DNA from: an uncultured Gammaproteobacteria bacterium
GTDB taxonomy: Bacteria; Patescibacteriota; Patescibacteriia; Magasanikbacterales; JBBTXJ01
Reading direction: 5' to 3'
DNA: 64,000 nt
Assembly (NCBI GenBank): GCA_964610305.1
Contig: CAZSVL010000003.1
Coordinates: forward strand, 13,122 to 77,121
Part shown: one piece after another, positions 1-64,000 of the stretch
How positions within the stretch are numbered: the stretch's first letter is position 1
Layout of the letters: the number at the start of each line of letters is the position of its first letter
Notes under the pieces: generated by a model
Seen by the model: only the letters and a program-made list of their open reading frames with translations
Told to the model about the DNA's origin: nothing
The model's database searches: none
Position numbers and translations under genes: made by a program

Positions 1-387
1 ATTTTGGAAATCCAGCCTATCTCCGCTGGTGAGCTCATTAAACACTTTTTGGTCTCTACGGAAATTCGCATCCCGTGGGTTGCTTACAATTCTGTACCTT
101 ACTCTAAAGCCGCGCTCACGCAGGATTGCACCAAACAGGAGCGATAAGCTCAGGCAGTTACCGCGTCTGTGCTTAACTAAATCTTGCGCCGTCAAAGCGC
201 CGTCATCATATGTCCATCCAGAGCTGATCAAAAAGGAGCGAATCTGTAGAGCCGCATCCATAATGTCCGGCGGTAGGACGGGAAGGTCAGAGAAAAGCTC
301 CCTGAGTTTTTTGGTTTGGGTTCCTTCACACCCAGACACCATGCTAAGAATAGGCCAGTAATGCGGAAGTGTATGAATTGTTTTCAT
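1..387 (-). CDS. Transglutaminase-like domain protein, N-terminal part; the gene runs off the left edge of the window
   Basis: Minus-strand ATG at 387-385 preceded by GGAGGA. Translation MKTIHTLPHYW...KHRRGNCLSLSLLFGAILRERGFRVRY matches the transglutaminase-like G-x-C catalytic-core pattern. No stop codon before position 1. Confidence 0.55.
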   Translation of the reverse strand, partial: MKTIHTLPHYWPILSMVSGCEGTQTKKLRELFSDLPVLPPDIMDAALQIRSFLISSGWTYDDGALTAQDLVKHRRGNCLSLSLLFGAILRERGFRVRYRIVSNPRDANFRRDQKVFNELTSGDRLDFQN

Positions 388-427
388 GATTCCTCCACCC
401 GCAACGTAGCATGAAAAAAAGACTTTG

Positions 428-1063
428 TCAAGTGGTTATCGTGTCTGTTTCTACCGTGTATCCACGCTCTCTTAGAACGTCAACAAACAAGCGTTGAACC
501 AATCCGGGGGAGCGGTAGACGGCGTCATGAATTGGCATGACCACCTCTGGTTTAATACGCTCCACAAAATCTAGAACGTCGTTTGCCGTTGCCCAGGGAG
601 CGCTTGCGGGGGCGAGTAATATTTTTGGATTAGATTCTAAGACGGGGTGCAGGCAGTCAGATGGATGGAGAACCTGATCATCTAGCAGGAAGCCAATTGA
701 CTGTGGTACCGGGATAGGAAGTTTTTCGTGAGGGCAGTCTATTGCTTTTATATTGATAGCACCGACACTGAAACTCTCGTTTACTGCCACGACGGCCGCT
801 TTAATTTGATGATCACCAAGAATTTTTGCAATAGAATCGTTAGTGTATATTGAGCAGTCCGGATTGACGGACAGGATCTCCTTTATAATTTCTGGCTCTG
901 TGTGATCACGGTGTTCGTGCGTGAGCAGTACGGCATTTATATCAATAAAATCACTCGGCTTTTTTCCGTTTACATCAAACGCAAAAGTCCCCGGATCAAT
1001 GAGGATTCTGGTGCCTTCTTTTTCTATGAGGACGCAGGAGTGTCCTTGGTGTGAGATTTTCAT
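428..1063 (-). CDS. MBL-fold metallo-hydrolase
   Basis: 211-aa ORF with the THEHRDH (HxHxDH) metal-binding motif and further His/Asp residues typical of the metallo-beta-lactamase fold. Confidence 0.8.
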   Translation of the reverse strand: MKISHQGHSCVLIEKEGTRILIDPGTFAFDVNGKKPSDFIDINAVLLTHEHRDHTEPEIIKEILSVNPDCSIYTNDSIAKILGDHQIKAAVVAVNESFSVGAINIKAIDCPHEKLPIPVPQSIGFLLDDQVLHPSDCLHPVLESNPKILLAPASAPWATANDVLDFVERIKPEVVMPIHDAVYRSPGLVQRLFVDVLRERGYTVETDTITT

Positions 1064-1317
1064 TTCGTCGAGTTTGATATTTGATTCTTAAGTAGTTCTT
1101 TCTGCTGACTATTGTGTTTGAGTATATATTCTCGCCGTCTAGCATCTCGCTCATTTTTATATGCTTCGTAATACACGAGAGTGAAGGGTCGAAAGTTGCG
1201 TGTGGCGTTTACCTTGCCGTCTTGGTGAGTCTTAAAACGTTGGCGTAAGTCGTTTGAGTAGCCGATGTAGATCCAATTAAGCCGTTTGTGGCTTTGCAGT
1301 GCGTAGACATAATGCAT
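1060..1317 (-). CDS. GIY-YIG nuclease domain protein
   Basis: N-terminal YVYALQS...IYIGYS pattern (GIY-YIG). The ATG at 1317 is the likely start. The GTG start at 1326 in the ORF track would run into the tRNA-Cys gene. The 4-bp overlap with the upstream ORF suggests an operon. Confidence 0.7.
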   Translation of the reverse strand: MHYVYALQSHKRLNWIYIGYSNDLRQRFKTHQDGKVNATRNFRPFTLVYYEAYKNERDARRREYILKHNSQQKELLKNQISNSTK

Positions 1318-1319
1318 TG

Positions 1320-1393
1320 AGGCCACGGCGGGATTCGCACCCGCGAATAACGGTTTTGCAGACCGTCGTGTTAGACTACTTCACCACGTGGCC
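1320..1393 (-). tRNA. tRNA-Cys (anticodon GCA), discriminator U73
   Basis: Cloverleaf read on the minus strand: acceptor GGCCACG/CGTGGCC, anticodon stem-loop ACGGT-CTGCAAA-ACCGT, T-arm GCGGG-TGCGAAT-CCCGC, U73. Confidence 0.8.
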
Positions 1394-1488
1394 GTGATGA
1401 TAAATTGTGAACGTGTTTTGTCTCCCTTTGGGAGATCCCCCGAAGGGGGACAGACCGTCGTGTTAGACTACTTCACCACGTGGCCGTG
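1359..1488. repeat. 38-bp direct repeats (1359-1396 and 1451-1488) flanking a 34-bp near-palindrome (1419-1452). The repeat unit is the 5' half of tRNA-Cys (positions -3 to 35).
   Basis: Identical string cagaccgtcgtgttagactacttcaccacgtggccgtg occurs twice. The intervening tgtctccctttgggagatcccccgaagggggaca is a twin hairpin. Confidence 0.85.
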
Positions 1489-1519
1489 TTGCGTAGGATA
1501 CTAGAAATTAAGCGTTATG

Positions 1520-2644
1520 TCAACGGGGGCGGGCTCGCCACATCTTGGTTGCATGTCTTAGGGGAACGGGCGTTTGGCGTGCCTTAAAAAGAAGGTCTGA
1601 AATGATGTTGCTCTCGTGCAATTCTTCTAGATCATCAAGCTCATCTGTTTGAAATAGACTAACTGCAGGGACCGGCTGTCCGGCGCCGGTGTAAGAGCAC
1701 TCATTGCAGCCAGGGCAGTGAGCACCTTTTAGTCCAGCAAGATTGCCTGCGGTGTCAAAGGCACTTAAAAAGGCTGGTACGTCTGGGTGTTGGTCTATGG
1801 CCCGGCTGCAGTTTGAGCATCCTCCTACAAAAGGAGTTACTGAGGCTAGGCCTTTAAGAAGAGGGCCGCGTAGCATGGCTTGGATGTTTTGCTGATGGGA
1901 GATGGTATCAATGGGAGTGTTTGATGGCATGCCTAGAACAATCATGGTGCCTGCAAGTGCCGCATGTTCTATGTGTTGCCATAGCTCTGAGCTAAAACGC
2001 ATGGGAGCCAAAATAAGTACAAAAGACGGCCCTGCTGCAACGGTGTTGTTGAGAGTTTCAATTGCAGAGTTTTCATTGAGCAAAAGCACCGCTACTTTCT
2101 GTTTCTTATCTATGTTTTTAATTACATGGCCTACACCATCAAGCGCTGCCAGTGTGGCTCCTGGTGTGGGGGCGCAGAGCATCATTATTCCGCTCCTGTG
2201 ATCCAACATATCTTTTATTTTCCCTCTCTGCTCTTTAGTAAGCAATTTTTTGGGGTCTGAAAGGCTGGAAGGAATATCGCTTATTTCAAAGATATTGTTG
2301 TTTGATCGCAACAAATACGAGCCTTGGGCGTCTTCAACTTTTTTTTGAAAGTGCTTATGTTTGGAGAATCTCTTTATAAAGGCTTTAAAAGAAGAAGCAA
2401 GCGACTCTGGTAATGAGAGTTTGACGTGAGCAGGCGCGTTTCCAACGTGAGCAAGCAAGCAATCACCTTTAATTTCAATAGAAGCGGTAGACCACGGAGT
2501 GCGTGATCTTTGGTGTTGCAGTAGGCTTTGTATAAACGCTTGCATAGCTCTTAGTATATACGCAGGAGTCTGTGGCGGCAATGTGGGGACAGATACTTGA
2601 CGTAAAAAAGCCCTCGTGTTACCATAGTGCCGTTGCGTAAGCAT
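1520..2644 (-). CDS. Hypothetical protein with C-terminal Cys-rich zinc-ribbon-like motifs (GGCSNCS...HCPGCNECS)
   Basis: 374-aa ORF, no family recognised by eye. It is divergent from rpsF. The true start may be internal. Confidence 0.5.
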   Translation of the reverse strand: MLTQRHYGNTRAFLRQVSVPTLPPQTPAYILRAMQAFIQSLLQHQRSRTPWSTASIEIKGDCLLAHVGNAPAHVKLSLPESLASSFKAFIKRFSKHKHFQKKVEDAQGSYLLRSNNNIFEISDIPSSLSDPKKLLTKEQRGKIKDMLDHRSGIMMLCAPTPGATLAALDGVGHVIKNIDKKQKVAVLLLNENSAIETLNNTVAAGPSFVLILAPMRFSSELWQHIEHAALAGTMIVLGMPSNTPIDTISHQQNIQAMLRGPLLKGLASVTPFVGGCSNCSRAIDQHPDVPAFLSAFDTAGNLAGLKGAHCPGCNECSYTGAGQPVPAVSLFQTDELDDLEELHESNIISDLLFKARQTPVPLRHATKMWRARPR

Positions 2645-2650
2645 TTTTTT

Positions 2651-3280
2651 ATGTACGAATTTTATTGTGTTGCGTCTGGAGACTTAACTGAAGAGCAGGC
2701 GCAGGAAAAACTAAAAGAAGTAAAAGAAAAAATAGCCGCCATGGGAGCGGTTGTTGATGATGTGGTTGATTTGGGCAGACAAAAGTTGGCGTATCCAATA
2801 GCGCATCAAAATTTTGGCTACGTTTATACCTTATATATAGAGGTGGATGGTAGCAAAGCAGTAAATGTGCGCACAGAGCTTGAGCGCCACTTAAATTTGC
2901 TTAGAGTTTTTGCGCGTAGCTTTAATCCGTCAGAGCAAAAAAAGGCCGCAGCAGAGCGCACTACCTCAATTAGACCAAAGAGAAGAGGCGCAAAAGATGA
3001 TAAGAAAAAAGAGGTAAGACGGGCTGTTATGACGGCTCCAAAACCAGCGCAGGCGCCAGTAGAAACTACTGCTCCCGCGGCGCCCAAAAAAGAAGTAACG
3101 CCAGAGATGCCAACACTTCAAGAGCAAGTTCAGGCAGAAAAAGAGGCAGTGGCAGCAGACAAGCAAGATGATGCAGATAAGTCTGTACCGGTAATTGACG
3201 AGCAAAAGGCAGATTTGGAAGCAATTGACGCAAAATTGGATGAATTGCTAGATACTGATCTGATTCCAGAGATTAAATAA
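2651..3280 (+). CDS. rpsF: 30S ribosomal protein S6 with a low-complexity Ala/Pro/Lys-rich C-terminal extension
   Basis: MYEFYCV...GDLTEEQA...LGRQKLAYPI matches the S6 N-terminus. Conserved rpsF-ssb-rpsR order. Confidence 0.85.
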   Translation: MYEFYCVASGDLTEEQAQEKLKEVKEKIAAMGAVVDDVVDLGRQKLAYPIAHQNFGYVYTLYIEVDGSKAVNVRTELERHLNLLRVFARSFNPSEQKKAAAERTTSIRPKRRGAKDDKKKEVRRAVMTAPKPAQAPVETTAPAAPKKEVTPEMPTLQEQVQAEKEAVAADKQDDADKSVPVIDEQKADLEAIDAKLDELLDTDLIPEIK

Positions 3281-3309
3281 CGCTTTTTCTTCTCATAACT
3301 CTACTTTCT

Positions 3310-3843
3310 ATGGATCTCAACCGCGTTCAAATAATTGGAAACATGACACGCGACCCAGAATTGCGCACCACGCAAGGTGGTCAGTCGGTTTGCTCATTTG
3401 GTGTTGCAACCAATAGGCGCTATACCGGAAAAGATGGTCAACAACAAGAACAAACAGAGTTTCACAATATTGTAGCGTGGGCAAAGCTCGCAGAGATCAT
3501 TTGTCAGTATTTAGGCAAAGGAAGAAAAGTATATATTGAAGGAAGGCTGCAAACACGAGAATGGCAAGGACAAGATGGCAATACCAGAAGAACAACAGAG
3601 ATAGTTGCAGAGAATATGATAATGTTGGATCGTGCTGGTGGCAGTCAGGGAGCTCCTGCTCCGCGGCCCGCGGCGGCTCCAGCTCCGTTTCAAAATCAGG
3701 CAGCGCCAGCTCCGCAGCCCGCAGCTCCAGCGCCAGCTCCGGTAGAGCAGATTCCAACCATTAATTTAGATGAACCTACTCCTGCTCCTAGCGATCCAGG
3801 CATGACACAAGAAGACGTTCAGGTAGATGAGATTCCCTTTTAA
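3310..3843 (+). CDS. ssb: Single-stranded DNA-binding protein
   Basis: OB-fold N-terminus (RVQIIGNMTRDPELRTTQGG), Pro/Ala-rich linker, acidic C-terminal tip ...DEIPF. Confidence 0.9.
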   Translation: MDLNRVQIIGNMTRDPELRTTQGGQSVCSFGVATNRRYTGKDGQQQEQTEFHNIVAWAKLAEIICQYLGKGRKVYIEGRLQTREWQGQDGNTRRTTEIVAENMIMLDRAGGSQGAPAPRPAAAPAPFQNQAAPAPQPAAPAPAPVEQIPTINLDEPTPAPSDPGMTQEDVQVDEIPF

Positions 3844-3845
3844 TT

Positions 3846-4061
3846 ATGCAAATCAAAAAGCAAGACAAAATGTGCTACTACTGTGTTAAGAACTCAGAGA
3901 TAGCGCCAACTGACGCCGTAACACTGCAACGGTTTATTTCTTCATATAAAAAAATTCAGCCTAGAAAAAGAAGCGGTTTGTGCGCCCTTCATCAGCGCAA
4001 GGTTTCTAAGGCCATCAAGCAGGCCAGAATAATGGGTCTTCTTCCGTTTGTTGCAGAGTAG
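3846..4061 (+). CDS. rpsR: 30S ribosomal protein S18
   Basis: CYYC...LQRFISSYKKIQPRKRSGLCALHQRKVSKAIKQARIMGLLPF matches the S18 consensus. Confidence 0.9.
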   Translation: MQIKKQDKMCYYCVKNSEIAPTDAVTLQRFISSYKKIQPRKRSGLCALHQRKVSKAIKQARIMGLLPFVAE

Positions 4062-4065
4062 CTTG

Positions 4066-4223
4066 TAGTATAGAGTATTCAGTATTGAGTATTCAGCGGG
4101 TGCCCGCTTGTCATTCTGAACTTGATTCAGAATCCAGTTAGAAATAGAGCGCGTTTTATATTTCTGCCTGGATCCCGGATCAAGTCCGGGATGACGCTTA
4201 AACGTACTGAATACTCTATACTC
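4066..4223. repeat. GTCAT-family twin-hairpin repeat element (core 4110-4195) nested in longer outer inverted repeats
   Basis: GTCATTCTGAACTTGATTCAGAATCCAG...CTGGATCCCGGATCAAGTCCGGGATGAC, flanked by tagtatagagtattcagta / tactgaatactctatactc. Confidence 0.8.
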
Positions 4224-4227
4224 AAAA

Positions 4228-4788
4228 ATGGCATCCTACGAGATTTTAAAAAAGGGGACCGTTATCAAATATAAAGGTGCTCCTCATGTGGTGGTTTTTC
4301 ACCAGCATTATAAACCGGGCAAAGGCCCGGCTTTTGTGCGCACAAAGCTTAAGAATCTTATATCTGGAAACGTAATAGAGAATAATTTTAAGGGCGGAGA
4401 TCAGGTGGAGCCGGTAGAGGTAGAGCGTCAGAATTTGCAGTACTTATATCCGGGAGAGGGCGAGTATAATTTTATGCGTACCGATACCTATGAGCAAATA
4501 TCAATTCCGGCAGATGTAGTAGGGGATCAAATGCAATGGCTTAAAGAGAGTCAAGAGGTAATTGGACTTTTTTTTGAAGGATCAGTTGTTTCCGTAGATA
4601 TTCCAACCAAGTTAACGCTAAAAGTTGTCTCTGCTGGAGAGGGTGTTCGCGGTGATACGGCATCCGGAACCGCCACAAAAGAGGTGGAGCTAGAGACGGG
4701 AACAAAAATTCAGGTCCCACTTTTTATAAAACAAGGTCAGTCCGTTGTAATAAACACGGAAACAGGAAGCTACGCAGAAAGAGTGTAG
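4228..4788 (+). CDS. efp: Elongation factor P
   Basis: 186 aa. KGG...ATKEVELETGTKIQVPLFIKQGQSVVINTETGSYAERV matches the EF-P C-terminus. Confidence 0.9.
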   Translation: MASYEILKKGTVIKYKGAPHVVVFHQHYKPGKGPAFVRTKLKNLISGNVIENNFKGGDQVEPVEVERQNLQYLYPGEGEYNFMRTDTYEQISIPADVVGDQMQWLKESQEVIGLFFEGSVVSVDIPTKLTLKVVSAGEGVRGDTASGTATKEVELETGTKIQVPLFIKQGQSVVINTETGSYAERV

Positions 4789-4846
4789 CGGAGGGCGCAA
4801 GACAACTCGGTTTGCTAGGATGCAGTTTGTGCGTCCTTTTTTTATC

Positions 4847-4875
4847 TTGACAAATGTTTGTAACTAGGCTATAGT
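4847..4875 (+). promoter_or_regulatory. Consensus sigma70-type promoter (TTGACA, 17-bp spacer, TATAGT)
   Basis: TTGACA at 4847-4852 and TATAGT at 4870-4875. GGAGG ribosome-binding site before the ATG at 4908. Confidence 0.6.
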
Positions 4876-4907
4876 CTACTACGCACATTTACAACACGGA
4901 GGTCTCC

Positions 4908-6134
4908 ATGCGCAAGAGAAAATTGTGCACTAAATACGGCGAAATTCAGGTTCCAGCAAAGTCGCTGCACGGAAGCGCTGTGCTGTATTCTGAGCAGACG
5001 GTGGAGATTCTTGCTGGCACAAAAATGCGTGACGGCAAGGTTCTTAAAAAGTCAGTTACACTGCTCCCAGGAACCATCTTCATGCCACGGCTTCACAAGC
5101 CGGAGACAGGAAGGCCGTACTTTGTCTGGCAGATTTACGCTCAAGGAATCTTTGATGCTCTGCGCGGAATTATGCATATTCAGGCTGGCTACGATAGTCA
5201 GTATGAGCAGCGATACGGCCGGATGGGTGAGGTGCAGACCATAGAAGACGTGCGGTCAGCTCTGAACACCATTTTGGGATGGCTTGCCACTTACAGCAGC
5301 CTCTCTGATTTAGAGAAAGATGCGCTTGGTGAGTTTATCTCTGGAAAAACAGAGCTTGTGGGTAATGTTCAGGATGAGCATAAGCGCAGAGCGCTAGAGC
5401 GGATGATTGCCGCAAGCAAAGAAAAAGATTCTTCTGGGAAGTCTAACCCTAGTGCGCGTATGGCGCGCAGTGTTGGTGCCCGTAGAGATCTGCATGAGCG
5501 TCTGTCTCTGATCAGATTCATTGAGCCGCGGATTGGTACGCGCGCAGTTGCTTTGGCAACAGAAGACGCACGGATCCGCAGGATTTACGCGGACGCGTAC
5601 AAAAGATTTAGTGCCATTGAAAACTCAATCGGCAATGCAATTGCTGGTATGGGAGATAGCGCCAAGCGCTTTGCTGTTACGGTGATGGGAATGGTGGAAG
5701 ATCTGCAGACTATCAAGGTTGGACCCTATCCATCGCATGTGCAGAGGATCGTTAAAGATGCTCAGCAGGTTGGTAACTATATTGCAGCAAACCAAAAGAA
5801 GAAGGCACTTGCTGTACGCAAGAGGATCCTGGAGTCTCTGCGTTGCAAGAGAGCTCGCTGGCAGCTAGAGGGTATCCGTACGCCGCTTTCAATTGCAGCG
5901 GCAGGAAAAAAGAAAGATAGAGAAGCGGCTGTTGCGGCGGGGACACACAAGGTTTTTGCTGCAAGGTTGCAGGATTTCTCTGGAAGAATGGCAACCATTG
6001 CGGACGAGGATTTCAGCAAGAAAGTGAGATCCTTTGCGGTGGTGCGTTGTGATAAAGCGGCATCGCTCTTGATGGATCTGGAAGATTTTAGGGGTGCCAA
6101 GACCCTCGTCGGAGAAGCTTGTAACAGACTCTAG
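4908..6134 (+). CDS. Hypothetical protein (408 aa, Arg/Ala-rich, no recognisable domain)
   Basis: Long ORF with strong promoter and RBS. Composition is GC-richer than neighbouring genes. Confidence 0.6.
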   Translation: MRKRKLCTKYGEIQVPAKSLHGSAVLYSEQTVEILAGTKMRDGKVLKKSVTLLPGTIFMPRLHKPETGRPYFVWQIYAQGIFDALRGIMHIQAGYDSQYEQRYGRMGEVQTIEDVRSALNTILGWLATYSSLSDLEKDALGEFISGKTELVGNVQDEHKRRALERMIAASKEKDSSGKSNPSARMARSVGARRDLHERLSLIRFIEPRIGTRAVALATEDARIRRIYADAYKRFSAIENSIGNAIAGMGDSAKRFAVTVMGMVEDLQTIKVGPYPSHVQRIVKDAQQVGNYIAANQKKKALAVRKRILESLRCKRARWQLEGIRTPLSIAAAGKKKDREAAVAAGTHKVFAARLQDFSGRMATIADEDFSKKVRSFAVVRCDKAASLLMDLEDFRGAKTLVGEACNRL

Positions 6135-6434
6135 TTTGGTGGTGGCAGGATTGGCTGCTTATTAAAGAAAGAGGATGTTGCTACCATCATTCTACCTTAA
6201 AGATTTGCAGCAACAAGATTTAGCTTTTTGTAAGATGAACGTGCTGTTGCTGCTGTTTGTTTGCTACCCAAGAGAGGTTGTGTAGTAAGACGGTTCCGGC
6301 TGGGCGGCTTTTCTTTATTGAACTTTTCAGTGGCAAGATCGGCGAGCTGCAAGGACCAAGGGAGTGCCACTGTTTTCCGACGTTGCGTTGCAGCGTCGGT
6401 TTTTAATTTAAAAAGCGCCTTGCGGCGCCTTTTT

Positions 6435-7499
6435 CTATCCTGCAATGAGTTCCTGCTTCTCAACTTCTTCCAGTATCGCTTTCTTAATTTTCGGAATGAG
6501 CTTAGGATTGTCATTTTTCATATACAGCCTTGCTTTCTCCCTTCCCACACCCAAGCGCTCCTCGCCATAGGTGTAGCTGTTGCCGCTTTTTTTAATTACA
6601 CCATAGAGCACGCCGGCATCAAGCAAGTCTCCTGTAATTGAAATACCCTCGTTATACATTATGTTCACAATAGCTGTTCTAAACGGTGGTGCCACTTTAT
6701 TTTTAACAATCTTCACCTTCACTTGGTTGCCCACAATTTTGTCACTTTGTTTTATCTGAGCGCTGCGCCTTACTTCTATTCTAATACTTGAATAAAATTT
6801 AAGCGCGTTTCCTCCCGTGGTGGTCTCAGGATTGCCAAAGAAGACGCCAATTTTGTGCCGTGTTTGGTTTATAAAGATAACCACAGTATTTGTCTTTGCA
6901 ACAATACCCGCAAGTTTTCTGAGGGCTTGGCTCATGAGTCTTGCTTGCAGCCCCATGTGTCGATCCCCCATATCGCCCTCAATTTCCGCCTTGGGAACCA
7001 GTGCTGCAACAGAGTCAACAACAATAACATCAACAGCATTTGATCTCACCAGCGTCTCAACAATTTCCAAGGCTTGCTCACCAGTATCAGGCTGAGAAAT
7101 TAAAAGCTCATCTACATTCACACCAATTTTTTTTGCGTATTCTGGATCAAGCGCATGCTCTGCATCTACAAAAGCAGCCAGACCGCCTATTTTTTGAACC
7201 TCAGAAACAATGTGCTGCGCCAGCGTTGTTTTTCCTGATGCTTCTGGACCAAATACTTCTATTATTCTTCCGCGTGGTACGCCACCAATGCCCAGTGCAA
7301 TATCAATAGAGAGACAACCGGTAGGGATGGCGTCTATTTCAGTTCGTTTGGCCTGGCCGAACTTCATTATAGAGCCATCTCCAAATCTTTGCTTTATCTG
7401 ATCAATAGCGGCCTGCGCTGCCGCGGCTCTTGGGTCGGTCTTTTTGTTCTCCTCTTTCTTTTTCCCCTCCTTGGATTTAGTTTGCGTCTGCTCTGGCAT
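6435..7499 (-). CDS. recA: Recombinase RecA
   Basis: Walker [12 protein letters not shown], the L1/L2 regions and the overall RecA consensus are obvious. Confidence 0.95.
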
Positions 7500-7580
7500 A
7501 GGTTTGAGTAATATATGAAGGGTTGTATTTTAGCGCTTTGCGGCAATGCATGCAAATTATAAATGCCCCGCTTGGGGCAT

Positions 7581-8285
7581 TTAGTTTTTATGTGTTGTAG
7601 GCGCAAGGGAAAGTGCCTGCGCTGTTTTTGATCTTACTATGGTTCTGCTGGTAATTGTTTGTTTGCCAGATTTTTTTGTGGCCTGAACCGTTACTGTGTT
7701 TATTCCTTTTTGAAGTGGAATCTCTGTTTCAAACCTGCCTTCTTCATTGCTTTGGATGGGTTCGCCATTTATATGTATAGAAACTTGTTTCTCACTTTTG
7801 CCGCTTATGGTTACTGACGCTGCGCTTGTCATCAGGCCGTCAGGTGGATTATAAAGCGCTAGACTTGGCGGCTGAACAAATTGCCAGAGCTGCCAGAGAA
7901 GCCCTCCTGAGAAAACCACCACCAAAAGCGTCAACACACCGGCTCGGGCTAGTCGTGAAAAATCAAACAGAGATTTTTTGTTTACACACGGTGAGGGTAA
8001 AAGCTGCTTTTCTTTTTTGTTCCATTTATTTTCAAAGCCAAAACCGGCGAGCGCCATTGCGGGGTCCATGCCTACTGCCTTTGCATAGCACTTAATATAG
8101 TGCTTGACGTAAATAGAAGCAGCGGGGATATCATTTATACGACACTCCTCCAGAGCGGTGAGATTTTTAACATTTATGCGTGTTTGCTCTGAGAGCTGCT
8201 CTAAGCTCAGCCCCTTTTGCAGGCGTGCCGACTTGAGCGCAACGCAATAACGTTTAGTCTCCTTTATTTTTTTTGCTTTAAACAT
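7581..8285 (-). CDS. RodZ-like membrane protein (N-terminal XRE-type HTH, one TM, C-terminal domain)
   Basis: HTH segment LSLEQLSEQTRINVKNLTALEE, then ASIYVKHYIKCYAKAVGMDP, a TM helix and an extracellular tail. Confidence 0.6.
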   Translation of the reverse strand: MFKAKKIKETKRYCVALKSARLQKGLSLEQLSEQTRINVKNLTALEECRINDIPAASIYVKHYIKCYAKAVGMDPAMALAGFGFENKWNKKEKQLLPSPCVNKKSLFDFSRLARAGVLTLLVVVFSGGLLWQLWQFVQPPSLALYNPPDGLMTSAASVTISGKSEKQVSIHINGEPIQSNEEGRFETEIPLQKGINTVTVQATKKSGKQTITSRTIVRSKTAQALSLAPTTHKN

Positions 8286-8287
8286 GT

Positions 8288-10648
8288 TTACTCCTCTAAA
8301 TAGTCTCCTTGTTGGCCATCAAGATAATCATCTTCTGATTGCTCATCATCAACATCCTCTTGCTGCTCCTCTTGCTCAAATGACTGCTCTTCTTGTTCAA
8401 TAATGCGTGGCGGCCGGCTTGGCACGGGAATATCCTCGTATCCATCGCTGTCATCTACCATATCAAGATCATCGGGGCTCATCAAGACTTCCCTTGCTTT
8501 TGATCCCACAGCTGGTCCTACCACATCTGCCTCTTCTAGCTCATCTAAAATACGCGCAGCTCTGGCGTAGCCAACACGCAAGCGGCGTTGCAAGAAAGAG
8601 GCGCTGGCTTTTCCGCTTTCAATAACCATTTGCCGCGCTTGCTCAAAAAGAGTGTCTCGCTCTGCGCTGCCCCCACCAAATACCGTGGCACTTGGCCCGC
8701 CTGTTTTTTCAAAATCCTCATAAGAAGGTGCATCTTGGTCCTTCAAAAAGTCTGCAATGCGGTGAATTTCTTCTTCTGATATAAATGCGCCTTGCAACCT
8801 TTTTGGTTTGGAAAGATCAGCAGTAAGTAAAAGCATATCTCCGCGACCAAGAAGTTTTTCAGCTCCAGCATTATCCAAAATAACGCGCGAGTCCATGAGG
8901 GATCCCACAGAGAATGCAACGCGCGCCGGGATGTTTGCTTTCATCAGACCAGTAATTATATCTACGCTTGGTCTTTGCGTTGCAATAACCAAGTGTATTC
9001 CCACGGCACGTGACATTTGCGCAAGCCGCACAATGCCCGCTTCTACTTCTGCGCCAGAGGTGACCATAAGATCTGCCAGCTCATCTATAACAAATACAAT
9101 GTACGGCAATTTTTCTCTACTTTTTTTGTTGTAAGAGCCAATGTCGCGGCTCTTATTTTTAGAGAGCAGATCAAAGCGCCTTTCCATTTCCGTGATCGCC
9201 CATTTAATAGCGGCAATGGTTTTGTTTTTATCCGTGATGACAGGCGTTAGCAAATGTGGAATGCCATTGTAGGCAGGAAGCTCAACACGTTTTGGGTCTA
9301 CCATGATAAAGCGTAGTGTGGCCGGCGTGTGTTGGTACAAAAGACTAATAATAAGGCTGTGGATTCCTACGGTCTTTCCAGAACCGGTTGCGCCGGCAAT
9401 AAGCAGGTGTGGCATTTTTGAGATGTCTGCAATTTTGGGTGTTCCAGAAACATCTTTTCCAACCGCAAAAAGCAAACCTTCTTTTCTGCCCTTAAATTCT
9501 TTGTGTTCCAAAAGCTCACGCAGCGTAACCATAGCAATACGCTGATTGGGTACTTCTACTCCCACCAAAGATTTACCCGGAATAGGCGCTTCTATTCTTA
9601 TGGGGTGAGCGGCAAGAGCAAGCGCCAGATCATTATGCAGAGCGGTGATTCTGTTGAGTTTAACCCCTTTGGAAGGTTTAAGGGTGTACTGAGTAACGGT
9701 TGGCCCAACCTGAATATCTCCAAGGCTTACATCAATGCCAAAATTATCCAGCGTGTCTTTTATAATAGCGCTGTTTGCTTTTATGTCTCCCGCAGTAGGT
9801 TTTGATTTAGAGGTGTATAGCAAATTGGGAGAAGGGAGGATAAAAGGTTTTTTTGGTTTTGCTGGAGCTGCTGGTTTGCTAGAGGTTTTTTCTTCTTCCT
9901 CCTCAGAGTCCGCTTGCTCTGGCGTTTCCTCTTCTAGTTCATCTTCAAAATCTGCGTCTTCATCATCAATAGTAGAGAGCGCTCTTCTCTCAAAGCCTAT
10001 ATCGTCATCTACATCATCATCCGTGCTAGCATAAGGAGTGCTTTTGCCACGCACTAATCTAGACAAGCTTACAATACTGTTTCCAATCCAGCCCAAGTGT
10101 GCCAAAACCAAGCGGTGAGTTTCTACCAGATTGGCCAGTGACATATTAAACAAAAACAGCAGCGCAACCACCAGCAGAGCAATCAGAATAATCATGCCCG
10201 CCCAATACCCTACAAATTGTTTTAATGGCCATGCCAGAGCAAGCCCTAAAATTCCACCACCACTACCAAGGAGCGCTTCATCTATTAAATCCCGCGCTGG
10301 AAAGCCCAGGTGGAACATAGCGTTTACGGCAAGAAAGAAAAGCGCCGCGCCAATAAAGTGCATGAGGGTGTAATTGTACTCGCCCTCTTTCTCAATAAGA
10401 TAGCCAATGATAATAAGGACCACGGGAATAACAAATCTAGTTTTTCCAAATCCTACAGAGAGAAATGCCTCCCAAAAAGTACCGGCCAGGCCTGCAAGCT
10501 GAAAGAAGGATAGAAGCGAGAGCCCAGCCAGTGCAAACAAAAAAATGGCGAGTACACCCCGCTTTATCTCTGGATTAAAATCAATGCGCCCAAAACTAAA
10601 GCCGTGGCGCGATCTTCGCCTCCTGCGGCGTTTTCGCCTTTTTGCCAT
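8288..10648 (-). CDS. ftsK: DNA translocase FtsK/SpoIIIE
   Basis: N-terminal TM helices, acidic linker, motor domain with Walker A IAGATGSGKT, C-terminal gamma winged helix (FLQRRLRVGYARAARILDELE), acidic tail. Confidence 0.9.
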   Translation of the reverse strand: MAKRRKRRRRRRSRHGFSFGRIDFNPEIKRGVLAIFLFALAGLSLLSFFQLAGLAGTFWEAFLSVGFGKTRFVIPVVLIIIGYLIEKEGEYNYTLMHFIGAALFFLAVNAMFHLGFPARDLIDEALLGSGGGILGLALAWPLKQFVGYWAGMIILIALLVVALLFLFNMSLANLVETHRLVLAHLGWIGNSIVSLSRLVRGKSTPYASTDDDVDDDIGFERRALSTIDDEDADFEDELEEETPEQADSEEEEEKTSSKPAAPAKPKKPFILPSPNLLYTSKSKPTAGDIKANSAIIKDTLDNFGIDVSLGDIQVGPTVTQYTLKPSKGVKLNRITALHNDLALALAAHPIRIEAPIPGKSLVGVEVPNQRIAMVTLRELLEHKEFKGRKEGLLFAVGKDVSGTPKIADISKMPHLLIAGATGSGKTVGIHSLIISLLYQHTPATLRFIMVDPKRVELPAYNGIPHLLTPVITDKNKTIAAIKWAITEMERRFDLLSKNKSRDIGSYNKKSREKLPYIVFVIDELADLMVTSGAEVEAGIVRLAQMSRAVGIHLVIATQRPSVDIITGLMKANIPARVAFSVGSLMDSRVILDNAGAEKLLGRGDMLLLTADLSKPKRLQGAFISEEEIHRIADFLKDQDAPSYEDFEKTGGPSATVFGGGSAERDTLFEQARQMVIESGKASASFLQRRLRVGYARAARILDELEEADVVGPAVGSKAREVLMSPDDLDMVDDSDGYEDIPVPSRPPRIIEQEEQSFEQEEQQEDVDDEQSEDDYLDGQQGDYLEE

Positions 10649-10675
10649 AGAGAAACATTATATCACGCAGCGTAA

Positions 10676-10732
10676 AACAAAAAAACCGACGTAGCGGCCC
10701 AATCTTTAAAGACCGTACATGTCTTACGTCGG
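10676..10732 (-). terminator. Rho-independent terminator-like hairpin (8-bp stem, ~31-nt loop, T-run on the minus strand)
   Basis: CCGACGTA...TACGTCGG followed on the minus strand by TTTTTTT. A second copy with compensatory stem changes lies at 10817-10871. Confidence 0.5.
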
Positions 10733-10816
10733 AAATAGCTGGCACCACCCGTCTCTTTAGGAGTCGTTGACTAATAACCAGCACGTGAATCGTAGCGCAG
10801 CTGCAGTGGTTTGTCA

Positions 10817-10871
10817 ATAAAAAAACCGACGCAAACCCCTACTCTTGAATAGAAGTTCTTTCTTGCGTCGG
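10817..10871 (-). terminator. Second terminator-like hairpin, covarying with the one at 10676-10732
   Basis: CCGACGCAA...TTGCGTCGG plus a T-run on the minus strand. Confidence 0.5.
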
Positions 10872-11156
10872 AAAAAGGTTTGGGAGGCTTTGCTTCTTAC
10901 TAGCAAGCGGCTCTTGCCCAAAAACCTCTCAGAAGACCTGCGAAAGCTGTAGGTGCAATTATCCGCAACGTACGCTAGATTTCATGTCCATCACCGAGGT
11001 GATGAAATGAGGAAAGTATCTTACGTACACTTTGGACACCCACCCCTTCGCAGGTTTTCTGGGAGGTTTGTGAGGACAGTATAATGCCATAAATACTTTT
11101 GTGTCAAGATGTGGACAAATAAAAAAGGGCGCGGTGTTTCCACGTTGCCCTGTTGG

Positions 11157-11909
11157 TTACTGAACCTCAATCGCCTTAGGCGGGTTGTTGTCCAGAGATC
11201 TTGGGTCCAGTGCATGCAAGGCCTTGGAGTAGGCCTTGCTATGGCGGGGGCCCGCTGCCTTGTACACCTGCCAGGTGTCTGTGGCAATGGTATAGGTTAC
11301 GTAGCACGTCTCAAAGCCAGCCCAGGTCACGCCTTGTGCCTCTACGAACACACTGTGGTTCATAGACTGACCGGTGCACCAGTCCAGGCCGGTGGGCTCC
11401 TTCTGAATCCACTGACCGTTGCCCGTGAACACCCAGAGCGAGTGCAGACGACGTGTGCCGTCCTGGTCAGTAAAGACGGTTGCTATTCGGCCAGAGACAA
11501 ATGCGTAGTCGCTCGTCCAGTTGTGACTGAATGAGGTATGGCGAACCAGGCGATCCTCCGTCGCATCGTACTTGTAGATTCGGCTTCCCGAGCTAGTGAA
11601 GAAGTAAAGGCCGTTTTCCTGCTCAGAGGTCTGGGTCACTACGCTACTGCCCATAACCAGCTTTCTGCCGGTGGGCGTAACGAGAACCTGATACCGACTT
11701 CCTGGCATCTGGTGAATAGTGCGCCCCTCTACATCACTGACGATGATGTCCTCCGTCTGGTTCCACCAGTTGAGCGTCTTAAAGACACCAACGGTTTCAC
11801 TCTTGTGGAGCGTGTCAGCGCGCGCATCCTCATAGGTACTGTGGCTCGGCGGCTCATTGCAGCCAGCCAGCAGAAGTGCGATTGTCAAAACATTCAGAGC
11901 GGTTCTCAT
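11157..11909 (-). CDS. Hypothetical lipoprotein (signal peptide with LAGC lipobox)
   Basis: MRTALNVLTIALLLAGC lipobox. GC-richer than the genome background. Followed by the hairpin AGGGCAACGTGGAAACACCGCGCCCT plus a T-run. Confidence 0.65.
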   Translation of the reverse strand: MRTALNVLTIALLLAGCNEPPSHSTYEDARADTLHKSETVGVFKTLNWWNQTEDIIVSDVEGRTIHQMPGSRYQVLVTPTGRKLVMGSSVVTQTSEQENGLYFFTSSGSRIYKYDATEDRLVRHTSFSHNWTSDYAFVSGRIATVFTDQDGTRRLHSLWVFTGNGQWIQKEPTGLDWCTGQSMNHSVFVEAQGVTWAGFETCYVTYTIATDTWQVYKAAGPRHSKAYSKALHALDPRSLDNNPPKAIEVQ

Positions 11910-12228
11910 GTGCTTCCCCTTTCTGTGATTGTCTACTGTCTGTCCTACGGGCCGACCATGTGGTGGACATGATCGGCCGCTAGGACAGACTAGCGGGAAA
12001 AATTAGTCAGTAACAGTGGTCCTGATGCCCGAAGGCACCAGGGGACACTCGTTACTCACAAGTGTCTTAACCGGAAGGGCACGGCGCAACTGCAGCACGT
12101 TCTGGAAACCAGACCGCCACAGCATGGGTACGTCGCGCACAACCGAAATCATTGGCATTGGTAAACCCTCCCGCAAGCAGGAGGAGTGACGCGTCCAAAG
12201 CATGGATTGGGCGCGATACTCCTCTTCC

Positions 12229-12316
12229 GTCATTCTGAACTTGATTCAGAATCTCCCAAAGAAAACGGTTTAAGAAAAACGTCTTCTGTGAGATCCCAGA
12301 TCTTCTCTGGGATGAC
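12229..12316. repeat. GTCAT-family twin-hairpin repeat element
   Basis: GTCATTCTGAACTTGATTCAGAATCTC...GAGATCCCAGATCTTCTCTGGGATGAC. Confidence 0.8.
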
Positions 12317-12491
12317 AGAGATAAGGGGTCTACCAACAAACAGCAGGCATGATGGCATCGTTGGAGAAAGGAGGATGGGTGTTGCAAAGAACGCACCATC
12401 ATAACCTGCTGACTGTTGGTAGTAAGTTGTAAAAGATCCACACGCCCGCCGGTGATCGACGGGGTGTGGGGTCTTGGCTGTTTGTTGGGTT

Positions 12492-12872
12492 TTAGCTGCA
12501 ACGCTCTAGGCGAATTCGCGGATTCGTTCTTTCCGAGCGGGTGAACACGAATCGCAACTGCCCTTCCCAGGCCTTGTTGATACGAGCGATGAGCTCATGG
12601 AATTCCTGCAGATGCAGACCACTCGCGTGAACAGGATAAGTGGTAGACTCATCGCCGATCAGCGTGGTTTGGATAATGAGCAGCAGCGACGCGCCCAAAC
12701 GAGCGCGCACAAATGCCATCAGATCCAGCCGATCCACCTTGCGGCAGAAGTGCTCGCTGATCCGGTTGAGCTCCTGGTCCATAAGCAAGCTTTGCTCGCG
12801 GTACCAGATTCGGAAGGCCTGCGCCTCCTGACGTGGCACTGTGAATGAGATTTCGTTTACTCCTCCGTGCAT
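12492..12872 (-). CDS. Hypothetical protein (uncertain)
   Basis: ORF in a GC-rich island. Start taken at MHGGVNEISF. No family recognised. Confidence 0.3.
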   Translation of the reverse strand: MHGGVNEISFTVPRQEAQAFRIWYREQSLLMDQELNRISEHFCRKVDRLDLMAFVRARLGASLLLIIQTTLIGDESTTYPVHASGLHLQEFHELIARINKAWEGQLRFVFTRSERTNPRIRLERCS

Positions 12873-13142
12873 ACTCCCTCCCAAGAGTTCGTTTTCAAAC
12901 AAAAACAGTCACAGATCGTCCTCGGTAGCATGGCTGGCGCTTACCTTTTTTGTATATAGGTTTATATGCGACAGGTGCCCCCTCGGACGATCTCTGACTG
13001 CTTTAAAATTGTTAACGTTCTTTGCAACGACGATATCATTATAATACCGCAACTGCACACTATAGCACACTTTTGTCATTTTGTCAAGAGGAGATGCCTA
13101 TAATTTGGCTTATTTTAGCGCGATTTTGCATTTTGCTTCAGG

Positions 13143-13309
13143 GGTTAGGGGTTAGCGTGTAGGGTGTAGTGGTATCACCTTGTCATTCTGAACTTGATTC
13201 AGAATCTAGGAAGAAATTGAGCACGTCTTACTGTTCTAGTGGATCCTGAATCAAGTTCAGGATGATGCTATAGAGATTCTACACCCTACACCCTACGCCC
13301 TAACCACTA
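13143..13309. repeat. GTCAT-family twin-hairpin element (core 13192-13268) nested in ~30-bp outer inverted repeats
   Basis: Outer ggttaggggttagcgtgtagggtgtagtgg / ctacaccctacaccctacgccctaaccactag. Core GTCATTCTGAACTTGATTCAGAATC...GGATCCTGAATCAAGTTCAGGATGATGC. Confidence 0.8.
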
Positions 13310-13525
13310 GAGACTGTGGATACACTATTTGACAAACGTCAAACAACCGTATAGAATAACGCTGATTTTTAGCGTCTTTGACGCACTTAAACTTTTGCCC
13401 TTATTTTAGCAAAAAAATCAATGAAGGGCCGCCTCCGCGTTGATACAAATTAAGTAAATTTAGCCAAAAACGCCCTATGGGCGCTACTTTTTGTTCTGCG
13501 GAAAAAAATCGCTTTCATTTTCTGT

Positions 13526-13563
13526 GAGATCCCGGATATTTGCTTCGCAAATTTCGGGATGAC
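13526..13563. repeat. Solo half-copy of the GTCAT-family element (GAGATCCCGGAT...TTCGGGATGAC)
   Basis: Matches the right-arm hairpin of the family. Confidence 0.6.
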
Positions 13564-13604
13564 AGGAAGTATACCTTATTATATACACCTTATAATTCTC
13601 CCCT

Positions 13605-16600
13605 ATGACATTCAAACGTCAGGCAGTAAAAGAGCGAGCACGCCGCTTTTTTACTGAAAAAAGAGACGCCATTGAGCTGCCAGAGCTCATTGAGGTCCAA
13701 AAAACGAGCTATAACTGGTTTTTTGATAAAGGCCTTAAGGAGCTACTCTCTGAAATCTCACCCATAACAGACTTCTCTGGCAGAGACCTAGAGCTTTATT
13801 TTGACGATTATTATCTAGATGAGCCAAATTTTGAGGAAAAGGTTTGTAGAGAGAAGAAAATTTCTTACGAGGCTGCTTTGAGAGTAAAAACTCGTTTAAT
13901 TAATAAAAGAACGGGCGTAACCACAGATCAAGAGGTATATTTGGGAGATATTCCTCAGATGACCACCCGTGGAACGTTTATTATTAACGGAAACGAGCGT
14001 GTTATTGTTTCTCAGCTTATCAGATCTGCCGGTGTGTACTTTACGGCAGAGAACATCAGGGGAAGAAAATATTACGGTGCCAAGATTATTCCTAATCGCG
14101 GCGCTTGGATTGAAATAGAAACCGATAGAAACAATATTATTTGGGCAAAGGTGGATCGCCGTAGAAAAGTGGCGGTTACTTCTTTGATGCGTGCATTTGG
14201 CATGTCTGATACTGATCAGATAAAAAAGACATTTGAAGAAGTTAACACTCACCCCAACATTGATTTTGTAGAAAATACCATAGCAAAGGATGCCGCAGAA
14301 AATGAAGAAGAAGGTTTGGTAGAAGTTTACAAGAGAATCAGGCCGGGAGACTTGGCAACACCGGATAACGCCAGGCAGCTTATCCACGCCATGTTCTTTA
14401 ATTTTTCTCGGTACGATTTGTCTAAAGTTGGTGTATACAAATTTTTCTCAAGATTTGATAAGCAATTTAAAGATGCTGATCTTGAGGATCAAGAAAACAG
14501 AGTGCTCTCATTGGAAAAACTTATTGACGTGGTAACAGAAGTTATTAGACTCAATATAACGCAAGAAGAACCAGATGATATTGACCACTTGGGAAACCGT
14601 AGAATACGCGCCGTGGGCGAGCTGGTGCAGGGACGTTTCCGCGTGGGACTAGCAAGAATGGAGCGTATTGTGACAGACAGAATGAGCACCTACGACATTG
14701 ATACCATCTCTCCAAGCCGTTTGATAAACGCGCGGCCGGTCATTGGAGCGGTTAGAGAATTCTTTATGAGCTCTCAGCTGTCTCAGTTTATGGATCAGAC
14801 CAACCCGCTCTCAGAGCTAGAGCACAAAAGGCGTGTTTCTGCTTTGGGCCCTGGTGGACTCTCAAGAGACAGAGCCGGCTTTGAGGTGCGAGACGTGCAC
14901 CCAACTCACTACGGACGCATTTGTCCTATTGCCACGCCAGAAGGACCAAACATTGGTTTGGTTGGCCACTTGTCATCTTTTGCGCGGATTAATGAATTTG
15001 GATTTGTTGAAACACCGTACCGAAAAGTGGAAAAAGACGCCGATGGAAGACGGCGCGTGACGGATGAAGTTGAATATCTAAACGCTTTTAGAGAAGAAAA
15101 AGCCATTACCACCTCAGCCACTACAGCCGTAGATGAGGATGGTTATTTTGTTGCAAAGCGTGCGCCGGTTAGAAAATTTGGAGAGCCATCTGTTGAGTCA
15201 ACAAAAAAAATAGGATACATGGACGTGGCCAGCAACCAAGTTGTTTCTGTTGCTACTTCTCTGATTCCCTTTTTAGAACATGATGACGCTACGCGCGCAC
15301 TGATGGGAACAAACATGCAAAGACAGGCCGTGCCTACCATCAAGCCAGACGCTCCTATAATTGGAACCGGCATAGAAAAGCGCGCTGCCATAGATTCTGG
15401 ATACCTTATTACCGCGCCAGAAGATGGTGTGGTGGAATACGCTGATGGTGCCCGCATTACGTTTGTAGAAAACAAGAGCGGTAAAAAGCATGAGTATGAG
15501 CTGCTCAAATACGTAAGATCTAACCCGGGAACCAGCATTGACCAGAGATCTTTGGTGGTAACCGGAGATAAACTTAAAAAGGGTGACCTTATTGCCGATG
15601 GGCCATCTATTGATCATGGAGAGCTAGCTCTTGGGCAGAACATGCTGGTGGCCTACATGGTGTGGGACGGCTATAACTACGAGGACGCCATTATTATTTC
15701 TGAGCGATTGGTAAGAAAAGACAGGCTTACCAGTATTCATATTGAGAGCAGAAGCATTGATGTGCGCGAGACCAAATTGGGTCCAGAGGTTATTACCTCT
15801 GACATTCCAAACGTCTCAGAAGAGCGATTGCGTAACTTAGACTCAGAAGGAATAATCCGCATTGGAGCAGAGGTAAGGCCCGGAGATATATTGGTTGGAA
15901 AAATTACGCCAAAGGGTGAAACAGACCTTTCCCCTGAAGAGCGACTCTTAAGAGCTATCTTTGGAGAAAAAGCGCGCGATGTTCGTGATTCTTCTTTGTA
16001 CCTAAAACACGGAGAGCACGGAAAAGTAATCGGCGTGAGTATTTTCTCTGCAGAAGAGGGAGACAAGCTCCAGCCCGGTGTGATCCGCAGAGTAGAAGTT
16101 ACGGTGGCGGACATGCGTAAAATTCAGGTGGGAGATAAGCTTGCGGGGCGTCATGGAAACAAGGGAGTTATCTCTAGGGTTGTTCCGGCAGAGGACATGC
16201 CGTTTATGGAAGACGGAACGCCGGTAGATATTATTCTCTCTCCACTTGGTGTTATTTCCCGTATGAACTTGGGGCAGCTTTTGGAAACGCATCTGGGATT
16301 GGCTGCTAATGCTCAAGGATACAACGCCGCCACCCCGGTTCTTAACGGTGTTTCGGAAGAGCAAATTGGAGACGAGCTAGAAAAAGCAGGTTTTGCTCGT
16401 GACGGACAGATTCAGCTCTACGATGGAAGAACCGGAGAGGCATTTGATAGAAAAACTACGGTTGGCTATAACTACATGCTTAAGTTGGTACACATGGTGG
16501 ATGATAAAATTCACCAAAGGTCTATTGGTCCGTACAGCTTAATTACGCAACAGCCGCTTGGTGGTAAAGCGCAGCATGGTGGTCAAAGGTTTGGAGAGAT

Positions 16601-16880
16601 GGAAGTGTGGGCGCTAGAGGCTTACGGCGCCGCACACACGTTGCAGGAAGTGCTGACTATTAAATCTGACGACGTGCAAGGAAGAGCGCGTGCTTATGAG
16701 GCAATTATTAAAGGAGAGCAAATCTCTAAGGTTAATATTCCAGAGTCTTTCCACGTGTTGACACGTGAGCTAAAAGGTCTTGCTTTGGATATTGAACTGC
16801 TCCGCAAAACAGAAAGCGGCAAGTATTTACCGGTAGAGCAGCCAAGCTACGATAAAGACCCTAGAACTCCACGAACATAA
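13605..16880 (+). CDS. rpoB: DNA-directed RNA polymerase subunit beta
   Basis: 1091 aa with conserved rifampicin-region and catalytic motifs. Followed 4 bp later by rpoC. Confidence 0.97.
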
Positions 16881-16884
16881 ACAT

Positions 16885-19800
16885 ATGGCAGACGCATTAC
16901 ATACCATAGACTTTGACGCCATTCGTCTAAAAATAGCCTCACCTGAAGTTATAAAAGGGTGGAGCTCTGGCGAAGTGTTAAAGCCTGAGACCATTAACTA
17001 TAGAACGCAGAAGCCTGAGAAGAGCGGATTGTTTGCAGAAGAAATTTTTGGCCCGACTAAAGACTGGGAGTGTTATTGTGGTAAGTACAGAAAAATTCGT
17101 TACAAGGGAATCACGTGTGATAAATGTGGAGTGGAGGTAACGCACTCTTTAGTAAGACGTGAGCGTATGGGACACATTGATTTGGCAGCGCCGGTTGCCC
17201 ACATTTGGTTTTTGCGATCCATCCCATCAAAAATTGGAACGGTTCTAGACATGAGTGTGCAATCTCTTGAAAAAGTGATCTATTTTGCATCCTTTATTAT
17301 CACATCCGTTGATGAAGATCTAAAAGCGCAAACTATTGACCAGCTGCGTAACGAATATAAAAGCAAAAGAAAACAAATTAAGAAATCCGGAGCAGAGGCA
17401 GAGCTGCTAGAGGAAAATCTAGCAGAGCTTGAAGAGGATTTTACCAGCATGGAAAAAGAGATTAAGGATATTGTTCCCATGCATATTTTGGGAGAGAATG
17501 AGTATCAAGAAATCTCTTTGCGTTTTGGTCACTTCTTTGAGGCGGCCATTGGCGGAGAGGCTATTAGGAATTTGCTGCGCGATATTGATCTAAAAAAGAC
17601 TATTGATCAATTGCAAAAAGATCTAGCCAAGAGCAAGGGAGCAAAAAGAGAGCGCATGATGCGCCGCTTAAAGCTCCTTAAGTCTCTGCAGCTTAACGGT
17701 ATACGGCCAGAGTGGATGGTCCTCACCGCTATTCCTATAATTCCACCAGATTTGAGGCCTATGGTTGCGCTGGATGGTGGACGTTTTGCAACGTCTGATC
17801 TTAATGATCTGTATAGGCGTGTGATCAACAGAAATAATCGTCTTAAAAGATTGGCAAGTTTGAACGCGCCAGAGGTTATCATAAGAAATGAAAAACGCAT
17901 GCTTCAGGAGGCGGCAGACGCCATGATAGATAATAATGCGCGTCGCACCAAAACCGTGCAGAGCCCTGCTGGTAAAAAACGGCAGCTAAGATCTTTGGCC
18001 GATATTCTTAAAGGTAAGCAGGGAAGATTTCGTCAGAACCTCTTGGGTAAACGCGTAGACTATTCTGGGCGATCCGTTATTGTGGTTGGTCCAAACCTTA
18101 AAATTAATGAATGTGGGCTTCCTAAGAAAATGGCACTTGAGCTTTTCCGCCCCATGGTGATGAGCCAAGTTATAAAGCGCGAGTTTGCGCACAATGTAAG
18201 GTCTGCAAGCCGTTTTGTAGAGAGTGAGCGTGATGAGGTCTGGGATATTTTAGAAGAAGTTATTGCAGAAACGCGTGTGCTCTTAAACCGCGCGCCTACG
18301 CTTCATAGATTAGGTATTCAAGCATTTAAACCGCGGCTTATTGAGGGTAAGGCTATAAGATTGCATCCTTTGGTGTGTACCGCGTTTAACGCTGACTTTG
18401 ATGGAGACCAAATGGCGGTCCACGTGCCGCTTACCACCGATGCTCGCTGGGAAGCAGAGAACCTCATGGCCTCAGAGAAAAACTTGCTAAAGCCTGCTAC
18501 GGGAGATCCGGTGGTTACGCCTAAACAAGACTTGGCTTTGGGCGCATTTTACGTAACACAAATTGTTGAGCCTGAGGATGGCAAGCGCCTAAAGATGTTT
18601 AATTCTCCCAAAGAAGCGCAGCTTGCTTACAAACTGCGTAAAATTGGACTGCAAGAAAAAGTGTCGGTACGGTTTACTGATCTTTCTAAGTTTGAAAAAG
18701 GACAAGACGCGCGCATAGAGACTACGGTGGGTAGAATCATGTTCAACAAACTTTTTCCAGAGAAATTGCCGTATTATAACGAGACTATCATTTCCAAAAA
18801 GCTAGGAAAGATTATCAGATTGATGCTTGAGTATTACGGTACAGAAGAGACCGCCTTTGTAATGGATGCCATCAAGAATCTTGGCTTTAAGTACGTTACC
18901 AAATCTGGCTACTCTTTAGGTATGGGAGATTTTCCTAAGCTTGATGACAAGCCGGCGGTAATTGAAGCAGCTGACGCTCAGGTGCAAGAGGTAATGGGTC
19001 AGTATGAAGAAGGCTTGCTTACCGACACTGAGCGCCATGTTAAGGTGATAGAAATTTGGTCTGAAGCAAAAGATAAAATAATGGCCATGAACAAGCCAGC
19101 ACTTTCTAAGTTTGGTCCGGTTTTTGCCATGATTGATTCTGGTGCTCGTGGATCGTGGGGTCAGCTAACGCAGGTTATTGGAATGAAAGGTTTGGTGAGC
19201 TCACCTTCTGGAGACATTATTGAGCTGCCGGTGAAGGGATCATTTAAGCAGGGATTTGATGTGCTGGAATTCTTTATCAGCTCTCACGGAACCAGAAAAG
19301 GACTCTCTGATACGGCTTTGAGAACCGCTAACGCTGGATATCTTACCCGTCGTTTGGTAGATGTTGCGCAAGACGTTGTGGTAAGAGAAGAGAACTGTGG
19401 AGAGAAAGAGGGTATCCTTATCACCAAGAAAGAATCTGCAGAAATGGGAGAGACGGTAGCAGCGCGTGTTGTGGGACGCTACGCCATAAATGATATAAAA
19501 GCAGGTCGCAAAAAATTAGTTTCAGCCGGTGAGATAATTACAGAAGCTGCCGCTCGTCTTATTGAGCAGGCAGATTTGGATGAGGTGCAGGTAAGATCTG
19601 TGCTTAGATGTAAAATGCCAAAGGGTGTGTGTCAGATGTGCTACGGCTTTGATTTAGGGCACAACGATTTGGTAAAAATGGGAACCGCTGTGGGAATTAT
19701 TGCGGCGCAGTCTATTGGTGAGCCGGGAACACAGCTTACCATGAGAACGTTCCACACCGGTGGTGTTGCGGGAACGGATATTACTAAAGGTCTTCCAAGA

Positions 19801-20703
19801 GTTGAAGAGCTTTTTGAGGCCCGTAATCCAAAACGTAAAGCGATGATCGCAGAGTTTGCCGGAACCGCTCATATTGAAGATGCTGAAGGAAAAGTAGTAG
19901 AGAGCTCAACCGGCCGCAAAATCTTTGAAGGAAGAAAGGGTCAGAAGATTGTAAAGATTGTAGGCGATCCCATTGAGCCAGAGAAGATAAACTTTGATGA
20001 GGGCGATGAGGTTAAGGTAGAAGACGGTGCTGAGGTAAAGGCAGGCGATACTATCATTGTGCGCGGTAGCGGAACCAAGGAAAAATCTATCTATGCGGGT
20101 GTTGCTAAGGTGGCAAAGAAGAGCCTCAAGATTATTCCAGAGGGAGCTCAAGCAAAAGAATATATCATTCCTATCGGGTATAAGATTTATGTGAAAGAAG
20201 GGCAGCATCTAGAAGCCGGAGATGCGCTTACAGAAGGCCACATTGAGCTAAAGGAACTCTTTGCGCTTAAGGGGCGCGAGGCCGTGCAGGATTATATTCT
20301 TAAGGAGATCCAAGATATTTATAGCTCTCAGGGGCAAAAGCTTAACGATAAGCACGTAGAGGTTATTGTAAGGCAGATGTTTTCCAGAGTGTATGTAGAG
20401 GATGCCGGAGATACAGATTTGCTTCCGGGAGAAGTGGTAGAAAAAGCGCAGTTTGTAGAAGCTAATGCAAAGCTGAAAAAGGGAGCTAAGAAATCTCAAG
20501 CGCGCGAGATGTTCCTGGGAATTTCCAAAGTGTCTCTATCCACGCAAAGCTTCTTGTCCTCTGCATCATTCCAAGAAACTGCCAAAGTTCTTATAAACGC
20601 AGCGGTGACCGGAAAGATAGATTATCTAGATGGCTTGAAGGAAAATGTGATTATAGGAAGACAGATACCAGCAGGAACGGGATACAGCGACAAGGTAAAA
20701 TAG
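16885..20703 (+). CDS. rpoC: DNA-directed RNA polymerase subunit beta'
   Basis: 1272 aa, Zn-finger [23 protein letters not shown], catalytic [14 protein letters not shown]. Confidence 0.97.
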   Translation: [1272 protein letters not shown]

Positions 20704-20710
20704 ATAAAAA

Positions 20711-20737
20711 AGACCGGCCGAGAGGCTGGTCTTTTGA
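20711..20737 (+). terminator. Rho-independent terminator of the rpoBC operon
   Basis: GACCGGCCGAGAGGCTGGTC hairpin followed by TTTTGATTT. Confidence 0.75.
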
Positions 20738-20746
20738 TTTAAAAAA

Positions 20747-20797
20747 CCACACACAAGCAGGGGCATCTTAAAAACGATGTGGCTCTTTGTGTGTGGT
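20747..20797 (-). terminator. Large-loop terminator hairpin downstream of gene 20806-21795. A near-identical copy lies at 21868-21918 downstream of the paralogue.
   Basis: ACCACACACAAG...CTTTGTGTGTGGT with 12-bp stems. The minus-strand sense is followed by TTTTTT. Confidence 0.6.
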
Positions 20798-20805
20798 AGC
20801 TTATC

Positions 20806-21795
20806 TTAAGTCTTCATTTTGTCCTCTGCTGGTACATAGGCGTCAACCGTCTGCGCTAGCTGTTTTACGTCTGGCGCAATTACGGCTAGTTCTATGCCGG
20901 CTTGCTCAAAGAGGCGCTTGTGGTCCTCGTCCAGGCTTTCCACTCTCATGGCCAGCTCTGCGGTAGACTCTACAATAGCCTCAATGATTTGCGTCTCTAG
21001 ATCTTGGCATGAACTTGCAATGCGCTGCGTGCGCTTGATGAGCTCCAGGTCTGTCAGCGGTTTGCGTACCTCATCTACGGCTGCAAAGCATGCATTAAAG
21101 AACGCGTTTACTTTTGCCTTGTGGTCTAGCAGCGCAGTACAGTGCGTCTCAAGCTTTTCAATGACGGGCTTGAGTTCTGAGAGAGCCTGCTTTAAAGGCT
21201 CTGGATGTTGGCTGATTGAAATGCGTGCAATCAGATCTGAACGCAAGTTGCGCGCATCTTTTAGTTTTGAATCAACAGTATCAAGTGTCTTTCCAAAGTA
21301 CGTGTGTCGGCCAATCACCGCATTTCTTTCTTGAAGAATCCGCAGCTCAAGGTATGCCGGGATTGTGTCGGCAGGTATGGGGCGGAGTTTTCTACTATTT
21401 TCTTCAAGATGCCCTGAGATCATTCCCTCTATTGCGGCAGATCTGCCAAAGCTAAACAGGAGGGATGCGAACGTCCAACAAACTATGTTGAAAATGGTGG
21501 AAGAGGTTGATATTTCGCCCGCTAACACAAGACTCATCAGGACGCCAAGCGTTGCAAAGATTCCTCCAAAAAATACCAAGCTAACCTGATCTTTTATGCC
21601 GTGCTGTTCTGTGCACCCATTTTCCAGATGAATACTTTTTGCCTTGTAGAAAATAGCCTTGCGGCGTTTTCTCTTTGAGACCTTGGCCAGCTTGTCAAAG
21701 TTTTGATCAATTTCAATGCTAGGTACGCGCATCTGCGTAGAGCCCGGCATCCACGCGGGCAGCTTTGCCCTCATCTTGCTCATCCACGCCTTCAT
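20806..21795 (-). CDS. Hypothetical membrane protein (two TM helices followed by ~200-aa coiled-coil region), paralogue A
   Basis: 329 aa. Shares N-terminal LPAWMPGST and C-terminal FEQAGIELAVIAPDVKQLAQTVDAYVPAEDKM with the adjacent gene. Confidence 0.6.
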   Translation of the reverse strand: MKAWMSKMRAKLPAWMPGSTQMRVPSIEIDQNFDKLAKVSKRKRRKAIFYKAKSIHLENGCTEQHGIKDQVSLVFFGGIFATLGVLMSLVLAGEISTSSTIFNIVCWTFASLLFSFGRSAAIEGMISGHLEENSRKLRPIPADTIPAYLELRILQERNAVIGRHTYFGKTLDTVDSKLKDARNLRSDLIARISISQHPEPLKQALSELKPVIEKLETHCTALLDHKAKVNAFFNACFAAVDEVRKPLTDLELIKRTQRIASSCQDLETQIIEAIVESTAELAMRVESLDEDHKRLFEQAGIELAVIAPDVKQLAQTVDAYVPAEDKMKT

Positions 21796-21867
21796 GGTTT
21801 CTCCCCTGTAAGCATTGTTCTGTCACGAGCATAGCATAGGGGTTGGCTTGCGTCAAGTATTAAAAAA

Positions 21868-21918
21868 CCACACACAAGCCGCCGTATCTTAGGAACGAGC
21901 CGGTTCTTTGTGTGTGGT
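21868..21918 (-). terminator. Second copy of the large-loop terminator hairpin
   Basis: ACCACACACAAGccgccgtatcttaggaacgagccggttCTTTGTGTGTGGT. Confidence 0.6.
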
Positions 21919-21923
21919 CTATC

Positions 21924-22898
21924 TTAATGAACAGTCTTGCCAGCCATGTGGTCTTCTGCTGGTACAAAATCCGCTACGGTTTGCTCTAGTAGCGCCACTG
22001 TTGGTTGAGCTGCTGCAATTTCAATCCCGGTTTGTTCAAACATGCGGTTGCATTCTTCTCTGATTTCATCAAAGGTTAGCTGTAGCTGGATAGCGGTTTG
22101 TGCAATGATGTGGTCTGTTTGTGTTTGCAGCCGCCCTGTTTTGTTTGCGAGCGTATCAAGTTTTGCAATGGCGGCATGATCTGCAATGGGATCCTTTAAG
22201 CCATCTATGCGATTCTTGCTCAGCTCCAGGAACGCCTTTAGCTTTGCCTCGTGCATTTCTAAGTCGGTTCTTTTTTGTTCAAGTCCCGCTATGAGCTCTT
22301 CCGCTCTGCTATGCGCCTCAAGTAAATAGCCGGGCGCGCTATTTCCTTGACGTGCGTACGCGTTAATTCTTCCCAAGAAGTAAGACTCTATTGGTCTGAG
22401 TTCTCGCAAAAGACGGTTGATATCACGGTGGTTTTCTTTAAAACCATCACCAAGCAGATTATCCACCCGCATTTTTAGCTTTTCAAACAGAAATTGAGGG
22501 ATGATATCTTGAGGTGTCTGTTTTGTGGTTGGTTGCTTGCATTTGTGCCAGAGTCGAGAGAACGTCTCTTTTGTGCCCGATAGTGTTCCGCCCGCCATTA
22601 GGAGTGCTCCGATAAAGCTGATGAGCGAAGTCGGGCTGTATCCAGGATTTCTGACAATACCGAGCACGCAAAAGTAGAAAAATATAACACCAATGCTGAT
22701 CAAGAAGATGTTTGATACAAATTCTCTCAACGTGATCACGTTGCAGTCACAGTTTTGCTTTGCAGCAATTTTCACGTAATTGCGAGCGATGATCGCTAGT
22801 TGATCTACCGGCAAATGCGCACAATTCTCAAGGTCTGCCTTTGTTGAGCCGGGTATCCACAGGGGCAAGTGTAATCTGATCCACGTGAGCAGTTTCAC
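21924..22898 (-). CDS. Hypothetical membrane protein, paralogue B of 20806-21795. Probable GTG start, set by alignment with paralogue A.
   Basis: LPLWIPGSTK...FEQTGIEIAAAQPTVALLEQTVADFVPAEDHM. Tandem duplication. Confidence 0.55.
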   Translation of the reverse strand: MKLLTWIRLHLPLWIPGSTKADLENCAHLPVDQLAIIARNYVKIAAKQNCDCNVITLREFVSNIFLISIGVIFFYFCVLGIVRNPGYSPTSLISFIGALLMAGGTLSGTKETFSRLWHKCKQPTTKQTPQDIIPQFLFEKLKMRVDNLLGDGFKENHRDINRLLRELRPIESYFLGRINAYARQGNSAPGYLLEAHSRAEELIAGLEQKRTDLEMHEAKLKAFLELSKNRIDGLKDPIADHAAIAKLDTLANKTGRLQTQTDHIIAQTAIQLQLTFDEIREECNRMFEQTGIEIAAAQPTVALLEQTVADFVPAEDHMAGKTVH

Positions 22899-23002
22899 GG
22901 TTTTCTCCTTTGTAAGGATCTGAAGGAACCATAGCAAAAGCCCACGCCCTTGTCAATATATTTTTCTGTGGTAAGGTGTGTGAGCACACAAAAGGAGGCA
23001 AT

Positions 23003-24874
23003 ATGTGCGGAGTAGTGGGATACATCGGGCAGCGCGAAGCCCATGAGGTGCTCCTTACCAATATGGGGTACTTGCAGCAGCGCGGTTATGATAGCGCTGG
23101 CGTGGCGGTGATGGATTCTGACAAGGCAGTACATGTTCAGAAGGCTATTAAGGAAGAGTCAGGACCTTCTCCGGTTTCTCAGCTCTGGAATCAGCATGGC
23201 AAAGCCAGTCTGCTTGGCGGCATCGGCATTGGTCATACTCGTTGGGGTACGCATGGAGAGGTGAGTATCTACAATGCGCATCCTCATATGAATCCCGATT
23301 CAAACATTTGGATGGTTCATAACGGGATAATTGACAACGCAGCAGAGTTAAAAGCAGAGTTTTTTCCGGGCGCGTCTTTTCTATCAGAGACAGACTCTGA
23401 GGTTATCGTTCATTTGGTTTCTATGTATTGCGATGAGGGTCTAAGTCTTGCAGACGCATTAAAGAAGGCTTTGTCTCATGTGAGCGGAACATATGCGCTG
23501 ATTCTCATGAGCACCAAAGAACCAAATAAGCTGGTGTGCGCCCGGCTAGGAAGTCCGCTTATGGTGGGAGTGACAGAGAGTGAAATGTTTGTTGCTTCTG
23601 ATGAAGAAGGATTGGCCAGCTATACCAATAGAGTTGTTGACCTTAAAGAGATGATGCCTGATGGTGGCGTTACTGTTGTAAATCTAAATGGCGTACACGG
23701 AGGCGATTCTCCAGAGAGGACTATTCCGTGGGATATTTCCATGGCTCAAAAAGGCGAATACCCGCATTTCATGCTTAAAGAAATTATGGATCAGCCCCGG
23801 GTTGCTGTTTTGGCAACGTCTGAGGGTAGGCGGCTGGATTTCAAAAATGTAACCACGCGGCTTGATGGGCCTAAGGCCTTCGCCAGAGAGCTTGCAAGGA
23901 TTGAGGATGTATTCTTGGTGGGTTGCGGAACAGCTTACCACGCTGCGCTCTTAGGAGAGAGATTTCTAAGAGAAGACGCATCTTTGAGAAGAGCACGGGC
24001 CGTAATTGCAAGCGAGACATCACTTGAGCAGATGGTTGTTGATCCTCACAAGACGCTTGTCATTGCCGTGTCTCAGTCTGGAACCACGTACGATACGCGG
24101 TGTGTTGTAGAAGATGCTCAGCGTATGGGAGCCCTGACATGCGGGATTATCAACAGAGTTGAGTCTGAGATTGCGCGGCTTTGTGATTTTGGCGTGTATT
24201 GTCACGCGGGGCCAGAGATTAGCGTGGCATCAACTAAAGCATTTTTGTCTCAAGGTTTGGTACTCTATCAATTGGCTATCTTCCTTGAGGGACTGAGCGA
24301 TTTTGGCGGTAACTATTCAGACGGATACCTTGATGAGTTGCATACCTTTTCTAAAAAGGTAGAAAACGCATTGCTTGTCCGGGATCAAGTTGCGCGTATA
24401 GCAAACTTTCTTTTCCGGGGCGCGCTGAGCAGGCCACGCTTTGTGCAATTCATTGGTTGTGGGGCTTCTGCTGTTGCTGCTATGGAAGGAGCGCTCAAGT
24501 TTAAAGAGGTAACGTACATTCCCAGCAGTGGAATGCCTGGTGGTGAGTTAAAGCACGGCGCTCTGGCGGTATTGGGTCCGGATACTCCGGCGGTAATCAT
24601 CATGCCAGAGTGTGATGAACAAACGCCTATAGCAAGTACCCTTGCCCAGCTCCAAAAGACGGGTTGTCCGCGCATTGTGGTGACGACAGAAGGACAAAAG
24701 ACCTTTAATTTAGAAGGGGTTGATGAGGTGATACATGTTCCAAAGACAGATCATCAGCTTCAGGCGATGCTGTCTGTCATCCCGTTGCAACTTCTTGCCT
24801 ATGAGACGGCGGTTGCGTTGGAGCTAGACGTGGATATGCCACGCCACTTGGCCAAGACGGTAACGGTGGCATAG
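23003..24874 (+). CDS. glmS: Glutamine--fructose-6-phosphate aminotransferase
   Basis: N-terminal MCGVVGYIG (Cys nucleophile; the ORF-track start is 9 codons too early), two SIS domains, C-terminal ...VTVA. Confidence 0.93.
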   Translation: MCGVVGYIGQREAHEVLLTNMGYLQQRGYDSAGVAVMDSDKAVHVQKAIKEESGPSPVSQLWNQHGKASLLGGIGIGHTRWGTHGEVSIYNAHPHMNPDSNIWMVHNGIIDNAAELKAEFFPGASFLSETDSEVIVHLVSMYCDEGLSLADALKKALSHVSGTYALILMSTKEPNKLVCARLGSPLMVGVTESEMFVASDEEGLASYTNRVVDLKEMMPDGGVTVVNLNGVHGGDSPERTIPWDISMAQKGEYPHFMLKEIMDQPRVAVLATSEGRRLDFKNVTTRLDGPKAFARELARIEDVFLVGCGTAYHAALLGERFLREDASLRRARAVIASETSLEQMVVDPHKTLVIAVSQSGTTYDTRCVVEDAQRMGALTCGIINRVESEIARLCDFGVYCHAGPEISVASTKAFLSQGLVLYQLAIFLEGLSDFGGNYSDGYLDELHTFSKKVENALLVRDQVARIANFLFRGALSRPRFVQFIGCGASAVAAMEGALKFKEVTYIPSSGMPGGELKHGALAVLGPDTPAVIIMPECDEQTPIASTLAQLQKTGCPRIVVTTEGQKTFNLEGVDEVIHVPKTDHQLQAMLSVIPLQLLAYETAVALELDVDMPRHLAKTVTVA

Positions 24875-24910
24875 TTTCTTGCCCGGAGAAATCCGGGTTT
24901 TTGATATTTT

Positions 24911-24982
24911 GTCATTGCGAGCGAAGCGAAGCAATCCCGTTGCTAACTTGTTGGGATTGCTTCGCCTCCGGCTCGCAATGAC
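24911..24982. repeat. GTCAT-family long-hairpin repeat (subtype B)
   Basis: GTCATTGCGAGCGAAGCGAAGCAATCCC...GGGATTGCTTCGCCTCCGGCTCGCAATGAC. Confidence 0.8.
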
Positions 24983-25034
24983 AAAAAAGATCGCGCCTGT
25001 TGAAAAAGAGTAGCCCTTTTGATACTCTAAGCGC

Positions 25035-25733
25035 ATGTCAGGTCACTCAAAATGGTCAAAAATTAAGCGACAAAAAGGCGCGGCTGATGCGGCGCGCGGG
25101 AATTTGTTTACCAAACTTTCTAAAGCCATAAGCATCGCAGCGCGTAGCGGCGGTGATCCAGAGATGAATTTCTCTCTGCGCCTTGCTATAGATAAGGCGC
25201 GCGCTTCTAACATGCCTAAAGATAATATAGATAAAGCAATAAGACGCGGCACGGGAGAGGATAAATCCGCCGCGGTTATTGAAGAGCTTATGTATGAGGG
25301 TTTTGGTCCGGGTGGTGTGGGGGTTTTGGTAGAAGTGGCAACAGATAACAGAAACAGATCTGGCGCCGATATAAAGCATTTACTCTCAAAATATGGAGGA
25401 GGCTTGAGTGGGCCGGGAAGCGTAAAATGGCAGTTTGAACAGAAGGGTGTGATTTATTTAAAAGATATGCCAGATGATGATCTGCAGTTAGAGCTAATGG
25501 ACGCGGGAGCTGATGATATAGTCTCTGAGGATGGTGCTATAATTTATACGGCGATTGGGGACTTTAAAAAAGTAATGACAACTTTACAAAACGCGGATTT
25601 GTCACCTGAAGAGTCTGGTTTGGAGTGGGTGGCTAAAGATACTGTGGCGGCTGATGCGGGAAAACTTGAAAAATTTATCGAGAGATTAGAAGAGCACGAT
25701 GATGTTCAAAATGTTTATACGAACGCGCAGTGA
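25035..25733 (+). CDS. yebC: YebC/PmpR-family DNA-binding regulator
   Basis: MSGHSKWSKIKRQKG... the canonical YebC N-terminus. Confidence 0.9.
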   Translation: MSGHSKWSKIKRQKGAADAARGNLFTKLSKAISIAARSGGDPEMNFSLRLAIDKARASNMPKDNIDKAIRRGTGEDKSAAVIEELMYEGFGPGGVGVLVEVATDNRNRSGADIKHLLSKYGGGLSGPGSVKWQFEQKGVIYLKDMPDDDLQLELMDAGADDIVSEDGAIIYTAIGDFKKVMTTLQNADLSPEESGLEWVAKDTVAADAGKLEKFIERLEEHDDVQNVYTNAQ

Positions 25734-25754
25734 CGGCTGCATGTAAGAGAGTCT

Positions 25755-26175
25755 GCTGTAGGCTTTAGGCTGTATGCTGTAAGATTGTTCTATGGAGAAT
25801 TTTAAAAAATTGGAGGTTTGGCAGCTTGCGCGAGGGTTGGTTGGGCAAGTCTATAGAATAACGGCGCATTTTCCTGCGGAGGAGCGATTTGGTTTAGTAT
25901 CTCAGATGAGGCGTGCTGCAATATCGGTTATGGCAAATATTGCTGAAGGATCAAAACGACAGACTGTCAAAGACAGAACCCATTTTCATGTAATAGCAGA
26001 CACATCTTTGGAGGAGCTTAAATGCTACTTTGTGGTATCATACGATTTAGACTATATAGGCAGGCAGGAGGGCGAAGTCATGACGCAGATGGCACGAAAA
26101 ATTGGAGGAAAACTAACAAGATTAACGCAAAGTCTCAAGCCGCGGGCATAAAGCATACAGCCTAAAGCCTACAGC
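25755..26175 (+). mobile_element. Four-helix-bundle-protein cassette flanked by perfect 24-bp inverted repeats (IVS-like element)
   Basis: gctgtaggctttaggctgtatgct at 25755-25778 and its exact reverse complement at 26152-26175 bracket the ORF. Confidence 0.6.
25792..26151 (+). CDS. Four helix bundle protein (the family encoded in 23S rRNA intervening sequences)
   Basis: LEVWQLARGLVGQVYRITAHFPAEERFGLVSQMRRAAISVMANIAEG matches the TIGR02436-type pattern. Confidence 0.8.
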   Translation: MENFKKLEVWQLARGLVGQVYRITAHFPAEERFGLVSQMRRAAISVMANIAEGSKRQTVKDRTHFHVIADTSLEELKCYFVVSYDLDYIGRQEGEVMTQMARKIGGKLTRLTQSLKPRA

Positions 26176-26184
26176 ATTATTCTT

Positions 26185-26670
26185 ATGTCAATCATCCTAG
26201 GAGTAGACCCAGGTTTTGGAAGAACAGGTTTTGGAGTAATCAAAGTTGAAGGAAATGGCAGGCACGTTTTAGACGTGGGGTGCATTGAAACGGCCAAAAG
26301 TCTTGCTCATGAGAATCGGCTTTTGCAGATATATCAGGATGTAACTAATTTGATAAAACAACACGACGTAAAAAAAGTAGCCATAGAGCGGCTTTTTTTT
26401 AATAAAAACGTCACCACGGCTTTGGGGGTGGGAGAGGCGCGCGGCGTGGTGCTTTTGGCCGCGGCTGAAAATGGCGCAACGCTTTTTGAGGCTACGCCAT
26501 CACAGGTAAAAATGGCCATCACAGGACACGGCGGTGCCACCAAGGCGCAGGTGCAGCACATGGTACAAGTAGTTTTGCAGCTAAAACAAAAACCGCGCCC
26601 AGACGACGCAGCAGATGCCCTAGCTATTGCGTACTGCTGTGCTCAGGCGGCTTGGCAGGATTCTCTTTAA
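26185..26670 (+). CDS. ruvC: Crossover junction endodeoxyribonuclease RuvC
   Basis: ILGVDPGFGRTGFGVI...AIERLFF...DAADALAIAY. Classic yebC-ruvC synteny. Confidence 0.9.
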   Translation: MSIILGVDPGFGRTGFGVIKVEGNGRHVLDVGCIETAKSLAHENRLLQIYQDVTNLIKQHDVKKVAIERLFFNKNVTTALGVGEARGVVLLAAAENGATLFEATPSQVKMAITGHGGATKAQVQHMVQVVLQLKQKPRPDDAADALAIAYCCAQAAWQDSL

Positions 26671-27088
26671 AGTAGAGTATTCCAGTGCATAGCGCTACAA
26701 TGGCAATGGCTGCCTGAGAGGTGAGGCACAAAATACACGCGGTATAGAGAACACCAAATTCTATATAGGTAAGGTAGCCTTGAAATGCCAGACCAAGAAG
26801 AGAGGCAGCAAAAGGATATTTAATGTCCTTTTTTAGTTTGTCGTTTGTAAGCAGCAGCGCTAGCAGACCATAGCCTAATACCCCAACAGCCGCTACAGGG
26901 ATGCCGGCAATTTCAGAATATATGCTTTTGTTTACGGTGGAGCAGTTAAATTGGCTACTGATATCGCAGAACGTTTCTGTTTCAGTCCCATAGTGATGAG
27001 AAAGGGCGTAAGCTGAAACGACAAAGCCCATAACAGCCGCAATCAACGCTACCGTTCTAAGTAATTTTGCGGTATTTGGTTTGATCAT
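26624..27088 (-). CDS. Vitamin K epoxide reductase (VKOR) family membrane protein
   Basis: Four TM helices, loop Cys pair (CDISSQFNC), active-site CILC in the last helix. Confidence 0.7.
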   Translation of the reverse strand: MIKPNTAKLLRTVALIAAVMGFVVSAYALSHHYGTETETFCDISSQFNCSTVNKSIYSEIAGIPVAAVGVLGYGLLALLLTNDKLKKDIKYPFAASLLGLAFQGYLTYIEFGVLYTACILCLTSQAAIAIVALCTGILYFKENPAKPPEHSSTQ

Positions 27089-27090
27089 AA

Positions 27091-27537
27091 TTATTCAGCG
27101 GCAGCAGGGGTGCTACTTGCTTGTTCTGGCAACTCTTCAACAGCCTCTGCGTTTGGATCATTATAGGTGCCGTCAAGTTCGCATCCACTTTTTATTGCTA
27201 GCTGACGCAAAGATTGCAAGCCGGTTCTTCTGGAGCCGTCTGCAAATTCCCACGTTGGGTAAGATTCTATGCCCGCCGCTGTACACTCTTGCGTCTGCCC
27301 GCTTCCACCTGGTAGAGCGCACTCTTCATAGTTAACGTATTCAAAAGAGTTTCCAAATTCCTTCTTTTGTTCTTGGCAATTTGGACACCAATACGCGCCG
27401 TATTCTTTTACGCCGTGCTCCGTAAGGCACTGGGCAAAAGCATCGTAAGGCCCGGGTTTATTTTTTTGAAAAAAGATGAAGCCCACAAAGGCTATCAGAA
27501 TTATTACTACTCCTGTCCACAGTTGTTTGTCTGTCAT
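27091..27537 (-). CDS. Membrane-anchored thioredoxin-like protein (WCPNC motif), probable VKOR redox partner
   Basis: N-terminal TM helix then ...GAYWCPNCQEQK. Adjacent to VKOR in the same orientation. Confidence 0.65.
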   Translation of the reverse strand: MTDKQLWTGVVIILIAFVGFIFFQKNKPGPYDAFAQCLTEHGVKEYGAYWCPNCQEQKKEFGNSFEYVNYEECALPGGSGQTQECTAAGIESYPTWEFADGSRRTGLQSLRQLAIKSGCELDGTYNDPNAEAVEELPEQASSTPAAAE

Positions 27538-27540
27538 ATA

Positions 27541-28857
27541 TTATGTGTTAACCTCCGTTGATAGATTAGCATTTTTTTTGTAGGAAATAAAGATGAGTGA
27601 AAGCAGAAGCCAAAAAATAACGGCAAGATCATTTTTAAAATAAGGGACATCCACCAGACCGTGAATTAAAATAGTCAACACTGCCGCAAGAAGCGGATAG
27701 TTTGGCGTCCGCATAATAGCCCAATAAAAAAGCAGGATAAAGGCAAGGACGCCAAGTAGTCCCAGCTCAACCCAAAAGTTAAGCAGTATATTGTGCGGGT
27801 ACTCAAACACCTCAATCCATTTGTCTATCCTATACCTATATATAGACTCCTTATAACTAGAGAGCCCAGTTCCTAAGAGTGGATGGTCGGAGATAAGTTC
27901 ACTAGCTTCCGCCCACATATCCAGCCGCAATCCGCCGCTGTAGTCTGCAAAAATAAGCTCTTGCTTTATGTTGGATAATCCAGGCGTAAGCATGATAGCG
28001 GCAGTAATTCCCAAGCCCGTTGCTCCAACAAAGAATCTCGTTTTTTTATGTATGACCCCAATTATAAAACCGGCTCCCGCAAGTGCTACAAGTGCGCCCG
28101 TTGTTTTTGCCCAGATGATGGCAAGAAAGCTTGCTGAAGTAACAAGTAACAAGTAACAAGTAACAAGTACGTCCTTCCACCTTTTTCTTGTGTGTGAGAA
28201 GTTTTTTATGGTTCTTGTTGCCTCGTCAATAAAAAGGGGTATGAGCGGTGCCATAAAAAGCCCAATGGCATTAGGAAATCCCCAAACGCTGGTAACGCGT
28301 CTTGTTTGCTCTGCTGCCCAATACGGATTAGGAATCCACACCCCCGTGAATTTTTGGTAGATGGCAATGATTGCAGTAGCTAAGACCGAAAGTGATAATG
28401 AAAAGATAATTGCGGGGCGATCAGTTTTTTTAAATGTAGTTATAAAAATGAAGAATAATGCTACCGGTTCTATAATATACGCTTTCCAAAGTCCGGCAGC
28501 AGCTCTTGTATCTGGCGCAATGATGAGCGATAGGGTTCCGGCTATAAGTAGCAGGGCGATCCCAAGCGCTAGCACCCATTCTTGTGTCATTCTGAGCGAA
28601 GCGAAGAATCCCGTCAAGCGACTAACTTGCTTTTTAAACGGGATTCTTCGCCTTTGGCTCAGAATGACTGCTTTTATCAGCCACATGACTGCAACAATCC
28701 AAATCATTACTTCAAGCAATGTGCTCGGCAAAGGCCCAATACTAAACCTAATAAGATACACAGGAAGCAACGCAATTAAAACAAGAAGCGCCCACCTAAG
28801 GCGGACGAGCGCGAGTGCTGCAAAGCCGATTGTAAAAGCTATAACAAGGCCGGTCAT
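27541..28857 (-). CDS. O-antigen ligase / Wzy-like polytopic membrane protein
   Basis: 438 aa, >10 TM helices, Wzy_C-like central loop. Contains an in-frame repeat element and a heptanucleotide tandem repeat. Confidence 0.6.
   Translation of the reverse strand: MTGLVIAFTIGFAALALVRLRWALLVLIALLPVYLIRFSIGPLPSTLLEVMIWIVAVMWLIKAVILSQRRRIPFKKQVSRLTGFFASLRMTQEWVLALGIALLLIAGTLSLIIAPDTRAAAGLWKAYIIEPVALFFIFITTFKKTDRPAIIFSLSLSVLATAIIAIYQKFTGVWIPNPYWAAEQTRRVTSVWGFPNAIGLFMAPLIPLFIDEATRTIKNFSHTRKRWKDVLVTCYLLLVTSASFLAIIWAKTTGALVALAGAGFIIGVIHKKTRFFVGATGLGITAAIMLTPGLSNIKQELIFADYSGGLRLDMWAEASELISDHPLLGTGLSSYKESIYRYRIDKWIEVFEYPHNILLNFWVELGLLGVLAFILLFYWAIMRTPNYPLLAAVLTILIHGLVDVPYFKNDLAVIFWLLLSLIFISYKKNANLSTEVNT
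28139..28171. repeat. Heptanucleotide tandem repeat (AGTAACA)x4 plus a partial copy, inside the Wzy-like CDS
   Basis: agtaacaagtaacaagtaacaagtaacaagtac. Confidence 0.9.
28586..28668. repeat. GTCAT-family long-hairpin repeat (subtype B) lying in-frame inside the CDS 27541-28857
   Basis: GTCATTCTGAGCGAAGCGAAGAATCCCGT...ACGGGATTCTTCGCCTTTGGCTCAGAATGAC. Translated as ...KAVILSQRRRIPFKKQVSRLTGFFASLRMTQ... Confidence 0.8.
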
Positions 28858-28858
28858 A

Positions 28859-30304
28859 TCAACGAGTAGAGATCAAAAGCCTAAGATCTCTATACGATAT
28901 ACCTTTTACGGCTATCATGGCAAGAGTGTAGACCGCTCCTCCGATAAAAACTAAAAGTACAACATGCAGATCGCGGATAAGCCACAGAGATCCTGCCATT
29001 AAGCCACTTGCCGCCACTGATTTAAAAAGTGGCGTGAGCGTTATTCTAGCGCGCGTTACTTTTTTAACATAAAGCCACAAAAGCGCGCCAGCAAGCAGCT
29101 CAGAGAAAACCGTCATCCACGCAGCGCCCATATAGCCATAGCGTGGAATGAAGATAAGATAGCCAACAAGCGTGATAATGGCAGTAAGAAGATAGATCCA
29201 AATAGTTTTTCTTTGGTGGTTGATGGCAACAATGGTGTGACCAAAGAGCGCTCCTAAAAATCCTCCCATAAGAGCGATAAGTAAGACTTGGACAATCGGG
29301 CCGGATGCAATAAACTCTTCTCCTGCGATGAGTTTCATAATAGGAGATGCTAAAAGTGCCCCGCCAACAAGAACAGGAATAGCTACCACAGACAGGGCAG
29401 AGAATGATCTGCTCACCAGAGATGAGAAATTTGCTTTATCGGTACTGGTCCAGCTCTTAGCAAGTAGCGGGACCATCAAGCCCATAAAGATAATGGGTAT
29501 GGCGGTGGTAACATCCATTATTCTGTATGCAGCTCCATACAGCCCCACTTCTGTTTGAGGTCTCACCAAAGATAAAATGAAAACGTCTGCTCTTAAATAG
29601 ATAAGATTAAAAGCAATGGAGATGGCAATCGGCCAGCTTTTTTTGAAAATAATTGACCAGATGTTTTTTTCAAAAGAAAATCCAAGCGGGACAATGCGAT
29701 GCGCTCTTGTCGCAAGCACTATGGTCTGGGCGATGTTTCCAATCACCACCGCAGCCATTACCGGCATAAAGCCAAAGTCTTTGTAGACCACCAAGAAAAC
29801 ACCGGCAAACAGTGCGGCTCTCTGCGCCACTTCAGCTAGGCCAATCCAGTGAGCTTTAAGATGTTTTTGAAAAATTCCCGTGAGGATTTGATTTTCTGCA
29901 ATGAGGAAAAATGCTACAGAGGTAAGGACAACTGCCCATTTAATTTCTGTGGTGTACGGAAAAAGCCAAATGAGTGCTGCGGCTAATCCGTACGCTACGG
30001 CAGCAGTGAGGGTTCTAAATCCAAGCAGGTTACGGACTATGGTTTTTTCAGAATAATCCTTAAGCTCGCCGAGCATTTGCCCGGTAACAATAACCAAACC
30101 AAAATCTATTAAAATGCCAACAATCTGCAAAAATGCCACCGCCGTAACATACCAACCAAATTGCTCTTGCCCTAAATAGCGGGTCATCATGGCAATGGTA
30201 GCAATACCCAAAAACGTCCCGACGATTTTTCCGGAGAAATGAGTAAAGGTATTGCGCACTACGCTAGCGGTTGCCATGCACAGAGCATAGCACAGAGCGC
30301 GCAA
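28859..30304 (-). CDS. Polysaccharide/O-antigen flippase (Wzx, MOP superfamily)
   Basis: 481 aa, ~12-14 TM helices, typical Wzx topology. Adjacent to the Wzy-like gene. Confidence 0.7.
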   Translation of the reverse strand: MRALCYALCMATASVVRNTFTHFSGKIVGTFLGIATIAMMTRYLGQEQFGWYVTAVAFLQIVGILIDFGLVIVTGQMLGELKDYSEKTIVRNLLGFRTLTAAVAYGLAAALIWLFPYTTEIKWAVVLTSVAFFLIAENQILTGIFQKHLKAHWIGLAEVAQRAALFAGVFLVVYKDFGFMPVMAAVVIGNIAQTIVLATRAHRIVPLGFSFEKNIWSIIFKKSWPIAISIAFNLIYLRADVFILSLVRPQTEVGLYGAAYRIMDVTTAIPIIFMGLMVPLLAKSWTSTDKANFSSLVSRSFSALSVVAIPVLVGGALLASPIMKLIAGEEFIASGPIVQVLLIALMGGFLGALFGHTIVAINHQRKTIWIYLLTAIITLVGYLIFIPRYGYMGAAWMTVFSELLAGALLWLYVKKVTRARITLTPLFKSVAASGLMAGSLWLIRDLHVVLLVFIGGAVYTLAMIAVKGISYRDLRLLISTR

Positions 30305-30392
30305 ACTGAATACCTTGACAAATGGTGGTGCCTATGCTAACCTCCTAGTAACTTCAAAGAGCATCTTAAGCTTTGGCCGTGGTGGTTAGGGA

Positions 30393-31949
30393 ATGGGATG
30401 CAAAGGAGGAGGTATGGGGCTTTCCCCAGAGCAGAAAGAACAGGTCGTCAACGGCGGCCCCGGCAGATGGCAAGTTCCGGTATCGCGTTTGACGAAAGGA
30501 CTCAAGAGGCGTCTGAGTGAAGCAGAATCGGTGTACGATGTTCTGTTTGCGCCCAGCCGCGCCGTAGAAAAGGCCTGGGATCAAGCGCTTGATGTGGTTG
30601 CGGATGCAAAGAAGGAAGAGCTTGGGCTCGCGGCCGCGGGATTGCGCGGCGACCTCTTGTCGCTGCAAACGATTGATTCACAAGGAGAGCACATCAACGT
30701 GTACCTTGTTCCGGTCACGCACGTAGTTAATACCAATGCTTTGATGGCCAAATTTAATGAATACGGGCTAGACTTTTTGCCAGAAGACTCGGCAAAATAT
30801 CTTTTTGAGCAGTTGCCTGACGGTCACATGGCTCAGGGACGCCGATGGCTTGTATATTCCGGTGACCAAACGCTTACGTACATTACAAGGGATCTTGTCC
30901 AGGTACTTGCTGATGCTTATCCAGCGCATGAGATGCTTGGTAGGCCTGATTGGTATGTTCTGGGCTACCGCAATGAGGAGCGACCAGAAGTAAAGACTTC
31001 TTGGTTTGTGCCTTTTGGCGATACATTCCCGCAGCAGCTCCTAGAGATGCGTGTCGTGAGTGTGTCAGATATGCTTTATCCTGAAACAGACGATTTTCGC
31101 GACGTCGCGCTTACCAATGAGTGGACGCGCGGCGAGCGCAAGCATCTAGAAGCTTTTATTGCCCATGTTGACCTGACGGAAGACATGTTTGAGAATCCCG
31201 TGTGCGCAATGGCCGACGATGAGGTTGTGCAATACGTGAAGATGATTTCTGGAATGCCGCATTTTTTTACGCAGCAATTGGGCTCAGAGGGTTTCGTAGT
31301 TGAACGTTGGCTTCATTACCGTATTGTTGATCGTCCCGCGCTGTACCCCATTTGGGTTGATGGCAGGCAGCTGGAAGTGGGTGTTTTTGAAAGAGAACGC
31401 ATTGTGCCACCGGCTGTGGATGGCTACACCTACACACCCGCAACGCATGAGCATATTGCTGCTTTCTATGCTCAGCATTTGAGTCTTGTGAAGACGCATC
31501 TTAACTTCTTGATGTGCGGGGCCGCTGATTTGGATGCCGGGCGAGCTAATGGCGTGCTGGCTGTTGGCACTGCTTTTGCTGGTGGAGAGGAGACAGCAAG
31601 GCTGTTTGTAGCTGAATCCGGCTTTGATATCGATAGAATTGGTTTGGTTTTGTATGTGGTTGGGGAAAAGACAGAACCAGATGAGGAGGCAGTACAGGAG
31701 CAGGCCGTTGAAGAATCTGAGGCTAGCTGGGTGGTCAAAGCACCTCTGTGCAAAAAGTGCGGAGCATCCTTTTTGGAGCTAACGGCACTTATGACAGCAC
31801 AACACAACTTTAAGGCAATTGAGTGCTTAGATTGTCTGGATATTGCTCACGACGTCCAAAAGATCGTTAGAGCTGGGCAAGCAAAAGGTGCTTCTTGGGC
31901 TATCCCTGATGGCGGCATGAGTAGTAATCAGGAGAAACGCAAAGGTTAG
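30393..31949 (+). CDS. Hypothetical protein (518 aa) with C-terminal CxxC...CxxC zinc-ribbon; GC-rich
   Basis: No recognisable domain. C-terminal CKKCGASF...CLDCLD. Composition is markedly GC-richer than flanking genes. Confidence 0.55.
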   Translation: MGCKGGGMGLSPEQKEQVVNGGPGRWQVPVSRLTKGLKRRLSEAESVYDVLFAPSRAVEKAWDQALDVVADAKKEELGLAAAGLRGDLLSLQTIDSQGEHINVYLVPVTHVVNTNALMAKFNEYGLDFLPEDSAKYLFEQLPDGHMAQGRRWLVYSGDQTLTYITRDLVQVLADAYPAHEMLGRPDWYVLGYRNEERPEVKTSWFVPFGDTFPQQLLEMRVVSVSDMLYPETDDFRDVALTNEWTRGERKHLEAFIAHVDLTEDMFENPVCAMADDEVVQYVKMISGMPHFFTQQLGSEGFVVERWLHYRIVDRPALYPIWVDGRQLEVGVFERERIVPPAVDGYTYTPATHEHIAAFYAQHLSLVKTHLNFLMCGAADLDAGRANGVLAVGTAFAGGEETARLFVAESGFDIDRIGLVLYVVGEKTEPDEEAVQEQAVEESEASWVVKAPLCKKCGASFLELTALMTAQHNFKAIECLDCLDIAHDVQKIVRAGQAKGASWAIPDGGMSSNQEKRKG

Positions 31950-32104
31950 AACAATAGAGAGTGCACTGACCGCTTAACCAGGCGTAATAATTTATAGATT
32001 CTGTGCAGGAGAAATCCTGCTTTTTTATTTTTTACATTTTAGAAAGATGGTATAATGCGGCTAGCTAGGCTTACCTGGCGGTTTAAGATACGGCGCAGAG
32101 TTAT

Positions 32105-34222
32105 ATGAGAATGGAGAGGCACAATGCATCGGCTTTGCGAGAGCAGCGACAAGCGGCTCGTAGCAAACGGCGCAAGCACGTAGGATTTTTCTCTAGTATT
32201 TTTATTTCTGGCATTTTGGTGGTGGTAAGCGCTAGCCTTTTGCGCATTGGGGTAGACGGAAGCGTTCCTGAGCTGCCTAGCTCTCATCTGGATCACGTGG
32301 TACAAAACGATGGGCCCCGCTATGACCTTTCTAAATTTAAGCTAGAGATGGCTAATTTAGCAAAGTCAATTTTTGGCGTAGAAGATGTCCATGCCGCAGG
32401 ATACGCGGCAAGAGTTATAGCTCAGCCAGCTCCATTGTCTCTAAAGCCAGGCGAGAAAAGTGAGATTGTTGTAAAGCTTGAGAACACCGGCTCTCTGAGA
32501 TGGCGCACGCCCGCAACAGGATCACGTTATGCCAGCCTTTATACTTACGCGCCAAAATATCACCTGAGTAGGCTAGAGGATAAAAGATGGCACAGAAGAG
32601 ATCAGCCTGGAGTTTTGCAGGCGCAGACAGAGGTGGGAGAGACAGGGATCATAAAAATTCCGATCACTGCTCCGCTTGAGCCGGGTGTATACAAGGATAC
32701 TTTTCAGATGGCCATAGAGGACACGGCTTGGGTGAGTGGTGGAGGTGTTAAAGTGGTAGTGAACGTAGAAGATGTGCCGGTGGATATTGTTGTTCCTAAA
32801 GTAGTGTCATTGCGATCGCCGCAGAGCGAGAAGCAATCCCGTCATAAGGAGGACCAGTTGCAAAGCGACGAGATCGCCACACCTCTTTCAGAGGTTCGCG
32901 ATGACGAAGCTATAGATGACGTGGTCCATAAAGCCTTACTGTTGGTGCGCTCGCACAAACGAATCCGCAAACCAGGCGGAACGGATGTGCTCATGCGATT
33001 TGGTTTTAAAAACACCGGAGAGAGCTCGTGGTTTGAGCGAGGCCTCAAGACCGGGCAGGTGGCCATAGCCGCACAAAAAAAAGATGGCAGTTTTGCTCAC
33101 CAAAGTTGGCTTTCAAAAAATGATGTGGTGAAATTAGCCGCCGGCACCGTGGCGCCCGGAGACACAGAATTTTTTACGTTTTCCGTAAAAACGCCGGCCA
33201 CCAAAGGTGAATATGATATGAACTTGCATTTGGTGGTTGACGGCAGGCCGGTAGAAGGTGGCATCATTAGCCTGCCCGTTTTTGTAACCAGCAACGCAAA
33301 GAGCAGTAGTCAGCCTGTTTCTTTTGAAGGAGAAGTTGAGCTCTTAGATGAGCCGATTATCAGAGTGGGACTTTTTAAAACAGAAGAGCCCGTGGAGTTT
33401 GTATCTTCTTACGAGTATGTGGTTAAAGATGTTAATGGAAAAGCGCTGCATATTATCCCAAAGAATACACAATCAGTTATACATTATAAAAACGGTTCGT
33501 ACATTTTTTACTCAAAAGGAAAGACGCTTAAAGGATCGCATCACTACCGGCTGGAGCCAAAAAACGCCGGCGTCGATCCCTACTTTACTATAAGTAATCA
33601 TGAGGAGCGTCCTAAGTGGAATCCCGGCCTTAATTACAATATTTTCAGGGGTACATTTGAGCTGCGCTACTCAGAAAAGAATGAAAAGGTGTGGGTCATA
33701 AATGAGCTTTCTATGGAGCCGTATTTGTGGGGGCTAGCTGAGGTAAGCAATAATACACCAGAGGAATTTCAAAAGGCAATGGCCGTGGCAGAGAGAACAT
33801 ATGCATATGTGCAGCTACGGGCGGGGACAAAACATGCGGACAGGAATTTTCATGTAAGCGCTTCTCAAGGGGATCAAGTATACAGAGGAAAAAATAGAGA
33901 GCCAAGCTTTCCTAACGTGGTAGATGCGGTAAAAGAAACACTTGGGCAGATGGTGACCTATAATAATGACGCAGTAGTGACGCCATATTTTGCTCGCTCA
34001 AACGGAAAGACAAAATCATACAAAAGTGTATGGGGAGGAGCTGAAAAACCGTGGCTTGTGCCCGTAAAAACGGGGTATGATAGCGGGAAGAGCAAATGGG
34101 GACATGGCGTGGGTATGAGTCAGCGCGATGCTACTCATAGGGCAGATAAAGAAGATATAGAATATAAGGAATTGCTTGCTTACTACTACACAGACACAAA
34201 GGTCAGAAAAGTATATAAATAG
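32105..34222 (+). CDS. SpoIID/LytB domain-containing protein with N-terminal TM anchor and repeated beta-sandwich domains
   Basis: C-terminal MEPYLWGLAEV...AVAERTYAYVQL...GHGVGMSQRDA matches SpoIID/LytB. Confidence 0.8.
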   Translation: MRMERHNASALREQRQAARSKRRKHVGFFSSIFISGILVVVSASLLRIGVDGSVPELPSSHLDHVVQNDGPRYDLSKFKLEMANLAKSIFGVEDVHAAGYAARVIAQPAPLSLKPGEKSEIVVKLENTGSLRWRTPATGSRYASLYTYAPKYHLSRLEDKRWHRRDQPGVLQAQTEVGETGIIKIPITAPLEPGVYKDTFQMAIEDTAWVSGGGVKVVVNVEDVPVDIVVPKVVSLRSPQSEKQSRHKEDQLQSDEIATPLSEVRDDEAIDDVVHKALLLVRSHKRIRKPGGTDVLMRFGFKNTGESSWFERGLKTGQVAIAAQKKDGSFAHQSWLSKNDVVKLAAGTVAPGDTEFFTFSVKTPATKGEYDMNLHLVVDGRPVEGGIISLPVFVTSNAKSSSQPVSFEGEVELLDEPIIRVGLFKTEEPVEFVSSYEYVVKDVNGKALHIIPKNTQSVIHYKNGSYIFYSKGKTLKGSHHYRLEPKNAGVDPYFTISNHEERPKWNPGLNYNIFRGTFELRYSEKNEKVWVINELSMEPYLWGLAEVSNNTPEEFQKAMAVAERTYAYVQLRAGTKHADRNFHVSASQGDQVYRGKNREPSFPNVVDAVKETLGQMVTYNNDAVVTPYFARSNGKTKSYKSVWGGAEKPWLVPVKTGYDSGKSKWGHGVGMSQRDATHRADKEDIEYKELLAYYYTDTKVRKVYK

Positions 34223-34269
34223 CAAAAAAAGGGCTTAATTGAGCCCTTTTTTAATAGGCGTGAGAGCAC

Positions 34270-34298
34270 TTGACAAATTCAGCCGTATATGTTATAGT
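34270..34298 (+). promoter_or_regulatory. Consensus sigma70-type promoter (TTGACA, 17-bp spacer, TATAGT) with no downstream ORF
   Basis: TTGACA at 34270-34275, TATAGT at 34293-34298. Confidence 0.55.
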
Positions 34299-34304
34299 TA
34301 CAGT

Positions 34305-34688
34305 CCTGTTCTTTGCAGTGTGTGCGTAGAGGTTGGTGTTCGGTAAAGAGCAATAGGTGAGCGGTTCGGCTATGGGATGGTCGTGAGCATGCATGTGCTC
34401 TTGGTGGACCACATAAAGGTCCGAGAAATCTAACCTAGGCAGGACCAGTGACCATATCTTTTTTAGCAAAAGGCACGGGACCCCCCTAGGCGAAAAGCCG
34501 CGCAGAATCAGCAGAGACTGCGCAGTTTAGAGCCCATAGTTTACATAGAGAACACGCTTATTGCAACCACGTTAGCTAGCGCCCTAGGCGTAGTGGAGAA
34601 TTCAGCTGGAGTCAGCTAAAGCAATCGCACCACAAGTCAGGTTTCCCGGTAACGCTGTCACCCGTGGCAGCGTTACCGGGATTTTTTT
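34305..34688 (+). ncRNA. Candidate structured ncRNA (~380 nt) of unknown identity
   Basis: Bounded by the consensus promoter and a strong terminator (CCCGGTAACGCTG...CAGCGTTACCGGG followed by TTTTTTT). No ORF of 60 aa or more. Several internal hairpins. Confidence 0.45.
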
Positions 34689-34714
34689 GTACTTAAAAAT
34701 CCGCTATGCGGATT

Positions 34715-35239
34715 TTATTTATCAGGATCGTACGGATCGTGACCGACCCATTTTAGTAGCTCTGTTCTCACCTTATGAGGCTGGGGTATATCCTTAAAGC
34801 TAAACTTGCTCTCTGCTCCTGCCGATTGGATCTCAACGTCTCCATAGTTAAAAAAAGTGGAAAATACGCCCTGCAAATTAGAGCTGGCGTCTTGCACGCG
34901 GTCTAAATCTAGCTCTGAAACAGTGCGTTTAAACAGTCCCTGTTGTTGTATATCTATAACGCGCTCGTTGGTGACTACCCATACATCAAGGTAATAATCT
35001 ACAAATTGAGTGAGAAACAAAGCAAGAACAAATAGGGTGTAGAGACTACCCATCATGACAATGGCAGGCCCCCAGAAAAGATCCTGCATTCCTCCCGGGA
35101 AGAGTATGGGGAAAATAAACGGTATGGTTAGTAGCAGTGCGATCAAGAGAATTTTTGGGACAAAAGTAAGAGGATGTCTTCTTACCACGAGCACAATCTT
35201 TTCCGCAGTTTTTTTATGAATTGTTTCTGCAAGATGCAT
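34715..35239 (-). CDS. Membrane-anchored bacterial PH-domain (YdbT/bPH_2-like) protein
   Basis: Start taken at MHLAETIHKK. Two N-terminal TM helices then a PH-like domain (RVIDIQQQGLFKRTVSELDLDRVQD). Confidence 0.6.
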   Translation of the reverse strand: MHLAETIHKKTAEKIVLVVRRHPLTFVPKILLIALLLTIPFIFPILFPGGMQDLFWGPAIVMMGSLYTLFVLALFLTQFVDYYLDVWVVTNERVIDIQQQGLFKRTVSELDLDRVQDASSNLQGVFSTFFNYGDVEIQSAGAESKFSFKDIPQPHKVRTELLKWVGHDPYDPDK

Positions 35240-35241
35240 AG

Positions 35242-35493
35242 CTAAAATGCGCTTTGGCCTACCGTGTTGCCAAAAATATAGAGTATTTGACTGGTGTCGG
35301 TGCCAGCTAAATAAATACCTGTAAAGGCAATGACAATCACCATTAAAATAATCAGGCATGCGGAGACCGCAAAGCTCAACAGATCAATGGCTCCGGTTGC
35401 TGCAATATGATACACGTTGATACCGGCCATGATGAGTATAAAAAGAACACCAAAAGCGTAGAGACCAACAAAAAGTGAAAGCGGTATTCCCAT
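35242..35493 (-). CDS. Small hypothetical membrane protein (83 aa, 3 TM helices)
   Basis: Hydrophobic ORF. Its stop codon directly abuts the start of the downstream PH-domain gene. Confidence 0.45.
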   Translation of the reverse strand: MGIPLSLFVGLYAFGVLFILIMAGINVYHIAATGAIDLLSFAVSACLIILMVIVIAFTGIYLAGTDTSQILYIFGNTVGQSAF

Positions 35494-35495
35494 AC

Positions 35496-36515
35496 TTATA
35501 CTAGTGTAGCATTTGTAGCCGGTGGCGGGAAGCCTAGGTGCTGGTAAGCTCTTGTGGTGGCGCAGCGTCCGCGCGGTGTGCGCTCTAGAAATCCTATTTG
35601 AAGCAAGAACGGCTCATATACTTCTTCTATGGTTGCTACTTCTTCTGCTGTGGCTGCGGCCAGAGTGGAAAGTCCTACGGGACCTCCATCAAATTTTTCT
35701 ATGAGAGTATTAAGCAGGCGTCTATCTGCATGTTCTAGGCCAACCGTATCTACGGCAAGTCTGTCTAGTGCGCCTGTTGCGCAATTATGGTCTATCGTCC
35801 CGTTGCCCTCCACTTGGGCAAAGTCTCTCACGCGCCGCAGCAGTCTGTTGGCAACACGCGGTGTTCTTCTGGCTCTGGAGGAAATAGTGTTGGCAGCCTC
35901 GGGAAGAATACTCACTCCTAAAATCCGTGCGCTTCTTTGCAGTATGGTTTCTATCTCATCGTTTTCATAAAATTGAAGATGAAATATGTGGCCAAATCTG
36001 TCTCGCAATGGACCAGAGATAGAAGAGATTTTTGTGGTGGCTCCGATGAGGGTAAAGCGCGCAAGCGGCATGCGCAGAACGCGGGCGGCCGGGCCTTTTC
36101 CTAATACAATATCCAGCGCGTAGTCTTCCATGGCGGGGTAAAGCGCTTCTTCTATGGTTCTTGAGAGCCTGTGAATTTCATCTATAAAAAGGACATCGCC
36201 ATGCTGCAAGTTAGAGAGAATGGCTGCCAGATCACCAACACGCTCAAGCGATGGGCCAGAGGTGGTAATAAGCGAGCCTCCCATTTCTTTTGCAATGATG
36301 TTAGCTAGAGTTGTTTTACCCAGTCCTGGGTTTCCGTAGAGGAGCACGTGCTCTAGCGCCTCACCGCGAGCTGCCGCCGCCTTCAAAAAAATATCAAGAT
36401 TGTCGGTGGCTTGCTTTTGCCCCACAAAATCCGCAAGCGTCTGCGGTCTTAGGCCAACTTCAAAAAGTTGCTCGTCCTCTGTTTCTTGAGATTGTGTTAC
36501 GCGCTGCTCATCCAT
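35496..36515 (-). CDS. ruvB: Holliday junction DNA helicase RuvB
   Basis: Walker [18 protein letters not shown], and the C-terminal winged helix. Confidence 0.95.
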
Positions 36516-36807
36516 GGCTCAATAGTACCGCAACTCTTGACAAAAGGCCATAAGATTGCTATGGTTGTGATGCCCAGGAAGAATCCGCTCGTAGGACAGA
36601 TGCCGTGGGTGCGCTAAGATACCGAAGCTTTAAAGAGGGGGGAATTAGCGCATGGATCAAACAAAGAAGCTTGTTGTTGTAAGAGACTTCTTCTGGTTTG
36701 ATCCTTTTTTTATTGTGGATAAAAAATGAAAAACAGGTAAACAAAACCAAATGTGTAGATTCTTGTGAGGCCTGTTTTGCTGTGCTATACTAAAGAGCGT
36801 CACTTTA

Positions 36808-36859
36808 GTGTATACTATATATTGTGGTCAAAGTGAGATTACAACACTATATATAGTGT
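36808..36859 (+). promoter_or_regulatory. Putative tandem NrdR boxes upstream of nrdJ
   Basis: acaACACTATATATAGTGTtgg at 36842-36861 and gtgtatactatatattgtgg at 36808-36827. Centres are ~33 bp apart. Confidence 0.45.
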
Positions 36860-36923
36860 TGGCGATAGAGACGAGCGCGGAGGCAACGCGGCTGCGCTCA
36901 TCTTTGTCACTAACAATCTGCTT

Positions 36924-45991: not shown

Positions 45992-46112
45992 AGACTAAAC
46001 TTGTGCATCTAAGTTGTAAAACAGTACAGGCCACTGTACAGATGAGGGCCGACGCTCCGGTCGACCCCCCGACTTCGACTCTGTCGAACGTCGGGGCTAA
46101 GGGCCCAGACTA
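45981..46112. repeat. 17-bp direct repeats (tRNA-Ala positions -6 to 11) flanking a 50-nt twin-hairpin insert (46046-95) plus ~49 nt. The upstream copy is a tRNA-Ala 5' pseudo-fragment with the insert after position 11.
   Basis: gctaagggcccagacta at 45981-45997 and 46096-46112. Between them: GGGCCCTTAGC[insert]TCATCTG... Confidence 0.7.
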
Positions 46113-46175
46113 TACGTAAACGCGGTCATAGTATGCCACAGAGCGCTAAATTAGTCAACACGGTTATGGTATAAT

Positions 46176-46682
46176 ATGCCCATGAAGAAAAAGGCGACAA
46201 AAAAGTCTGCAAAGCTAAAACCCGCTGCTCTTGCAGCAGAGGCAAGCGCTCTGTATGACAGCGCGGGAAAAGTAATAAGTAGAATTGTTAGACCCGCAAA
46301 GTTAGAGTTTAAGCTAAAAGATTTTATGCAGGTGGTTGTTGGCGCAACCCTGCTTGCGGTTCCTCTTTGCTACACGGAGGAGGTTTGGAATTTAGGAACC
46401 GTTTTGCCTTTTTGGAATGTGGCGGGAATTGGCGTAATGTCTCTCTTTTTTGTGGCTCTCTTTGTTTATTATAGAATTTATCAAAAATACTTTAAGACGC
46501 ACTATCTCACTTTTTTTAAGCGAGTCTTGTCTATTTATATAGTTTCATTTGGTTTGGTTGCTTTGCTTCTTACTTTAATACAACAAGCGCCTTGGGCCGT
46601 TGATCATATGGTGGCTATAAAGCGCGTGATTATTGCGGGTCTTCCCGCCTCTATGAGCGCCGCCGTGGCAGACATGATTTAA
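46176..46682 (+). CDS. Hypothetical membrane protein (4 TM helices)
   Basis: Lys-rich N-terminus then hydrophobic helices. No family recognised. Confidence 0.55.
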   Translation: MPMKKKATKKSAKLKPAALAAEASALYDSAGKVISRIVRPAKLEFKLKDFMQVVVGATLLAVPLCYTEEVWNLGTVLPFWNVAGIGVMSLFFVALFVYYRIYQKYFKTHYLTFFKRVLSIYIVSFGLVALLLTLIQQAPWAVDHMVAIKRVIIAGLPASMSAAVADMI

Positions 46683-46685
46683 GCT

Positions 46686-47528
46686 ATGATGGAAGCCTTC
46701 TCATATTATTTTGCAGAAATAGTAACGCGCATTGGTCTAAAGGCGGTACTTATTTTGTTAGGCGCTTTTTTGATACGGCAAATTTCTAGGCTGGTTATAG
46801 GAAAAGTGGTGAGAGCAACCGTGGTGCCAGATGATCATGTTACTGATGAGGCTGAGAAAAAAAGAGAGGATACCATCATTCATGTTTTTTCTGGCGCATT
46901 TGGCGTCGTTTTATGGACGGCTGCTGCGATGATGATAGTTTCAGAATTTGGCATTGATATTGGACCGCTCATTGCAGGCGCTGGAATTATTGGTGTGGCG
47001 GTTGGTTTTGGTGGGCAGTATTTAATAAGAGATGTGATCTCTGGGCTCTTCATGATTTTGGAGAATCAATATAGAGTGGGGGATTCTGTTTGTTTGAACG
47101 ATACCTGTGGTGTGGTGGAAGAGATTAGTTTGCGCGTAACGGTGCTGCGAGATTTGGATGGCGTAGTACATCATATTCCAAACGGGGAGATTAAGTTAAC
47201 ATCTAACAAATCAAAATCTTTCTCGCGTATCAATTTAAATGTAGGAATCAGCTATGAATCTGATTTGAAAAAAGCCATTGCCACTATAGAGGACGTTGGA
47301 AAGAAGATGGCAAAAGACAGAACATGGAAAACAAAATTAAAAAAGCGCCCCACGTTTTTGCGTGTAGATGACTTAGCGGACTCTGCTGTTGTTCTTAAAA
47401 TAGTTGGAGAGACCAAACCAGGAGATCAATGGGCAGTAACCGGAGAGCTCAGAAAGAGAATAAAATTGGCGTTTGATAAAGCGGGAATAACCATACCGTA
47501 TCCACAATTGACTATCCATCAGAAATAA
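46686..47528 (+). CDS. Mechanosensitive ion channel (MscS family)
   Basis: Three TM helices then MscS beta-domain (GFGGQYLIRDVISGLFMILENQYRVGDSV). Confidence 0.85.
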   Translation: MMEAFSYYFAEIVTRIGLKAVLILLGAFLIRQISRLVIGKVVRATVVPDDHVTDEAEKKREDTIIHVFSGAFGVVLWTAAAMMIVSEFGIDIGPLIAGAGIIGVAVGFGGQYLIRDVISGLFMILENQYRVGDSVCLNDTCGVVEEISLRVTVLRDLDGVVHHIPNGEIKLTSNKSKSFSRINLNVGISYESDLKKAIATIEDVGKKMAKDRTWKTKLKKRPTFLRVDDLADSAVVLKIVGETKPGDQWAVTGELRKRIKLAFDKAGITIPYPQLTIHQK

Positions 47529-47560
47529 AACACCGGCCGAAATCTCGACCGGTTTTTTGT

Positions 47561-49003
47561 TTACCAACCCTCTTGATGAGGTTTTCCTTCTTCATAACCG
47601 GCAGAGCTTTGTGCGCCTATAAGTGCCTTGTGATGGAATTGTTCTAGATTTCTTGCGCCAGCGTACGTACATGCCGAGCGAATGCCGGCAGAGATTGCGT
47701 CTATGATGTCCTCGGCAGATTCCTGTCCTGGCTTGAGATATAGTTTTGAGGTGCTGACTCCTTCTTGAAAATAATGCTTACGGGCAAAGTTAAAGGCATT
47801 AGCGCTGCGGTTTCTGTCTGTTACAGCACGAGCTGATGCCATACCAAAGTTTTCCTTATAGAGCATGCCATCTTCATCTCTTTGTGTGTCGGCGGCAGAT
47901 TCATACGTGCCTGCAAACCACGTGCCTATAAAGGCAGAACTAGCACCGGCCGCTATGGCAAGAGCTGCGTCGCGCGGGGTTTTAATACCGCCGTCTGCCC
48001 ATACGTGAGCTCCCAAGGATCTGGCCACTTTTGCACACTCTACTACAGCAGAAAATTGGGGTCTTCCAACACCGGTCATCATTCTGGTGGTGCACATGGC
48101 TCCAGGCCCTACCCCTACTTTTATAATACTAGCACCTGCTTCTACTAAGTCTTTTGTGGCGGCAGCGGTAACCACGTTTCCCGCTACAAGCGGCCTGGCT
48201 CTGCCAAGAACAGCACGTGCTGTGCGTACAGCTTCTATCATTTTCTGCTGATGTCCGTGCGCCGTATCCAAAACAATAATATCTATGCCAATATCCAGCA
48301 GTGCTCTTATTTTTTCTGTTACGTTTTGATTGACTCCCACTGCTACACAGGTAATAAACTGATTTTGTTGATTTAGTGCTGGCTTATATATAGTTGCGCG
48401 CAAGGCGCCACCTTCTGTGAGTACGCCAACAAGCGCGCCGTTTGGATCAATTATAGGCATTACGGGTACGCGTCTATCTTTAATACGCTCAAATATCTGC
48501 TGCGGTGTAGAGCCCAAAGGCATGCTAATCATTTCTTTAGACATGGCATCTTTTATTCTGGTGAAACGATCCCGTTGAAAAGCATCTTTTTCCATGAAAA
48601 TGCCGGTGGGTTTGTTTTCTTTATTTACCACCATCACGGCACGGTGAGCTCTTTTGTGAATTAAGTTTAGCGCTGTTTGAATACTATGATCTTCGCGCAA
48701 TACTACTGGTGTTTCTACTACCGTATCTCTTGTTTTTAAGTATCTTACCACCTGCGAGAGCCGTTCAAGCGGCATGTCTTGCGGCAGCACGGTTATGCCA
48801 CCACGGCGTGCTACGGTTTCACTCATTCTTTTTCCGGCTACCGCCGTCATGTTTGCTACCGCAATAGGAATGGTGGCGCCAGTGTTATCGCTTGGCATTA
48901 AGTTAACTTCCATTCTGGACGTGGCTTGCGAGTACTGGGGAACTAAAAAAACATCGCTGTAGGTGAGCTCTTTGTTTTGGTCTTCTGGGTGCAGGAATCT
49001 CAT
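47561..49003 (-). CDS. guaB: Inosine-5'-monophosphate dehydrogenase (with CBS pair)
   Basis: TIM-barrel motifs VGVGPGAMCTTR, GGIKTPRDAALA. CBS domains in the N-terminal half. Confidence 0.93.
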   Translation of the reverse strand: MRFLHPEDQNKELTYSDVFLVPQYSQATSRMEVNLMPSDNTGATIPIAVANMTAVAGKRMSETVARRGGITVLPQDMPLERLSQVVRYLKTRDTVVETPVVLREDHSIQTALNLIHKRAHRAVMVVNKENKPTGIFMEKDAFQRDRFTRIKDAMSKEMISMPLGSTPQQIFERIKDRRVPVMPIIDPNGALVGVLTEGGALRATIYKPALNQQNQFITCVAVGVNQNVTEKIRALLDIGIDIIVLDTAHGHQQKMIEAVRTARAVLGRARPLVAGNVVTAAATKDLVEAGASIIKVGVGPGAMCTTRMMTGVGRPQFSAVVECAKVARSLGAHVWADGGIKTPRDAALAIAAGASSAFIGTWFAGTYESAADTQRDEDGMLYKENFGMASARAVTDRNRSANAFNFARKHYFQEGVSTSKLYLKPGQESAEDIIDAISAGIRSACTYAGARNLEQFHHKALIGAQSSAGYEEGKPHQEGW

Positions 49004-49042
49004 AGTTGATTTGCTTGGGTTCTGATTGTACTATAAATATGC

Positions 49043-49705
49043 ATGAATAAGAAAGAGCGGGCTGTTGAGATTATTAAGAGGCTTAGGAAAATCTATACCA
49101 AGACTGATGATGATTTTGTATCGTGGAGTAATCCGCTAGAGCTTGTAATTGCTACGGTGTTGTCTGCGCAGTGCACGGATAAGCGCGTAAATATGGTTAC
49201 CAAAGATTTGTTTAAGAAGTATAAAACAGCAAAGGATTATGCAGGTGCGCGTATTGAAGAGTTAGAGCAGGATGTTAAATCTACGGGTTTTTATAAAAGT
49301 AAGGCGAAGTACTTAATTGGCATTGGAGAAATTTTAGAGCAAAAGCATAAAGGCAAAGTACCCGCCGAGAGGGCAGCCTTGCTTGAACTGCCAGGTGTGT
49401 CCTTCAAAACGGCAGATTTAGTTATGGCAAAAGCATTTGGAAAAGCTACTGGTGTGGCAGTGGATACGCACGTTAATAGATTGTCGGCACGGTTCGGCCT
49501 CACAGAAGAAAAAAAATCAGCAGACAAGAAAGCCGCTGACTTAGAAAAGCTCTATCCAAAGGAGGATTGGCTTGATGCAAATGAATATATGATTCTACAC
49601 GGCAGAGCTGTTTGTGTTTCAAGAAAACCGCGCTGCCCTGAGTGTCCTCTCAGGGACATCTGCCCAAGCGCAAAGAAATTTACGGCTGAGTTTTGGAAAG
49701 CGTAA
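49043..49705 (+). CDS. nth: Endonuclease III (DNA-(apurinic or apyrimidinic site) lyase)
   Basis: HhH-GPD motif LPGVSFKTADLVM... plus the C-terminal 4Fe-4S cluster CVSRKPRCPECPLRDIC. Confidence 0.9.
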   Translation: MNKKERAVEIIKRLRKIYTKTDDDFVSWSNPLELVIATVLSAQCTDKRVNMVTKDLFKKYKTAKDYAGARIEELEQDVKSTGFYKSKAKYLIGIGEILEQKHKGKVPAERAALLELPGVSFKTADLVMAKAFGKATGVAVDTHVNRLSARFGLTEEKKSADKKAADLEKLYPKEDWLDANEYMILHGRAVCVSRKPRCPECPLRDICPSAKKFTAEFWKA

Positions 49706-50012
49706 CAGGCAATCTCAATCTGCGCTCAACAATGAAGTTGATAAGTGGGTGATTTTGAATAGCCGCCTTCCCGTGTTTAGTAATCGCGTATTTATTCTCT
49801 CCGCCAGTGATGATTACTTTTCTTGGACTTCTGTCCATAAGACTCACGACGGCCGTAAGGTTGAGCTGCAGACCAAAGGATTCTTGAAAGAATTTTTCCA
49901 GCTCATCCCCGGTTTTGGGTCCATCAATAAGACCAAGTAGAATGAGTATGTTGTCCCTAAGCACTTTGCCTCCTTTTTTTAAAAAGCTATCACAAAATGA
50001 CGGCTTTGTCAA
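49680..50012 (-). CDS. PadR-like winged-helix transcriptional regulator (tentative)
   Basis: ILILLGLIDGPKTGDELEKFF resembles the PadR recognition helix. Confidence 0.45.
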   Translation of the reverse strand: MTKPSFCDSFLKKGGKVLRDNILILLGLIDGPKTGDELEKFFQESFGLQLNLTAVVSLMDRSPRKVIITGGENKYAITKHGKAAIQNHPLINFIVERRLRLPVTLSKTQP

Positions 50013-50052
50013 GGTTGCAATGCGCTCCTAATTACGGTATGCTCTAAGGGTT

Positions 50053-50283
50053 ATGGCAACAAAGTATAAATGCGGAAAATGCAACGGGAACAAGTATCGC
50101 AAAGGGCAGGTGTGGATGTCCGGAAGTTTTTGGCGTCGCATACTTAACGTGAATAACCGTCATTTTATAACCCATTCATGTGGCAATTGTGGCTACACCG
50201 AGTTTTTTGAAAAGATTCCCGTAGGCGCAAAGGCAAAAAGAAAAGAAAAAATGCAGGAAGTCCTGGAGGTCTTGATAGATTAA
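50053..50283 (+). CDS. Small zinc-ribbon protein (CxxC...CxxC)
   Basis: YKCGKCNG...SCGNCGY, 76 aa. Confidence 0.55.
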   Translation: MATKYKCGKCNGNKYRKGQVWMSGSFWRRILNVNNRHFITHSCGNCGYTEFFEKIPVGAKAKRKEKMQEVLEVLID

Positions 50284-50334
50284 GCAAAATCTGATAGTAT
50301 AATCGGTGACAAAAGTCACCTTTTAAAATCCCAA

Positions 50335-50406
50335 GCGGGTATGGTATAAGGGCTATTATTTCTGCCTTCCAAGCAGACGATACGGGTTCGATTCCCGTTA
50401 CCCGCT
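50335..50406 (+). tRNA. tRNA-Gly (anticodon TCC); probable native copy
   Basis: GCGGGTA-TG-GTATAAGGGCTATTA..TCTGC-CTTCCAA-GCAGA..CGGG-TTCGATT-CCCG-TACCCGC-T closely resembles the canonical E. coli tRNA-Gly(UCC) sequence. Confidence 0.85.
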
Positions 50407-50460
50407 CAGATTCAAAAACAGCCGATCAGGGCTGCTTTTGGTTTACTGTTTCGGAACCGT

Positions 50461-50982
50461 TCAGCGTTTCAGTTGGTTGAAAATTTTGTCGTCAAATTCA
50501 TCAGGTTTGTGTTTCAAAATAGCGTCAGCATTTTTTTTGCAATACAGTAATTCACCCTCATTATTTTGACTTTCGTACCATTTGAAACTATCCAGAATGT
50601 CAGCTGCTTTTATGATAAGAGCATCTTGCCCATTATCAGAGCATCGTTTGATGAGTTCGTTTATTTTTTCATCTTGATCAGTAATAGTATCATCTTTTGT
50701 GTTTGCCATTACAAGAGTAGTCACTCTCTCGCCAAATTCCTCTCTAAGCATTTCTTCAGAGATGTCGGACCATTCTAATGCATCATGCAAAACACCAGCT
50801 AGGACGATATCCGCTGAATAACCGTTCTCGTACAAGTAAACTCCAACCCTTATATCATGAAACAAGAGAGGCTTTCTACTGTTCTCATCTGATCCTGGTA
50901 AGTGCTTGGCAAGAAAGCGGACTGCCTTTTCAAATTTTATGTTAAGTTGCGTGTTCATAGGTTTAAGCATTATATCGCACAC
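50461..50982 (-). CDS. HD-domain phosphohydrolase
   Basis: HD motif LLFHDIRV...LHDALE. AT-rich gene. Confidence 0.65.
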   Translation of the reverse strand: MCDIMLKPMNTQLNIKFEKAVRFLAKHLPGSDENSRKPLLFHDIRVGVYLYENGYSADIVLAGVLHDALEWSDISEEMLREEFGERVTTLVMANTKDDTITDQDEKINELIKRCSDNGQDALIIKAADILDSFKWYESQNNEGELLYCKKNADAILKHKPDEFDDKIFNQLKR

Positions 50983-51068
50983 GAGTCGTTAGTCAACCTA
51001 GTTCTAACGTCATACACTAGCCAGCTCAAAACAAAAAAGAGTCCTTGTGGCTCTTTTTTCGTGCGATT

Positions 51069-51548
51069 CTACAGTGATGCAAGTAGTTCCATTATTTTTT
51101 TTACGGTTTCCTCTTCAGACAAGTCCGAATTATCTATCTGATAACCCACCTTTATCTTTGTTGTAATAGAATGAACATATTTTGCGGTTTGTTCACCGTA
51201 AACATGTGGTCTTTTAGAGTCTCTTTCTATGCATTTTTCAACACCACTGATTAAAGTAAAAATAATCACGTCATCTTTAAAATTTTCTTTTAAATCATCT
51301 ATTTGTTGCTGGTAATAAAAACAGCCGTCAACAATGAGAGACGCTTTACTCTTTTGAGCAGTTGCAAGAATGATTTCATTTGCCTTTAGAAAACTCTCTA
51401 AAGTGATTCCGTCTTTAGTTTCTAAATTATTATCATCTATGATTTTGTCCAAAGATAAATAATCTGTCTTAAGTTTTTGTGCAAGTATTTTAGAAACAGT
51501 AGTTTTACCTACTCCCAGTGGCCCTCTGATTACAATAATTTTTTTCAT
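51069..51548 (-). CDS. P-loop NTPase (AAA/kinase-like)
   Basis: Walker A GPLGVGKTT, 159 aa, AT-rich. Confidence 0.6.
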   Translation of the reverse strand: MKKIIVIRGPLGVGKTTVSKILAQKLKTDYLSLDKIIDDNNLETKDGITLESFLKANEIILATAQKSKASLIVDGCFYYQQQIDDLKENFKDDVIIFTLISGVEKCIERDSKRPHVYGEQTAKYVHSITTKIKVGYQIDNSDLSEEETVKKIMELLASL

Positions 51549-51691
51549 ATCTTATGTAGATTATATACAAAAGCGCTTAATCGTCAAAGAAATTACGTTC
51601 TAACACCGAGAGAGGCTGTTTGCTAATTGCGTGTCACTTTCACTATTTAATCTGTGTTATAATCTAATCACTTATTATTACTTATAGTCAT

Positions 51692-52069
51692 ATGGAACTC
51701 TCAATAGTGGTAGCTCGGATTATAGCCATCTATTACGTGGTGATGGGAATCCGGATGTTCACCGGCGGTCTTAACTTAAGTAAGATGCTCAAGGAGTTTG
51801 AAGATTCCTCTGCACTTGCTCTGATTACCGGTTTTATAATGATGGTTTTGGGTGTCTTGCTGGTTCAATATCACAATATATGGGTAAAAGACTGGACGGT
51901 TATCGTTACTATTTTTGGATGGGCACTACTGCTGAAGGGAATTCTTTACGCTCTTCATCCGCGCACGTTGTTTTCATGGGGTAGAAAATTTGTTAAGACG
52001 CATAATTCTTGGGGAGCAATCATTATTTTGATTGGACTAGTCATGGGATACTTTGGATTTATCGCTTAA
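51692..52069 (+). CDS. Hypothetical small membrane protein (4 TM helices)
   Basis: Hydrophobic profile only. Confidence 0.5.
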   Translation: MELSIVVARIIAIYYVVMGIRMFTGGLNLSKMLKEFEDSSALALITGFIMMVLGVLLVQYHNIWVKDWTVIVTIFGWALLLKGILYALHPRTLFSWGRKFVKTHNSWGAIIILIGLVMGYFGFIA

Positions 52070-52219
52070 AAAACTTGACAACACAGCCTGCGCGTGCTAT
52101 GGTAGATACAGAGCATTGGCTGCATCACCACCATATTGTACCTTTGTCCTCAAAAACAAATGCGTACAATCCGCTAGCCGCTCAACGCGGTTTTTTGGTG
52201 GTCAAAATCAGGAGGGATA

Positions 52220-52942
52220 ATGGCGGACAGTACAGAATCAGCGCGATTTGAAGGTCTTCCAAGAAGAATTCCCACTACACCGTTTGGATTGGTAATAGCG
52301 CACGGCCTTAAAGATGGGCTATTAAGAACAACTTCCAAAAATGGCAGCGATGCTATTGTCTGGCGCTTGGTTGAGGTGGATCTTTTGCCGCATGAGGATG
52401 AGCGCTGGGTAGAGCGTGAGAATTTCATTAATGCTATGAGTGATCTACTCAGCCACCATCTGGACGAGCTGTGTAGAATCCTTGTGGATCTAGAAGTTCA
52501 TCCACTTCATGGAAAGGGCCAAGAAGGTTTGGTCAATGCTGCGGTAAGGCAGTGGGATCAGATTGGGCTTGGCCCCGCGCTTACACAAAGCATGATTCGT
52601 GTTGGGATGGTTGGTAACTTTATGCACTTTGAAGGACTGCTACCTGGCTACATAGTGCTTCAGCTGTGTGCGGTGGGTCCTGTTTTGCGGCTGCGTGAAA
52701 GGCGTGCTGAAAAAAAGGAGCCTCAGAAAGCTGATCCTTGGGACAACTCGCGGTTGCGCGACCGAGAAGAGGTTGCAGAGGTTGCAGATCTTCTTCTGGG
52801 GGAAATGGATGATTTGTTTGAGGCGGGTGTGGATCGCGTGGAAGAATCCATGCGGCGTGCAAAGCAGCGCGTGGAGGGTTTGTGGGGTAGATTTAAGACG
52901 GGGGTGGATTCCTTTTTTGAGGAACCTGGTGATGATAAGTAA
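52220..52942 (+). CDS. Hypothetical protein
   Basis: 240-aa ORF with an acidic C-terminus. No family recognised. Confidence 0.45.
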   Translation: MADSTESARFEGLPRRIPTTPFGLVIAHGLKDGLLRTTSKNGSDAIVWRLVEVDLLPHEDERWVERENFINAMSDLLSHHLDELCRILVDLEVHPLHGKGQEGLVNAAVRQWDQIGLGPALTQSMIRVGMVGNFMHFEGLLPGYIVLQLCAVGPVLRLRERRAEKKEPQKADPWDNSRLRDREEVAEVADLLLGEMDDLFEAGVDRVEESMRRAKQRVEGLWGRFKTGVDSFFEEPGDDK

Positions 52943-52974
52943 TGTTGTGCCGACGAGCGTGTCTCGTCGGCCTT

Positions 52975-53541
52975 TTAAAATGCAGCTTTTCCAAATGGTA
53001 CGGAAAACGCCTTGCACCAGATCCATACTTCATTGTATTGGTTTAGATCCAGATTTTTAGGAATTTGATAGTTTTGACCACCGATGTTTCCCTTTAGGCG
53101 TGCTACTTCTGTGCCGTATGTTCCATCTTTTCCGAGGCCTACATAGAGGTCTGGGCCGTTCGTCACCAGAAAATCATCCTCTAGTCTTATGTAATCAGTG
53201 GCATTTATAGAAATTACAGTAGCTTTGCCGCTTGCTTTGTGATTTTCAAGACCCTCAAATGATCCCACGCCAATAACACTAGCGGGAACGGGTTCTGGCT
53301 CTTGTGGCTCACGCGGCTCTTCTGTTTTTTGTGTTGATGTTTCTGGTGTTATCGCTTCTGCAGCCTGCTCCGGCAGCATAAGTTGTTTTAAGCCATCCAC
53401 CTCTCCAAATTCAGATTCGTGCTCCATTACTAAATCCTCCAGAGATTCGTTTACCTGCTCGTCTAAAAAAAGTGGCGATCCCAAGTACCACCCTAATCCG
53501 AGGGCAGCCAAGACAGCCAAAGTGATAAATATTTTTTTCAT
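52975..53541 (-). CDS. Secreted DM13-domain protein
   Basis: Signal peptide MKKIFITLAVLAALGLG. C-terminal ...GNIGGQNYQIPKNLDLNQYNEVWIWCKAFSVPFGKAAF matches DM13. Confidence 0.65.
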   Translation of the reverse strand: MKKIFITLAVLAALGLGWYLGSPLFLDEQVNESLEDLVMEHESEFGEVDGLKQLMLPEQAAEAITPETSTQKTEEPREPQEPEPVPASVIGVGSFEGLENHKASGKATVISINATDYIRLEDDFLVTNGPDLYVGLGKDGTYGTEVARLKGNIGGQNYQIPKNLDLNQYNEVWIWCKAFSVPFGKAAF

Positions 53542-53622
53542 ATGTTTTGATTGTATCAGCCGCAGGCAATATTGACTAATTGAGCGCACCTTTGTATTAT
53601 AGAGCGGTAAAAAGTAAAACAA

Positions 53623-53694
53623 GCGGGCGTCGTATAATGGTTATTATACGGCCTTGCCAAGGCTGAGATGGCGGTTCGATCCCGCTCGCCCGCT
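53623..53694 (+). tRNA. tRNA-Gly (anticodon GCC)
   Basis: GCGGGCG...CGGCC-TTGCCAA-GGCTG...GGCGG-TTCGATC-CCGCT-CGCCCGC-T. Followed by the terminator AAAAACCCAGCttttGCTGGGTTTTT. Confidence 0.8.
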
Positions 53695-53820
53695 CAAATG
53701 AAAAACCCAGCTTTTGCTGGGTTTTTCTATTTGTAAGAATATCCTCCCCTTGCGTCTTCTCTAAAGAAGAGAGGATCATCCATTTTTTTCAAGGGATGAT
53801 TTTTTTGCTATACTACGCTT

Positions 53821-55464
53821 ATGACATTACAAAAAATACATCCAAAAGCGGTTGCGTTTTTTTTGATCGCCTTTTTAGTCTTAGCGCTGACTCCTAAACC
53901 TGCAGGAGCATCTTCGCCATACGCTCCAGAAGAGCTGGTGAAAGGATCAAGTGATACGGTCTACTACATAGGCCAAGACAACATGAGGTACGTTTTCCCT
54001 AATCAAAAAGTGTACATGAGTTGGTATGAGAATTTTGATGATGTGCGCACTATTGCCGATGCTGATATAAACGCTACGTCTATTGCTGGCGTGGTGAGAT
54101 ACAGACCAGGTGTGCGCATGATAAAAGTGCCGGATGATCCAAAAGTATATACGGTTTCCTCTCAAGGGTTGGTGCGCCATGTTTTAGATGAAGATGTTGC
54201 GACAGATCTTTATGGAACAGCGTGGAATACTTTTATAGATGATATGCAGGCGTCACTTTTTGTAAGTAATTACAATTTTGGCGCGGTCATTTCAGGCGCA
54301 AGTCAGTATGATCCAGCAGCTCAAACAGCCGCAGCAACCACTATTAGCGCAGATTTTGGTTTGATTGATACCACTACAGAATCTTCAGAGCCGTCTGGCT
54401 CTTCCGATGATATAACTTCTGGCACAGATGATCAGACAAGTGGTGATGGTGATGCTCAAGATACTTCAACTTCTGACCCAGATCCAGATCCGGAACCAGA
54501 GCCAATTGCGGTGCCAACACTCTATAAAGATATGGAAGCATTAGTATATGCTCCCTCTGATTCTCAAAAAGTATACGGCGCTTCTTCTGATCCAAATGTT
54601 GGTATTATAGTTAGCAGCAATGGCGGCACTACCTGGACAACCAGCAGAGATGGAGCTTCTGCCAGCGCTTTGGCAGTGAATCACGCAGATCCTAATGTGG
54701 CGCTTGCTGTAGAAGGTGGTGTAATTTTAAGAACCGCCGATGGCGGATCCCAGTGGGAGGCGGCCACCGTGCCAACAGATTTTTCTGACGCGCTCGGACT
54801 GGATTTTTCAAAGACAGACTCTGATGTTGCATACGCTGTCTCTGCAACCATACTAATTAAGAGCGTTGACGGTGGTGTAACGTGGGAGAGAGTGAATGTG
54901 GTAAACGCCAACACCTATAATTATACTGGCGCAATGGAAGTGTCTCATACTAACAGTAGTTTGCTTTTGGTGGGATCTACCAAAGGTGTGCAGCGTAGTG
55001 TTAACGGTGGTATGGATTGGACACAGCACAAGCCCGGTCAGGGAGAAATGCTGCCAGTACGCAGCTTGGCGCTTAATCAAGCCAATACGTCTGTGTTTTA
55101 TATGGTGACAGACGAGGGGATTTGGTACACGGCAGACACGGGAGATAGTTGGAATGTTGCCAAGGCGCCAGATGTAGCACACGCAGAAGTGCACAACATA
55201 GCGCTTGCGGAAAGTGACACCAATATATTGTACATAACCACAGAAAGCGGTGTCTTTGTTAGCACTGATAGAGCGGTAACATGGGAGGGGAAAACAGACG
55301 GTATGGTTTTGGCAGATTCTCACGCAATCGCTGTTGCTCCAGATGACGCTCTAGCAGTATTGGCAGGAACAGACGATCAGGCAGAGGATAATGGTAATGA
55401 GGGCATTTACTCGAGCACAAACGGAGGAGAAGAGTGGGCCATTGTTGGAGCATTGATATTCTAA
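53821..55464 (+). CDS. Secreted BNR/Asp-box repeat (beta-propeller) protein
   Basis: Signal peptide. At least 7 S-x-D-x-G-x-T-W repeats (SSNGGTTWTTS, TADGGSQWEAA, SVDGGVTWERV, SVNGGMDWTQH ...). Confidence 0.75.
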   Translation: MTLQKIHPKAVAFFLIAFLVLALTPKPAGASSPYAPEELVKGSSDTVYYIGQDNMRYVFPNQKVYMSWYENFDDVRTIADADINATSIAGVVRYRPGVRMIKVPDDPKVYTVSSQGLVRHVLDEDVATDLYGTAWNTFIDDMQASLFVSNYNFGAVISGASQYDPAAQTAAATTISADFGLIDTTTESSEPSGSSDDITSGTDDQTSGDGDAQDTSTSDPDPDPEPEPIAVPTLYKDMEALVYAPSDSQKVYGASSDPNVGIIVSSNGGTTWTTSRDGASASALAVNHADPNVALAVEGGVILRTADGGSQWEAATVPTDFSDALGLDFSKTDSDVAYAVSATILIKSVDGGVTWERVNVVNANTYNYTGAMEVSHTNSSLLLVGSTKGVQRSVNGGMDWTQHKPGQGEMLPVRSLALNQANTSVFYMVTDEGIWYTADTGDSWNVAKAPDVAHAEVHNIALAESDTNILYITTESGVFVSTDRAVTWEGKTDGMVLADSHAIAVAPDDALAVLAGTDDQAEDNGNEGIYSSTNGGEEWAIVGALIF

Positions 55465-55503
55465 ATAATTAAAAAAACGCGGCAGTCCGCGTTTTTTTGT
55501 TTG

Positions 55504-55586
55504 TCATCGCGAGGAGCATAGCGACGTGGCGATCCCGTGGCTAAGCAACGGGATTGCCACGGGGGCATGCGCCCCCTCGCAATGAC
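55504..55586. repeat. GTCAT-family long-hairpin repeat (subtype B variant)
   Basis: GTCATCGCGAGGAGCATAGCGACGTGGCGATCCCGTGG...CCACGGGGGCATGCGCCCCCTCGCAATGAC. Preceded by the bidirectional terminator ACGCGGcagtCCGCGT. Confidence 0.7.
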
Positions 55587-55590
55587 CAAC

Positions 55591-56598
55591 CTAGATAACA
55601 GGATTAAGAGGTTTTCTTCCACCAAGCACGGCGATGATATTTTTTGCAGCAATTTTTGCCATCTCATCTCTGGTTTCTTTTGCTGCACTGGCAATGTGTG
55701 GGGTTAAAATAACATTTTCCATGTCACGCAAAGCCATGTGATCTTTTACATTGCAATCTATAAGCGGCTCACATTCAAATACATCAAGTGCGGCGCCAGC
55801 GATTTGTTTTTTCTTAAGTGCTCGCAAGAGCGCAATTTCTTTTACAATCGGGCCGCGGGCTGTATTTACCAGAAAAGCGGTTTCTTTCATGGCAGCCAGT
55901 TCTTTGGTGCCAATAAGATATTTTGTAGATGGTAGTAGGGGAACATGGACAGAGACAACATCAGATCTTTTGCAAAGATTTAGCAAGTTCACTCTTTTTG
56001 CGCTTACATCTTTTTCTAATTGTTTGTTTTTAACCACGTCAGCGTACAAAATTTTCATGCCAAGTCCGTGGTGTGCAAACCGTGCGGTGGCACTTCCAAT
56101 TCTTCCGCCCCCAACAAGACCTAATGTCTTTCCTGAAAGTTCTGTGGTAAGCATCATAAGAGGAGCCCAACTTTTATACTTTCCTGCGCGTGTGTATCGG
56201 TCTGCTTCTACTATTCTTTTTGAGATAGCCATGATAAGAGCAATGGTATGCTCTGCAACGGCGCGGCTAAGGACACCTGGCGTATTGGTTATGGTAACGC
56301 CGTATTTTTTTGCAGCTTTTATATCTATATTGTTGTATCCTACTGCATTTTGAGCAATAACTTTTAGTTGAGATCCGGCAGCTTTAAAGACGCCTTCATC
56401 TATTTTTTCCGTAAGCATGCATAAAATAGCATCTGCTCCTTTTATTTCCTTAAGAAGATTTTTGTAAGGTATGGCGGGGCCGCTTCCGTACACATCGCGT
56501 TTATCGTGCCAGACTTTTACTTCAAAGTTTTTCTTAGTCTTGAGTAGTTTCATCCCAGCATCTGGAATGGTTCTTGTGATAAATATTTTCTTTTTCAT
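55591..56598 (-). CDS. D-isomer-specific 2-hydroxyacid dehydrogenase (glycerate/phosphoglycerate dehydrogenase family)
   Basis: Start taken at MKKKIFITRT. NAD-binding GLVGGGRIGSATARF. Catalytic R/E/H triad region. Confidence 0.85.
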   Translation of the reverse strand: MKKKIFITRTIPDAGMKLLKTKKNFEVKVWHDKRDVYGSGPAIPYKNLLKEIKGADAILCMLTEKIDEGVFKAAGSQLKVIAQNAVGYNNIDIKAAKKYGVTITNTPGVLSRAVAEHTIALIMAISKRIVEADRYTRAGKYKSWAPLMMLTTELSGKTLGLVGGGRIGSATARFAHHGLGMKILYADVVKNKQLEKDVSAKRVNLLNLCKRSDVVSVHVPLLPSTKYLIGTKELAAMKETAFLVNTARGPIVKEIALLRALKKKQIAGAALDVFECEPLIDCNVKDHMALRDMENVILTPHIASAAKETRDEMAKIAAKNIIAVLGGRKPLNPVI

Positions 56599-56648
56599 GG
56601 CGATATTATAACACAAAGCCACTGTAACAGCGGCTTTGTTTGATTGAT

Positions 56649-57236
56649 TTATTCTACAATGAGAGATCCGGTCATACTCCCGTGGCCTGATCCGCATGGG
56701 ACGCTACATACCAGCGGGAATGTTCCCTTACTGCTGGCAGTAAATTCTATAGTGGTGGCTTTTCCAGGAGAGAGCACTTCATTTACGTTGAATGCTTTTA
56801 TGAAAATGCCGTGAGTGACATCCGTGCTTTCAATAATGAGTCTCACCGTGTCTCCTTGGTTTACTCTAACCACCTCTGGATCAAATTCCCATTTTCGTGC
56901 GGTCATGTTTATTATACGCAGCGCACCTTCATCAGACACCGGTGCTGCAGTCGTATTGCTGGATCCGTTCTGGTTCTGGGTCTCCGCCGACGCCCCCTCG
57001 TCGGCTGACGCTTTTGGGGCCGGCTCTGTCACTTGCTCTGTTGTCTCTTCTGTTGCCTCATCCTGCACCGTTTCTGCTGTTGGCTGATCAGGATCAACTA
57101 TTTCTACTGACACCTCTGCGCTGTTAGAGCTCTCACTCGTATCTGATGGGTCTGTTGTCTCTTCTGTATTTCCTCCAGAGCAGCCTGCGCCCAGAAGGAT
57201 AAGCGCCGCTACCGCGTATTTGAGTTTTTTTTGCAT
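56649..57236 (-). CDS. Cupredoxin-domain lipoprotein with CuA-type ligand motif
   Basis: Lipobox LLGAGC. Acidic low-complexity linker. C-terminal H...C-x3-C-G-x2-H-x2-M (HGIF...CSVPCGSGHGSM). Confidence 0.6.
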   Translation of the reverse strand: MQKKLKYAVAALILLGAGCSGGNTEETTDPSDTSESSNSAEVSVEIVDPDQPTAETVQDEATEETTEQVTEPAPKASADEGASAETQNQNGSSNTTAAPVSDEGALRIINMTARKWEFDPEVVRVNQGDTVRLIIESTDVTHGIFIKAFNVNEVLSPGKATTIEFTASSKGTFPLVCSVPCGSGHGSMTGSLIVE

Positions 57237-57325
57237 AGGTTTATGTTTACTTGAGCTTATCGTACCAAAGGCGCGCGCGCAAGTGGATTAAAAAACCCGC
57301 AACACCTGAGTGTGCGGGTGGGCTG

Positions 57326-58192
57326 TTAGGCCCGTGCTCGTGCTATAGCTGTGGCTTCTTCCTCCCAGCGCTGCCTTTCTGCCCTCTGAGCAATGGCTGG
57401 ATCAACAGCAAAGCTGAAACCCTCGTTCTGGAGCTTCTCCACCATCTCTGCAGAGAGAGGCGTGCGGTGACCGCTCCGTACATGGTTGTCCGTGAATTCA
57501 ACCCCGCAACCAGTGCAGTAGTTGAGATCCAGGCCACCACCACAGTTGGCGCAGTTGTAGTCGGTGAAGGCGCCGCGTCCGCCCTTCAGTTCAGCGGCAA
57601 TTGCAGGATCAGTTGTAGAGAAGACGATCGATTTCTCTAGCAGCTCAAACTCAGGCGCACTCGGATCGTTGTGGATTTTGTTGTAACCACGGTCCAGACA
57701 GAGCCACAGGTAGGTCACCGTGGTTGGATAACCTGGTCCGGTAGGTGCAGGGTGCAGTTTGGTCGGATCCTGCAGAATGATCTGCAGGACACTCTGCCAC
57801 GTGTCCTCTATCAGCTCATTGCCCCAATGTGACCGTGCGTAAGCCACCGCTCGCCTCTGCTGCTCGGTAGCCGCAGTATCGTCTAGTCGCTTAGAGAACG
57901 CGTAGTCTAGGCTGGGGTCTTTTTCTTCGTGGCCGGGCAGAAAGTTGATGACGTGAAATGCGCCAGCAATCCTGATGCCGGGAACAGCAACATATGGATG
58001 CTCCACCGCAAAGGCTGCAACAGCTTCTTCTGGTGTCAGGTGAGGACAGAGTGCAATCATGTCCTGCTCAGTTGGGTTTTCAATGGGCAGCCGCCTAAGA
58101 ATCTCTAGGTACTCACGTGAAGTCATGCTTCCTCCAGGAAAAGATTTGTTTCTAGATTCTTTCTTGATGGCTTCATAGCGTGAAGCTCTCAA
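57326..58192 (-). CDS. Hypothetical protein (GC-rich, Cys cluster CANCGGG...CTGCG)
   Basis: 288 aa. Lies immediately 3' of ssrA. Composition atypical for the window. Confidence 0.45.
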   Translation of the reverse strand: MRASRYEAIKKESRNKSFPGGSMTSREYLEILRRLPIENPTEQDMIALCPHLTPEEAVAAFAVEHPYVAVPGIRIAGAFHVINFLPGHEEKDPSLDYAFSKRLDDTAATEQQRRAVAYARSHWGNELIEDTWQSVLQIILQDPTKLHPAPTGPGYPTTVTYLWLCLDRGYNKIHNDPSAPEFELLEKSIVFSTTDPAIAAELKGGRGAFTDYNCANCGGGLDLNYCTGCGVEFTDNHVRSGHRTPLSAEMVEKLQNEGFSFAVDPAIAQRAERQRWEEEATAIARARA

Positions 58193-58222
58193 GAAAATGC
58201 CCCAGGTCTTACGCTGGGGCGG

Positions 58223-58585
58223 GGTGGAGGCGCCGGGAGTCGAACCCGGGTCCAGAAAGGTTGTTCATCTGCGTCTACGTGTGTATTCCTTGCATGGTTG
58301 CCTACGCTGCTTTGCCCAAGGACAGGCGGCTGCGCAGCCGGTTCATTGCTGTGTTTAAGACATGCTCCGCAATTCCATTAGAGCAGTACCGAGCCTACAT
58401 AAGTTTCCCTAATCCCGCCTATAGGCGAGCGAGCTTTGGGGTCGCATGCTGCGTACTAGGCAGCGAGCGCGACGGACTCAGCGTCAGTATTGGCGTCTGA
58501 GTTGCGCCCGGGGGATCAAAGGGTCCCAGACATCCCTTACACGCAGCAGGTAGCGTCCGCTCCCTGTCGAAACCAGTTCGCCCCC
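58223..58585 (-). ncRNA. ssrA: tmRNA (SsrA), tag peptide ANTDAESVALAA
   Basis: 5' GGGGGCGAACTGGTTTCGACAGGGA. tRNA-like 3' end GGGTTCGACTCCCGGCGCCTCCACC. In-frame GCC AAT ACT GAC GCT GAG TCC GTC GCG CTC GCT GCC TAG. Confidence 0.85.
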
Positions 58586-58598
58586 GTAAGGGTTTGTG

Positions 58599-58967
58599 TT
58601 AGTCAATGTCCAGATCATACTCGTCCCAGTAGGGGTCTCCGTCTAGATCTGCACATTCATCAGAGTGCGAAACGGCACAGCCTTCATCGCAGAAGTCCAT
58701 GTACCAATCGCAGCCTTCATCATAGCAGGATCTGCAATCAGCGAGTGCTTTGATGAAGTACTCGTTTTCGTCACAGAGCTCCCAGCTTTCCACTGTAGAG
58801 AGCTTGACCGATCCGAGGGTTGGTAGATCTTCAAAGGCCGCATCAAAGAGACCTTCCACGATCTCGTTTTTTGCGTCAAGGAGCGGCCGACTATTCCGGT
58901 GAAATGACATTGTTTCCCTTTTCAGTGAAAGAAGGACGATTAGCGCAGTATGAAGACAGTATAGCAC
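58599..58967 (-). CDS. Hypothetical acidic Cys-rich protein
   Basis: GC-rich ORF. The start may be the internal MSFHRN. Confidence 0.35.
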   Translation of the reverse strand: MLYCLHTALIVLLSLKRETMSFHRNSRPLLDAKNEIVEGLFDAAFEDLPTLGSVKLSTVESWELCDENEYFIKALADCRSCYDEGCDWYMDFCDEGCAVSHSDECADLDGDPYWDEYDLDID

Positions 58968-59073
58968 ATTTTGTACATTTTGTCAAGGGTAAAATGCCAC
59001 TTTATCTCTTATTTTAGCCAAATTTACGTAATAAAAAAACTGCCGTCTCCCGAAGGATCAGGCAGCGTGCACT

Positions 59074-59817
59074 TTACTGTTGAAAGTGCGGATTACGCTT
59101 CTGACACCAGAGCTTCTGACGCTCGTTCAGTGTGGACCAAAAGGCGACTTCGGCTTTGCTGAACTTCCTGCCCTGCCTGTAGTGGCCGATCAAGAAATCC
59201 TTTTTGATGCTGTAGCAGCGGCGTTGCCCACAGCTGTGGTAGACCTCTCTGGTTTCCCGCTCAGAGCCTTCCGTCAGTTCCATCCAGAAAAGCTCTTTGC
59301 CACTCACTTTGACCGCTCGGGAACCGATCCAAGCCTTGAGCATCTCATTGCTGATTTGCGGCTGGTGCGTTTTGTAACGCCGTCGCCAGGACCGGGGACT
59401 GCACTTGAGGATGCCGTCTTTGACGAAGGCGCCAAAGCAAGGCTTATCACCTTCACACCAGTGACAGCCAAAGCAGATCATTCGCGCGATGGTCTGCACC
59501 AGGACGTAGTTTCGCACTTTGCGCGTGTCGTAGCGTGCCGTCAGCTCGCTGTAGACATCGTCCCAGCGCCTGCCGTTTTGGGACTTCAGCCACTTGCTGA
59601 TGCATGCCGCGAAGTGATCGTGTTTGTCATCCCACCAGCCGGATTTTTCCAGCAGGGGAGTTGCCTGCTCGTCCCACAGATCAGGGTCTTGTGTCATTTT
59701 GTGACAGAACCGACGCGTCCTTTGCCTCTCCTTTCGCCGCAAAAAGGCGATGGCGTGTTTGTACCAGTTGGGGTGACCACCCTGCACGATGGTCCTTGCC
59801 AAGTTCCTGTTGGCCAT
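59074..59817 (-). CDS. Hypothetical protein (Trp/Cys/Arg-rich), paralogous N-terminus with 59944-60435
   Basis: MANRNLARTIVQGG...RRWDDVYSELTARYD. GC-rich. Confidence 0.45.
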   Translation of the reverse strand: MANRNLARTIVQGGHPNWYKHAIAFLRRKERQRTRRFCHKMTQDPDLWDEQATPLLEKSGWWDDKHDHFAACISKWLKSQNGRRWDDVYSELTARYDTRKVRNYVLVQTIARMICFGCHWCEGDKPCFGAFVKDGILKCSPRSWRRRYKTHQPQISNEMLKAWIGSRAVKVSGKELFWMELTEGSERETREVYHSCGQRRCYSIKKDFLIGHYRQGRKFSKAEVAFWSTLNERQKLWCQKRNPHFQQ

Positions 59818-59943
59818 GTTGGCCTCCCTGTTGATTTAACTAACCAACATGACTTACCTCCTCTGAATATTCCTTCGGCACAGAGCACAGCGTGTATGCC
59901 CTGTGTTAAAGTGCCATCCCGAGATTTTTCGGGATGGCTGGTG

Positions 59944-60435
59944 TTACTCTTCAGCGGTGTGCGGATGAGTGCTGGCGGTGGGGCGCCATCGCCATGGCGG
60001 AATTGCATTGTCACGCAAGATTCCGTCCTCATCAACTACGTAATAGGCTCCGCATTCGATGCTTTCTGAATCCACCATGTTTTGCTCGTGCCACATGGGC
60101 GCTACTTCTGGATCAATATGATCGTAGATCATATGACGCCCTTTGAGTGATCTTACATCGTGGCGTCGGTGGAGATCGCTTTTGACATCAGCCCATGGGC
60201 GTCCACATTGACGATCAAGCCAGCGATACACTGGATTGAGCGTATCAGAGAATTCTCGGTAGAACCAGCCACGATGCGGCTTGTCCTGGATGTCTAGATC
60301 ACTAGGATCTGCCGCGCATTGAAGAGTTCTCTTTGCGTTCTGCCGATTGTTGCGGTTGATTGCTCGGCGCTCAAATTTGCTTGCCTTGCTCCGGCCACCC
60401 TCAATGGCTGAGCGAGAGAGTTTTTTTGTTGCCAT
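59944..60435 (-). CDS. Hypothetical protein, paralogous N-terminus with 59074-59817
   Basis: MATKKLSRSAIEGG...RPWADVKSDLHRRHD. Confidence 0.45.
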   Translation of the reverse strand: MATKKLSRSAIEGGRSKASKFERRAINRNNRQNAKRTLQCAADPSDLDIQDKPHRGWFYREFSDTLNPVYRWLDRQCGRPWADVKSDLHRRHDVRSLKGRHMIYDHIDPEVAPMWHEQNMVDSESIECGAYYVVDEDGILRDNAIPPWRWRPTASTHPHTAEE

Positions 60436-60514
60436 GCAACCTCCAATGTAGATTAAATAATCTTCATTGTAGGCCTCCGTGTTTATGCATGATGTGCTCC
60501 TTTATGATGCGAAG

Positions 60515-60670
60515 TGGAAGGGGTAGGATTCGATGAGCAAATGAGTGAGTGTAATAAACATGCTCGCATGCTTATTACCGAGCGAATGCTGCTCGGCCCG
60601 AAGGGCACCTACGAAGACGGTGTCGTCGGATTTACAATCCGGTGCCTTTAACCAACTCGGCCACCCTTCC
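60515..60670 (-). tRNA. tRNA-Tyr (anticodon GTA), type II, carrying a 73-nt structured insertion in the T-loop between nt 54 and 55 (60534-60606)
   Basis: GGAAGGG...CCGGA-TTGTAAA-TCCGA...GTAGG-T[GCCCTTCGGGCCGAGCAGCATTCGCTCGGTAATAAGCATGCGAGCATGTTTATTACACTCACTCATTTGCTCA]TCGAAT-CCTAC-CCCTTCC-A. Confidence 0.6.
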
Positions 60671-60677
60671 ATTAAAG

Positions 60678-60752
60678 TATCCCCAAGGGGATTTGAACCC
60701 CTGCCTCCGGATTGAGAGTCCGGTGTCCTGAGCCTGACTAGACGATGGGGAC
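60678..60752 (-). tRNA. tRNA-Glu (anticodon CTC)
   Basis: GTCCCCATCGTCTAG...CCGGA-CTCTCAA-TCCGG...GGGG-TTCAAAT-CCCC. Confidence 0.75.
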
Positions 60753-60756
60753 GGGG

Positions 60757-60830
60757 CGGTGATGACGAGACTTGAACTCGCAACCTTCGGCCTGACAAGC
60801 CGCTACACTAGCCAATTGTGTTACATCACC
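60757..60830 (-). tRNA. tRNA-Asp (anticodon GTC)
   Basis: Acceptor GGTGATG/CATCACC-G, anticodon loop TTGTCAG. Confidence 0.7.
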
Positions 60831-60868
60831 TGAAGGCTTGCCTGGCGTAGCCGAAGGCGAAGCCTGGG

Positions 60869-60941
60869 TGGAGCCGACAGGAATCGAACCTGCGACATCC
60901 GGCGTGCAAAGCCGGCGCTCTCCCAACTGAGCTACAGCCCC
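60869..60941 (-). tRNA. tRNA-Ala (anticodon TGC), G3-U70; second copy
   Basis: GGGGCTG-TA-GCTC-AGTTGGGA-GAGC-G-CCGGC-TTTGCAC-GCCGG...CGGCTCC-A. Confidence 0.8.
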
Positions 60942-60948
60942 AAATAGG

Positions 60949-61037
60949 AGGAGGGGGTGGGATTTGAACCCACGGGACTCACTGGTGAGCCCAACGGGTT
61001 AGCAACCCGACGCCTTCAGCCACTCGGCCACCCCTCC
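60949..61037 (-). tRNA. tRNA-Ser (anticodon GCT), type II
   Basis: Acceptor GGAGGGG/CCCCTCC, 3-bp D-stem, anticodon loop TTGCTAA, long variable arm GGGCTCACCAGTGAGTCC. Confidence 0.75.
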
Positions 61038-61041
61038 ATAA

Positions 61042-61116
61042 TGCGCCCGGCGGGATTTGAACCCGCAACCACTGGATCCGGAGTCCAGCGCTCTACATCC
61101 ATTGAGCTACGGGCGT
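61042..61116 (-). tRNA. tRNA-Arg (anticodon CCG)
   Basis: ACGCCCG-TA-GCTC-AATGGATGTA-GAGC-G-CTGGA-CTCCGGA-TCCAG...GCGGG-TTCAAAT-CCCGC-CGGGCGC-A (A1-C72 mismatch). Confidence 0.7.
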
Positions 61117-61126
61117 TCAATGCTGA

Positions 61127-61181
61127 GGGCCGACGCTTTGGTCGCCCCCCCGACCCCTTCGGGCGTCGGGGCTACGGACGC
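61127..61181 (-). repeat. 44-nt twin-hairpin element (61127-61170) with an upstream pseudo-acceptor GCGTCCG-TAGC (61171-61181), duplicating the tRNA-Arg(CCG) 5' end
   Basis: RNA sense: GCGTCCG TAGC [CCCGACGCCCGAAGGGGTCGGGGGGGCGACCAAAGCGTCGGCCC] TCAGCATTGA ACGCCCGTAGC... Confidence 0.6.
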
Positions 61182-61186
61182 TTAAG

Positions 61187-61259
61187 TACGCCGTGAGGGA
61201 ATTGAACCCCCGACCCATGGATTAAAAGTCCAGTGCTCTACCTACTGAGCTAACAGCGC
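61187..61259 (-). tRNA. tRNA-Lys (anticodon TTT)
   Basis: GCGCTGT-TA-GCTC-AGTAGGTA-GAGC-A-CTGGA-CTTTTAA-TCCAT...GGGGG-TTCAATT-CCCTC-ACGGCGT-A. Confidence 0.7.
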
Positions 61260-61265
61260 ATAAAA

Positions 61266-61338
61266 GGTGAATGACGGGACTTGAACCCGCGACCTCTGGA
61301 GCCACAATCCAGCGCTCTCCCATCTGAGCTACATTCAC
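61266..61338 (-). tRNA. tRNA-His (anticodon GTG), C73
   Basis: GTGAATG-TA-GCTC...CTGGA-TTGTGGC-TCCAG...GCGGG-TTCAAGT-CCCGT-CATTCAC-C. Confidence 0.75.
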
Positions 61339-61340
61339 AG

Positions 61341-61413
61341 TGCCAGAGACAAGAATTGAACTTGTGACTCAGGGATTTTCAATCCCCAGCTCTACCTACT
61401 GAGCTACCCTGGC
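61341..61413 (-). tRNA. tRNA-Phe (anticodon GAA), intact, A37
   Basis: GCCAGGG-TA-GCTC-AGTAGGTA-GAGC-T-GGGGA-TTGAAAA-TCCCT-GAGTC-ACAAG-TTCAATT-CTTGT-CTCTGGC-A. Confidence 0.8.
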
Positions 61414-61415
61414 AT

Positions 61416-61489
61416 AGAACGGAGGGGGACTCGAACCCCCGAACATCCGATTTGCAGTCGGAGCCCTTAGCCAACTCGGGTACCCGTTC
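61416..61489 (-). tRNA. tRNA-Cys (anticodon GCA), U73; second copy
   Basis: GAACGGG...TCCGA-CTGCAAA-TCGGA-TGTTC-GGGGG-TTCGAGT-CCCCC-TCCGTTC-T. Confidence 0.75.
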
Positions 61490-61496
61490 AGAGATT

Positions 61497-61530
61497 TGTC
61501 TCCCTTCGGGAGATCTCCCGAAGGGAGACA
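61497..61530. repeat. 34-bp perfect palindrome (twin hairpin) upstream of tRNA-Cys; homologous to 1419-1452
   Basis: tgtctcccttcgggagatctcccgaagggagaca. Confidence 0.85.
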
Positions 61531-61567
61531 GTCCTGTACCTAGCCAATTCGGACACTCATCCAGAAG

Positions 61568-61713
61568 TGCGCACACTTGGACTTGATCGGTAAACGAGTG
61601 AGTGGAGTAGGCATGCTTGCATGTCTACTCCCGAGCAAGTGCGACCGAGCCCGAAGGGTACCAAGGACCCTCTGGGTGTAAACCAGATGCTCTCCCAACT
61701 GAGCTATGCACGC
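61568..61713 (-). tRNA. tRNA-Val (anticodon TAC) carrying a 73-nt structured insertion in the T-loop between nt 54 and 55 (61587-61659)
   Basis: GCGTGCA-TA-GCTC-AGTTGGGA-GAGC-A-TCTGG-TTTACAC-CCAGA-GGGTC-CTTGG-T[ACCCTTCGGGCTCGGTCGCACTTGCTCGGGAGTAGACATGCAAGCATGCCTACTCCACTCACTCGTTTACCGA]TCAAGT-CCAAG-TGTGCGC-A. Confidence 0.6.
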
Positions 61714-61717
61714 GCAG

Positions 61718-61799
61718 TAGGTCGGGGGAGACTTGAACTCCCACGTCTAATGACACCAGATTTTGAATCTGGCGCGTCTACCGGTTCCGCCACCGACCC
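61718..61799 (-). tRNA. tRNA-Leu (anticodon CAA), type II
   Basis: GGGTCGG-TG-GCG...CCAGA-TTCAAAA-TCTGG-TGTCATTAGACGT-GGGAG-TTCAAGT-CTCCC-CCGACCT-A. Confidence 0.75.
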
Positions 61800-61871
61800 G
61801 TCTTTGTAATATGCTTCTATCAGAAAGTGAAGATTCACCGTCTGAATAAAAGGGGGAAGAGACTTCCCCGG

Positions 61872-61988
61872 AGCGGTAAGCCGGCCTCGAACCGACGACC
61901 CTCTGCTTGGAAGGCAGACGCTCTACCAACTGAGGACCGACGTTTCAGTCGGTCCCCCGACCCCTTTAGGCGTCGGGGCTATTACCGT
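61872..61988 (-). tRNA. tRNA-Gly (anticodon TCC) copy interrupted in the D-stem (between nt 11 and 12) by a 44-nt twin-hairpin element (61934-61977)
   Basis: ACGGTAA-TA-GC[CCCGACGCCTAAAGGGGTCGGGGGACCGACTGAAACGTCGGTCC]TC-AGTTGGTA-GAGC-G-TCTGC-CTTCCAA-GCAGA-GGGTC-GTCGG-TTCGAGG-CCGGC-TTACCGC-T. Confidence 0.55.
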
Positions 61989-61998
61989 AAATTTAAAG

Positions 61999-62071
61999 AG
62001 CGGATGATCGGGCTTGAACCGATGACTATCTGGTTGGAAGCCAGATGCTCTCCCAACTGAGCTACATCCGC
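61999..62071 (-). tRNA. tRNA-Gly (anticodon TCC), intact array copy
   Basis: GCGGATG-TA-GCTC-AGTTGGGA-GAGC-A-TCTGG-CTTCCAA-CCAGA-TAGTC-ATCGG-TTCAAGC-CCGAT-CATCCGC-T. Confidence 0.8.
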
Positions 62072-62075
62072 AAAG

Positions 62076-62148
62076 TACGCCGTGGAGGATTCGAACCTCC
62101 GACCGATGGATTAAGAGTCCACTGCTCTACCAACTGAGCTAACAGCGC
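62076..62148 (-). tRNA. tRNA-Lys (anticodon CTT)
   Basis: GCGCTGT-TA-GCTC-AGTTGGTA-GAGC-A-GTGGA-CTCTTAA-TCCAT-CGGTC-GGAGG-TTCGAAT-CCTCC-ACGGCGT-A. Confidence 0.75.
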
Positions 62149-62153
62149 AAAAG

Positions 62154-62224
62154 CTCGGGAACTAGGATTCGAACCTAGATGAACTGATCCAGAGTCAGCC
62201 GTCCTGCCGTTAGACGATTCCCGA
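62154..62224 (-). tRNA. tRNA-Gln (anticodon CTG)
   Basis: TCGGGAA-TC-GTCT-AACGGCA-GGAC-G-GCTGA-CTCTGGA-TCAGT...CTAGG-TTCGAAT-CCTAG-TTCCCGA-G. Confidence 0.75.
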
Positions 62225-62234
62225 ATGGTTAGTT

Positions 62235-62309
62235 GTCATTGCGAGCAGTGTAACTGCGAAGCAATCCGGTATGTAAGCAACGGGATTGCTTCGCTTTGCT
62301 TGCAATGAC
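62235..62309. repeat. GTCAT-family long-hairpin repeat (subtype B) inside the tRNA array
   Basis: GTCATTGCGAGCAGTGTAACTGCGAAGCAATCC...GGGATTGCTTCGCTTTGCTTGCAATGAC. Confidence 0.8.
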
Positions 62310-62317
62310 GAGAGAGG

Positions 62318-62410
62318 AAGAGGGACTGGGATTCGAACCCAGGGAGCATCTTTTTAGGACGCCCAACGGTTTTCAAGACCGCCGCCTTCGACCAACTCGG
62401 CCACCCCTCC
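62318..62410 (-). tRNA. tRNA-Ser (anticodon TGA), type II
   Basis: GGAGGGG-TG-GCC...GCGGT-CTTGAAA-ACCGT + long variable arm + CTGGG-TTCGAAT-CCCAG-TCCCTCT-T. Confidence 0.7.
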
Positions 62411-62414
62411 AGAG

Positions 62415-62485
62415 CTCCGGAACTAGGATTCGAACCTAGATAATAAGATCCAAAGTCTTACGTCCTGCCGTTAGACGATTCCGGA
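62415..62485 (-). tRNA. tRNA-Gln (anticodon TTG)
   Basis: TCCGGAA-TC-GTCT...TAAGA-CTTTGGA-TCTTA...CTAGG-TTCGAAT-CCTAG-TTCCGGA-G. Confidence 0.75.
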
Positions 62486-62503
62486 ATAAGGTGGTAAGAA
62501 AGG

Positions 62504-62577
62504 GGCCGGAGATCGGAATCGAACCGATGACCTGCGGGTTACAAATCCGCTGCTCTACCTAACTGAGCTAATCCGGC
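62504..62577 (-). tRNA. tRNA-Thr (anticodon TGT)
   Basis: GCCGGAT-TA-GCTC-AGTTAGGTA-GAGC-A-GCGGA-TTTGTAA-CCCGC-AGGTC-ATCGG-TTCGATT-CCGAT-CTCCGGC-C. Confidence 0.65.
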
Positions 62578-62582
62578 AAAAG

Positions 62583-62656
62583 TACGCCACCTAGGATTTG
62601 AACCTAGGACCTCTGGCTCCGCAAGCCAACGCTCTGTCCAACTGAGCTAGTGGCGC
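62583..62656 (-). tRNA. tRNA-Arg (anticodon GCG)
   Basis: GCGCCAC-TA-GCTC-AGTTGGACA-GAGC-G-TTGGC-TTGCGGA-GCCAG-AGGTC-CTAGG-TTCAAAT-CCTAG-GTGGCGT-A. Confidence 0.65.
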
Positions 62657-62657
62657 G

Positions 62658-62729
62658 CAGGCGGGGGAGGATTTGAACCTCCAGTCCAGGATTTGGAATC
62701 CTGTGGTTTGCCAATTAACCGACCCACCC
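62658..62729 (-). tRNA. tRNA-Trp (anticodon CCA)
   Basis: GGGTGGG-TC-GGTT-AATTGGCA-AACC-A-CAGGA-TTCCAAA-TCCTG-GACTG-GAGG-TTCAAAT-CCTC-CCCGCCT-G. Confidence 0.7.
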
Positions 62730-62733
62730 AAAG

Positions 62734-62807
62734 TCCCCGGAGGTGGAGTTGAACCACCGACCTTTGGCATATCAGACCATTGCTCTAACCAACTGAGCTA
62801 CCCGGGA
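62734..62807 (-). tRNA. tRNA-Ile (anticodon GAT)
   Basis: TCCCGGG-TA-GCTC-AGTTGGTTA-GAGC-A-ATGGT-CTGATAT-GCCAA-AGGTC-GGTGG-TTCAACT-CCACC-TCCGGGG-A. Confidence 0.7.
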
Positions 62808-62813
62808 GTAAAG

Positions 62814-62898
62814 TAGGCGAGGTGGGACTTGAACCCACACGTCATAAGACACTGGAACCTAAACCCAGCGCGTCTGCCAAATGTTCCGCCACTCGCCC
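62814..62898 (-). tRNA. tRNA-Leu (anticodon TAG), type II
   Basis: GGGCGAG-TG-GCGG...CTGGG-TTTAGGT-TCCAG-TGTCTTATGACGT-GTGGG-TTCAAGT-CCCAC-CTCGCCT-A. Confidence 0.75.
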
Positions 62899-62903
62899 TT
62901 ATT

Positions 62904-63086
62904 TTATTTCCACTGTCTTTTGCGCAGCTTTTTCCAGCTTTTGCTACGGCTTGATCGTGACTCGTTCTCAAATGAGTGCGGCTTGCAAAAAGAGCACTTA
63001 CCTGTCTTCTGAGAAATGACACCACGCCGCGCTTGGTTGTAAATCCTGCTTTCCGTTGCGCCGTCCATGATCTTCTTGAAGCTCAT
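62904..63086 (-). CDS. Small basic hypothetical protein (60 aa) embedded in the tRNA array
   Basis: Strong ribosome-binding site AGGAGA, 5 nt, then ATG. MSFKKIMDGATESRIYNQARRGVISQKTGKCSFCKPHSF... has no family assignment. Confidence 0.4.
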   Translation of the reverse strand: MSFKKIMDGATESRIYNQARRGVISQKTGKCSFCKPHSFENESRSSRSKSWKKLRKRQWK

Positions 63087-63103
63087 TTCTATCTCCTAAG
63101 AAG

Positions 63104-63176
63104 TACGCCATGGAGGATTCGAACCTCCGACCAGTGGGTTAGAAATCCACTGCTCTGTCCCCTGAGCTAATGGCGC
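63104..63176 (-). tRNA. tRNA-Arg (anticodon TCT), intact
   Basis: GCGCCAT-TA-GCTC-AGGGGACA-GAGC-A-GTGGA-TTTCTAA-CCCAC-TGGTC-GGAGG-TTCGAAT-CCTCC-ATGGCGT-A. Confidence 0.75.
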
Positions 63177-63247
63177 ATAGTGCTTTCGCAAAGCTGCTGC
63201 TAAATGCCCGGCGCAGGGATCTGACGACCCCTGCGCCTGGGCTTGCG

Positions 63248-63700
63248 TTAGGCGCTCATGATCTGTTCTTGGCTCCAGAGTGAATCTGGTGTAAAGAACT
63301 GATCTGCAGGCAAGCGGCCTTTCTGGTACTGCTGTGCCTCAGGTGAATCCGGCGGGTATTCCGTAAGTGCGGTAAACACGCACGGGCCGGAAGACCAAGG
63401 TGCGGCTTGCACCGCTTCAAAGAGTACACGTCCCAAAGGGAAGGTAAACTTTGAAAGCGTCACAAGTGAATCTGCGCCACATTGCTCTGCTTCATCGCAC
63501 GGCAGCGCAAAGGGATCTAGCCAGCTGTAGCCTCCCTCCTGATGAAGAACCGTGCTCTTGTAGAGCAGTCGGTCCTCCTGAGGCTCTCTTGTGCCGTCCG
63601 GAAAAATCCGGACTACTTGCTCGGTACACCAGTGCACCTGCTCGCCTGCCACGAGCTCTTGGGCTTTTTGGGTAAGCCCGAACCACTGCGTTGCGCGCAT
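63248..63700 (-). CDS. Hypothetical protein (GC-rich)
   Basis: 150-aa ORF with composition atypical for the window. No family recognised. Confidence 0.4.
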   Translation of the reverse strand: MRATQWFGLTQKAQELVAGEQVHWCTEQVVRIFPDGTREPQEDRLLYKSTVLHQEGGYSWLDPFALPCDEAEQCGADSLVTLSKFTFPLGRVLFEAVQAAPWSSGPCVFTALTEYPPDSPEAQQYQKGRLPADQFFTPDSLWSQEQIMSA

Positions 63701-63810
63701 GCGTCCTCCTTTGCTGGCGCTTCTTCTCTGAGAATTTCATGCTAGGTTATCTCTAGCTAACCAACATGAAGGACGCTGCTTTTGTGCTTTGGAGCACAAG
63801 TATCCCCAAC

Positions 63811-63830
63811 CGGATTTGCCCTGCACTACA
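63811..63830 (-). pseudogene. Fragment of the tRNA-Glu 3' end (about 20 bp) followed by a 9-bp-stem hairpin
   Basis: tatccccaaccggatttgcc versus tatccccaaggggatttgaacc of the intact gene. Then the hairpin CACCCTGAAcctttatggTTCAGGGTG. Confidence 0.5.
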
Positions 63831-63891
63831 AGAGTGCGGGGCACCCTGAACCTTTATGGTTCAGGGTGAACCCTGAGAAAGTATCCCCAAG

Positions 63892-63966
63892 GGGATTTGA
63901 ACCCCTGTTGCCAGCTTGAAAGGCTGGCGTCCTAGGCCGTACTAGACGATGGGGACTAAAGTAGCG
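63892..63966 (-). tRNA. tRNA-Glu (anticodon TTC)
   Basis: GTCCCCATCGTCTAGTACGGCCTAGGAC-GCCAGC-CTTTCAA-GCTGGC...GGGG-TTCAAAT-CCCC-TTGGGGAT-A. Confidence 0.75.
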
Positions 63967-63971
63967 GGAAC

Positions 63972-64000
63972 CGGATTTGAACCGGCGACCTCTGGGGTAT
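63972..64000 (-). tRNA. tRNA 3' portion (T-arm GCCGG-TTCAAAT-CCGGT, acceptor TCCCGCT-A). The gene continues beyond the window edge.
   Basis: Reverse complement of the window end reads ...GGTCGCCGGTTCAAATCCGGTTCCCGCTAC. Confidence 0.5.

What the first reader, a model, noticed from the sequence alone, without database searches (positions are those of the whole stretch)
1320..1488. tRNA-Cys with a duplicated 5' half separated by a palindromic twin hairpin; the same palindrome precedes the second tRNA-Cys
Upstream of tRNA-Cys (1320-1393) lie a 34-bp near-palindrome (tgtctccctttgggagatcccccgaagggggaca) and then an exact 38-bp copy of tRNA positions -3 to 35. The second tRNA-Cys (61416-61489) is preceded by the perfect version of the same palindrome (61497-61530) but no half-copy. 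This mirrors the partial-tRNA duplications at the tRNA-Ala and tRNA-Arg(CCG) loci. It may be the footprint of a site-specific element targeting tRNA 5' regions, next to a GIY-YIG nuclease gene.
Basis: seen in the sequence. Interest (0 to 1): 0.55.

Follow-up and report, generated by a model that had tools for sequence, protein, structure and literature searches.

The report
tRNA-splitting hairpin element with GIY-YIG cassette
The half-copy of tRNA-Cys is most likely the leftover of a tRNA gene split in its anticodon loop by a 30-bp double-hairpin repeat found across Patescibacteria, with a working replacement tRNA and a small GIY-YIG nuclease gene beside it, a type of tRNA-targeting selfish DNA I found no description of in cellular bacteria.

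Summary
A 38-nt exact copy of tRNA-Cys (nt -3 to 35) lies at 1451-1488. A 30-bp double hairpin (1421-1450) separates it from the intact gene (1320-1393). The hairpin sits exactly between G34 and C35, in the centre of TG|CA. It is followed by the next 6-10 nt of the tRNA, so the upstream piece is an interrupted, truncated tRNA-Cys copy.

The palindrome is not tRNA-specific. I found 126 copies in about 75 mostly Patescibacteria assemblies, half of them inside long open frames. The flank consensus is TTTG|CAAA.

A relative (L001) keeps the whole module, and its half-copy co-varies with its own tRNA. Another relative (L004) and 11 metagenome contigs (about 7 distinct loci) have a plain tRNA-Cys with no hairpin and no GIY-YIG.

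In about 20 distinct other loci (Cys, Ser, Thr), some found through the nuclease alone, the same layout recurs. In at least five of them a resident tRNA is split, its two outer halves pair with each other, and they enclose a different, intact tRNA plus a GIY-YIG gene.

Best reading: a self-compensating tRNA-targeting cassette, with phage SegB as the closest precedent. The mechanism is inferred, not shown.

The parts
1495..1523 (-). Promoter-like site TTGACA-17-TATCCT, immediately upstream of the 5' fragment
   Evidence: 10/12 match. The same sequence is conserved upstream of the fragment in L001 and directly upstream of the plain tRNA-Cys in L004.
1451..1488 (-). 5' fragment: exact copy of tRNA-Cys nt -3 to 35, ending at the wobble G of the anticodon
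   Evidence: 38/38 identical to 1359-1396. It occupies the position the tRNA has in the empty allele L004.
1421..1450 (.). 30-bp double-hairpin element (DHE), inserted between nt 34 and 35 in the centre of TG|CA
   Evidence: Member of a family with 126 copies in GTDB genomes. The stem covaries: T/A 57, C/G 67, T/G 2, C/A 0.
1410..1420 (-). Stub CAAAAC(a)CGTT: continuation of the interrupted tRNA copy (nt 35 to about 44)
   Evidence: Read. Exact continuation is 6 nt. Comparable stubs of 0-12 nt occur in 15 loci.
1397..1409 (-). AT-rich filler between the truncated copy and the 3-nt leader (1394-1396) of the intact tRNA
   Evidence: Alignable with indels to the L001 spacer. A weak promoter-like match, GAGACA-16-TATCAT, spans 1397-1424.
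1320..1393 (-). Intact tRNA-Cys(GCA) with unusual T loop TGCGAAT
   Evidence: ARAGORN; Rfam 63.8 bits.
1060..1317 (-). GIY-YIG nuclease ORF (85 aa). Its ATG is 2 nt after the tRNA discriminator and its stop overlaps the start of the next gene.
   Evidence: Pfam PF01541 E=2e-14. Translation. 74% identical to the L001 orthologue, with catalytic Y, Y-x-G, R, H and E invariant across 13 homologues. Nearest solved structure is 1zg2, a UPF0213 protein.
61529..61562 (-). Second locus: diverged Cys-type 5' fragment, GGATGAG...GGACTG
   Evidence: 25/35 identical to tRNA-Cys 2, with a near-identical D arm. Starts 5 nt after the preceding tRNA-Val-like gene. Not reported as a tRNA hit by Rfam.
61499..61528 (.). 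Second DHE copy (perfect palindrome), again after the wobble G
61416..61498 (-). Stub CAAATC (61493-61498), 3 nt, then intact tRNA-Cys(GCA) copy 2 (61416-61489). No GIY-YIG gene nearby.
   Evidence: No second GIY-YIG ORF exists anywhere in the window.
61117..61179 (-). tRNA-Arg(CCG) 5' fragment (GTCCGTAGC), a 44-nt type B double hairpin at nt 11/12, and stub TCAGCATTG, directly upstream of the intact tRNA-Arg(CCG)
   Evidence: families D7, D9, D11.
46039..46106 (-). tRNA-Ala 5' fragment (GGGCCCTTAGC), a 50-nt type B double hairpin, and stub TCATCTG, upstream of the intact tRNA-Ala(TGC) at 45918-45991

Best explanation
The half-copy is the promoter-proximal 5' part of a tRNA-Cys gene copy that is interrupted in its anticodon loop. 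A 30-bp double-hairpin element (DHE) sits exactly after the wobble G, in the centre of TG|CA. The copy is truncated a few nucleotides further on. The intact tRNA-Cys 27 nt downstream of the hairpin and the GIY-YIG ORF that starts 2 nt after it are the payload of a tRNA-targeting, self-compensating mobile module: it splits a tRNA gene but supplies a working copy, so the host tolerates it. Proposed mechanism (inferred): a break in or next to the anticodon-loop DNA, made by the GIY-YIG nuclease, is repaired from a module-bearing donor, with the tRNA halves serving as homology arms. The DHE at the junction destroys the target in the leftover fragment. Repeated homing or short-tract gene conversion keeps the leftover 5' half identical to the live tRNA. 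All parts are transcribed from the original tRNA promoter. The nuclease mRNA would be released, almost leaderless, by tRNA 3' processing. Shown: the anatomy, the insertion site, presence/absence polymorphism, recurrence, split resident tRNAs enclosing a different tRNA plus nuclease gene, and concerted evolution of the two copies. Inferred: that the GIY-YIG protein makes the break, where it cuts, and that movement occurs by recombinational repair.
For: 1. Insertion anatomy. The 30 nt lie cleanly between nt 34 and 35, and tRNA sequence resumes after them.
2. Presence/absence. L004 has the same conserved promoter followed by a plain tRNA-Cys, with no fragment, no DHE and no GIY-YIG. All 11 metagenome contigs (about 7 distinct loci) with this tRNA-Cys type are likewise plain. 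L001 has promoter, fragment, DHE, stub, spacer, tRNA, then CA-ATG of the GIY-YIG ORF.
3. Recurrence. The same layout is found for Cys, Ser(GCT), Ser(TGA) and Thr in L018, L024, L033, L064, L079, L081, L086, L106, L115, L121 and L030. It is also found in loci ascertained only through the nuclease: L135-L138, L139/L140 and L142.
4. Split resident genes. In L079, L121, L135, L142 and L030 the outer 5' and 3' fragments pair with each other (for example GGTCGCG/CGCGACC and GGAGGGG/CCCCTCC). They enclose a different, intact tRNA of the same isotype plus a GIY-YIG ORF, with double hairpins at the junctions.
5. Serial invasion. L086 and L139 carry two GIY-YIG cassettes in tandem.
6. Fixed break point. 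The break falls after the G of YTG in all 15 tabulated junctions, with a stub of 0-12 nt.
7. Association. Of 19 GIY-YIG domain hits (16 ORFs) in 877 kb of DHE loci, roughly two thirds abut a tRNA plus DHE.
8. Intact nuclease. The window and L001 proteins are 74% identical, in step with flanking genes (MBL 81%, S6 74%), and catalytic residues are invariant.
9. Concerted evolution. Three substitutions separate the window and L001 tRNAs, and all three are mirrored in each genome's half-copy.
10. Precedent. Phage SegB, a free-standing GIY-YIG homing endonuclease, cuts inside tRNA genes, spreads with neighbouring tRNA genes, and drives recombination-dependent segmental amplification of a tRNA gene (PMC2330249; PMC13096335).
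Against: No cleavage data exist, and the 85-aa protein is only a catalytic domain with no recognisable DNA-binding module. It has no PHROG or NCBIfam match, and its nearest structure is an uncharacterised UPF0213 protein. The intact tRNA inside the module still carries the presumed target, so immunity of the donor is unexplained. Fragment / hairpin / tRNA arrangements also exist without any GIY-YIG gene nearby: window Cys 2, Ala and Arg(CCG) and L051 and L013. Solo DHEs are themselves enriched for flanking direct repeats, so the duplication might not need the nuclease. The window locus lacks the right-hand 3' remnant seen in other genomes. The module looks vertically inherited between the window and L001, so recent mobility in this lineage is not shown, and these two count as one event. 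Most other loci were ascertained through the DHE pattern, which biases the DHE association.
Confidence: 0.55

Rival explanations
1. DHE-driven local duplication, with the nuclease as a bystander. The double hairpin is an autonomous miniature repeat that inserts at TTG|CAA-like sites. Its insertion, or breakage and slippage at the palindrome, generates a partial tandem duplication. Only arrangements that leave one intact tRNA survive. The GIY-YIG gene is an unrelated passenger that also likes tRNA flanks.
For: The DHE is dispersed: 126 copies, most of them far from tRNAs and GIY-YIG genes. Flanks carry direct repeats of at least 10 nt in 19/120 copies against 1.6% of control positions, p=3e-9. 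GIY-less cases exist in the window (Cys 2; Ala and Arg(CCG) with a different hairpin) and in L051 and L013. Clean hairpin insertions without duplication also occur in full-length tRNA copies.
Against: It does not explain resident tRNA halves enclosing a different tRNA plus a nuclease gene, or tandem GIY cassettes. It does not explain the joint absence of DHE, duplication and GIY-YIG in L004 and the metagenome loci. The right-hand repeat does not abut the DHE; it starts 27 nt away.
Confidence: 0.22
2. Conserved functional leader. The 5' half plus hairpin is kept by selection as a cis-acting RNA. It could be a processing or decoy structure that competes with the real 5' half for the tRNA 3' strand and so tunes tRNA-Cys maturation or expression of the downstream nuclease.
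For: The module is retained in L001 at a divergence where neighbouring proteins are 60-81% identical. The half-copy matches its own tRNA 35/35 in both genomes despite 3 substitutions between them. The predicted fold of the transcript pairs the upstream acceptor strand with the tRNA 3' end (-65.5 kcal/mol, z=-3.0). It lies directly behind the only strong promoter.
Against: It is absent from L004, a comparably close relative by the neighbouring protein (69% against 59-60% for L001), and from all 11 metagenome contigs with the same tRNA type. In other genomes the fragment differs from the adjacent tRNA (23-30 of 33-36 nt), which a pairing function would not allow. The hairpin is a generic repeat also found inside long open frames. 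Identity can be explained by gene conversion between repeats 92 bp apart.
Confidence: 0.12
3. RNA-level split or intron-containing tRNA. The upstream 5' half is joined to the downstream 3' half by removing the 92 nt between them (hairpin, stub, filler and second 5' half), as with archaeal non-canonical introns or split tRNAs.
For: The break is at an anticodon-loop position. The fold pairs the upstream 5' strand with the 3' end. Other tRNA genes in the window carry clean structured inserts whose in-silico removal restores perfect tRNAs.
Against: A complete, canonical tRNA-Cys lies in the same transcript, so splicing is unnecessary. This is a bacterium (tmRNA, and bacterial-type rpoB and rpoC as two separate genes). 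No splicing endonuclease is known for such sites in bacteria. In many genomes the fragment does not match the downstream tRNA.
Confidence: 0.04
4. Remnant of an integrase-type genomic island (att-site duplication), or an assembly artefact.
For: tRNA genes are classic integration sites, and direct repeats of tRNA segments flank islands. Palindromes and repeats can confuse assemblers.
Against: Only 54 nt separate the repeats. The repeat is the 5' half, not the 3' end. No integrase is among the neighbouring ORFs tested. The same architecture appears in independent assemblies of different organisms (L001), and L135-L138 are four separate assemblies with the same structure.
Confidence: 0.02

Closest known systems
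Phage T4/T6 SegB, a free-standing GIY-YIG homing endonuclease in tRNA gene clusters (PMC2330249; PMC13096335)
   Same: A GIY-YIG nuclease gene embedded among tRNA genes. SegB cuts inside tRNA genes (T-loop motif), is inherited together with neighbouring tRNA genes, and produces recombination-dependent tandem amplification of a tRNA segment. SegB homologues are statistically associated with tRNAs.
   Different: SegB is a phage protein of about 220 aa (size from my own knowledge, not checked) with a DNA-binding part. Here the host is a cellular Patescibacteria genome and the protein is an 85-aa bare catalytic domain with no PHROG hit. Here the resident tRNA gene is physically split, a replacement tRNA is supplied, and a conserved double hairpin marks the junctions. 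None of these is described for SegB.
Double-hairpin elements of Allomyces mitochondrial DNA and other fungal mitochondrial GC-cluster or palindromic repeats (Paquin et al. 2000, as cited in PMC3787672)
   Same: Short GC-rich elements that fold into two adjacent stem-loops, are dispersed in many copies and are mobile.
   Different: Organellar versus free-living bacterial genomes, and an unrelated sequence. The CPR element has a fixed 30-nt size, a TTG|CAA site preference, and repeated insertion into tRNA loops. From memory only, not checked here: fungal DHEs also occur in genes and rRNA variable regions and next to mobile endonuclease ORFs, and partial gene duplications next to mitochondrial endonuclease ORFs have been reported.
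Rickettsia palindromic elements, REP elements and bacterial MITEs (review PMC10969869; title and abstract seen only)
   Same: Small palindromic repeats in reduced genomes. Like RPEs (from my own knowledge), the DHE lies inside long open frames without breaking them (30 nt = 10 codons; 61/126 copies).
   Different: Much shorter than RPEs or MITEs. There is no fixed-length target duplication. No RAYT or transposase partner was identified. The distribution spans a whole phylum-level radiation.
tRNA-targeting integrative elements that carry a tRNA segment to restore the gene (established knowledge)
   Same: The logic of self-compensation: the insertion disrupts a tRNA gene but supplies the missing part, leaving a partial duplicate.
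   Different: Those use tyrosine or serine integrases, duplicate the 3' end, and are kilobases long. Here no integrase is present among the neighbours tested, the leftover is a 5' part broken in the anticodon loop, and the payload is a tRNA plus an 85-aa nuclease.
Group I introns in Patescibacteria tRNA genes (PMC13011429)
   Same: Same phylum and the same target region (anticodon loop, including position 35/36). One such intron is present in this window (45617-45837).
   Different: Those are self-splicing ribozymes that leave a single functional gene. The DHE is 30 nt, has no ribozyme features, and is accompanied by a separate intact tRNA. That paper has no occurrence of the words palindrome, hairpin or duplication.
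UPF0213 single-domain GIY-YIG proteins (PDB 1zg2); the YhbQ and Slx1-type grouping is from my own knowledge
   Same: Best sequence match of the window protein (E=3.7e-9): about 85-105 aa with a catalytic domain only.
   Different: To my knowledge no function or genomic association has been established for this family. A link to tRNA genes and palindromic elements would be new.

Membership tests
Free-standing GIY-YIG homing endonuclease (Seg-like) | GIY-YIG catalytic domain with intact catalytic residues | tested here: met
   Pfam PF01541 E=2e-14. Y5, Y17, G19, R27, H31 and E63 are invariant in 13 homologues.
Free-standing GIY-YIG homing endonuclease (Seg-like) | Separate DNA-binding or recognition domain | tested here: not met
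   85 aa, with the domain covering residues 4-75. No PHROG or NCBIfam family.
Free-standing GIY-YIG homing endonuclease (Seg-like) | Gene present or absent at the same locus in related genomes | tested here: met
   Present in the window and L001. Absent in L004 and in 11 metagenome contigs with the same tRNA-Cys type.
Free-standing GIY-YIG homing endonuclease (Seg-like) | Co-conversion: foreign flanking sequence brought in with the nuclease gene | tested here: met
   Met in relatives, not in the window itself. A different tRNA of the same isotype lies next to the nuclease gene, inside split resident tRNA halves, in L079, L121, L135, L142 and L030.
Free-standing GIY-YIG homing endonuclease (Seg-like) | Site-specific cleavage of the nuclease-less allele | not testable with these tools
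   Needs purified protein and the L004-type tRNA-Cys allele as substrate.
UPF0213 single-domain GIY-YIG | Sequence similarity to the family, and a single domain of about 100 aa | tested here: met
   PDB 1zg2 (UPF0213 BH0048), E=3.7e-9 over residues 2-74.
Dispersed miniature palindromic repeat (REP / MITE / RPE-like) | Many dispersed copies with conserved sequence or structure | tested here: met
Stem covariation 124/126 Watson-Crick, 2 G-T, 0 C-A.
Dispersed miniature palindromic repeat (REP / MITE / RPE-like) | Fixed-length target-site duplication (MITE) | tested here: not met
   tRNA insertions are clean, with no duplicated target bases. Only variable flanking repeats are enriched.
Dispersed miniature palindromic repeat (REP / MITE / RPE-like) | Strictly extragenic location (REP) | tested here: not met
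   61/126 copies lie in stop-free stretches of at least 150 codons, against 63% of random windows.
Dispersed miniature palindromic repeat (REP / MITE / RPE-like) | Cognate transposase (RAYT, TnpA) in the same genomes | not tested
   Whole genomes were not available. None was seen next to the copies inspected.
Integrase-mediated island at a tRNA gene | Integrase gene and a kilobase-scale element between direct repeats of the tRNA 3' end | tested here: not met
   54 nt lie between the repeats and the repeat is the 5' half. The neighbours are an MBL-fold protein, the GIY-YIG protein, an unknown 374-aa protein and S6.
Intron-containing or split tRNA | No uninterrupted copy in the unit; the insert must be removed to make the tRNA | tested here: not met
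   A canonical tRNA-Cys lies 27 nt after the hairpin.
Intron-containing or split tRNA | Bulge-helix-bulge motif, or ribozyme core, at the junctions | tested here: inconclusive
   No Rfam family covers the hairpin. A bulge-helix-bulge motif was not searched for formally.

The most novel reading that the evidence does not exclude
The 30-bp double hairpin and the 85-aa UPF0213-type GIY-YIG protein form a two-component mobile system. The nuclease, perhaps as a dimer on the palindrome or on its extruded cruciform, cuts a few base pairs outside the hairpin. The hairpin would then be a portable homing site that has spread through Patescibacteria genomes, including in frame into proteins. tRNA-plus-nuclease cassettes would install themselves wherever a hairpin has landed in a tRNA loop. 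This would give the first function for a widespread orphan nuclease family and a new mode of tRNA gene turnover in reduced genomes.
Probability: 0.25. Interest if true: 0.85.

Novelty: new variant of a known kind. Interest (0 to 1): 0.65.

Why it matters
Three reasons.

First, it explains a class of odd tRNA loci in Patescibacteria (half-tRNAs, tandem partial copies, and tRNAs missed by annotation) as products of selfish DNA. These loci distort tRNA counts in MAGs.

Second, it links an uncharacterised single-domain GIY-YIG family (UPF0213 type) to a concrete, testable substrate: tRNA anticodon-loop DNA, or a defined 30-bp palindrome.

Third, it shows that very small genomes, usually described as streamlined, carry a phylum-wide miniature repeat that inserts into tRNA loops and lies inside long open reading frames. 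This parallels what Rickettsia and fungal mitochondria show.

The SegB work indicates that nuclease-driven turnover of tRNA genes can be adaptive, because it lets phages escape tRNA-cleaving defences. The same question now becomes askable for episymbiotic bacteria.

Tried and rejected
- Rfam found nothing for the hairpins or the T-loop inserts, either at gathering threshold over the whole window or by E-value over 60400-64000. It found only tRNAs, the tmRNA and one group I intron.
- The DHE pattern has no match in IMG/VR viral contigs, so a phage vector is not indicated.
- The type B hairpin pattern has no match in the 123 loci held at the time.
- A covariance model of the T-loop insert found only its three training copies in 784 kb.
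- Exact look-ups of window proteins failed, so the source organism and the rest of its 102-kb contig could not be retrieved. The taxon is inferred only from relatives.
- The GIY-YIG protein has no NCBIfam or PHROG family.
- An intrinsic-terminator role for the hairpin is rejected: there is no T run and no terminator hit in 1000-1700.
- Considered and set aside for the reasons given under the rivals: an integrase att-site remnant, an archaeal-type split tRNA, and a misassembly.
- I first thought the hairpin might be a repair-generated palindrome made from local sequence. This is rejected because its sequence is conserved across many CPR lineages.
- One literature search on CPR palindromic repeats and one on GIY-YIG, tRNA genes and Patescibacteria found no description of this element.
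Full report
**What is at the locus**

All features are on the minus strand. Reading 5' to 3':
- a promoter-like site, TTGACA-17-TATCCT (1523-1495);
- an exact copy of tRNA-Cys from 3 nt upstream of position 1 to the wobble G of the anticodon (1488-1451);
- a 30-nt element made of two adjacent 6-bp hairpins (1450-1421);
- the sequence CAAAAC(a)CGTT, which continues the tRNA from position 35 (1420-1410);
- about 13 nt of AT-rich filler, then the 3-nt leader CAC;
- the intact tRNA-Cys(GCA) (1393-1320);
- two nucleotides later, the ATG of an 85-aa GIY-YIG ORF (1317-1060), whose stop overlaps the start of a metallo-beta-lactamase-fold gene.

The repeat is 38/38 identical (BLAST 35/35, E=3.8e-15). 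The hairpin pattern occurs only twice in the window, against none in 100 shuffles.

The hairpin is therefore not a spacer between two repeats. It is a clean 30-nt insertion between nt 34 and 35, in the centre of the tetranucleotide TG|CA, in a tRNA-Cys copy that is truncated about 10 nt further on.

**The second locus**

The perfect palindrome at 61499-61528 is also preceded by a tRNA 5' fragment (61562-61529, GGATGAG...GGACTG) and followed by CAAATC. Three nucleotides later the intact second tRNA-Cys begins. Its D arm is nearly identical, and it sits 5 nt after the preceding tRNA, as an array member should. Rfam did not report it as a tRNA hit. There is no GIY-YIG gene near this locus; the window contains only one.

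**Relatives of the locus**

Homologues of the neighbouring 374-aa protein led to two informative contigs.
- L001 has neighbouring proteins 60-81% identical and the same module in the same order. Its nuclease is 74% identical.
- The L001 tRNA-Cys differs from the window tRNA at three positions in the 5' half. Two are a compensating pair in the D stem. The third compensates a change in the 3' half.
- The L001 half-copy carries all three changes, so it is 35/35 identical to its own tRNA.
- The promoter and even the filler are alignable between the two genomes. The module is therefore inherited from a common ancestor, and the two copies evolve in concert.
- L004 has a neighbouring protein 69% identical, and the same promoter followed directly by a plain tRNA-Cys. 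It has no fragment, no hairpin and no nuclease gene.
- A metagenome scan with the 5' half of this tRNA type returned 11 contigs (about 7 distinct loci). All have a single uninterrupted tRNA-Cys and none of the three features.

The plain gene is thus the common state, and the composite is derived. The window and L001 count as one event.

**The palindrome is a dispersed repeat**

These contain 126 copies in about 75 assemblies (my count of accession prefixes from the listing, not computed). Almost all are Patescibacteria of many classes, often with several copies per genome. It had no hit in viral contigs.
- The variable stem position covaries: T/A 57, C/G 67, T/G 2, C/A 0.
- Other loci show variants with different but still paired stems, such as TCACCC/GGGTGA and TCTAGC/GCTAGA with TCTGGC/GCCAGA.
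- The flanks have a palindromic consensus, TTTG|CAAA. The tRNA-Cys anticodon loop (C)TG|CAAA matches it well.
- About half of the copies (61/126) lie inside long stop-free stretches, not far below the 63% seen for random positions. The element is 10 codons long, and the copies checked read through without a stop.
- Direct repeats of at least 10 nt flank 19/120 copies, against 1.6% of control sites (p=3e-9).

It behaves like a miniature selfish repeat. It resembles Rickettsia palindromic elements and the double-hairpin elements of Allomyces mitochondria (cited in PMC3787672). Two literature searches found no description of it in Patescibacteria. The recent survey of tRNA introns in this phylum has no occurrence of the words hairpin, palindrome or duplication.

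**The tRNA / hairpin / nuclease layout recurs**

Among the hairpin-ascertained loci there are 19 GIY-YIG domain hits in 16 ORFs, and roughly two thirds abut a tRNA and a hairpin. Two layouts occur.
- Fragment, hairpin, stub, filler, tRNA, nuclease: the window, L001, L024, L033 and L081.
- Fragment, hairpin, stub, nuclease, tRNA: L018, L064, L079, L086, L106, L115 and L121. In several of these the ORF runs into the first nucleotides of the tRNA.

The break is always after the G of YTG in the anticodon loop. This is 34/35 for Cys GCA and Ser GCT, and 35/36 for Ser TGA. The stub is 0-12 nt long.

Loci found independently, through homologues of the nuclease alone, show the same thing. These are L135-L138 and L139/L140 (the protein records name Candidatus Wildermuthbacteria; tRNA-Ser) and L142 (tRNA-Cys).

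Several loci show what happened. In L079, L121, L135, L142 and L030 (tRNA-Thr) there is an outer 5' fragment and an outer 3' fragment whose acceptor strands are complementary to each other. They enclose a different, intact tRNA of the same isotype plus the nuclease gene. Double hairpins sit at one or both junctions, inside the anticodon loop or the T loop. L086 and L139 carry two nuclease cassettes in tandem. These are resident tRNA genes split by an insertion that brings its own replacement tRNA.

**Most likely mechanism**

The closest experimentally characterised system is phage SegB, a free-standing GIY-YIG homing endonuclease.
- It sits in a tRNA cluster and recognises a T-loop motif inside tRNA genes.
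- It is inherited together with neighbouring tRNA genes (PMC2330249).
- It causes recombination-dependent tandem amplification of a tRNA segment, and its homologues are associated with tRNAs across phages (PMC13096335).

By analogy I propose the following. The small nuclease makes a break in or next to the anticodon-loop DNA of a plain tRNA gene. The break is repaired from a module-bearing copy, with the tRNA halves as homology arms. The result is a leftover fragment whose target is destroyed by the hairpin, plus an intact tRNA that keeps the host viable.

Each homing event takes the left arm from a live tRNA gene. That, or short-tract conversion between repeats 92 bp apart, would explain why the fragment tracks the tRNA. 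Recombination between the 38-nt repeats would regenerate the plain allele.

The nuclease ORF has no room for a ribosome-binding site and starts 2 nt after the tRNA in both the window and L001. It would therefore be expressed from the tRNA promoter, as a nearly leaderless mRNA released by tRNA 3' processing.

All of this is inference. The anatomy, polymorphism, recurrence, split genes and concerted evolution are shown.

**What speaks against it**
- The protein is a bare catalytic domain of the UPF0213 type (PDB 1zg2). It has no recognition domain and no match to phage nuclease families.
- The replacement tRNA still contains the presumed target.
- The same kind of arrangement exists without a nuclease gene. 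In the window this applies to tRNA-Cys 2, and to tRNA-Ala and tRNA-Arg(CCG) with a different 44-50 nt double hairpin at D-stem position 11/12. It also applies to L051 and L013.
- Solo hairpins are themselves associated with local direct repeats.

A hairpin-driven duplication with the nuclease as a bystander therefore remains a serious rival (0.22). A selected leader function is less likely (0.12), given its absence in most relatives and the mismatched fragments in other genomes. It is not excluded for this lineage, where the module is old and the predicted fold lets the upstream strand compete for the tRNA 3' end.

An attractive unifying idea is that the palindrome is itself the nuclease's recognition site, with cuts a few base pairs outside it. 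This would account for the short stubs on either side. It is untested.

**Comparison with known systems and novelty**

The system works like a free-standing homing-endonuclease cassette combined with a miniature palindromic repeat. It is not a member of the Seg family by sequence or architecture. It is not an integrase island, and not a tRNA intron or split tRNA, because an intact tRNA sits in the unit.

The following combination is not described in the papers I could search:
- a bacterial chromosome rather than a phage or organelle;
- a physically split tRNA gene with a replacement tRNA;
- a phylum-wide 30-bp double hairpin at the junctions;
- a single-domain orphan GIY-YIG protein.

I rate it a new variant of a known kind. 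Its interest lies mainly in the general phenomenon that this locus exposes.

**Limits**
- The source organism could not be retrieved. It is a bacterium (tmRNA and rpoB), and its relatives and repeat content place it in Patescibacteria.
- Most comparison loci were ascertained through the hairpin pattern, which inflates the hairpin association. The nuclease-ascertained loci are few.
- No experiment supports any mechanistic step.

Noticed in passing
window 61568-61713 (tRNA-Val TAC), 60515-60670 (tRNA-Tyr GTA), 40997-41184 (second tRNA-Arg TCT), minus strand: A 70-73 nt structured insert sits in the T loop, after T54, of three tRNA genes. It has a GCCC-TTCG-GGGC hairpin, a closing helix and a long hairpin, with 12 of 27 pairs showing compensatory changes, plus two conserved 10-nt internal strands (..GCTCGG and CTCACTC). 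Removing it in silico restores canonical tRNAs. These are the only Val(TAC) and Tyr genes in the window. There is no Rfam match and no copy in 784 kb of other Patescibacteria DNA. It could be an intron-like element removed at the RNA level, or another DNA parasite in dead genes.
   Followed up: partly
window 41130-41173, 46046-46095, 61127-61170, 61934-61977: A second double-hairpin family (type B, 44-50 nt, CCCGAC..GTCGGG then GGNCGAC..GTCGNCC) is inserted between nt 11 and 12 of the D stem. Two copies are in full-length extra tRNA genes (Arg TCT, Gly TCC), which become canonical tRNAs when it is removed. Two are in 5' fragments just upstream of the intact tRNA-Ala and tRNA-Arg(CCG). It was not found in the other loci held.
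   Followed up: partly
window 63800-63880, minus strand: tRNA-Glu(TTC) is followed by two further hairpins and then a 19-nt copy of its own 3' end with two changes (caaatccGGttggggatac). This is a 3'-side partial duplication of the same general kind.
   Followed up: no
window 45560-45860 and 44812-45513, minus strand: A group I intron (Rfam 83.8 bits) interrupts the anticodon loop of a tRNA that reads as Phe(GAA)-like. Downstream of it is a 233-aa ORF with no Pfam, NCBIfam or PHROG match, possibly a degenerate homing endonuclease. An intact tRNA-Phe(GAA) exists at 61340-61413.
   Followed up: partly
loci L005-L123 (for example L045, L053 and L099 at an orthologous site): The 30-nt double hairpin lies inside long open reading frames in 61 of 126 copies. 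It would add 10 residues such as SPYGGSPEGR, LPTGDLPKGD or PLRGISRRET, much as Rickettsia palindromic elements do. In three genomes it occupies what looks like the same position of the same gene. The ORFs were not checked to be real genes.
   Followed up: partly
window 1331-1345; L001, L004, L124-L134: This tRNA-Cys type has a T loop TGCGAAT or TGCAAAT, that is G instead of the near-universal U at position 55, conserved across all relatives found. The TGCA in it is a second insertion site for the double hairpin in L024 and L081.
   Followed up: no
L143, L144, L145: A 75-aa GIY-YIG subfamily is not next to a tRNA. It is flanked by inverted repeats of about 15-17 nt (ACCGAGCAC...), perfect in L143/L144 and imperfect in L145, as if the ORF sat in the centre of a palindrome.
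   Followed up: no
window 13057-13126, 41568-41637, 58956-59025: Three copies of a roughly 70-nt repeat read on the minus strand as CTTGACAAAA...TGTGCTATAGT. This is probably a strong extended -10 promoter shared by several operons.
   Followed up: no
window 44592-44717 and 62225-62315, minus strand: Long imperfect inverted repeats fill the spacers between tRNA-Pro and tRNA-Leu, and between tRNA-Ser and tRNA-Gln. They may be processing sites or further hairpin elements.
   Followed up: no

Follow-up and report, generated by a model that had tools for sequence, protein, structure and literature searches.

Described families of palindromic repeats

CGTC-tagged REPs comprise the families CGTC-1 to -4, among them dRS3 of Neisseria and RPE-4/RPE-6 of Rickettsia (Di Nocera et al. 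2013, BMC Genomics 14:522). Their units are defined by a CGTC or TGTC tag, complementary AT at stem positions 1-2 and a 3-nt tail with the consensus CCA, and have stems of 8-9 bp and loops of 4-5 nt, with odd loops in a few species; head-to-head dimers predominate, copies can be intragenic or lie within longer palindromes, and they have no linked transposase (Di Nocera et al. 2013).

Judged by their sequence, the repeats in the window (the whole 64-kb stretch of DNA that we analysed) are CGTC-tagged REPs carried by a small-genome Patescibacteria bacterium akin to Ca. Magasanikbacteria. An earlier note on this DNA had called them REP-like, and they match the published superfamily feature by feature: a CGTC/TGTC tag, an A/T stem opening, a 3-nt C-rich tail, a predominance of head-to-head dimers (heterodimers and homodimers both), some dimers within longer palindromes, in-frame intragenic copies, and no linked transposase gene. 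The 8-bp stem and 5-nt loop of subtype A units are those of CGTC-2, and subtype A variants also match sphingomonads, where CGTC-2 was described. They depart from the published families in that their tails are mostly CCC or CTC and not CCA, subtype B units fall outside the 8-9-bp stem and 4-5-nt loop, and the outer palindromes are locus-specific heptamer repeats and not a family consensus. What the window adds to an already described class is a phylum, Patescibacteria, absent from the five that the 2013 survey covered.

The elements also resemble GTAG-REPs and REPINs, the repeats mobilised by RAYT (IS200/IS605-like Y1) transposases, in the short palindrome with an unpaired 5' tetranucleotide, in inverted doublets that fold as one long hairpin and are copied whole, in intergenic bias and in the single-strand polarity of the unit. 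They differ in their tag (YGTC, not GTAG), in that no RAYT was found in the window or between units in the 2.7 Mb of loci that we collected, and in that the same CGTC-type unit sequences turn up in different phyla, REPIN sequences being as a rule specific to a lineage. Rickettsia palindromic elements (Ogata et al. 2000) are likewise read through in frame in apparently functional proteins, at loop or linker sites, in a reduced-genome, host-dependent bacterium; the Rickettsia RPE-1 elements are longer, at 100-150 bp. The likeness to RPE-4/-6 is one of shared features.

The repeat family in the window

The window holds 21 units, arranged as 10 tag-outward doublets and one solo unit (Table 1); genome-wide copy number is an extrapolation from it. 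A scanner for the pattern GTC, AT-opened stem, loop, AT-closed stem, then C returned 22 matches, against a mean of 0.72 and a maximum of 4 in 100 first-order Markov simulations. Three of the 22 were rejected as false, one (23232) lying within glmS and two (62006 and 62511) being tRNA T-arms. The pattern GTCAT-N(62-92)-ATGAC matched nine times, one match (32841-32920) being an overlapping by-product; 100 dinucleotide-preserving shuffles gave a mean of 1.24 and a largest count of 5, with none reaching 9. A relaxed hairpin scan of the window yielded no additional members, and an Rfam search of the repeats gave no family match, even at E<=5.

Table 1. Coordinates, structure and neighbours of the repeat elements in the window
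Feature	Position	Strand	Description	Context and fold
REP doublet 1	4110-4195	.	units 4110-4134 (+; tGTCATTCTGAACTTGATTCAGAATcca), 4171-4195 (-; cGTCATCCCGGACTTGATCCGGGATcca)	between rpsR (3846-4061) and efp (4228-4788); single-hairpin fold, -38.8/-38.0 kcal/mol (two strands)
Outer inverted repeat around doublet 1	4067-4225	.	heptamers; arms 4067-4096, 4205-4225	18 nt, 100% complementary; entire structure -75.5 kcal/mol
REP doublet 2	12229-12316	.	heterodimer: left stem ATTCTGAA, right stem ATCCCAGA	units fold separately; in a 2.3-kb stretch without recognisable gene
REP doublet 3	13182-13265	.	right unit with decayed tag (…GGATGAT)	flanked by a minus-strand promoter-like site and the rpoB promoter-like site
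Outer inverted repeat around doublet 3	13140-13308	.	heptamers; arms 13140-13169, 13279-13308	30 nt, 87% complementary; -82.7 kcal/mol
Solo unit	13528-13563	-	tGTCATCCCGAAATTTGCGAAGCAAATATCCGGGATctc on minus strand	42 nt upstream of rpoB start codon
REP doublet 4	24911-24982	.	GTCATTGCGAGCGAAGCGAAGCAATCC…	37 nt downstream of glmS, upstream of yebC; -47.4/-49.1 kcal/mol
REP doublet 5	28586-28668	.	in frame; encodes ILSQRRRIPFKKQVSRLTGFFASLRMT	in Wzy_C/O-antigen-ligase-like ORF 27541-28857 (-), in loop between hydrophobic segments
REP doublet 6	32806-32905	.	in frame; encodes SLRSPQSEKQSRHKEDQLQSDEIATPLSEVRDD	in SpoIID-like ORF 32105-34222 (+), in linker following first Ig-like domain
REP doublet 7	42298-42394	.		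between convergent genes: cobalamin adenosyltransferase (41689-42243, +), TasR-like gene (42468-44228, -)
REP doublet 8	44597-44708	.		within minus-strand tRNA operon: tRNA-Pro (44718-44791), tRNA-Leu (44509-44591); -67.1 kcal/mol
REP doublet 9	55503-55586	.		between convergent genes: BNR/sortilin-like gene (53821-55464, +), 2-hydroxyacid dehydrogenase gene (55591-56697, -)
REP doublet 10	62235-62309	.		within minus-strand tRNA array: tRNA-Ser (62316-62410), tRNA-Gln (62153-62224)

The earlier note had described a family of hairpin repeats, and every copy that it listed was found, although its list needs correcting on four points. What it places at 13192-13268 starts at 13182, and its right terminus is degenerate, reading …GGATGAT instead of …GGATGAC; those given as 44596-44707 and 55504-55586 become 44597-44708 and 55503-55586; and the supposed half copy at 13526-13563 is instead a complete solo unit, 13528-13563, in minus orientation. 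The fourth point is that the list was one doublet short, 32806-32905 having been overlooked. The earlier note had not recognised that two doublets lie in frame within genes. As it had described, 4110-4195 and 13182-13265 are nested in longer, locus-specific inverted repeats. Its exclusion of CRISPR agrees with the irregular spacing over 58 kb, in which no periodic short repeats were found.

Unit and doublet architecture

A unit spans 25-45 nt and consists of an unpaired 5' YGTC tag, a hairpin and the C-rich tail. The stem opens with A-T then T-A, and the tail starts with C, in all window units; among the 20 that have an intact GTC, 12 have a T and 6 a C immediately before it. The subtypes A and B proposed previously do exist, but as variants of one unit plan and not as two architectures: subtype B has a 5-bp outer stem, whose halves are separated by 11-31 nt, a purine-rich GAGCGAAGCGAA-like segment and often an inner hairpin. 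Two facing units, tags outward, on either side of a 10-45-nt spacer make up a doublet, which can fold as a single 70-110-nt hairpin, or as a cruciform or four-way junction. Doublets 1 and 3 have homologous spacers (85% identity over 59 nt including the spacer), and the spacers of doublets 4, 9 and 10 are homologous to one another. The copied unit is evidently the whole doublet with its spacer, as in REPINs.

Mispairs of the G·T and G·A kinds on the tag strand number 50, against 18 of A·C and C·T (p=1.3e-4), and loops are 64% purine on that strand. These non-Watson-Crick positions and purine-rich loops give the unit its polarity, and the strand carrying the 5' tag is the one that matters. The 2.7 Mb of collected loci contain 735 units. 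GTC is preceded by T in 333 of them, by C in 328, by G in 40 and by A in 34; 265 have the tail CCA and 186 the tail CTC. Dimers with their tags outward (185) outnumber tag-inward (32) and tandem (47) pairs, and 380 of the 735 units lie outside tag-outward doublets. When a search pattern left four stem pairs free to take non-complementary Y/R choices, 121 of its 136 matches were Watson-Crick at all four, where about 8.5 would be expected; to judge from this stem covariation, the conserved feature is the hairpin.

Presence and absence among relatives

A comparison of orthologous sites, raised in the earlier note as a check for polymorphism, showed relatives to differ at four sites, so that the elements must have inserted repeatedly. 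At loop 1 of the Wzy-like protein the window has a doublet, as do the related loci L228 and L230; L229 has a solo unit there, and L244 an independent doublet of a different subtype; the L231 contig begins inside an element at this site, and the remaining 17 aligned homologues have no element there. Loop 2 carries a doublet in L228-L231 and solo units in L239 and L248, and has no doublet in the window. The unit in the rpoB leader of the window has no counterpart at the corresponding place in L228, and the SpoIID linkers contain several different element-derived peptides in relatives and none in distant homologues. No filled and empty pair among the relatives was close enough to give insertion boundaries base by base.

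Density among relatives varies widely, with 51 of 80 related loci lacking a unit. At a larger scale, a single unit variant has matches in at least 120 genome contigs, which represent at least 17 phyla, many of these matches being metagenome-assembled genomes in which mis-binning is possible. The family as a whole spans many phyla, and more than 100 genomes carry it.

Spread of the doublets

The explanation that we consider probable, taken with all its parts together, is that CGTC REP doublets are copied whole and inserted by way of a folded single strand by an enzyme acting in trans. The strand would be recognised at the tag and the hairpin foot, by an enzyme supplied from elsewhere; we infer this single-strand route by analogy with GTAG-REPs and RAYT (HUH/Y1) transposases. 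We know of no enzyme that mobilises CGTC REPs. No transposase linked to the elements was found, a Y1/HUH domain being absent from the 53 window ORFs scanned, and the genes bracketed by units in the collected 2.7 Mb were those for NusA, for structural proteins of phages or GTAs, and for similar products.

Landing sites are gene-to-gene spacers, a 5' leader, tRNA operons and in-frame surface loops or linkers of two proteins. After insertion most copies would be co-transcribed and may form stable stem-loops at which 3' exonucleases are stopped or the transcript is processed; intragenic copies would be translated as tolerated loop peptides. The fold energies of whole doublets show no advantage for the transcribed strand, which counts against claiming an RNA role for the doublets.

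Invariance within an intragenic doublet

The intragenic doublet common to L228-L231 contains four invariant blocks, totalling 57 core nt, in which all 18 degenerate third positions are unchanged, including 10 of 10 fourfold-degenerate ones, whereas invariant positions make up only 31% of the fourfold sites in the rest of the gene. These orthologues share 78-82% amino-acid identity and 58% identity at fourfold sites, synonymous sites being nearly saturated. The inner hairpins have been swapped for unrelated sequences that still pair, and between the L228 and L230 orthologues ATTCT/AGAAT has changed to ATCCT/AGGAT, a compensatory change. A purely selfish, decaying insertion would not predict such invariance, which points to constraint on the host copy, or to gene conversion.

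It is possible, although we hold it only as the lesser prospect, that these are structured elements useful to the host, with selection keeping units and doublets for some job of the folded RNA or DNA, such as mRNA 3'-end protection, separation of tRNAs in precursors or binding of a conserved host factor. Mobility would then be a mere route of arrival, so that this reading overlaps with whole-doublet copying and does not exclude it. Besides the 57 invariant nt, the replaced yet pairing hairpins and the compensatory change, it draws on identical 25-nt unit variants in at least 17 phyla and on most window copies lying where they are transcribed (behind stop codons, within tRNA operons, in the leader). 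However, doublet 3 may be untranscribed, placed as it is between a divergent pair of promoter-like sites, the transcribed strand has no energy advantage, density among related loci is uneven, and copies occur inside unrelated proteins. A 50-fold variation in copy number argues against one general REP function (Di Nocera et al. 2013), and gene conversion or quasi-palindrome correction could mimic constraint.

Alternative origins

Repair-type processes of the latter kind could also both generate and homogenise the repeats: template switching in quasi-palindromes, fold-back synthesis and gene conversion would act locally, in place of a cut-or-copy transposition reaction. No dedicated transposase is found here or in the literature, orthologues have inner hairpins that pair perfectly but are unrelated in sequence, the outcome expected of templated correction, and three insertions are wrapped in locus-specific inverted repeats that fold-back copying of the flank could create. 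We nevertheless judge a transposase-free origin improbable: tag, stem-opening bases and tail are identical across unrelated contexts and phyla, and whole doublets share homologous spacers at distant loci, so that template sequence must move, beyond the reach of local repair.

Even less credible is the label MITE, also applied in the earlier note, under which the elements would be IS deletion derivatives moved by a DDE transposase acting on terminal inverted repeats, with target-site duplications. Like bacterial MITEs such as Correia/NEMIS, RUP and Nezha, they are small, non-coding and multi-copy, have inverted termini (GTCAT…ATGAC), and can be co-transcribed and fold. Unlike them, they have no terminal inverted repeats other than the palindrome itself, and the flanks of the ten doublets show no consistent direct repeat or target-site duplication; no parent IS with such ends was found in the 2.7 Mb; and each arm is an autonomous hairpin unit with a covarying stem that commonly occurs alone.

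That the repeats serve the TIGR-Tas protein (gene at 42468-44228) as stem-loop guide RNAs (tigRNAs) or as targets we regard as highly improbable. IS110-type relatives of TasR target REPs. The literature on CGTC REPs records REPs serving as IS targets. The score of the TasR-like gene exceeds the NCBIfam cut-off. There is a doublet on either side of this gene, at 74 nt from its 3' end and, with tRNA-Leu in between, at 369 nt upstream of the start codon. The TasR proteins of Patescibacteria (CPR) work with arrays of stem-loops that have palindromes at their flanks (Faure et al. 2025; bioRxiv 2026.09.09.750476). REP doublets are by comparison dispersed, 9 of 11 loci in the window being far from the gene, and occur across many bacterial phyla, including classical alphaproteobacteria; they lack the paired 9-nt spacers with box C/D, no 9-nt spacer pair framed by CCA…UG being visible by eye in the gene-adjacent doublets, and the window has no periodic short repeats.

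Least tenable of all are ordinary Rho-independent terminators, alike by chance, since this reading, for all the G+C-rich hairpins behind stop codons at several loci, is already refuted by the sequence itself: the copies share tag, stem-opening bases and tail, none is followed by a 3' T-run on either strand, two lie inside ORFs and two between tRNAs within operons. Simple terminators with no shared termini were the outcome that would have refuted the earlier note, and the copies do not turn out to be such.

As further observations on its gene content, the window includes a TIGR-Tas gene (TasR-like, 42468-44228), and interrupted tRNA genes are present.

Anatomy and census of the units

All of the copies listed in the earlier note are present in the window sequence, to which we add the doublet 32806-32905, overlooked there, and correct one start that had been placed 10 bases too far right (13182, not 13192). 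This gives a window total of 21 units, arranged as ten doublets with their GTC ends outward and the solo unit 13528-13563. Read from the termini inward, the copies reduce to a common unit, GTC-AT-N3-8…N'3-8-AT-C, with five stem variants that are exact complements (ATTGC/GCAAT, ATTCT/AGAAT, ATCCC/GGGAT, ATCGC/GCGAT and ATCTC/GAGAT). The pattern GTCAT-N62-92-ATGAC occurs nine times in the window, compared with a mean of 1.24 in 100 dinucleotide-preserving shuffles, none of which reached nine. A unit scanner gave 22 matches in the window against a simulation mean of 0.72 and maximum of 4; three of the 22 are false, one lying within glmS and two being tRNA T-arms, and a relaxed scan of the window returned no additional family members.

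All 21 window units have the form GTC-AT…AT-C, the AT stem opening being a scanner criterion that is seen too in the earlier note's independent list and in pattern-free inverted-repeat output. Of the 20 window units with an intact GTC, 12 have T immediately before it, 6 have C, and A and G occur once each, so that 18 carry a YGTC tag; one further unit has a decayed tag. Tails in the window all begin with C (CCC, CTC, CCA, CTA or CCG). Seven units (4110, 4195, 12229, 12316, 13182, 13265 and 42298) have the 8-bp stem and 5-nt loop of subtype A, and unit 42394 has an 8-bp stem with an 18-nt loop. The other 13 have an outer stem of 5-6 bp, with 11-29 nt separating the stem halves. The shortest form of subtype B, ATTGC-GA-GC-GAA-GC-GA(A)-GCAAT, can be read as one unbroken hairpin that includes two G·A pairs plus a GC-GAA-GC mini-hairpin with its GAA triloop; GCGAAGC is a well-known and very stable DNA mini-hairpin. 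Whole doublets of 72-112 nt are all very stable, folding at -26 to -67 kcal/mol.

Across 2.7 Mb of fetched loci, we counted 735 units. Here GTC is preceded by T in 333, C in 328, G in 40 and A in 34, and the commonest tail is CCA (265), followed by CTC (186). Pairs in these loci are mostly tag-outward (185), with 32 tag-inward and 47 in tandem.

Genomic setting of the copies

Two of the doublets lie in frame within protein-coding genes (see table). Both ORFs are intact, with Pfam domains flanking the inserts on both sides or downstream, and some homologues of each gene (Wzy_C and SpoIID-like) carry inserts while others do not. An example of an element-encoded peptide is …SLRSPQSEKQS…EIATPLSEVRDD….

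Coordinates of repeat units and other features of the window
Feature	Position (strand)	Setting	Details	Basis
Doublet	4110-4195	3' of rpsR, 5' of efp		gene calls + domain scans
Doublet	12229	stretch without recognisable gene		
Doublet	13182	between two divergent promoter-like sites, 5' of rpoB		
Solo unit	13528-13563	42 nt ahead of rpoB start codon		
Doublet	24911	3' of glmS		gene calls + domain scans
Doublet	28586-28668	in frame, O-antigen-ligase-like gene 27541-28857	27 residues, loop between hydrophobic segments	
Doublet	32806-32905	in frame, SpoIID-like gene 32105-34222	33 residues, domain linker	
Doublets	42298 and 55503	separate convergent genes		gene calls + domain scans
Doublets	44597 and 62235	between tRNAs, minus-strand tRNA operons		gene calls
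TasR-like ORF	42468-44228 (-)		586 aa	
Leader of TasR-like gene	44229-44450		222 nt	
tRNA array	60515-63956 (-)	contains doublet 62235	dense, ~25 tRNA genes in 3.5 kb	
tmRNA	58223-58585 (-)	2 kb downstream of tRNA array	tag ANTDAESVALAA	
tRNA-Tyr(GTA)-like	60515-60670 (-)			
tRNA-Val(TAC)-like	~61575-61715 (-)			
Two-hairpin block, four copies	41125-41188, 46034-46113, 61122-61185, 61929-61992 (-)	within tRNA D-arm-like sequence	44-50 nt	
23S_rRNA_IVP/bAvd-like gene	25792-26151	between yebC and ruvC	four-helix protein; cassette 25754-26176	
Short tandem heptamer runs	4067-4096, 13140-13155, 13279-13302, 25755-25781, 26149-26175, 28137-28169			
Group I intron	45617-45837 (-)	between ORF 44812-45513 (-) and tRNA-Ala 45918-45991 (-)	83.8 bits	Rfam
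70-nt segment, three copies	13057-13126, 41568-41637, 58956-59025		67-70% identical	
Gene-less stretch	10817-13050		2.2 kb; long inverted repeats at 10919-11072, 11938-11990, 12902-13004	
59-nt hairpin repeat	20739-20797 and 21860-21918	just 3' of adjacent minus-strand unannotated genes 20806-21795 and 21924-22937	83% identical	

Doublet 44597 belongs to a separate tRNA-Pro/tRNA-Leu operon, about 16 kb from the tRNA array. The only other contig found to encode an identical EF-P (L001, Logan contig SRR8146441_51164, 2.3 kb) begins 120 nt upstream of efp, where the window has a REP doublet with its outer palindrome, which suggests that the repeat breaks short-read assemblies. Such repeats also yield many spurious small "hypothetical proteins" and, when proteins from metagenome-derived genomes are aligned, show up as odd insertions.

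Relation to CGTC-tagged REPs

Judged by their anatomy, the window repeats are best placed in the CGTC-tagged REP superfamily. As defined by Di Nocera, De Gregorio & Rocco (2013, BMC Genomics 14:522), these have an unpaired 5' tag CGTC (TGTC or CCTC allowed), almost invariably complementary A and T at stem positions 1 and 2, a stem of 8-9 bp, a loop of 4-5 nt and a 3-nt unpaired tail with the consensus CCA. They occur mostly as head-to-head homo- and heterodimers, other arrangements being rare; some dimers lie inside longer palindromes, in-frame intragenic copies are represented by Rickettsia RPE-4/-6, and no transposase is associated (Di Nocera et al. 2013). The tag, AT stem opening, C-led tail, head-to-head dimers, in-frame copies and, among the ORFs scanned, lack of a flanking or dedicated transposase are all as in the window, and the published stem and loop lengths of CGTC-2 are those of subtype A. 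Subtype B, however, falls outside the published range of 8-9 bp and 4-5 nt, although atypical loops were mentioned for Bradyrhizobium, K. olearia and M. prima (Di Nocera et al. 2013). GTAG-REPs differ in that their palindromes start at the 5' end with the tetranucleotide GTAG, where 18 of the 20 window units with an intact GTC have YGTC.

The five phyla listed in 2013 do not include Patescibacteria (Di Nocera et al. 2013), and RepRanger 2025 and the 2018 HUH survey merely cite that paper. Our literature search returned no paper tying REPs or REPINs to Patescibacteria, full-text searches with the terminal 10-11-mers gave nothing relevant, only primer coincidences, and Rfam gave no family matching the window elements, either at the gathering threshold or at E<=5. 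The family is real and well defined and its kind is already known; it is new for Patescibacteria, and subtype B is a structural variant beyond the published range. A poorly understood, already described repeat class is in this way extended to the Candidate Phyla Radiation (CPR). CPR genomes are about 1 Mb, and spare DNA in them is thought to be scarce; extrapolating from the window, where there is one unit per 3 kb, their share of such a genome would be ~1%.

Host and distribution

The nearest named relative of the SpoIID-like protein is from Candidatus Magasanikbacteria, others being from "Patescibacteria group" genomes, and for the Wzy gene the best relatives, at 57-62% identity, are contigs with Hainich (Hain-H) well labels in their names; we therefore take the host to be a Patescibacteria (CPR) bacterium. 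The family as a whole is very widespread. An exact 26-mer, GTCATTGCGAGCGAAGCGAAGCAATC, is found in 105 IMG/VR contigs, with both doublets and solo units among the rows inspected, and blastn of one doublet found matches in Novosphingobium (33 places on one megaplasmid) and on Aulosira and Nostoc plasmids. A degenerate subtype-A pattern matched at least 120 genome contigs from at least 17 phyla, as read from record titles. Pseudomonadota, Bacteroidota, Chloroflexota, Actinomycetota, Bacillota, Campylobacterota, Nitrospirota, Spirochaetota, Elusimicrobiota, Fibrobacterota, Omnitrophota and several Patescibacteria lineages are among the matches listed, as are isolate genomes of Sphingomonas, Sphingobium, Sphingopyxis and Kordia. 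Single cross-phylum records need caution, since many are metagenome-assembled genomes.

Hairpin conservation and strand polarity

The pattern used for the genome scan left the Y or R choices at four stem pairs independent of one another, so that ~8.5 of the 136 matches listed would be Watson-Crick at all four with free choice, compared with the 121 found. Both T-A and C-G are common at each of the four pairs among these 136 matches. The hairpin is thus the feature of the units that is conserved.

Another property of the units is their asymmetry. At non-Watson-Crick positions of the short-loop units, the tag-5' strand has G·T or G·A in 50 cases and A·C or C·T in 18 (p=1.3e-4), and purines make up 64% of that strand in the segment separating the stem halves. 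The unit is therefore polar, which is what recognition of one folded single strand, of DNA or RNA, would lead one to expect. Fold energies of whole doublets show no consistent difference between the transcribed and non-transcribed strands and so do not single out RNA; the polarity is visible solely in the mismatch types and the loop composition.

Evidence that the elements have moved

Comparison of the window with relatives' loci indicates that the elements have moved. At the first insertion site in the Wzy gene (loop 1), a doublet is present in the window and in the relatives' loci L228 and L230, a solo unit in L229, and a doublet of another subtype in the distant L244; the L231 contig starts inside an element at this site, and the remaining 17 aligned homologues are empty. 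At loop 2, a doublet is present in L228-L231 and absent from the window, with solo units in L239 and L248. The rpoB leader carries a solo unit in the window and none in L228, and ahead of the rpoB promoter a doublet in the window stands where L228 has a solo unit. Element-derived peptides of several kinds occupy three linkers of the SpoIID-like relatives P0002-P0007, and distant homologues are without any. The window and its relatives provide a compact natural experiment, with different family members having inserted time and again into the same loops and linkers of membrane proteins.

The copies at L244:2357-2515, L239:10547-10675 and L248:10580-10690 are independent members, of other subtypes, in the same protein loops of distant Patescibacteria homologues; an example of another subtype in distant homologues is GTCATTCCAGCGCAAGCGGGAATCC, with the peptide VIPAQAGIQ. 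Of the SpoIID-like homologues (here P0004 and P0005), some have at least four stretches of peptide derived from elements.

Within the window, doublets 4110 and 13182 share 85% identity over 59 nt, spacer included, and doublets 24911, 55503 and 62235 have the spacer core CCCGTTGCTWA in common. Whole doublets are therefore homologous, spacers included, and the doublet is the copied unit, just as the inverted doublet is the replicating unit in REPINs. The comparison of all fetched loci and plasmids yielded no clean pair of filled and empty sites at nucleotide resolution, and the flanks of the ten doublets have no consistent direct repeat or target duplication, GCTT being present on both sides only at 4110-4195.

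Search for a mobilising factor

The scanned window ORFs have no Y1/HUH or DDE transposase domain, and there is no RAYT gene within the 64-kb window or bracketed by units in the fetched loci. The genes that are bracketed by units in those loci give 137 candidates, and those that recur encode structural proteins of phages or GTAs. Phage portal and capsid genes, DUF2460, NusA and an aldehyde dehydrogenase are among the bracketed genes, and no transposase emerged. The only recombinase-like gene nearby is a TasR-like one. This negative result agrees with the 2013 conclusion that CGTC REPs have no dedicated transposase. From the analogy with GTAG-REPs and their RAYTs, taken together with the strand polarity found here, we infer that a folded single strand would be recognised at its tag and at the foot of the hairpin.

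Invariant core of an intragenic copy

The loop 2 doublet of the Wzy gene is orthologous in L228-L231, whose genes are 77-82% identical in protein. We argue that each insertion was inherited rather than repeatedly re-inserted, because orthologues keep site-specific stem types. At fourfold-degenerate sites the four genes have a pairwise identity of 58%, and 31% of such sites are invariant across all four. Within the doublet, four blocks totalling 57 nt, which comprise the termini, the purine-rich segments and the central stem, are invariant in four of four taxa. These blocks hold 19 third-codon positions, of which 18 are degenerate and 10 fourfold, and the chance of all 10 fourfold sites staying invariant is ~1e-5. 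The two inner hairpins of the doublet have been replaced by unrelated sequences of other lengths, with pairing kept. The constancy of the core does not fit plain selfish decay; it reflects either host constraint or homogenisation by conversion.

A host function for the folded element is possible and is compatible with a mobile origin. A further reading would be that CGTC REPs are held under host-level sequence constraint and read by a factor common to most bacteria, and are not decaying selfish DNA. This reading fits with the presence of the same tag-hairpin-tail units, identical 25-mers included, in at least 17 phyla, including ultra-small Patescibacteria genomes, with the defined functional strand, and with at least one orthologous coding copy having 57 unchanged core nucleotides among nearly saturated surrounding synonymous sites; we nevertheless regard it as improbable. 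Were the recogniser a universal host enzyme and not a transposase encoded by an element, the 13-year-old puzzle of the missing dedicated transposase would be explained, and could be tested by phyletic profiling against unit counts. The constant core across four diverged lineages bears on what recognises CGTC REPs, and on whether they are parasitic or have been co-opted.

Alternative readings of the doublets

We also considered whether the doublets are linked to the neighbouring TIGR-Tas gene, given that CPR TasR proteins use palindrome-flanked stem-loop arrays. A TIGR array consists of tandem units by a tas gene, each with two ~9-nt spacers and with box C (CCA) and box D (UG) (Faure et al. 2025; bioRxiv 2026.09.09.750476). 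The doublets beside the gene, however, show no paired 9-nt spacer framing, the window has no periodic motif, and the units are dispersed over 58 kb in a family found in many phyla. A likeness of the REP tag and tail to UG…CCA, the box D and box C of tigRNA repeats, was rejected: C precedes G as often as T does, tail-to-tail spacers measure 4-45 nt and not 9, and the tag is not paired. A likeness to a tRNA T-arm + CCA minihelix was rejected as a by-product of the scanner: the discriminator base is absent, and CCA is just one of several tails.

Terminators, CRISPR and classical MITEs are rejected on the tested features: no T-run follows any doublet within 15 nt on either strand, so the doublets are not the simple terminators raised in the earlier note as a refuting case; the inverted pairs lie 1-11 kb apart with no periodic repeats in the window, which upholds its exclusion of CRISPR; and its MITE label fails for want of a fixed-length target-site duplication at the ten doublets.

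The TasR-like ORF itself matches NCBIfam NF052498, 'TIGR-Tas system RNA-guided endonuclease', at 120 bits (cut-off 100), with weaker IS110 matches (NF033542 and Pfam PF02371), and its size suggests that it is of the expanded TasR clade described for CPR bacteria. Its leader folds better than 200 of 200 shuffles (z=-3.6) and has three palindrome-closed stem-loops (GGGAGA…UCUCCC, CCUUUUUUC…GAAAAAGG and GGGUAA…UUACCC), which could be stem-loop tigRNAs; there is no regular stem-loop array in the window.

Other features of the window

The tRNA-Tyr- and tRNA-Val-like genes each have a 72-75-nt three-hairpin insert in the T-loop, in the context …GTAGGT[insert]TCGAATCCTAC…, and both inserts are enclosed in an 89-nt repeat with 72% identity. 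Neither gene is called by ARAGORN, and the array has no other Tyr or Val tRNA; the inserts may be small tRNA introns located away from the anticodon. The two-hairpin block, TAGC-CCCCGACG…GTCGGGG-GGCCGAC…GTCGGCC-CTCAG, sits between GTAGC and TCAG, and its second hairpin shows a compensatory change. A nearly complete tRNA-Gly(TCC)-like body comes after one copy and a tRNA-Arg(TCT)-like 5' half after another. The block may be an intron of the D-arm or else a REP-like element, tagged with GTAG, that targets tRNA genes.

The IVP gene is bracketed by a 28-nt inverted repeat of heptamers, 96% complementary, and its cassette is an insertion, since yebC and ruvC overlap by 4 nt (ATGA) in L228. Heptamer runs at three loci form locus-specific inverted repeats around inserted DNA, in two cases a REP doublet and in the third the IVP gene; a further run, AAGTAAC x4.7, lies inside the Wzy ORF without an inverted partner.

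On the minus strand, the 70-nt segment is a near-consensus promoter (TTGACA-17-TATAGT), its copies lying upstream of a tRNA-Leu at 41 kb, of an ORF and then the tmRNA, and of the gene-less stretch (10.8-13.0 kb). ORFs 11109-11534, 11538-11972, 11157-11909, 12067-12501 and 12492-12902 in this stretch, downstream of the strong minus-strand promoter-like site, have no Pfam match; unknown small proteins or a non-coding RNA are possible products of the stretch. The 59-nt hairpin repeat has the form AAAAAACCACACACAAGC…GCTCTTTGTGTGTGGT.

What the first reader, a model, noticed from the sequence alone, without database searches (positions are those of the whole stretch)
25755..26175. Four-helix-bundle protein gene flanked by perfect 24-bp inverted repeats, inserted between yebC and ruvC
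yebC-ruvC are normally adjacent. Here a 360-bp ORF encoding the four-helix-bundle protein family typical of 23S rRNA intervening sequences is bracketed by exact inverted repeats (gctgtaggctttaggctgtatgct and its reverse complement). In rRNA intervening sequences, such inverted repeats form the RNase III-cleaved stem. Finding the same architecture in a protein-coding intergenic site suggests a mobile intervening-sequence-like cassette, or a stem-processed transcript.
Basis: partly seen in the sequence, partly recalled or inferred. Interest (0 to 1): 0.65.

Follow-up and report, generated by a model that had tools for sequence, protein, structure and literature searches.

The report
Hairpin-armed gene cassette inside an operon
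A small gene of the kind known from ribosomal-RNA "intervening sequences", bracketed by mirror-image runs of 7-base repeats, sits between two housekeeping genes, and the same repeat-armed design surrounds this gene family in most bacteria I sampled, which points to a widespread, barely described insertable element.

Summary
A 119-aa PF05635/TIGR02436 four-helix-bundle gene (25792-26151, +) lies between yebC and ruvC. It is bracketed by inverted repeats with a perfect 24-nt core (27 of 28 nt over the longer arms).

The ORF-bearing 23S rRNA intervening sequence (IVS) of Coxiella has the same design.

In 161 homologous loci from many phyla, about 76% of these genes carry locus-specific inverted arrays. 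Period 7 dominates and the median is about 4 units per arm.

Cultured Nostoc plasmids give clean occupied and empty sites. The inserted DNA begins and ends with the arrays, and two different cassettes occupy different junctions of one operon.

The window's nearest relatives carry a NUDIX gene in the yebC|ruvC slot. A more distant relative has nothing there.

The window also holds two ORF-less hairpin elements with heptamer arms, one of them absent from a close relative.

Best reading: an IVS-type insertable cassette whose arms would form a long RNA stem in the operon transcript, a likely RNase III substrate. Processing and the means of movement are inferred, not shown. The kind is known from rRNA. 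The operon location and the family-wide heptamer-arm rule appear undescribed.

The parts
25035..25733 (+). yebC (TACO1/YebC family), upstream host gene; homology to relatives ends at its stop codon
   Evidence: Pfam PF20772 + PF01709; blastn and alignment to L082/L084
25754..25781 (+). Left arm: four tandem heptamers GCTGTAG GCTTTAG GCTGTAT GCTGTAA (units run 25755-25782); perfect core 25755-25778
   Evidence: the repeat finder I1; the DNA search; TRF period 7, 3.9 copies
25792..26151 (+). Cargo ORF: 119-aa four-helix-bundle protein (23S_rRNA_IVP / S23p / TIGR02436 family). It keeps all 12 invariant residues of a 40-sequence alignment, including R41, N49 and E52; S45 (conserved in at least 90%) is also present
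26149..26176 (-). Right arm: reverse complement of the left array (GCTGTAG GCTTTAG GCTGTAT GCTTTAT on the - strand); perfect core 26152-26175; contains the ORF's TAA stop
26185..26670 (+). ruvC, downstream host gene; it starts 8 nt after the right arm
   Evidence: Pfam PF02075; synteny with relatives resumes at its start
25741..25749 (+). Possible weak outer extension of the stem (9 pairs, three of them G-U) with 26180-26188, which covers the ruvC start codon. Seen only in the minimum-energy fold, so uncertain
   Evidence: strand folding
4062..4227 (+). ORF-less element with the same arm design (arrays GTAGTAT AGAGTAT TCAGTAT TGAGTAT / CTGAATACTCTATACTC) around a ~110-nt hairpin core, between rpsR and efp. 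It is absent from the closest relative, whose spacer is 9 nt
   Evidence: (z = -10.8)
13139..13312 (+). Second ORF-less element: same core as 4062-4227 but different heptamers (AGGGGTT/AGGGTGT ... CCTACAC)
   Evidence: (z = -7.6)

Best explanation
The feature is a complete cassette of the type found in ORF-bearing 23S rRNA intervening sequences: [array of about four 7-nt repeats] - [four-helix-bundle gene] - [the same array inverted]. It has been inserted, in the sense orientation, into the spacer of the yebC-ruvC transcription unit of a Patescibacteria-like genome.

The arrays are the termini of the inserted DNA. This is shown for homologous elements and inferred for this one.

When the operon is transcribed, the two arms would pair into a perfect 24-bp stem (27 of 28 bp over the longer arms) that closes off the ORF as a 367-nt loop. 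By analogy with the rRNA IVSs, RNase III would cut this stem. That would release the cassette RNA and separate the yebC and ruvC messages, so the insertion would be tolerated inside a housekeeping operon. This step is inferred.

The encoded protein belongs to a family of pentameric nucleic-acid and reverse-transcriptase binding scaffolds (XCC0516, Avd). It most likely binds the cassette's own repeat arms, as RNA or DNA, and is the element-encoded factor for maintenance or spread. This step is speculative.
For: Anatomy. The minimum-energy RNA fold pairs the arms (-140 kcal/mol, z = -3.7).

Same design in a proven IVS: the Coxiella IVS carries GACAGAT x3 upstream of the S23p ORF, and RNase III cuts at the first repeat (PMC4990558). 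The family also occurs in 16S and 23S insertions of CPR (candidate phyla radiation) bacteria.

Family-wide rule, from 161 loci:
- The flanking inverted-repeat (IR) score has median 34, against 16 for 691 control ORFs. 76% exceed the control 95th percentile.
- A locus's own arms beat arms from other loci: 78% exceed the cross-locus 95th percentile.
- 139 of 175 arrays have period 7 and 32 have period 8.
- The median is 4.1-4.3 units per arm.
- G exceeds C upstream on the sense strand in 104 of 122 loci.
- The gene is co-oriented with its upstream neighbour in 114 of 131 cases.

Insertion unit: in Nostoc plasmids the empty B|C and C|D junctions are 2-3 nt long, and the occupied ones hold a cassette whose first and last bases are the arrays. 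Two cassettes (43% protein identity, different heptamers) sit in different junctions of the same operon.

Window slot: NUDIX in two relatives, nothing in a third, with synteny otherwise kept.

Closest homologs lie in other contexts with related GCNNTAR arms, and arm similarity tracks protein identity (Mantel 0/300).

The ORF-less element at 4062-4227 is absent from a relative with 94% identical EF-P.

Protein fold and relatives.
Against: No transcript data exist, and no RNase III gene lies in the 64 kb, which is uninformative.

Mismatches between arms show no excess of wobble-compatible changes on the sense strand: 99 sense G-U against 143 antisense, with 257 transversions. Selection for RNA pairing is therefore not demonstrated, and arm matching could be kept at the DNA level or by a protein.

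Arm copy numbers often differ between the two sides.

There is only one copy of this cassette in the window. There is no clean empty site for this copy and no target-site duplication.

The three repeat-armed elements in the window use three different heptamers, which argues against one protein with one sequence specificity.

The protein has no known catalytic domain.
Confidence: 0.6

Rival explanations
1. DNA-level element: the inverted heptamer arrays are transposon-like ends with iterated binding sites. The four-helix-bundle multimer, or a host factor it recruits, synapses them for excision and insertion, and the RNA stem is a by-product. This is not exclusive of the main explanation.
For: The arrays are the exact termini of the inserted DNA. 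ORF-less elements with the same arm design co-occur, often with the same heptamer as the nearby cassette, which resembles autonomous and non-autonomous pairs. There is no wobble signature of RNA selection. Arms and protein are co-inherited.
Against: The protein has no transposase, recombinase or nuclease signature. No target-site duplication is seen at three junctions. A strong strand and orientation bias relative to the host operon is easier to explain at the RNA level. Three different heptamers occur in one genome window.
Confidence: 0.25
2. A domesticated, now immobile host gene. The stem is a cis-regulatory device (processing site, insulator or translational occlusion) that sets the relative expression of yebC, the four-helix protein and ruvC.
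For: The ORF is intact with all family-invariant residues. GC and GC3 match the flanks. The start codon lies 10 nt from the stem and the stop lies inside it, so stem formation could gate translation. Some cassettes persist at orthologous sites across Nostoc strains.
Against: The two nearest relatives lack the gene and have NUDIX in the slot. Homologs are scattered over unrelated contexts. One orthologous copy is already disrupted by a nested insertion. In Coxiella the ORF is decaying and is probably not translated.
Confidence: 0.12
3. The arrays are G-quadruplex-forming or phase-variable simple sequence repeats, unrelated to the gene, as proposed for GGGAATC repeats in Xanthomonas.
For: Rehm et al. 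(PMC4692102) describe heptamer arrays, mostly of four units and often in convergent pairs. Copy number varies between orthologs.
Against: The window's units have no G-tracts. Only 4 of 85 upstream arrays have four or more GGG tracts. The arrays are tied to the gene: 47 of 64 inverted pairs enclose a four-helix ORF.
Confidence: 0.02
4. Chance similarity or assembly artefact.
For: None.
Against: 0 of 100 shuffles reach 2 matches. An identical sequence is present on a second public contig. The same design occurs in finished genomes of cultured Nostoc.
Confidence: 0.01

Closest known systems
ORF-bearing 23S rRNA intervening sequences (Leptospira: Ralph & McClelland 1993, cited from memory and; Coxiella burnetii: PMC4990558)
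   Same: Same protein family (S23p/PF05635). The ORF is enclosed by terminal inverted repeats that form a long stem. Tandem heptamers lie upstream of the ORF. The size is similar (about 420-430 nt) and the distribution is sporadic.
   Different: This one is not in an rRNA gene. It sits between two protein-coding genes of an operon. RNase III excision is shown for the IVSs and only inferred here.
Heptameric repeat arrays of Xanthomonas (GGGAATC) and Nostoc (GGGGAYT), Rehm et al. 2015, PMC4692102
   Same: 7-nt units, a modal array of about four units, frequent convergent inverted pairs in intergenic regions, and length variation between relatives.
   Different: Those arrays were read as G-quadruplex elements. 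No link to four-helix-bundle genes or to insertion was made. The window's units are not G-rich.
XCC0516 (PDB 2GSC) and BT_0352 (PDB 2RLD), structural-genomics proteins of unknown function
   Same: Same family and fold (profile E = 1e-31; TM 0.93). Both were deposited with five chains, and XCC0516 is described as a homopentamer in PMC4990558.
   Different: No function is known for them. Their genomic flanks were not examined here.
Avd, accessory protein of diversity-generating retroelements (PDB 4DWL, 8UB7)
   Same: Related fold (TM about 0.79) and weak sequence similarity. Avd is a pentamer that binds a reverse transcriptase and structured RNA.
   Different: The window protein scores below both Avd model cutoffs. 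There is no reverse transcriptase and no template or variable repeats next to it.
MITEs, REP elements and small IS-like elements with terminal inverted repeats
   Same: Discrete insertions with inverted termini, presence/absence polymorphism, ORF-less derivatives and nesting.
   Different: No transposase and no target-site duplication are seen. The termini are tandem heptamer arrays whose sequence differs from locus to locus.

Membership tests
PF05635 / TIGR02436 four-helix-bundle (S23p, 23S_rRNA_IVP) protein family | Profile score above the curated cutoff | tested here: met
   PF05635 110.8 bits against 33.8; TIGR02436 100 bits against 24
PF05635 / TIGR02436 four-helix-bundle (S23p, 23S_rRNA_IVP) protein family | Four-helix up-down bundle like XCC0516 | tested here: met
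   AlphaFold pLDDT 96.8 with four long helices; Foldseek TM 0.93, rmsd 1.2 to 2gsc
PF05635 / TIGR02436 four-helix-bundle (S23p, 23S_rRNA_IVP) protein family | Conserved RxxxSxxxNxxE motif | tested here: met
   R41, S45, N49 and E52 are present. R41, N49 and E52 are invariant and S45 is at least 90% conserved in 40 sequences. The motif is described in PMC3936711
PF05635 / TIGR02436 four-helix-bundle (S23p, 23S_rRNA_IVP) protein family | Homopentameric assembly | not testable with these tools
   Only a monomer was modelled
ORF-bearing 23S rRNA intervening sequence (IVS) | Inserted in a 23S (or 16S) rRNA gene helix | tested here: not met
   The flanks are yebC and ruvC, and Rfam finds no rRNA in the window. 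0 of 161 homologous loci lie next to rRNA, though metagenome-assembled genomes under-represent rRNA operons
ORF-bearing 23S rRNA intervening sequence (IVS) | S23p-family ORF enclosed by terminal inverted repeats that form a stem | tested here: met
ORF-bearing 23S rRNA intervening sequence (IVS) | Tandem heptamers in the 5' arm (as in Coxiella) | tested here: met
   TRF period 7, 3.9 copies; Coxiella GACAGAT repeats
ORF-bearing 23S rRNA intervening sequence (IVS) | Excision from the primary transcript by RNase III | not testable with these tools
   No transcript data
DGR accessory protein Avd | Score above the Avd model cutoffs | tested here: not met
   NF033474 32.2 against 80; PF22296 27.8 against 40
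DGR accessory protein Avd | Adjacent reverse transcriptase with template and variable repeats | tested here: not met
   The immediate neighbours are yebC and ruvC. The rest of the window was not scanned for a reverse transcriptase
Transposable element with terminal inverted repeats (IS/MITE) | Inverted termini at the exact ends of the inserted DNA | tested here: inconclusive
   Met for homologous cassettes (Nostoc) and for the window's ORF-less element. There is no clean empty site for this copy, because relatives have NUDIX in the slot
Transposable element with terminal inverted repeats (IS/MITE) | Element-encoded transposase or recombinase | tested here: not met
   Only PF05635 and weak Avd hits; nothing in PADLOC
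Transposable element with terminal inverted repeats (IS/MITE) | Target-site duplication | tested here: not met
   No duplication of 3 nt or more at the rpsR|efp, B|C or C|D junctions
Transposable element with terminal inverted repeats (IS/MITE) | Several copies per genome | tested here: inconclusive
   One copy of this ORF and heptamer in 64 kb; the rest of the genome was not available
G4-forming heptamer repeats (Rehm et al. 2015) | Four or more G-tracts per array | tested here: not met
   The units GCTGTAG and GCTTTAG have no GGG. Only 4 of 85 family arrays qualify

The most novel reading that the evidence does not exclude
PF05635 four-helix-bundle genes, together with their inverted arrays of about four 7-nt repeats, form a pan-bacterial class of insertable elements, complete with ORF-less derivatives. 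The classical ORF-bearing rRNA intervening sequences and the 'G4' heptamer repeat pairs of Xanthomonas and Nostoc would be special cases of it. The Avd-like pentamer would be the element's own end-binding factor, driving a mode of mobility that uses no known transposase fold.
Probability: 0.3. Interest if true: 0.85.

Novelty: new variant of a known kind. Interest (0 to 1): 0.62.

Why it matters
The origin and mobility of bacterial rRNA intervening sequences, and the function of their conserved ORF, have been open since the early 1990s.

This locus and its relatives suggest that the rRNA location is incidental. In the sampled loci the same repeat-armed cassette sits mostly in tight spacers of ordinary operons, in both cultured and uncultured bacteria.

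That gives testable material:
- Nostoc strains are cultured and carry occupied, empty and differently occupied sites, so processing, protein-arm binding and transposition could be tested there.
- It links three separately described oddities: IVS ORFs, heptamer repeat pairs, and '23S_rRNA_IVP' genes found inside cas operons.
- It warns annotators that these arrays are element termini, not regulatory simple repeats or CRISPR-like arrays.

Tried and rejected
(1) All-frame stop codons. I asked whether heptamers are selected to close all three reading frames. 39% of arrays do, against 37.5% of column-permuted arrays. Rejected.

(2) G-quadruplex arrays. Only 4 of 85 arrays have four GGG tracts, and the window's has none. 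Rejected for this locus.

(3) Wobble test for a sense-strand RNA stem. 99 sense against 143 antisense wobble-type mismatches and 257 transversions. This gives no support and is possibly confounded by repeated units, so it stays inconclusive.

(4) rRNA context. blastn of E. coli 16S and 23S against all 161 loci gave no hit. This set contains no IVS examples for direct comparison.

(5) Phage and defence links. There was no tblastn hit in 50,697 phage records and no PADLOC model hit. PHROGs gave only a weak Avd hit.

(6) DGR membership. Below cutoffs and no adjacent reverse transcriptase.

(7) NUDIX elsewhere in the window, or a NUDIX remnant in the spacer. tblastn found nothing. The 20 nt between the yebC stop and the left arm could not be assigned.

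(8) RNase III gene in the window. Uninformative.

(9) Rfam at relaxed threshold on the ORF-less element gave only chance miRNA hits.

(10) Literature. Eight searches found no paper linking four-helix-bundle genes to flanking heptamer arrays outside the Coxiella IVS. The library lacks many subscription papers.

Full report

Yes. The repeat finder reports arms at 25754-25781 and 26149-26176: 28 nt, 96% complementary, 367 nt apart. It has no other match at up to 3 mismatches, and no shuffle of 100 reached two matches.

Between the arms lies one ORF, 25792-26151 (+), of 119 aa. It matches PF05635 (23S_rRNA_IVP) at 110.8 bits and TIGR02436 'four helix bundle protein' at 100 bits, both far above the curated cutoffs. 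Its predicted structure is a confident four-helix bundle (pLDDT 96.8). It superposes on XCC0516 with TM 0.93, then on BT_0352, and more distantly on Avd of diversity-generating retroelements (sequence-level match).

The flanking genes are yebC (25035-25733) and ruvC (26185-26670), both on the + strand. The same 2196 nt occur base for base on a separately assembled public contig.

**2.

Each arm is a tandem array of four 7-nt units (TRF period 7, 3.9 copies).
- Left arm: GCTGTAG GCTTTAG GCTGTAT GCTGTAA.
- Right arm, read on the - strand: GCTGTAG GCTTTAG GCTGTAT GCTTTAT.

The variant units appear in the same order on both sides. In register the match is 26/28; shifted by one unit it is 17/21. 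So this is a true palindrome and not two independent arrays.

The start codon is 10 nt inside the left arm, and the TAA stop lies within the right arm. As RNA, the region folds with the arms paired (-140 kcal/mol, z = -3.7).

**3. Link to rRNA intervening sequences**

The Coxiella burnetii IVS is a 428-nt element in helix 45 of 23S rRNA. It carries an S23p ORF of this family, and three tandem heptamers (GACAGAT) lie just upstream of the ORF. RNase III cuts at the first repeat (PMC4990558). The family has also been found in 16S and 23S insertions of CPR bacteria and inside cas operons, for example between cmr3 and cmr2 (PMC3936711).

The window has no rRNA gene. The design is therefore that of an IVS, but the location is not.

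**4. The design is a rule for the family**

I collected 80 loci from species-representative genomes and 80 from metagenomes. They cover Patescibacteria, Chloroflexota, Planctomycetota, Acidobacteriota, Bacteroidota, Proteobacteria, Cyanobacteria and others.

A local alignment of the 150 nt upstream against the reverse complement of the 150 nt downstream gave these results:
- Median score 34 for the four-helix genes, against 16 for 691 other ORFs in the same loci. 76% exceed the control 95th percentile and 40% exceed the 99th.
- Pairing a locus's left flank with another locus's right flank gives a median of 15. 78% of own pairs exceed that 95th percentile. The two arms therefore covary within a locus, while the unit sequence differs between loci (GTAGACA, AGTAAGG, GGTTTAGR, AGTGACR, GGAGTCA and so on).
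- Of 175 detected arrays, 139 have period 7 and 32 have period 8. Control windows rarely have such arrays (13 of 335).
- The median array has 4.1-4.3 units on either side. The window's 3.9 is typical.
- Upstream arrays are purine-rich, with G exceeding C on the sense strand in 104 of 122 loci.
- The gene is co-oriented with its upstream neighbour in 114 of 131 cases and with its downstream neighbour in 108 of 138, with median gaps of 65 and 54 nt.
- None of the 161 loci is next to rRNA. Metagenome-assembled genomes under-represent rRNA operons, so this is biased.

Caveats: the control ORFs include spurious ones, and the loci were found through a conserved peptide pattern.

**5. The cassette is a unit of insertion**

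The best evidence comes from finished plasmids of cultured Nostoc. A conserved four-gene operon A-B-C-D shows three states:
- No cassette in p057_H and pNsp_b, where the B|C spacer is GTT and the C|D spacer is CA.
- A cassette between B and C in pNPUN02, pNPUN01, pC052_D, pNsp_a and pNPM1.
- A different cassette between C and D in pNsp_c, with 43% protein identity and GGGGAAA-type units.

In the occupied B|C site the inserted DNA starts right after the stop codon with ATCAGGAGTCAGGAGTCAG... and ends with ...CTTCTGGATTCTGA just before TT-ATG. The arrays are therefore the very ends of the insertion. I saw no target-site duplication.

Orthologous copies differ by whole units: pNPUN01 has three extra units on the left and one on the right. 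The pNPM1 copy is broken by a nested ORF-less element that has the same kind of heptamer arms.

A further pair concerns nrdB|nrdA. It is occupied in N. edaphicum pNe_5, where the cassette lies on the strand opposite to the nrd genes, and empty in Calothrix NIES-4105.

**6. The window's own slot**

The two closest relatives have RuvC 84% and 80% identical to the window's. They keep the synteny glmS-yebC-X-ruvC-VKOR, which in the closer relative (L082, 84%) runs over 8.5 kb at about 72% nucleotide identity. In them, X is a 151-152-aa NUDIX gene packed with 2-3 nt spacers. Homology to the window stops at the yebC stop codon and resumes at the ruvC start. No NUDIX gene exists in the window.

A Magasanikbacteria relative has yebC and ruvC overlapping by one base. 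The slot is therefore variable: nothing, NUDIX, or the cassette. I cannot tell whether the cassette replaced NUDIX or entered an empty site.

The closest homologs of the protein itself (55-65% identity) lie in quite different places: after cheB, between a DEAD helicase and a PAS gene, and between peptidase M14 and pheT. Their arms are related to the window's (GCCGTAA, GCTTTAA, GCAGTAA). Across loci, arm similarity rises with protein identity (Mantel 0 of 300 permutations; median arm score 40 at 70-90% identity, falling to background below about 55%). So the arms travel with the gene but evolve much faster.

**7. ORF-less relatives in the same window**

Two long hairpins, at 4062-4227 and about 13139-13312, have inverted heptamer arrays around a shared ~110-nt core. 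Their heptamers differ from each other and from the cassette's. Their folds have z = -10.8 and -7.6.

The first lies between rpsR and efp. A relative with 94% identical EF-P has only TCTTTTAAA there, so the element, arrays included, is an insertion.

In the 885 kb of collected loci, 64 inverted heptamer-array pairs were found. 47 enclose a four-helix ORF and 17 do not, and some of those 17 use the heptamer of the nearby cassette.

Rehm et al. described such arrays in Xanthomonas (GGGAATC, mostly four units, 70-75 convergent pairs per genome) and in Nostoc. They read them as G-quadruplex sequences and did not connect them to this gene family (PMC4692102).

**8. How it most likely works**

Shown:
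- The anatomy of the cassette.
- The family-wide arm rule.
- Insertion polymorphism of homologous cassettes.
- The variable slot in relatives.

Inferred: co-transcription with yebC and ruvC would give a perfect dsRNA stem of 24-28 bp, which is the kind of substrate RNase III cuts in the rRNA IVSs. Excision at the RNA level would explain two things: why such elements survive in rRNA genes and in tight operon spacers, and why they are oriented with the host genes.

Speculative: the protein belongs to a pentameric family whose best-studied member, Avd, holds a reverse transcriptase and structured RNA. It may bind the arms and serve the element.

Against a purely RNA-level reading:
- Arm mismatches show no wobble bias on the sense strand.
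- Arm lengths are often unequal.
- The arrays are the DNA termini of the insertion.

A DNA-level role for the arms is therefore a live rival and may coexist with the RNA role. The ideas of all-frame stop codons and G-quadruplexes were tested and dropped.

**9. Comparison with known families**

The protein is a clear member of PF05635/TIGR02436. The element works like an ORF-bearing IVS but fails the defining feature of lying in an rRNA gene. It is not an Avd of a DGR, because it scores below the cutoffs and has no adjacent reverse transcriptase. It resembles a MITE or IS in its behaviour, but it lacks a transposase and target duplications.

**10. Verdict**

This is a real, well-formed element. 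For this locus the novelty is moderate: a known kind of cassette in an unusual place.

The follow-up suggests a broader pattern. Eight literature searches did not find it described. The pattern has three parts:
- Inverted arrays of about four heptamers are the normal termini of this gene family's cassettes across bacteria.
- These cassettes insert into operon spacers.
- They have ORF-less companions.

Interest 0.62. The strongest reading, a new class of mobile element that unifies IVS ORFs and heptamer repeat pairs, has perhaps a 0.3 probability.

Noticed in passing
window 4062-4227: ORF-less hairpin element with inverted heptamer arms (AGTATWS units) between rpsR (3846-4061) and efp (4228-4788). 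The RNA fold has z = -10.8. It is absent from a relative with 94% identical EF-P, whose spacer is 9 nt.
   Followed up: yes
window 13139-13312: Second ORF-less element with the same ~110-nt core as 4062-4227 but different heptamers (AGGGGTT/AGGGTGT). The fold has z = -7.6. The corresponding site in relatives could not be fetched.
   Followed up: partly
window 24910-24983; also 12227-12310, 28586-28668, 32806, 55577, 62235: A family of GTCATT[GC][CT]GA ... ATGAC palindromic hairpin elements, with 10 motif matches against 0.47 expected. One lies in the glmS-yebC spacer just upstream of the finding. One appears to lie in frame inside the Wzy_C-like ORF. At 12227 the flanks are conserved in a relative but the hairpin interior is different.
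   Followed up: partly
window 28137-28169: A perfect heptamer array AAGTAAC x4.7 inside the Wzy_C-like ORF 27541-28857 (-). It falls in a segment where the window protein is about 10 aa longer than its relative.
   Followed up: partly
L190 (Nostoc pNPM1) about 1420-1640: The four-helix ORF of an orthologous cassette is interrupted by a ~200-nt ORF-less element whose arms are the same heptamer family (GAATTCA/GGAGTCA) as the host cassette's arms. This is a nested insertion.
   Followed up: partly
L182, L188, L189, L191 (Nostoc plasmids), right arms: The right heptamer array is partly translated as the C-terminal tail of the four-helix protein (...NSILTPGS...NSILTSDS...NSILTPDS). In the window the stop codon likewise lies inside the right arm.
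   Followed up: no
L082 3544-3999, L084 2207-2665: In the two closest relatives a NUDIX hydrolase gene fills the yebC|ruvC slot with 2-3 nt spacers. It is nearly the same length (456-459 nt) as the window's cassette-bearing spacer (451 nt).
   Followed up: yes
window 45617-45837 (-), 60515-63956 (-), 58222-58585 (-): A group I intron (83.8 bits) lies close to tRNA genes. There is a dense array of about 27 tRNA genes, including one 156-nt match that may carry an intron. A tmRNA gene is also present.
   Followed up: no

Follow-up and report, generated by a model that had tools for sequence, protein, structure and literature searches.

Palindromic repeats that are read as part of a protein are best known from Rickettsia, where the Rickettsia palindromic elements (RPEs; Ogata et al. 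2000) lie in frame within many unrelated protein-coding genes, among them those of membrane proteins such as antiporter subunits, AmpG and PBP1C, and leave the host protein intact. In R. conorii, RPE-bearing proteins are reported to be expressed. The CGTC-tagged REP superfamily (Di Nocera et al. 2013, PMC3733652) takes in RPE-4 and RPE-6 (CGTC-4 and CGTC-1, respectively), which are classic in-frame intragenic repeats. Its members possess an unpaired terminal tag, CGTC, with TGTC and CCTC accepted as variants; an 8-9-bp stem that opens with an A-T and then a T-A pair; a 4-5-nt loop; and a 3-nt unpaired tail with the consensus CCA. They occur mainly as head-to-head (HH) dimers, in which the tags point outward and the spacer measures 20-100 nt. 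In REPINs, which are linked to RAYT transposases (Bertels & Rainey 2011), two inverted REPs and a spacer likewise form one long hairpin, and a population of related copies exists within a genome. Finally, intragenic MITEs such as the enterobacterial RU/ERIC and Correia elements (Delihas reviews) are small non-autonomous palindromes that can be read as part of a host ORF.

Here, we describe a CGTC-type REP dimer lying in frame within a gene for a putative membrane protein of the Wzy_C/WaaL type in a member of the Patescibacteria (CPR), a group outside the five host phyla listed in 2013 (PMC3733652). Its relatives include Patescibacteria and Magasanikbacteria metagenome-assembled genomes. The window, that is, the whole 64-kb stretch of DNA analysed, holds further copies of the same family (Table 1). 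We consider it about 80% probable that the element is a selfish REP dimer which a permissive loop of the host protein tolerates, with the ORF translated throughout. The phenomenon is known from Rickettsia, and the locus is thus a new example and not a new kind of system. Nothing relevant on REPs in Patescibacteria or Parcubacteria was found in the papers searched, and a literature search for the motif GTCATTCTGAGC returned primer coincidences only.

Table 1. REP elements and associated genes in the 64-kb window
Feature	Position	Strand	Remarks
In-gene REP dimer (tags outward, HH)	28586..28668	-	83-nt hairpin; minus strand read as V64-T91 of the Wzy_C protein
REP arm 1	28586..28612	+	(T)GTC tag; stem ATTCTGAGC/GCGAAGAAT; GAA loop; CCC tail
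Spacer between arms of in-gene copy	28613..28639		27 nt
REP arm 2	28640..28668	-	(A)GTC tag; stem ATTCTGAGCC/GGCGAAGAAT; AAA loop; CCC tail
Host gene, putative Wzy_C/O-antigen-ligase-family protein	27541..28857	-	438 aa, polytopic; predicted WaaL-like fold
Polysacc_synt (Wzx-type flippase) gene	28859..30304	-	upstream of Wzy_C gene
In-frame REP dimer inside SpoIID-like ORF 32105-34222	32806..32905	+	encodes ..VSLRSPQSEKQSR...EIATPLSEVRDD.. at inter-domain linker
Paralogous copy nearest to in-gene copy (74% identical)	24911..24982		intergenic, between two + strand genes
Intergenic heterodimer	4110..4195		arms GTC-ATTCTGAA-CTTGA-TTCAGAAT-CCA and GTC-ATCCCGGA-CTTGA-TCCGGGAT-CCA; 8-bp stems, 5-nt loop, CCA tail
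Dimer, same kind as 4110..4195	12229..12316		8-bp stems, 5-nt loops; overlapped only by doubtful short ORFs
Intergenic dimer	13182..13265
Single REP arm	13526-13563	-
Intergenic dimer	42298..42394		between convergent genes
112-nt dimer	44597..44708		between two tRNA genes
Intergenic dimer	55503..55586		between convergent genes
Dimer	62235..62309		between two tRNA genes of tRNA cluster

An earlier note on this DNA had placed an 83-bp hairpin inside the ORF and held that the frame stays open through it, and both observations stand. The segment, GTCATTCTGAGCGAAGCGAAGAATCCC-(27 nt)-GGGATTCTTCGCCTTTGGCTCAGAATGAC, folds as RNA into a single near-perfect hairpin of -51.8 kcal/mol, compared with a mean of -20.5 +/- 3.3 for shuffled sequences (z = -9.4; 0 of 200 shuffles as stable), and the ORF reads straight across it. 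The hairpin is better named a pair of small REP stem-loops, each tagged and the two in inverted orientation. Because each arm is itself such a unit, as in (T)GTC-ATTCTGAGC-GAA-GCGAAGAAT-CCC, with 7 Watson-Crick pairs and a tandem G.A in the stem of arm 1, the element is an HH dimer of CGTC-tagged REPs with REPIN-like architecture. It begins at the first base of the V64 codon and covers 27 codons and 2 nt, ending at the second base of the T91 codon; of the three sense-strand frames through it, only the one in use lacks stops. The encoded peptide, VILSQRRRIPFKKQVSRLTGFFASLRMT, contains 7 K/R and no D/E; the loop is therefore basic, as had been proposed, with a span one or two residues off the residues 62-90 given for it.

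Could the loop be native sequence that resembles the repeat by coincidence? In homologues it varies in length and is often basic, as such a reading would have it. Against it stand the 83-nt palindrome itself and the match of its arms to other copies in the window: the 27-nt arm gave no chance matches in 100 shuffles, the 12-mer GTCATTSYGAVC (at most one mismatch) occurs 13 times in the window where 2.6 are expected, and CTAACTTG of the spacer recurs in the spacer of the nearest paralogous copy. An exact 26-nt arm is also present in unrelated metagenome contigs. Coincidence, which the earlier note had named as the outcome that would overturn its reading, is ruled out for practical purposes.

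Measured against the CGTC superfamily, the in-gene copy shares several features and departs from the published definition in stem and loop. Its tags are TGTC and AGTC, and YGTC stands at 17 of the 21 arm ends read in the window. All arms start AT...AT and so share the A-T/T-A stem opening; the in-gene stems comprise 9-10 positions, two of which form the tandem G.A (7-8 Watson-Crick pairs), and perfect stems of 8 bp occur in the copies at 4110, 12229, 13182 and 42298. The loops differ from the described 4-5 nt, being GAA and AAA triloops, whereas other copies in the window carry CTTGA or GAAGA, and arms in loci L070 and L086 carry GAAA. The in-gene copy thus represents a variant form; other members of its family fit the loop definition. 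Both in-gene tails are CCC; among 228 candidate arms, a loosely defined set that includes background, the commonest tails were CTC (29), CCA (25), CCC (17), TTT (13) and CTA (12), where each trinucleotide would be expected about 3.6 times. The 27-nt spacer and outward tags match the typical dimer, and ten such dimers occur in the window. Compared at the peptide level, LSFLRKQESI and LDSHFRGND from arms of related Patescibacteria loci match the insert peptides listed for CGTC-1 of R. conorii, SFLRKQESI and LDSRFRGND. A further difference from the described superfamily is that in many copies a nested GC-rich hairpin takes the place of the loop.

At least ten further copies lie within the window. 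One lies in frame within a SpoIID-like gene; the majority occupy intergenic positions, where the flanking genes are unidirectional, convergent or tRNA genes. CGTC REPs are likewise found mostly between unidirectional or convergent genes, with a minority in frame within genes and encoding 20-37 residues. The ORF at 12067-12501 (minus strand), which surrounds the copy at 12229, looks spurious and was excluded from the genes. The arms fold individually and combine a YGTC tag with a short loop and a 3-nt tail rich in C. The repeat unit is the arm, since heterodimers such as that at 4110-4195 combine different stems with the same loop and tail. A generic detector for GTC followed by any stem-loop offered no advantage over other trinucleotide tags, and requiring a base stem of 5 bp left about 10% background; arms were therefore counted only when they had the AT start and a C[CT]N tail. 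Open frames across the window copies numbered 17 against 15.4 expected from shuffles. This lack of enrichment led us to reject the idea that the elements are built for translatability and points to survivorship rather than design.

The family differs from neighbouring classes of repeat in other respects. The doublet hairpin of a REPIN is present, but the tag is YGTC, GTAG (the REPIN tag) is absent, and the Y1/HUH transposase (RAYT), a single-copy gene flanked by REPs in REPIN systems, was not seen among the 34 window ORFs scanned. Pfam scans of these ORFs, drawn from 64 kb of the genome, revealed no transposase domain, and CGTC REPs likewise have no linked transposase. The elements are presumably mobile and would move as single-stranded hairpin DNA acted upon by an enzyme in trans. 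MITEs possess IS-derived terminal inverted repeats and target-site duplications; here the unit is a tagged stem-loop, and no direct repeat flanked any of the 11 copies examined. RPE-1 is a distinct and longer sequence family. The in-gene element does resemble the RPEs in being in frame, in being absent from an orthologue (L001), and in its occurrence in a host-dependent bacterium of reduced genome, although expression has been shown for the R. conorii proteins and the present case is known from sequence alone.

The host ORF is assigned to the Wzy_C/O-antigen ligase family by Pfam (1.1e-20; 74.4 bits, cut-off 31.7) and by its predicted WaaL-like fold. WaaL (7tpg) was the only significant fold match, by Foldseek (7tpg_B; E 1.1e-5, TM 0.58/0.62) and by profile search (1.2e-5). 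The AlphaFold model has a pLDDT of 93.2 and a pTM of 0.92, with its lowest confidence exactly over residues 61-90. The insert loop lies between TM helices 2 and 3; it is variable, probably cytoplasmic, and clear of the conserved catalytic region in the periplasm. The flippase stop codon falls 1 nt before the Wzy_C start, and the order of the two genes is conserved in orthologous loci, where they likewise abut or overlap.

These features bear on whether the gene really begins at an internal methionine "at about 28590", with the upstream 89 codons a separate or decaying ORF. The codon in question is M90 (ATG at 28590-28588), at the 3' end of the element, and many REPs annotated at ORF N-termini are in fact extragenic (Di Nocera et al., PMC3733652). 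However, this ATG is the reverse complement of the GTCAT end of the element and hence intrinsic to every copy, and a 12-bp stem encloses it. The ORF contains no stop between its upstream and downstream parts. The upstream 62 residues include six invariant positions among 112 homologues (L31, Y34, R37, P44, L48 and E49), are modelled at a pLDDT of 94-98 within the WaaL-like fold, and show a pN of 0.28 against a pS of 0.66-0.78, as in the rest of the gene. The N-terminal segment is therefore under purifying selection. Invariant residues, selection and confident modelling of the N-terminal helices, together with an annotated start coupled to the flippase stop codon here and in orthologues alike, argue against the internal start, which we regard as very unlikely.

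Comparison of orthologous loci indicates that the segment is an insertion. The syntenic orthologue L001/P0002 is the sister of the window protein in a neighbour-joining tree (66-69% identity depending on the alignment), and the closest sequence besides the window's own is 66% identical. Between conserved anchor motifs on either side of the loop, L001 has 52 residues and no GTCAT...ATGAC element, and the window protein has 70; among 98 homologues the median is 58 and the mode 56, so that the window loop exceeds them by 12-14 residues. The short, element-free loop of L001, a loop length above the homologue median and membership in a dispersed repeat family bear out the frame-preserving insertion proposed in the earlier note, and the alignment and the repeat-free orthologue it had called for both reveal the extra residues. 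Its description of a domesticated insertion holds for the insertion; the evidence speaks for tolerance rather than domestication. For an element of 83 nt, the window loop exceeds that of L001 by only 18 residues, and the insertion was thus either not clean or followed by a deletion. As a separate observation, the L001 loop holds a weak palindrome, ATTTCTT...AAGAAAG, which could be the relic of an arm and is too short to tell from chance.

At the same loop, related but non-identical dimers of 78-106 nt are present in seven other orthologues (the right arm of the L084 dimer being degraded), a single arm in one (L088) and a decayed remnant in another (L087). All eight dimers, that of the window included, are in phase and free of stops, as is the single arm, a count subject to some ascertainment bias because the orthologues were found through intact proteins. 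The lengths of the six dimers measured, modulo 3, are 2, 1, 0, 0, 0 and 2. These data bear on the idea that the element is never translated, because it is cut out of the mRNA or the ribosome passes over it, in the manner of an intron or a bypass ("hop") element. Its very stable hairpin lies within a coding region, a group I intron exists elsewhere in the window, and bypassed hairpin inserts are known from T4 gene 60 and the yeast mitochondrial "byps". Were the element removed, neither its frame nor its stops would be constrained; eight of eight dimers and the single arm are nonetheless in phase and open, and in the window copy both remaining sense frames are interrupted by stops. The boundaries lack a matching pair of take-off and landing codons (GCA/GTC ... 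ATG AC/A, slashes marking the element ends), and at the gathering threshold Rfam returned only tRNAs, tmRNA and the group I intron for the whole window, with no family at any hairpin and no intron or ribozyme match at this site. We would be very surprised to find the element untranslated.

We propose instead that a non-autonomous palindromic repeat inserted into the TM2-TM3 loop or took the place of an earlier copy there. The insert would have survived because the net change keeps the reading frame, because its sole stop-free sense frame is the frame in use, and because the 28 extra residues fall in a variable loop remote from the catalytic region. The whole ORF would be translated from the start adjoining the flippase stop codon, and the repeat would add a passenger peptide, probably neutral, and no new start, stop or domain.

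If an old insert were purely neutral, the persistence of near-perfect hairpins in several orthologues with saturated synonymous sites would go unexplained. Synonymous divergence between orthologues is saturated (pS 0.66-0.84), yet seven full dimers at the loop fold with z of -3.8 to -10, and their apical nested hairpins differ among orthologues, each remaining self-complementary. In addition, element types do not follow the host tree: the L086 element is 81% identical to that of L090 and 61-66% identical to those of the closer hosts L085 and L004, and the window copy is nearer to its paralogue in the same window (74%) than to any of the copies at the orthologous site (58-65%). Persistence of the hairpins despite saturation, together with this discordance, points to turnover or selection. 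Selection, or repeated re-installation by a site-preferring mechanism, would make the loop hairpin functional and truly domesticated; it might serve as an RNA duplex modulating translation or mRNA decay in the flippase-Wzy operon, or as a useful cytoplasmic linker. We hold this to be unlikely, the two functions included. The absence of an element in L001, its decay in L087, the single arm in L088 and the degraded arm in L084 indicate that the structure is dispensable. The insert peptides range in net charge from 0 to +7, and only those of the window and L003 are strongly basic (+7), the other six being 0 to +3; no consistent protein-level property emerges, and a basic loop as the selected feature was rejected. 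A suspected strand asymmetry through G.T wobble on the sense strand was not found, the fold energies of the two strands differing inconsistently, and an RNA role gains no support from them. Turnover or gene conversion within a mobile family explains the same data without function.

The tolerated-insert reading extends in-frame REP/RPE-type insertions to the Patescibacteria and carries a warning for annotation: VILS..., ...LRMT, ...RND and ...RDD in CPR proteins are repeat-derived loops and not native sequence or new domains. The orthologues range from full dimers through a half element and a decayed remnant to an empty loop. With element types at odds with the host tree, they form a compact natural data set for studying the turnover of CGTC REPs. 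It is a less likely possibility that the coding-region dimers, in the Wzy_C TM2-TM3 loop and at the SpoIID linkers, are actively maintained or repeatedly re-installed at the same sites. Insertion or conversion would in that case have to favour particular sites, or the dimers would have a selected role inside operons at the RNA or DNA level, and the same mechanism might then explain identical 26-27-nt arms in very different (60-70% GC) bacteria. REP arms are also present in many homologues in a second Wzy_C loop, at window residues ~219-240, so that two loops of a WaaL-fold protein tolerate 10-40 extra residues, and the SpoIID-like orthologues carry from 1 to ~7 arms at their inter-domain linkers.

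The repeat sits in frame within a Wzy_C-type gene, as the earlier note had proposed. The 438-aa minus-strand ORF (Pfam Wzy_C, 1.1e-20, 74 bits, cut-off 31.7) is free of stops across the 83-nt element, which comprises GTCATTCTGAGCGAAGCGAAGAATCCC, a 27-nt spacer and GGGATTCTTCGCCTTTGGCTCAGAATGAC; the remaining two coding-strand frames both contain stops. The minus-strand (coding) transcript of the element folds into a single hairpin of -51.8 kcal/mol (z = -9.4; shuffle mean -20.5 +/- 3.3), a stability reached by none of 200 shuffles. Chance does not account for the in-gene arm. The 12-mer GTCATTSYGAVC, shared among copies, occurs 13 times in the window where 2.6 occurrences are expected. A coincidental likeness of the loop to the repeat is excluded. 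The encoded segment occupies the loop to which it had been assigned, but its limits, given as residues 62-90, were off by one or two: it starts with V64 and ends on base two of the T91 codon. The encoded peptide, VILSQRRRIPFKKQVSRLTGFFASLRMT, is basic as stated, with seven K/R and no D/E.

The alternative that translation begins at the Met within the element was rejected on the basis of N-terminal conservation, selection, the structural model and the position of the start. Within the first 62 residues, L31, Y34, R37, P44, L48 and E49 are invariant among 112 homologues, and pN is 0.28 against a pS of 0.66-0.78, similar to the pN of 0.21-0.27 in the remainder of the gene. The AlphaFold model (overall pLDDT 93.2, pTM 0.92) gives the N-terminus as helices (2-35), a beta-hairpin (37-46) and a further helix (47-64) at pLDDT 94-98; ahead of the C-terminal region, confidence drops only over residues 61-90, where successive blocks of ten residues average 82, 71 and 75. 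Structurally the model has a single significant neighbour, the O-antigen ligase WaaL (7tpg; E 1.1e-5, TM 0.58/0.62), which the sequence profile likewise matches. The ATG within the element belongs to the repeat, being its GTCAT end in reverse complement, and is buried in the stem, and the annotated ATG lies 1 nt past the stop codon of the flippase gene, which orthologues also abut or overlap.

The 83-nt hairpin is a composite, each arm of which is its own small stem-loop of fixed architecture. The two arms of the copy at 4110-4195 have different 8-bp stems and an identical 5-nt loop and CCA tail, which shows that the evolutionary unit is the arm and not the long hairpin. The basal stem covaries between subtypes (ATTCT/AGAAT, ATTGC/GCAAT, ATCCC/GGGAT, ATCTC/GAGAT, ATCGC/GCGAT), and a pyrimidine precedes GTC at 17 of 21 arm ends in a manual count of the window flanks. 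In the CGTC-tagged REP superfamily (PMC3733652), an unpaired CGTC or TGTC tag is followed by a stem of 8-9 bp that begins with A-T pairs, a loop of 4-5 nt and a 3-nt tail, mostly CCA; these REPs occur chiefly as HH dimers, with tags outside and spacers of 20-100 nt, and no transposase is linked to them (PMC3733652). The window family shares the tag, the A-T stem start, a C-rich tail, HH dimers and the lack of a linked transposase, no transposase domain being detected by Pfam in the 34 window ORFs scanned. The in-gene copy departs from the published definition in its 3-nt loop and carries a tandem G.A in its stem, whereas other copies in the window are cleaner and have loops of 4-5 nt. An Rfam scan of the window yielded no model matching these elements. 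CGTC-1 and CGTC-4 are the Rickettsia palindromic elements RPE-6 and RPE-4, and in-frame dimers of R. conorii, found in PBP1C, an antiporter subunit and MurB, encode peptides such as SFLRKQESI...LDSRFRGND (PMC3733652). LSFLRKQESI is encoded by arms in L070 and LDSHFRGND by arms in L086, both related Patescibacteria loci, a match that provides a direct link to this family at the peptide level. We identify the element as a CGTC-type REP dimer; what is new is RPE-type in-frame residence in a further host group, the phenomenon itself being already known.

Features of the window, with arm sequences for two dimers
Feature	Position	Remarks
Wzy_C ORF	27541-28857 (-)	
Dimer in Wzy_C ORF	28586-28668	in frame; arms GTC-ATTCTGAGC-GAA-GCGAAGAAT-CCC and GTC-ATTCTGAGCC-AAA-GGCGAAGAAT-CCC
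Dimer	4110-4195	arms GTC-ATTCTGAA-CTTGA-TTCAGAAT-CCA and GTC-ATCCCGGA-CTTGA-TCCGGGAT-CCA
Dimer	12229-12316	overlapped by doubtful ORFs only
Dimer in SpoIID-like ORF	32806-32905	in frame; ORF 32105-34222 (+)
Dimer	62235-62309	between two tRNA genes
tRNA cluster	60500-64000	about 27 genes, dense, all (-)
tmRNA gene	58222-58585	
Heptanucleotide repeat	28137-28169	AAGTAAC x 4.7, perfect
PF05635 ORF with bracketing repeat	25754-26176	ORF of 119 aa; inverted repeat 25754-25781 / 26149-26176
Group I intron	45617-45837 (-)	RF00028, 83.8 bits; near tRNA genes 44719-44791 and 45919-45991
GC-rich ..CTGAGGGCCGACGCTCCGGTCGGCCCCCCGACCCCTTCGGGCGTCGGGGCTAC.. repeats	41118-41191, 46034-46113, 61115-61188, 61922-61995	all adjoin tRNA genes
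70-nt repeats (approximate length)	13057-13126, 41568-41637, 58956-59025	ACTATAGCACAYTTTT...TTTTGTCAAGRG...
59-nt hairpin repeats	20739-20797, 21860-21918	AAAAAACCACACACAAGC...CTTTGTGTGTGGT
ORFs of about 330 aa	20806-21795 (-), 21924-22937 (-)	

Besides the in-gene element the window holds ten dimers, along with one or more single arms. Seven dimers are intergenic: they lie in gaps between unidirectional or convergent genes, in a long stretch of intergenic DNA, or with a tRNA gene on either side. Two, of which the in-gene element is one, lie within long ORFs. The second of these occupies a linker between Ig-like repeats of a 705-aa SpoIID-domain protein, orthologues of which carry four (L085) or seven (L086) arms in the linkers between their domains, among them the linker used in the window protein. 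A biased sample of 897 kb yielded 91 arms by a strict definition, of which 49 fall within ORFs that continue open for 60 codons or more in both directions, so that in-frame REPs are common in this lineage.

The Wzy_C protein has 1260 database matches, the nearest besides its own entry being 66% identical. Orthologous loci (L001 and L084-L090) keep the arrangement flippase - Wzy_C - 124-148-aa ORF - VKOR - (MFS) - RuvC - YebC as far as each contig reaches. Alignment to homologues, the check that the earlier note had called for, bore out a frame-preserving insertion: between the anchor motifs P.T.[LF]E and A.G.[WF]KA the window protein has 70 residues, compared with a median of 58 and a mode of 56 in 98 homologues, and its sister in an NJ tree (P0002, locus L001) has 52 and no GTCAT...ATGAC. 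A GTCAT...ATGAC dimer occupies the same loop in L003, L004, L084, L085, L086, L089 and L090; a single arm is left in L088 and a decayed remnant, GTTATTCGGAAT...AATTCCGTTAC, in L087. Six dimers, the window's included, measure 83, 106, 78, 105, 93 and 86 nt (2, 1, 0, 0, 0 and 2 modulo 3), and every one is read in phase. Their boundaries vary, falling 6-24 nt past the TGG conserved in TM2 and 7-12 nt ahead of the one in TM3. A second Wzy_C loop (window residues ~219-240) holds dimers in P0004 and P0007-P0011; in L038, L070 and L080, which are more distant homologues, it holds single arms, and that of the window protein has no REP arm. The perfect heptanucleotide repeat falls here, at residues ~230-241, and is absent from the L001 orthologue; its unit is not a multiple of three and, in a surface-polysaccharide gene, could serve as a slipped-strand on/off switch.

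We consider it probable, at roughly 80%, that a selfish non-autonomous REP dimer inserted into this permissive loop or replaced an earlier copy there. The dimer would enter the loop, or supplant its predecessor, and would persist where the surviving allele is in phase and uses the sole stop-free frame. Among window copies, open frames number 17 where 15.4 are expected, which is no enrichment and argues for survivorship rather than design. By analogy with REPIN/RAYT systems, mobility may involve processing of hairpin single-stranded DNA by a trans-acting enzyme; for CGTC REPs, no mobilising enzyme is known in the literature. The persistence of the fold could instead reflect selection for hairpin structure at the loop: synonymous sites between orthologues are saturated and an ancient neutral palindrome is expected to decay, yet seven dimers there still fold (z -3.8 to -10), with nested apical hairpins that differ between orthologues and are each self-complementary. 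Element similarity is also discordant with the host tree, at 81% between L086 and L090 versus 61-66% between L086 and the closer hosts L085 and L004, and the window copy is 74% identical to a paralogue at 24911 versus 58-65% to orthologous-site copies. Empty, half and decayed states of the loop exist, however, and such selection appears improbable; because of these states, turnover by re-insertion or gene conversion from a genomic pool is the simplest account. Removal of the element from the mRNA, or its bypass, is unlikely, since phase and stop-free reading are kept in all orthologues, with the caveat that these were identified by way of intact proteins.

Twelve long helices of the model were taken as transmembrane segments. 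WaaL, the 7tpg protein, reportedly has an N-in/C-in topology, which was assumed here. Loops 65-93 and 222-226 then lie on one side with the short K/R-rich loops FK, HTRKR and HKKT, and the large acidic loop 302-356 (conserved R311, H355) on the opposite side; the positive-inside rule then predicts a cytoplasmic location for both permissive loops. The window insert carries a charge of +7 and six of eight orthologous-site inserts just 0 to +3, so that charge is not a conserved property.

More than 120 metagenome contigs contain an exact 26-27-nt arm, GTCATT(GC|CT)GAGCGAAGCGAAG(C)AATCC, and the 27-nt arm GTCATTGCGAGCGAAGCGAAGCAATCC is identical in more than 120, including L091-L170, from soil, peat and water. 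These contigs are mostly 60-70% GC, versus 47% for the window, indicating that most do not come from organisms like its source; for REPs, exact identity among genomes so unlike one another is unusual. In one contig, L107 (Ga0207055_1035), a 121-bp unit that holds two arms of the REP type seen in the window is repeated 8.8 times in tandem at positions 3908-4975, with 97% matches.

Other repeats are present in the window. The two 59-nt hairpins, 83% identical, each flank one of two neighbouring ORFs for which Pfam gave no match. The GC-rich family of four copies is unrelated to the GTCAT elements. The PF05635 ORF, a '23S rRNA-intervening sequence protein' (4.8e-32), is placed between the YebC and RuvC genes, a position taken in L001 by a NUDIX gene, and with its bracketing 28-nt inverted repeat (96% complementary) looks like a small inserted cassette. 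The three intergenic copies of the ~70-nt repeat, at 67-70% identity, may represent a promoter or regulatory region held in common.
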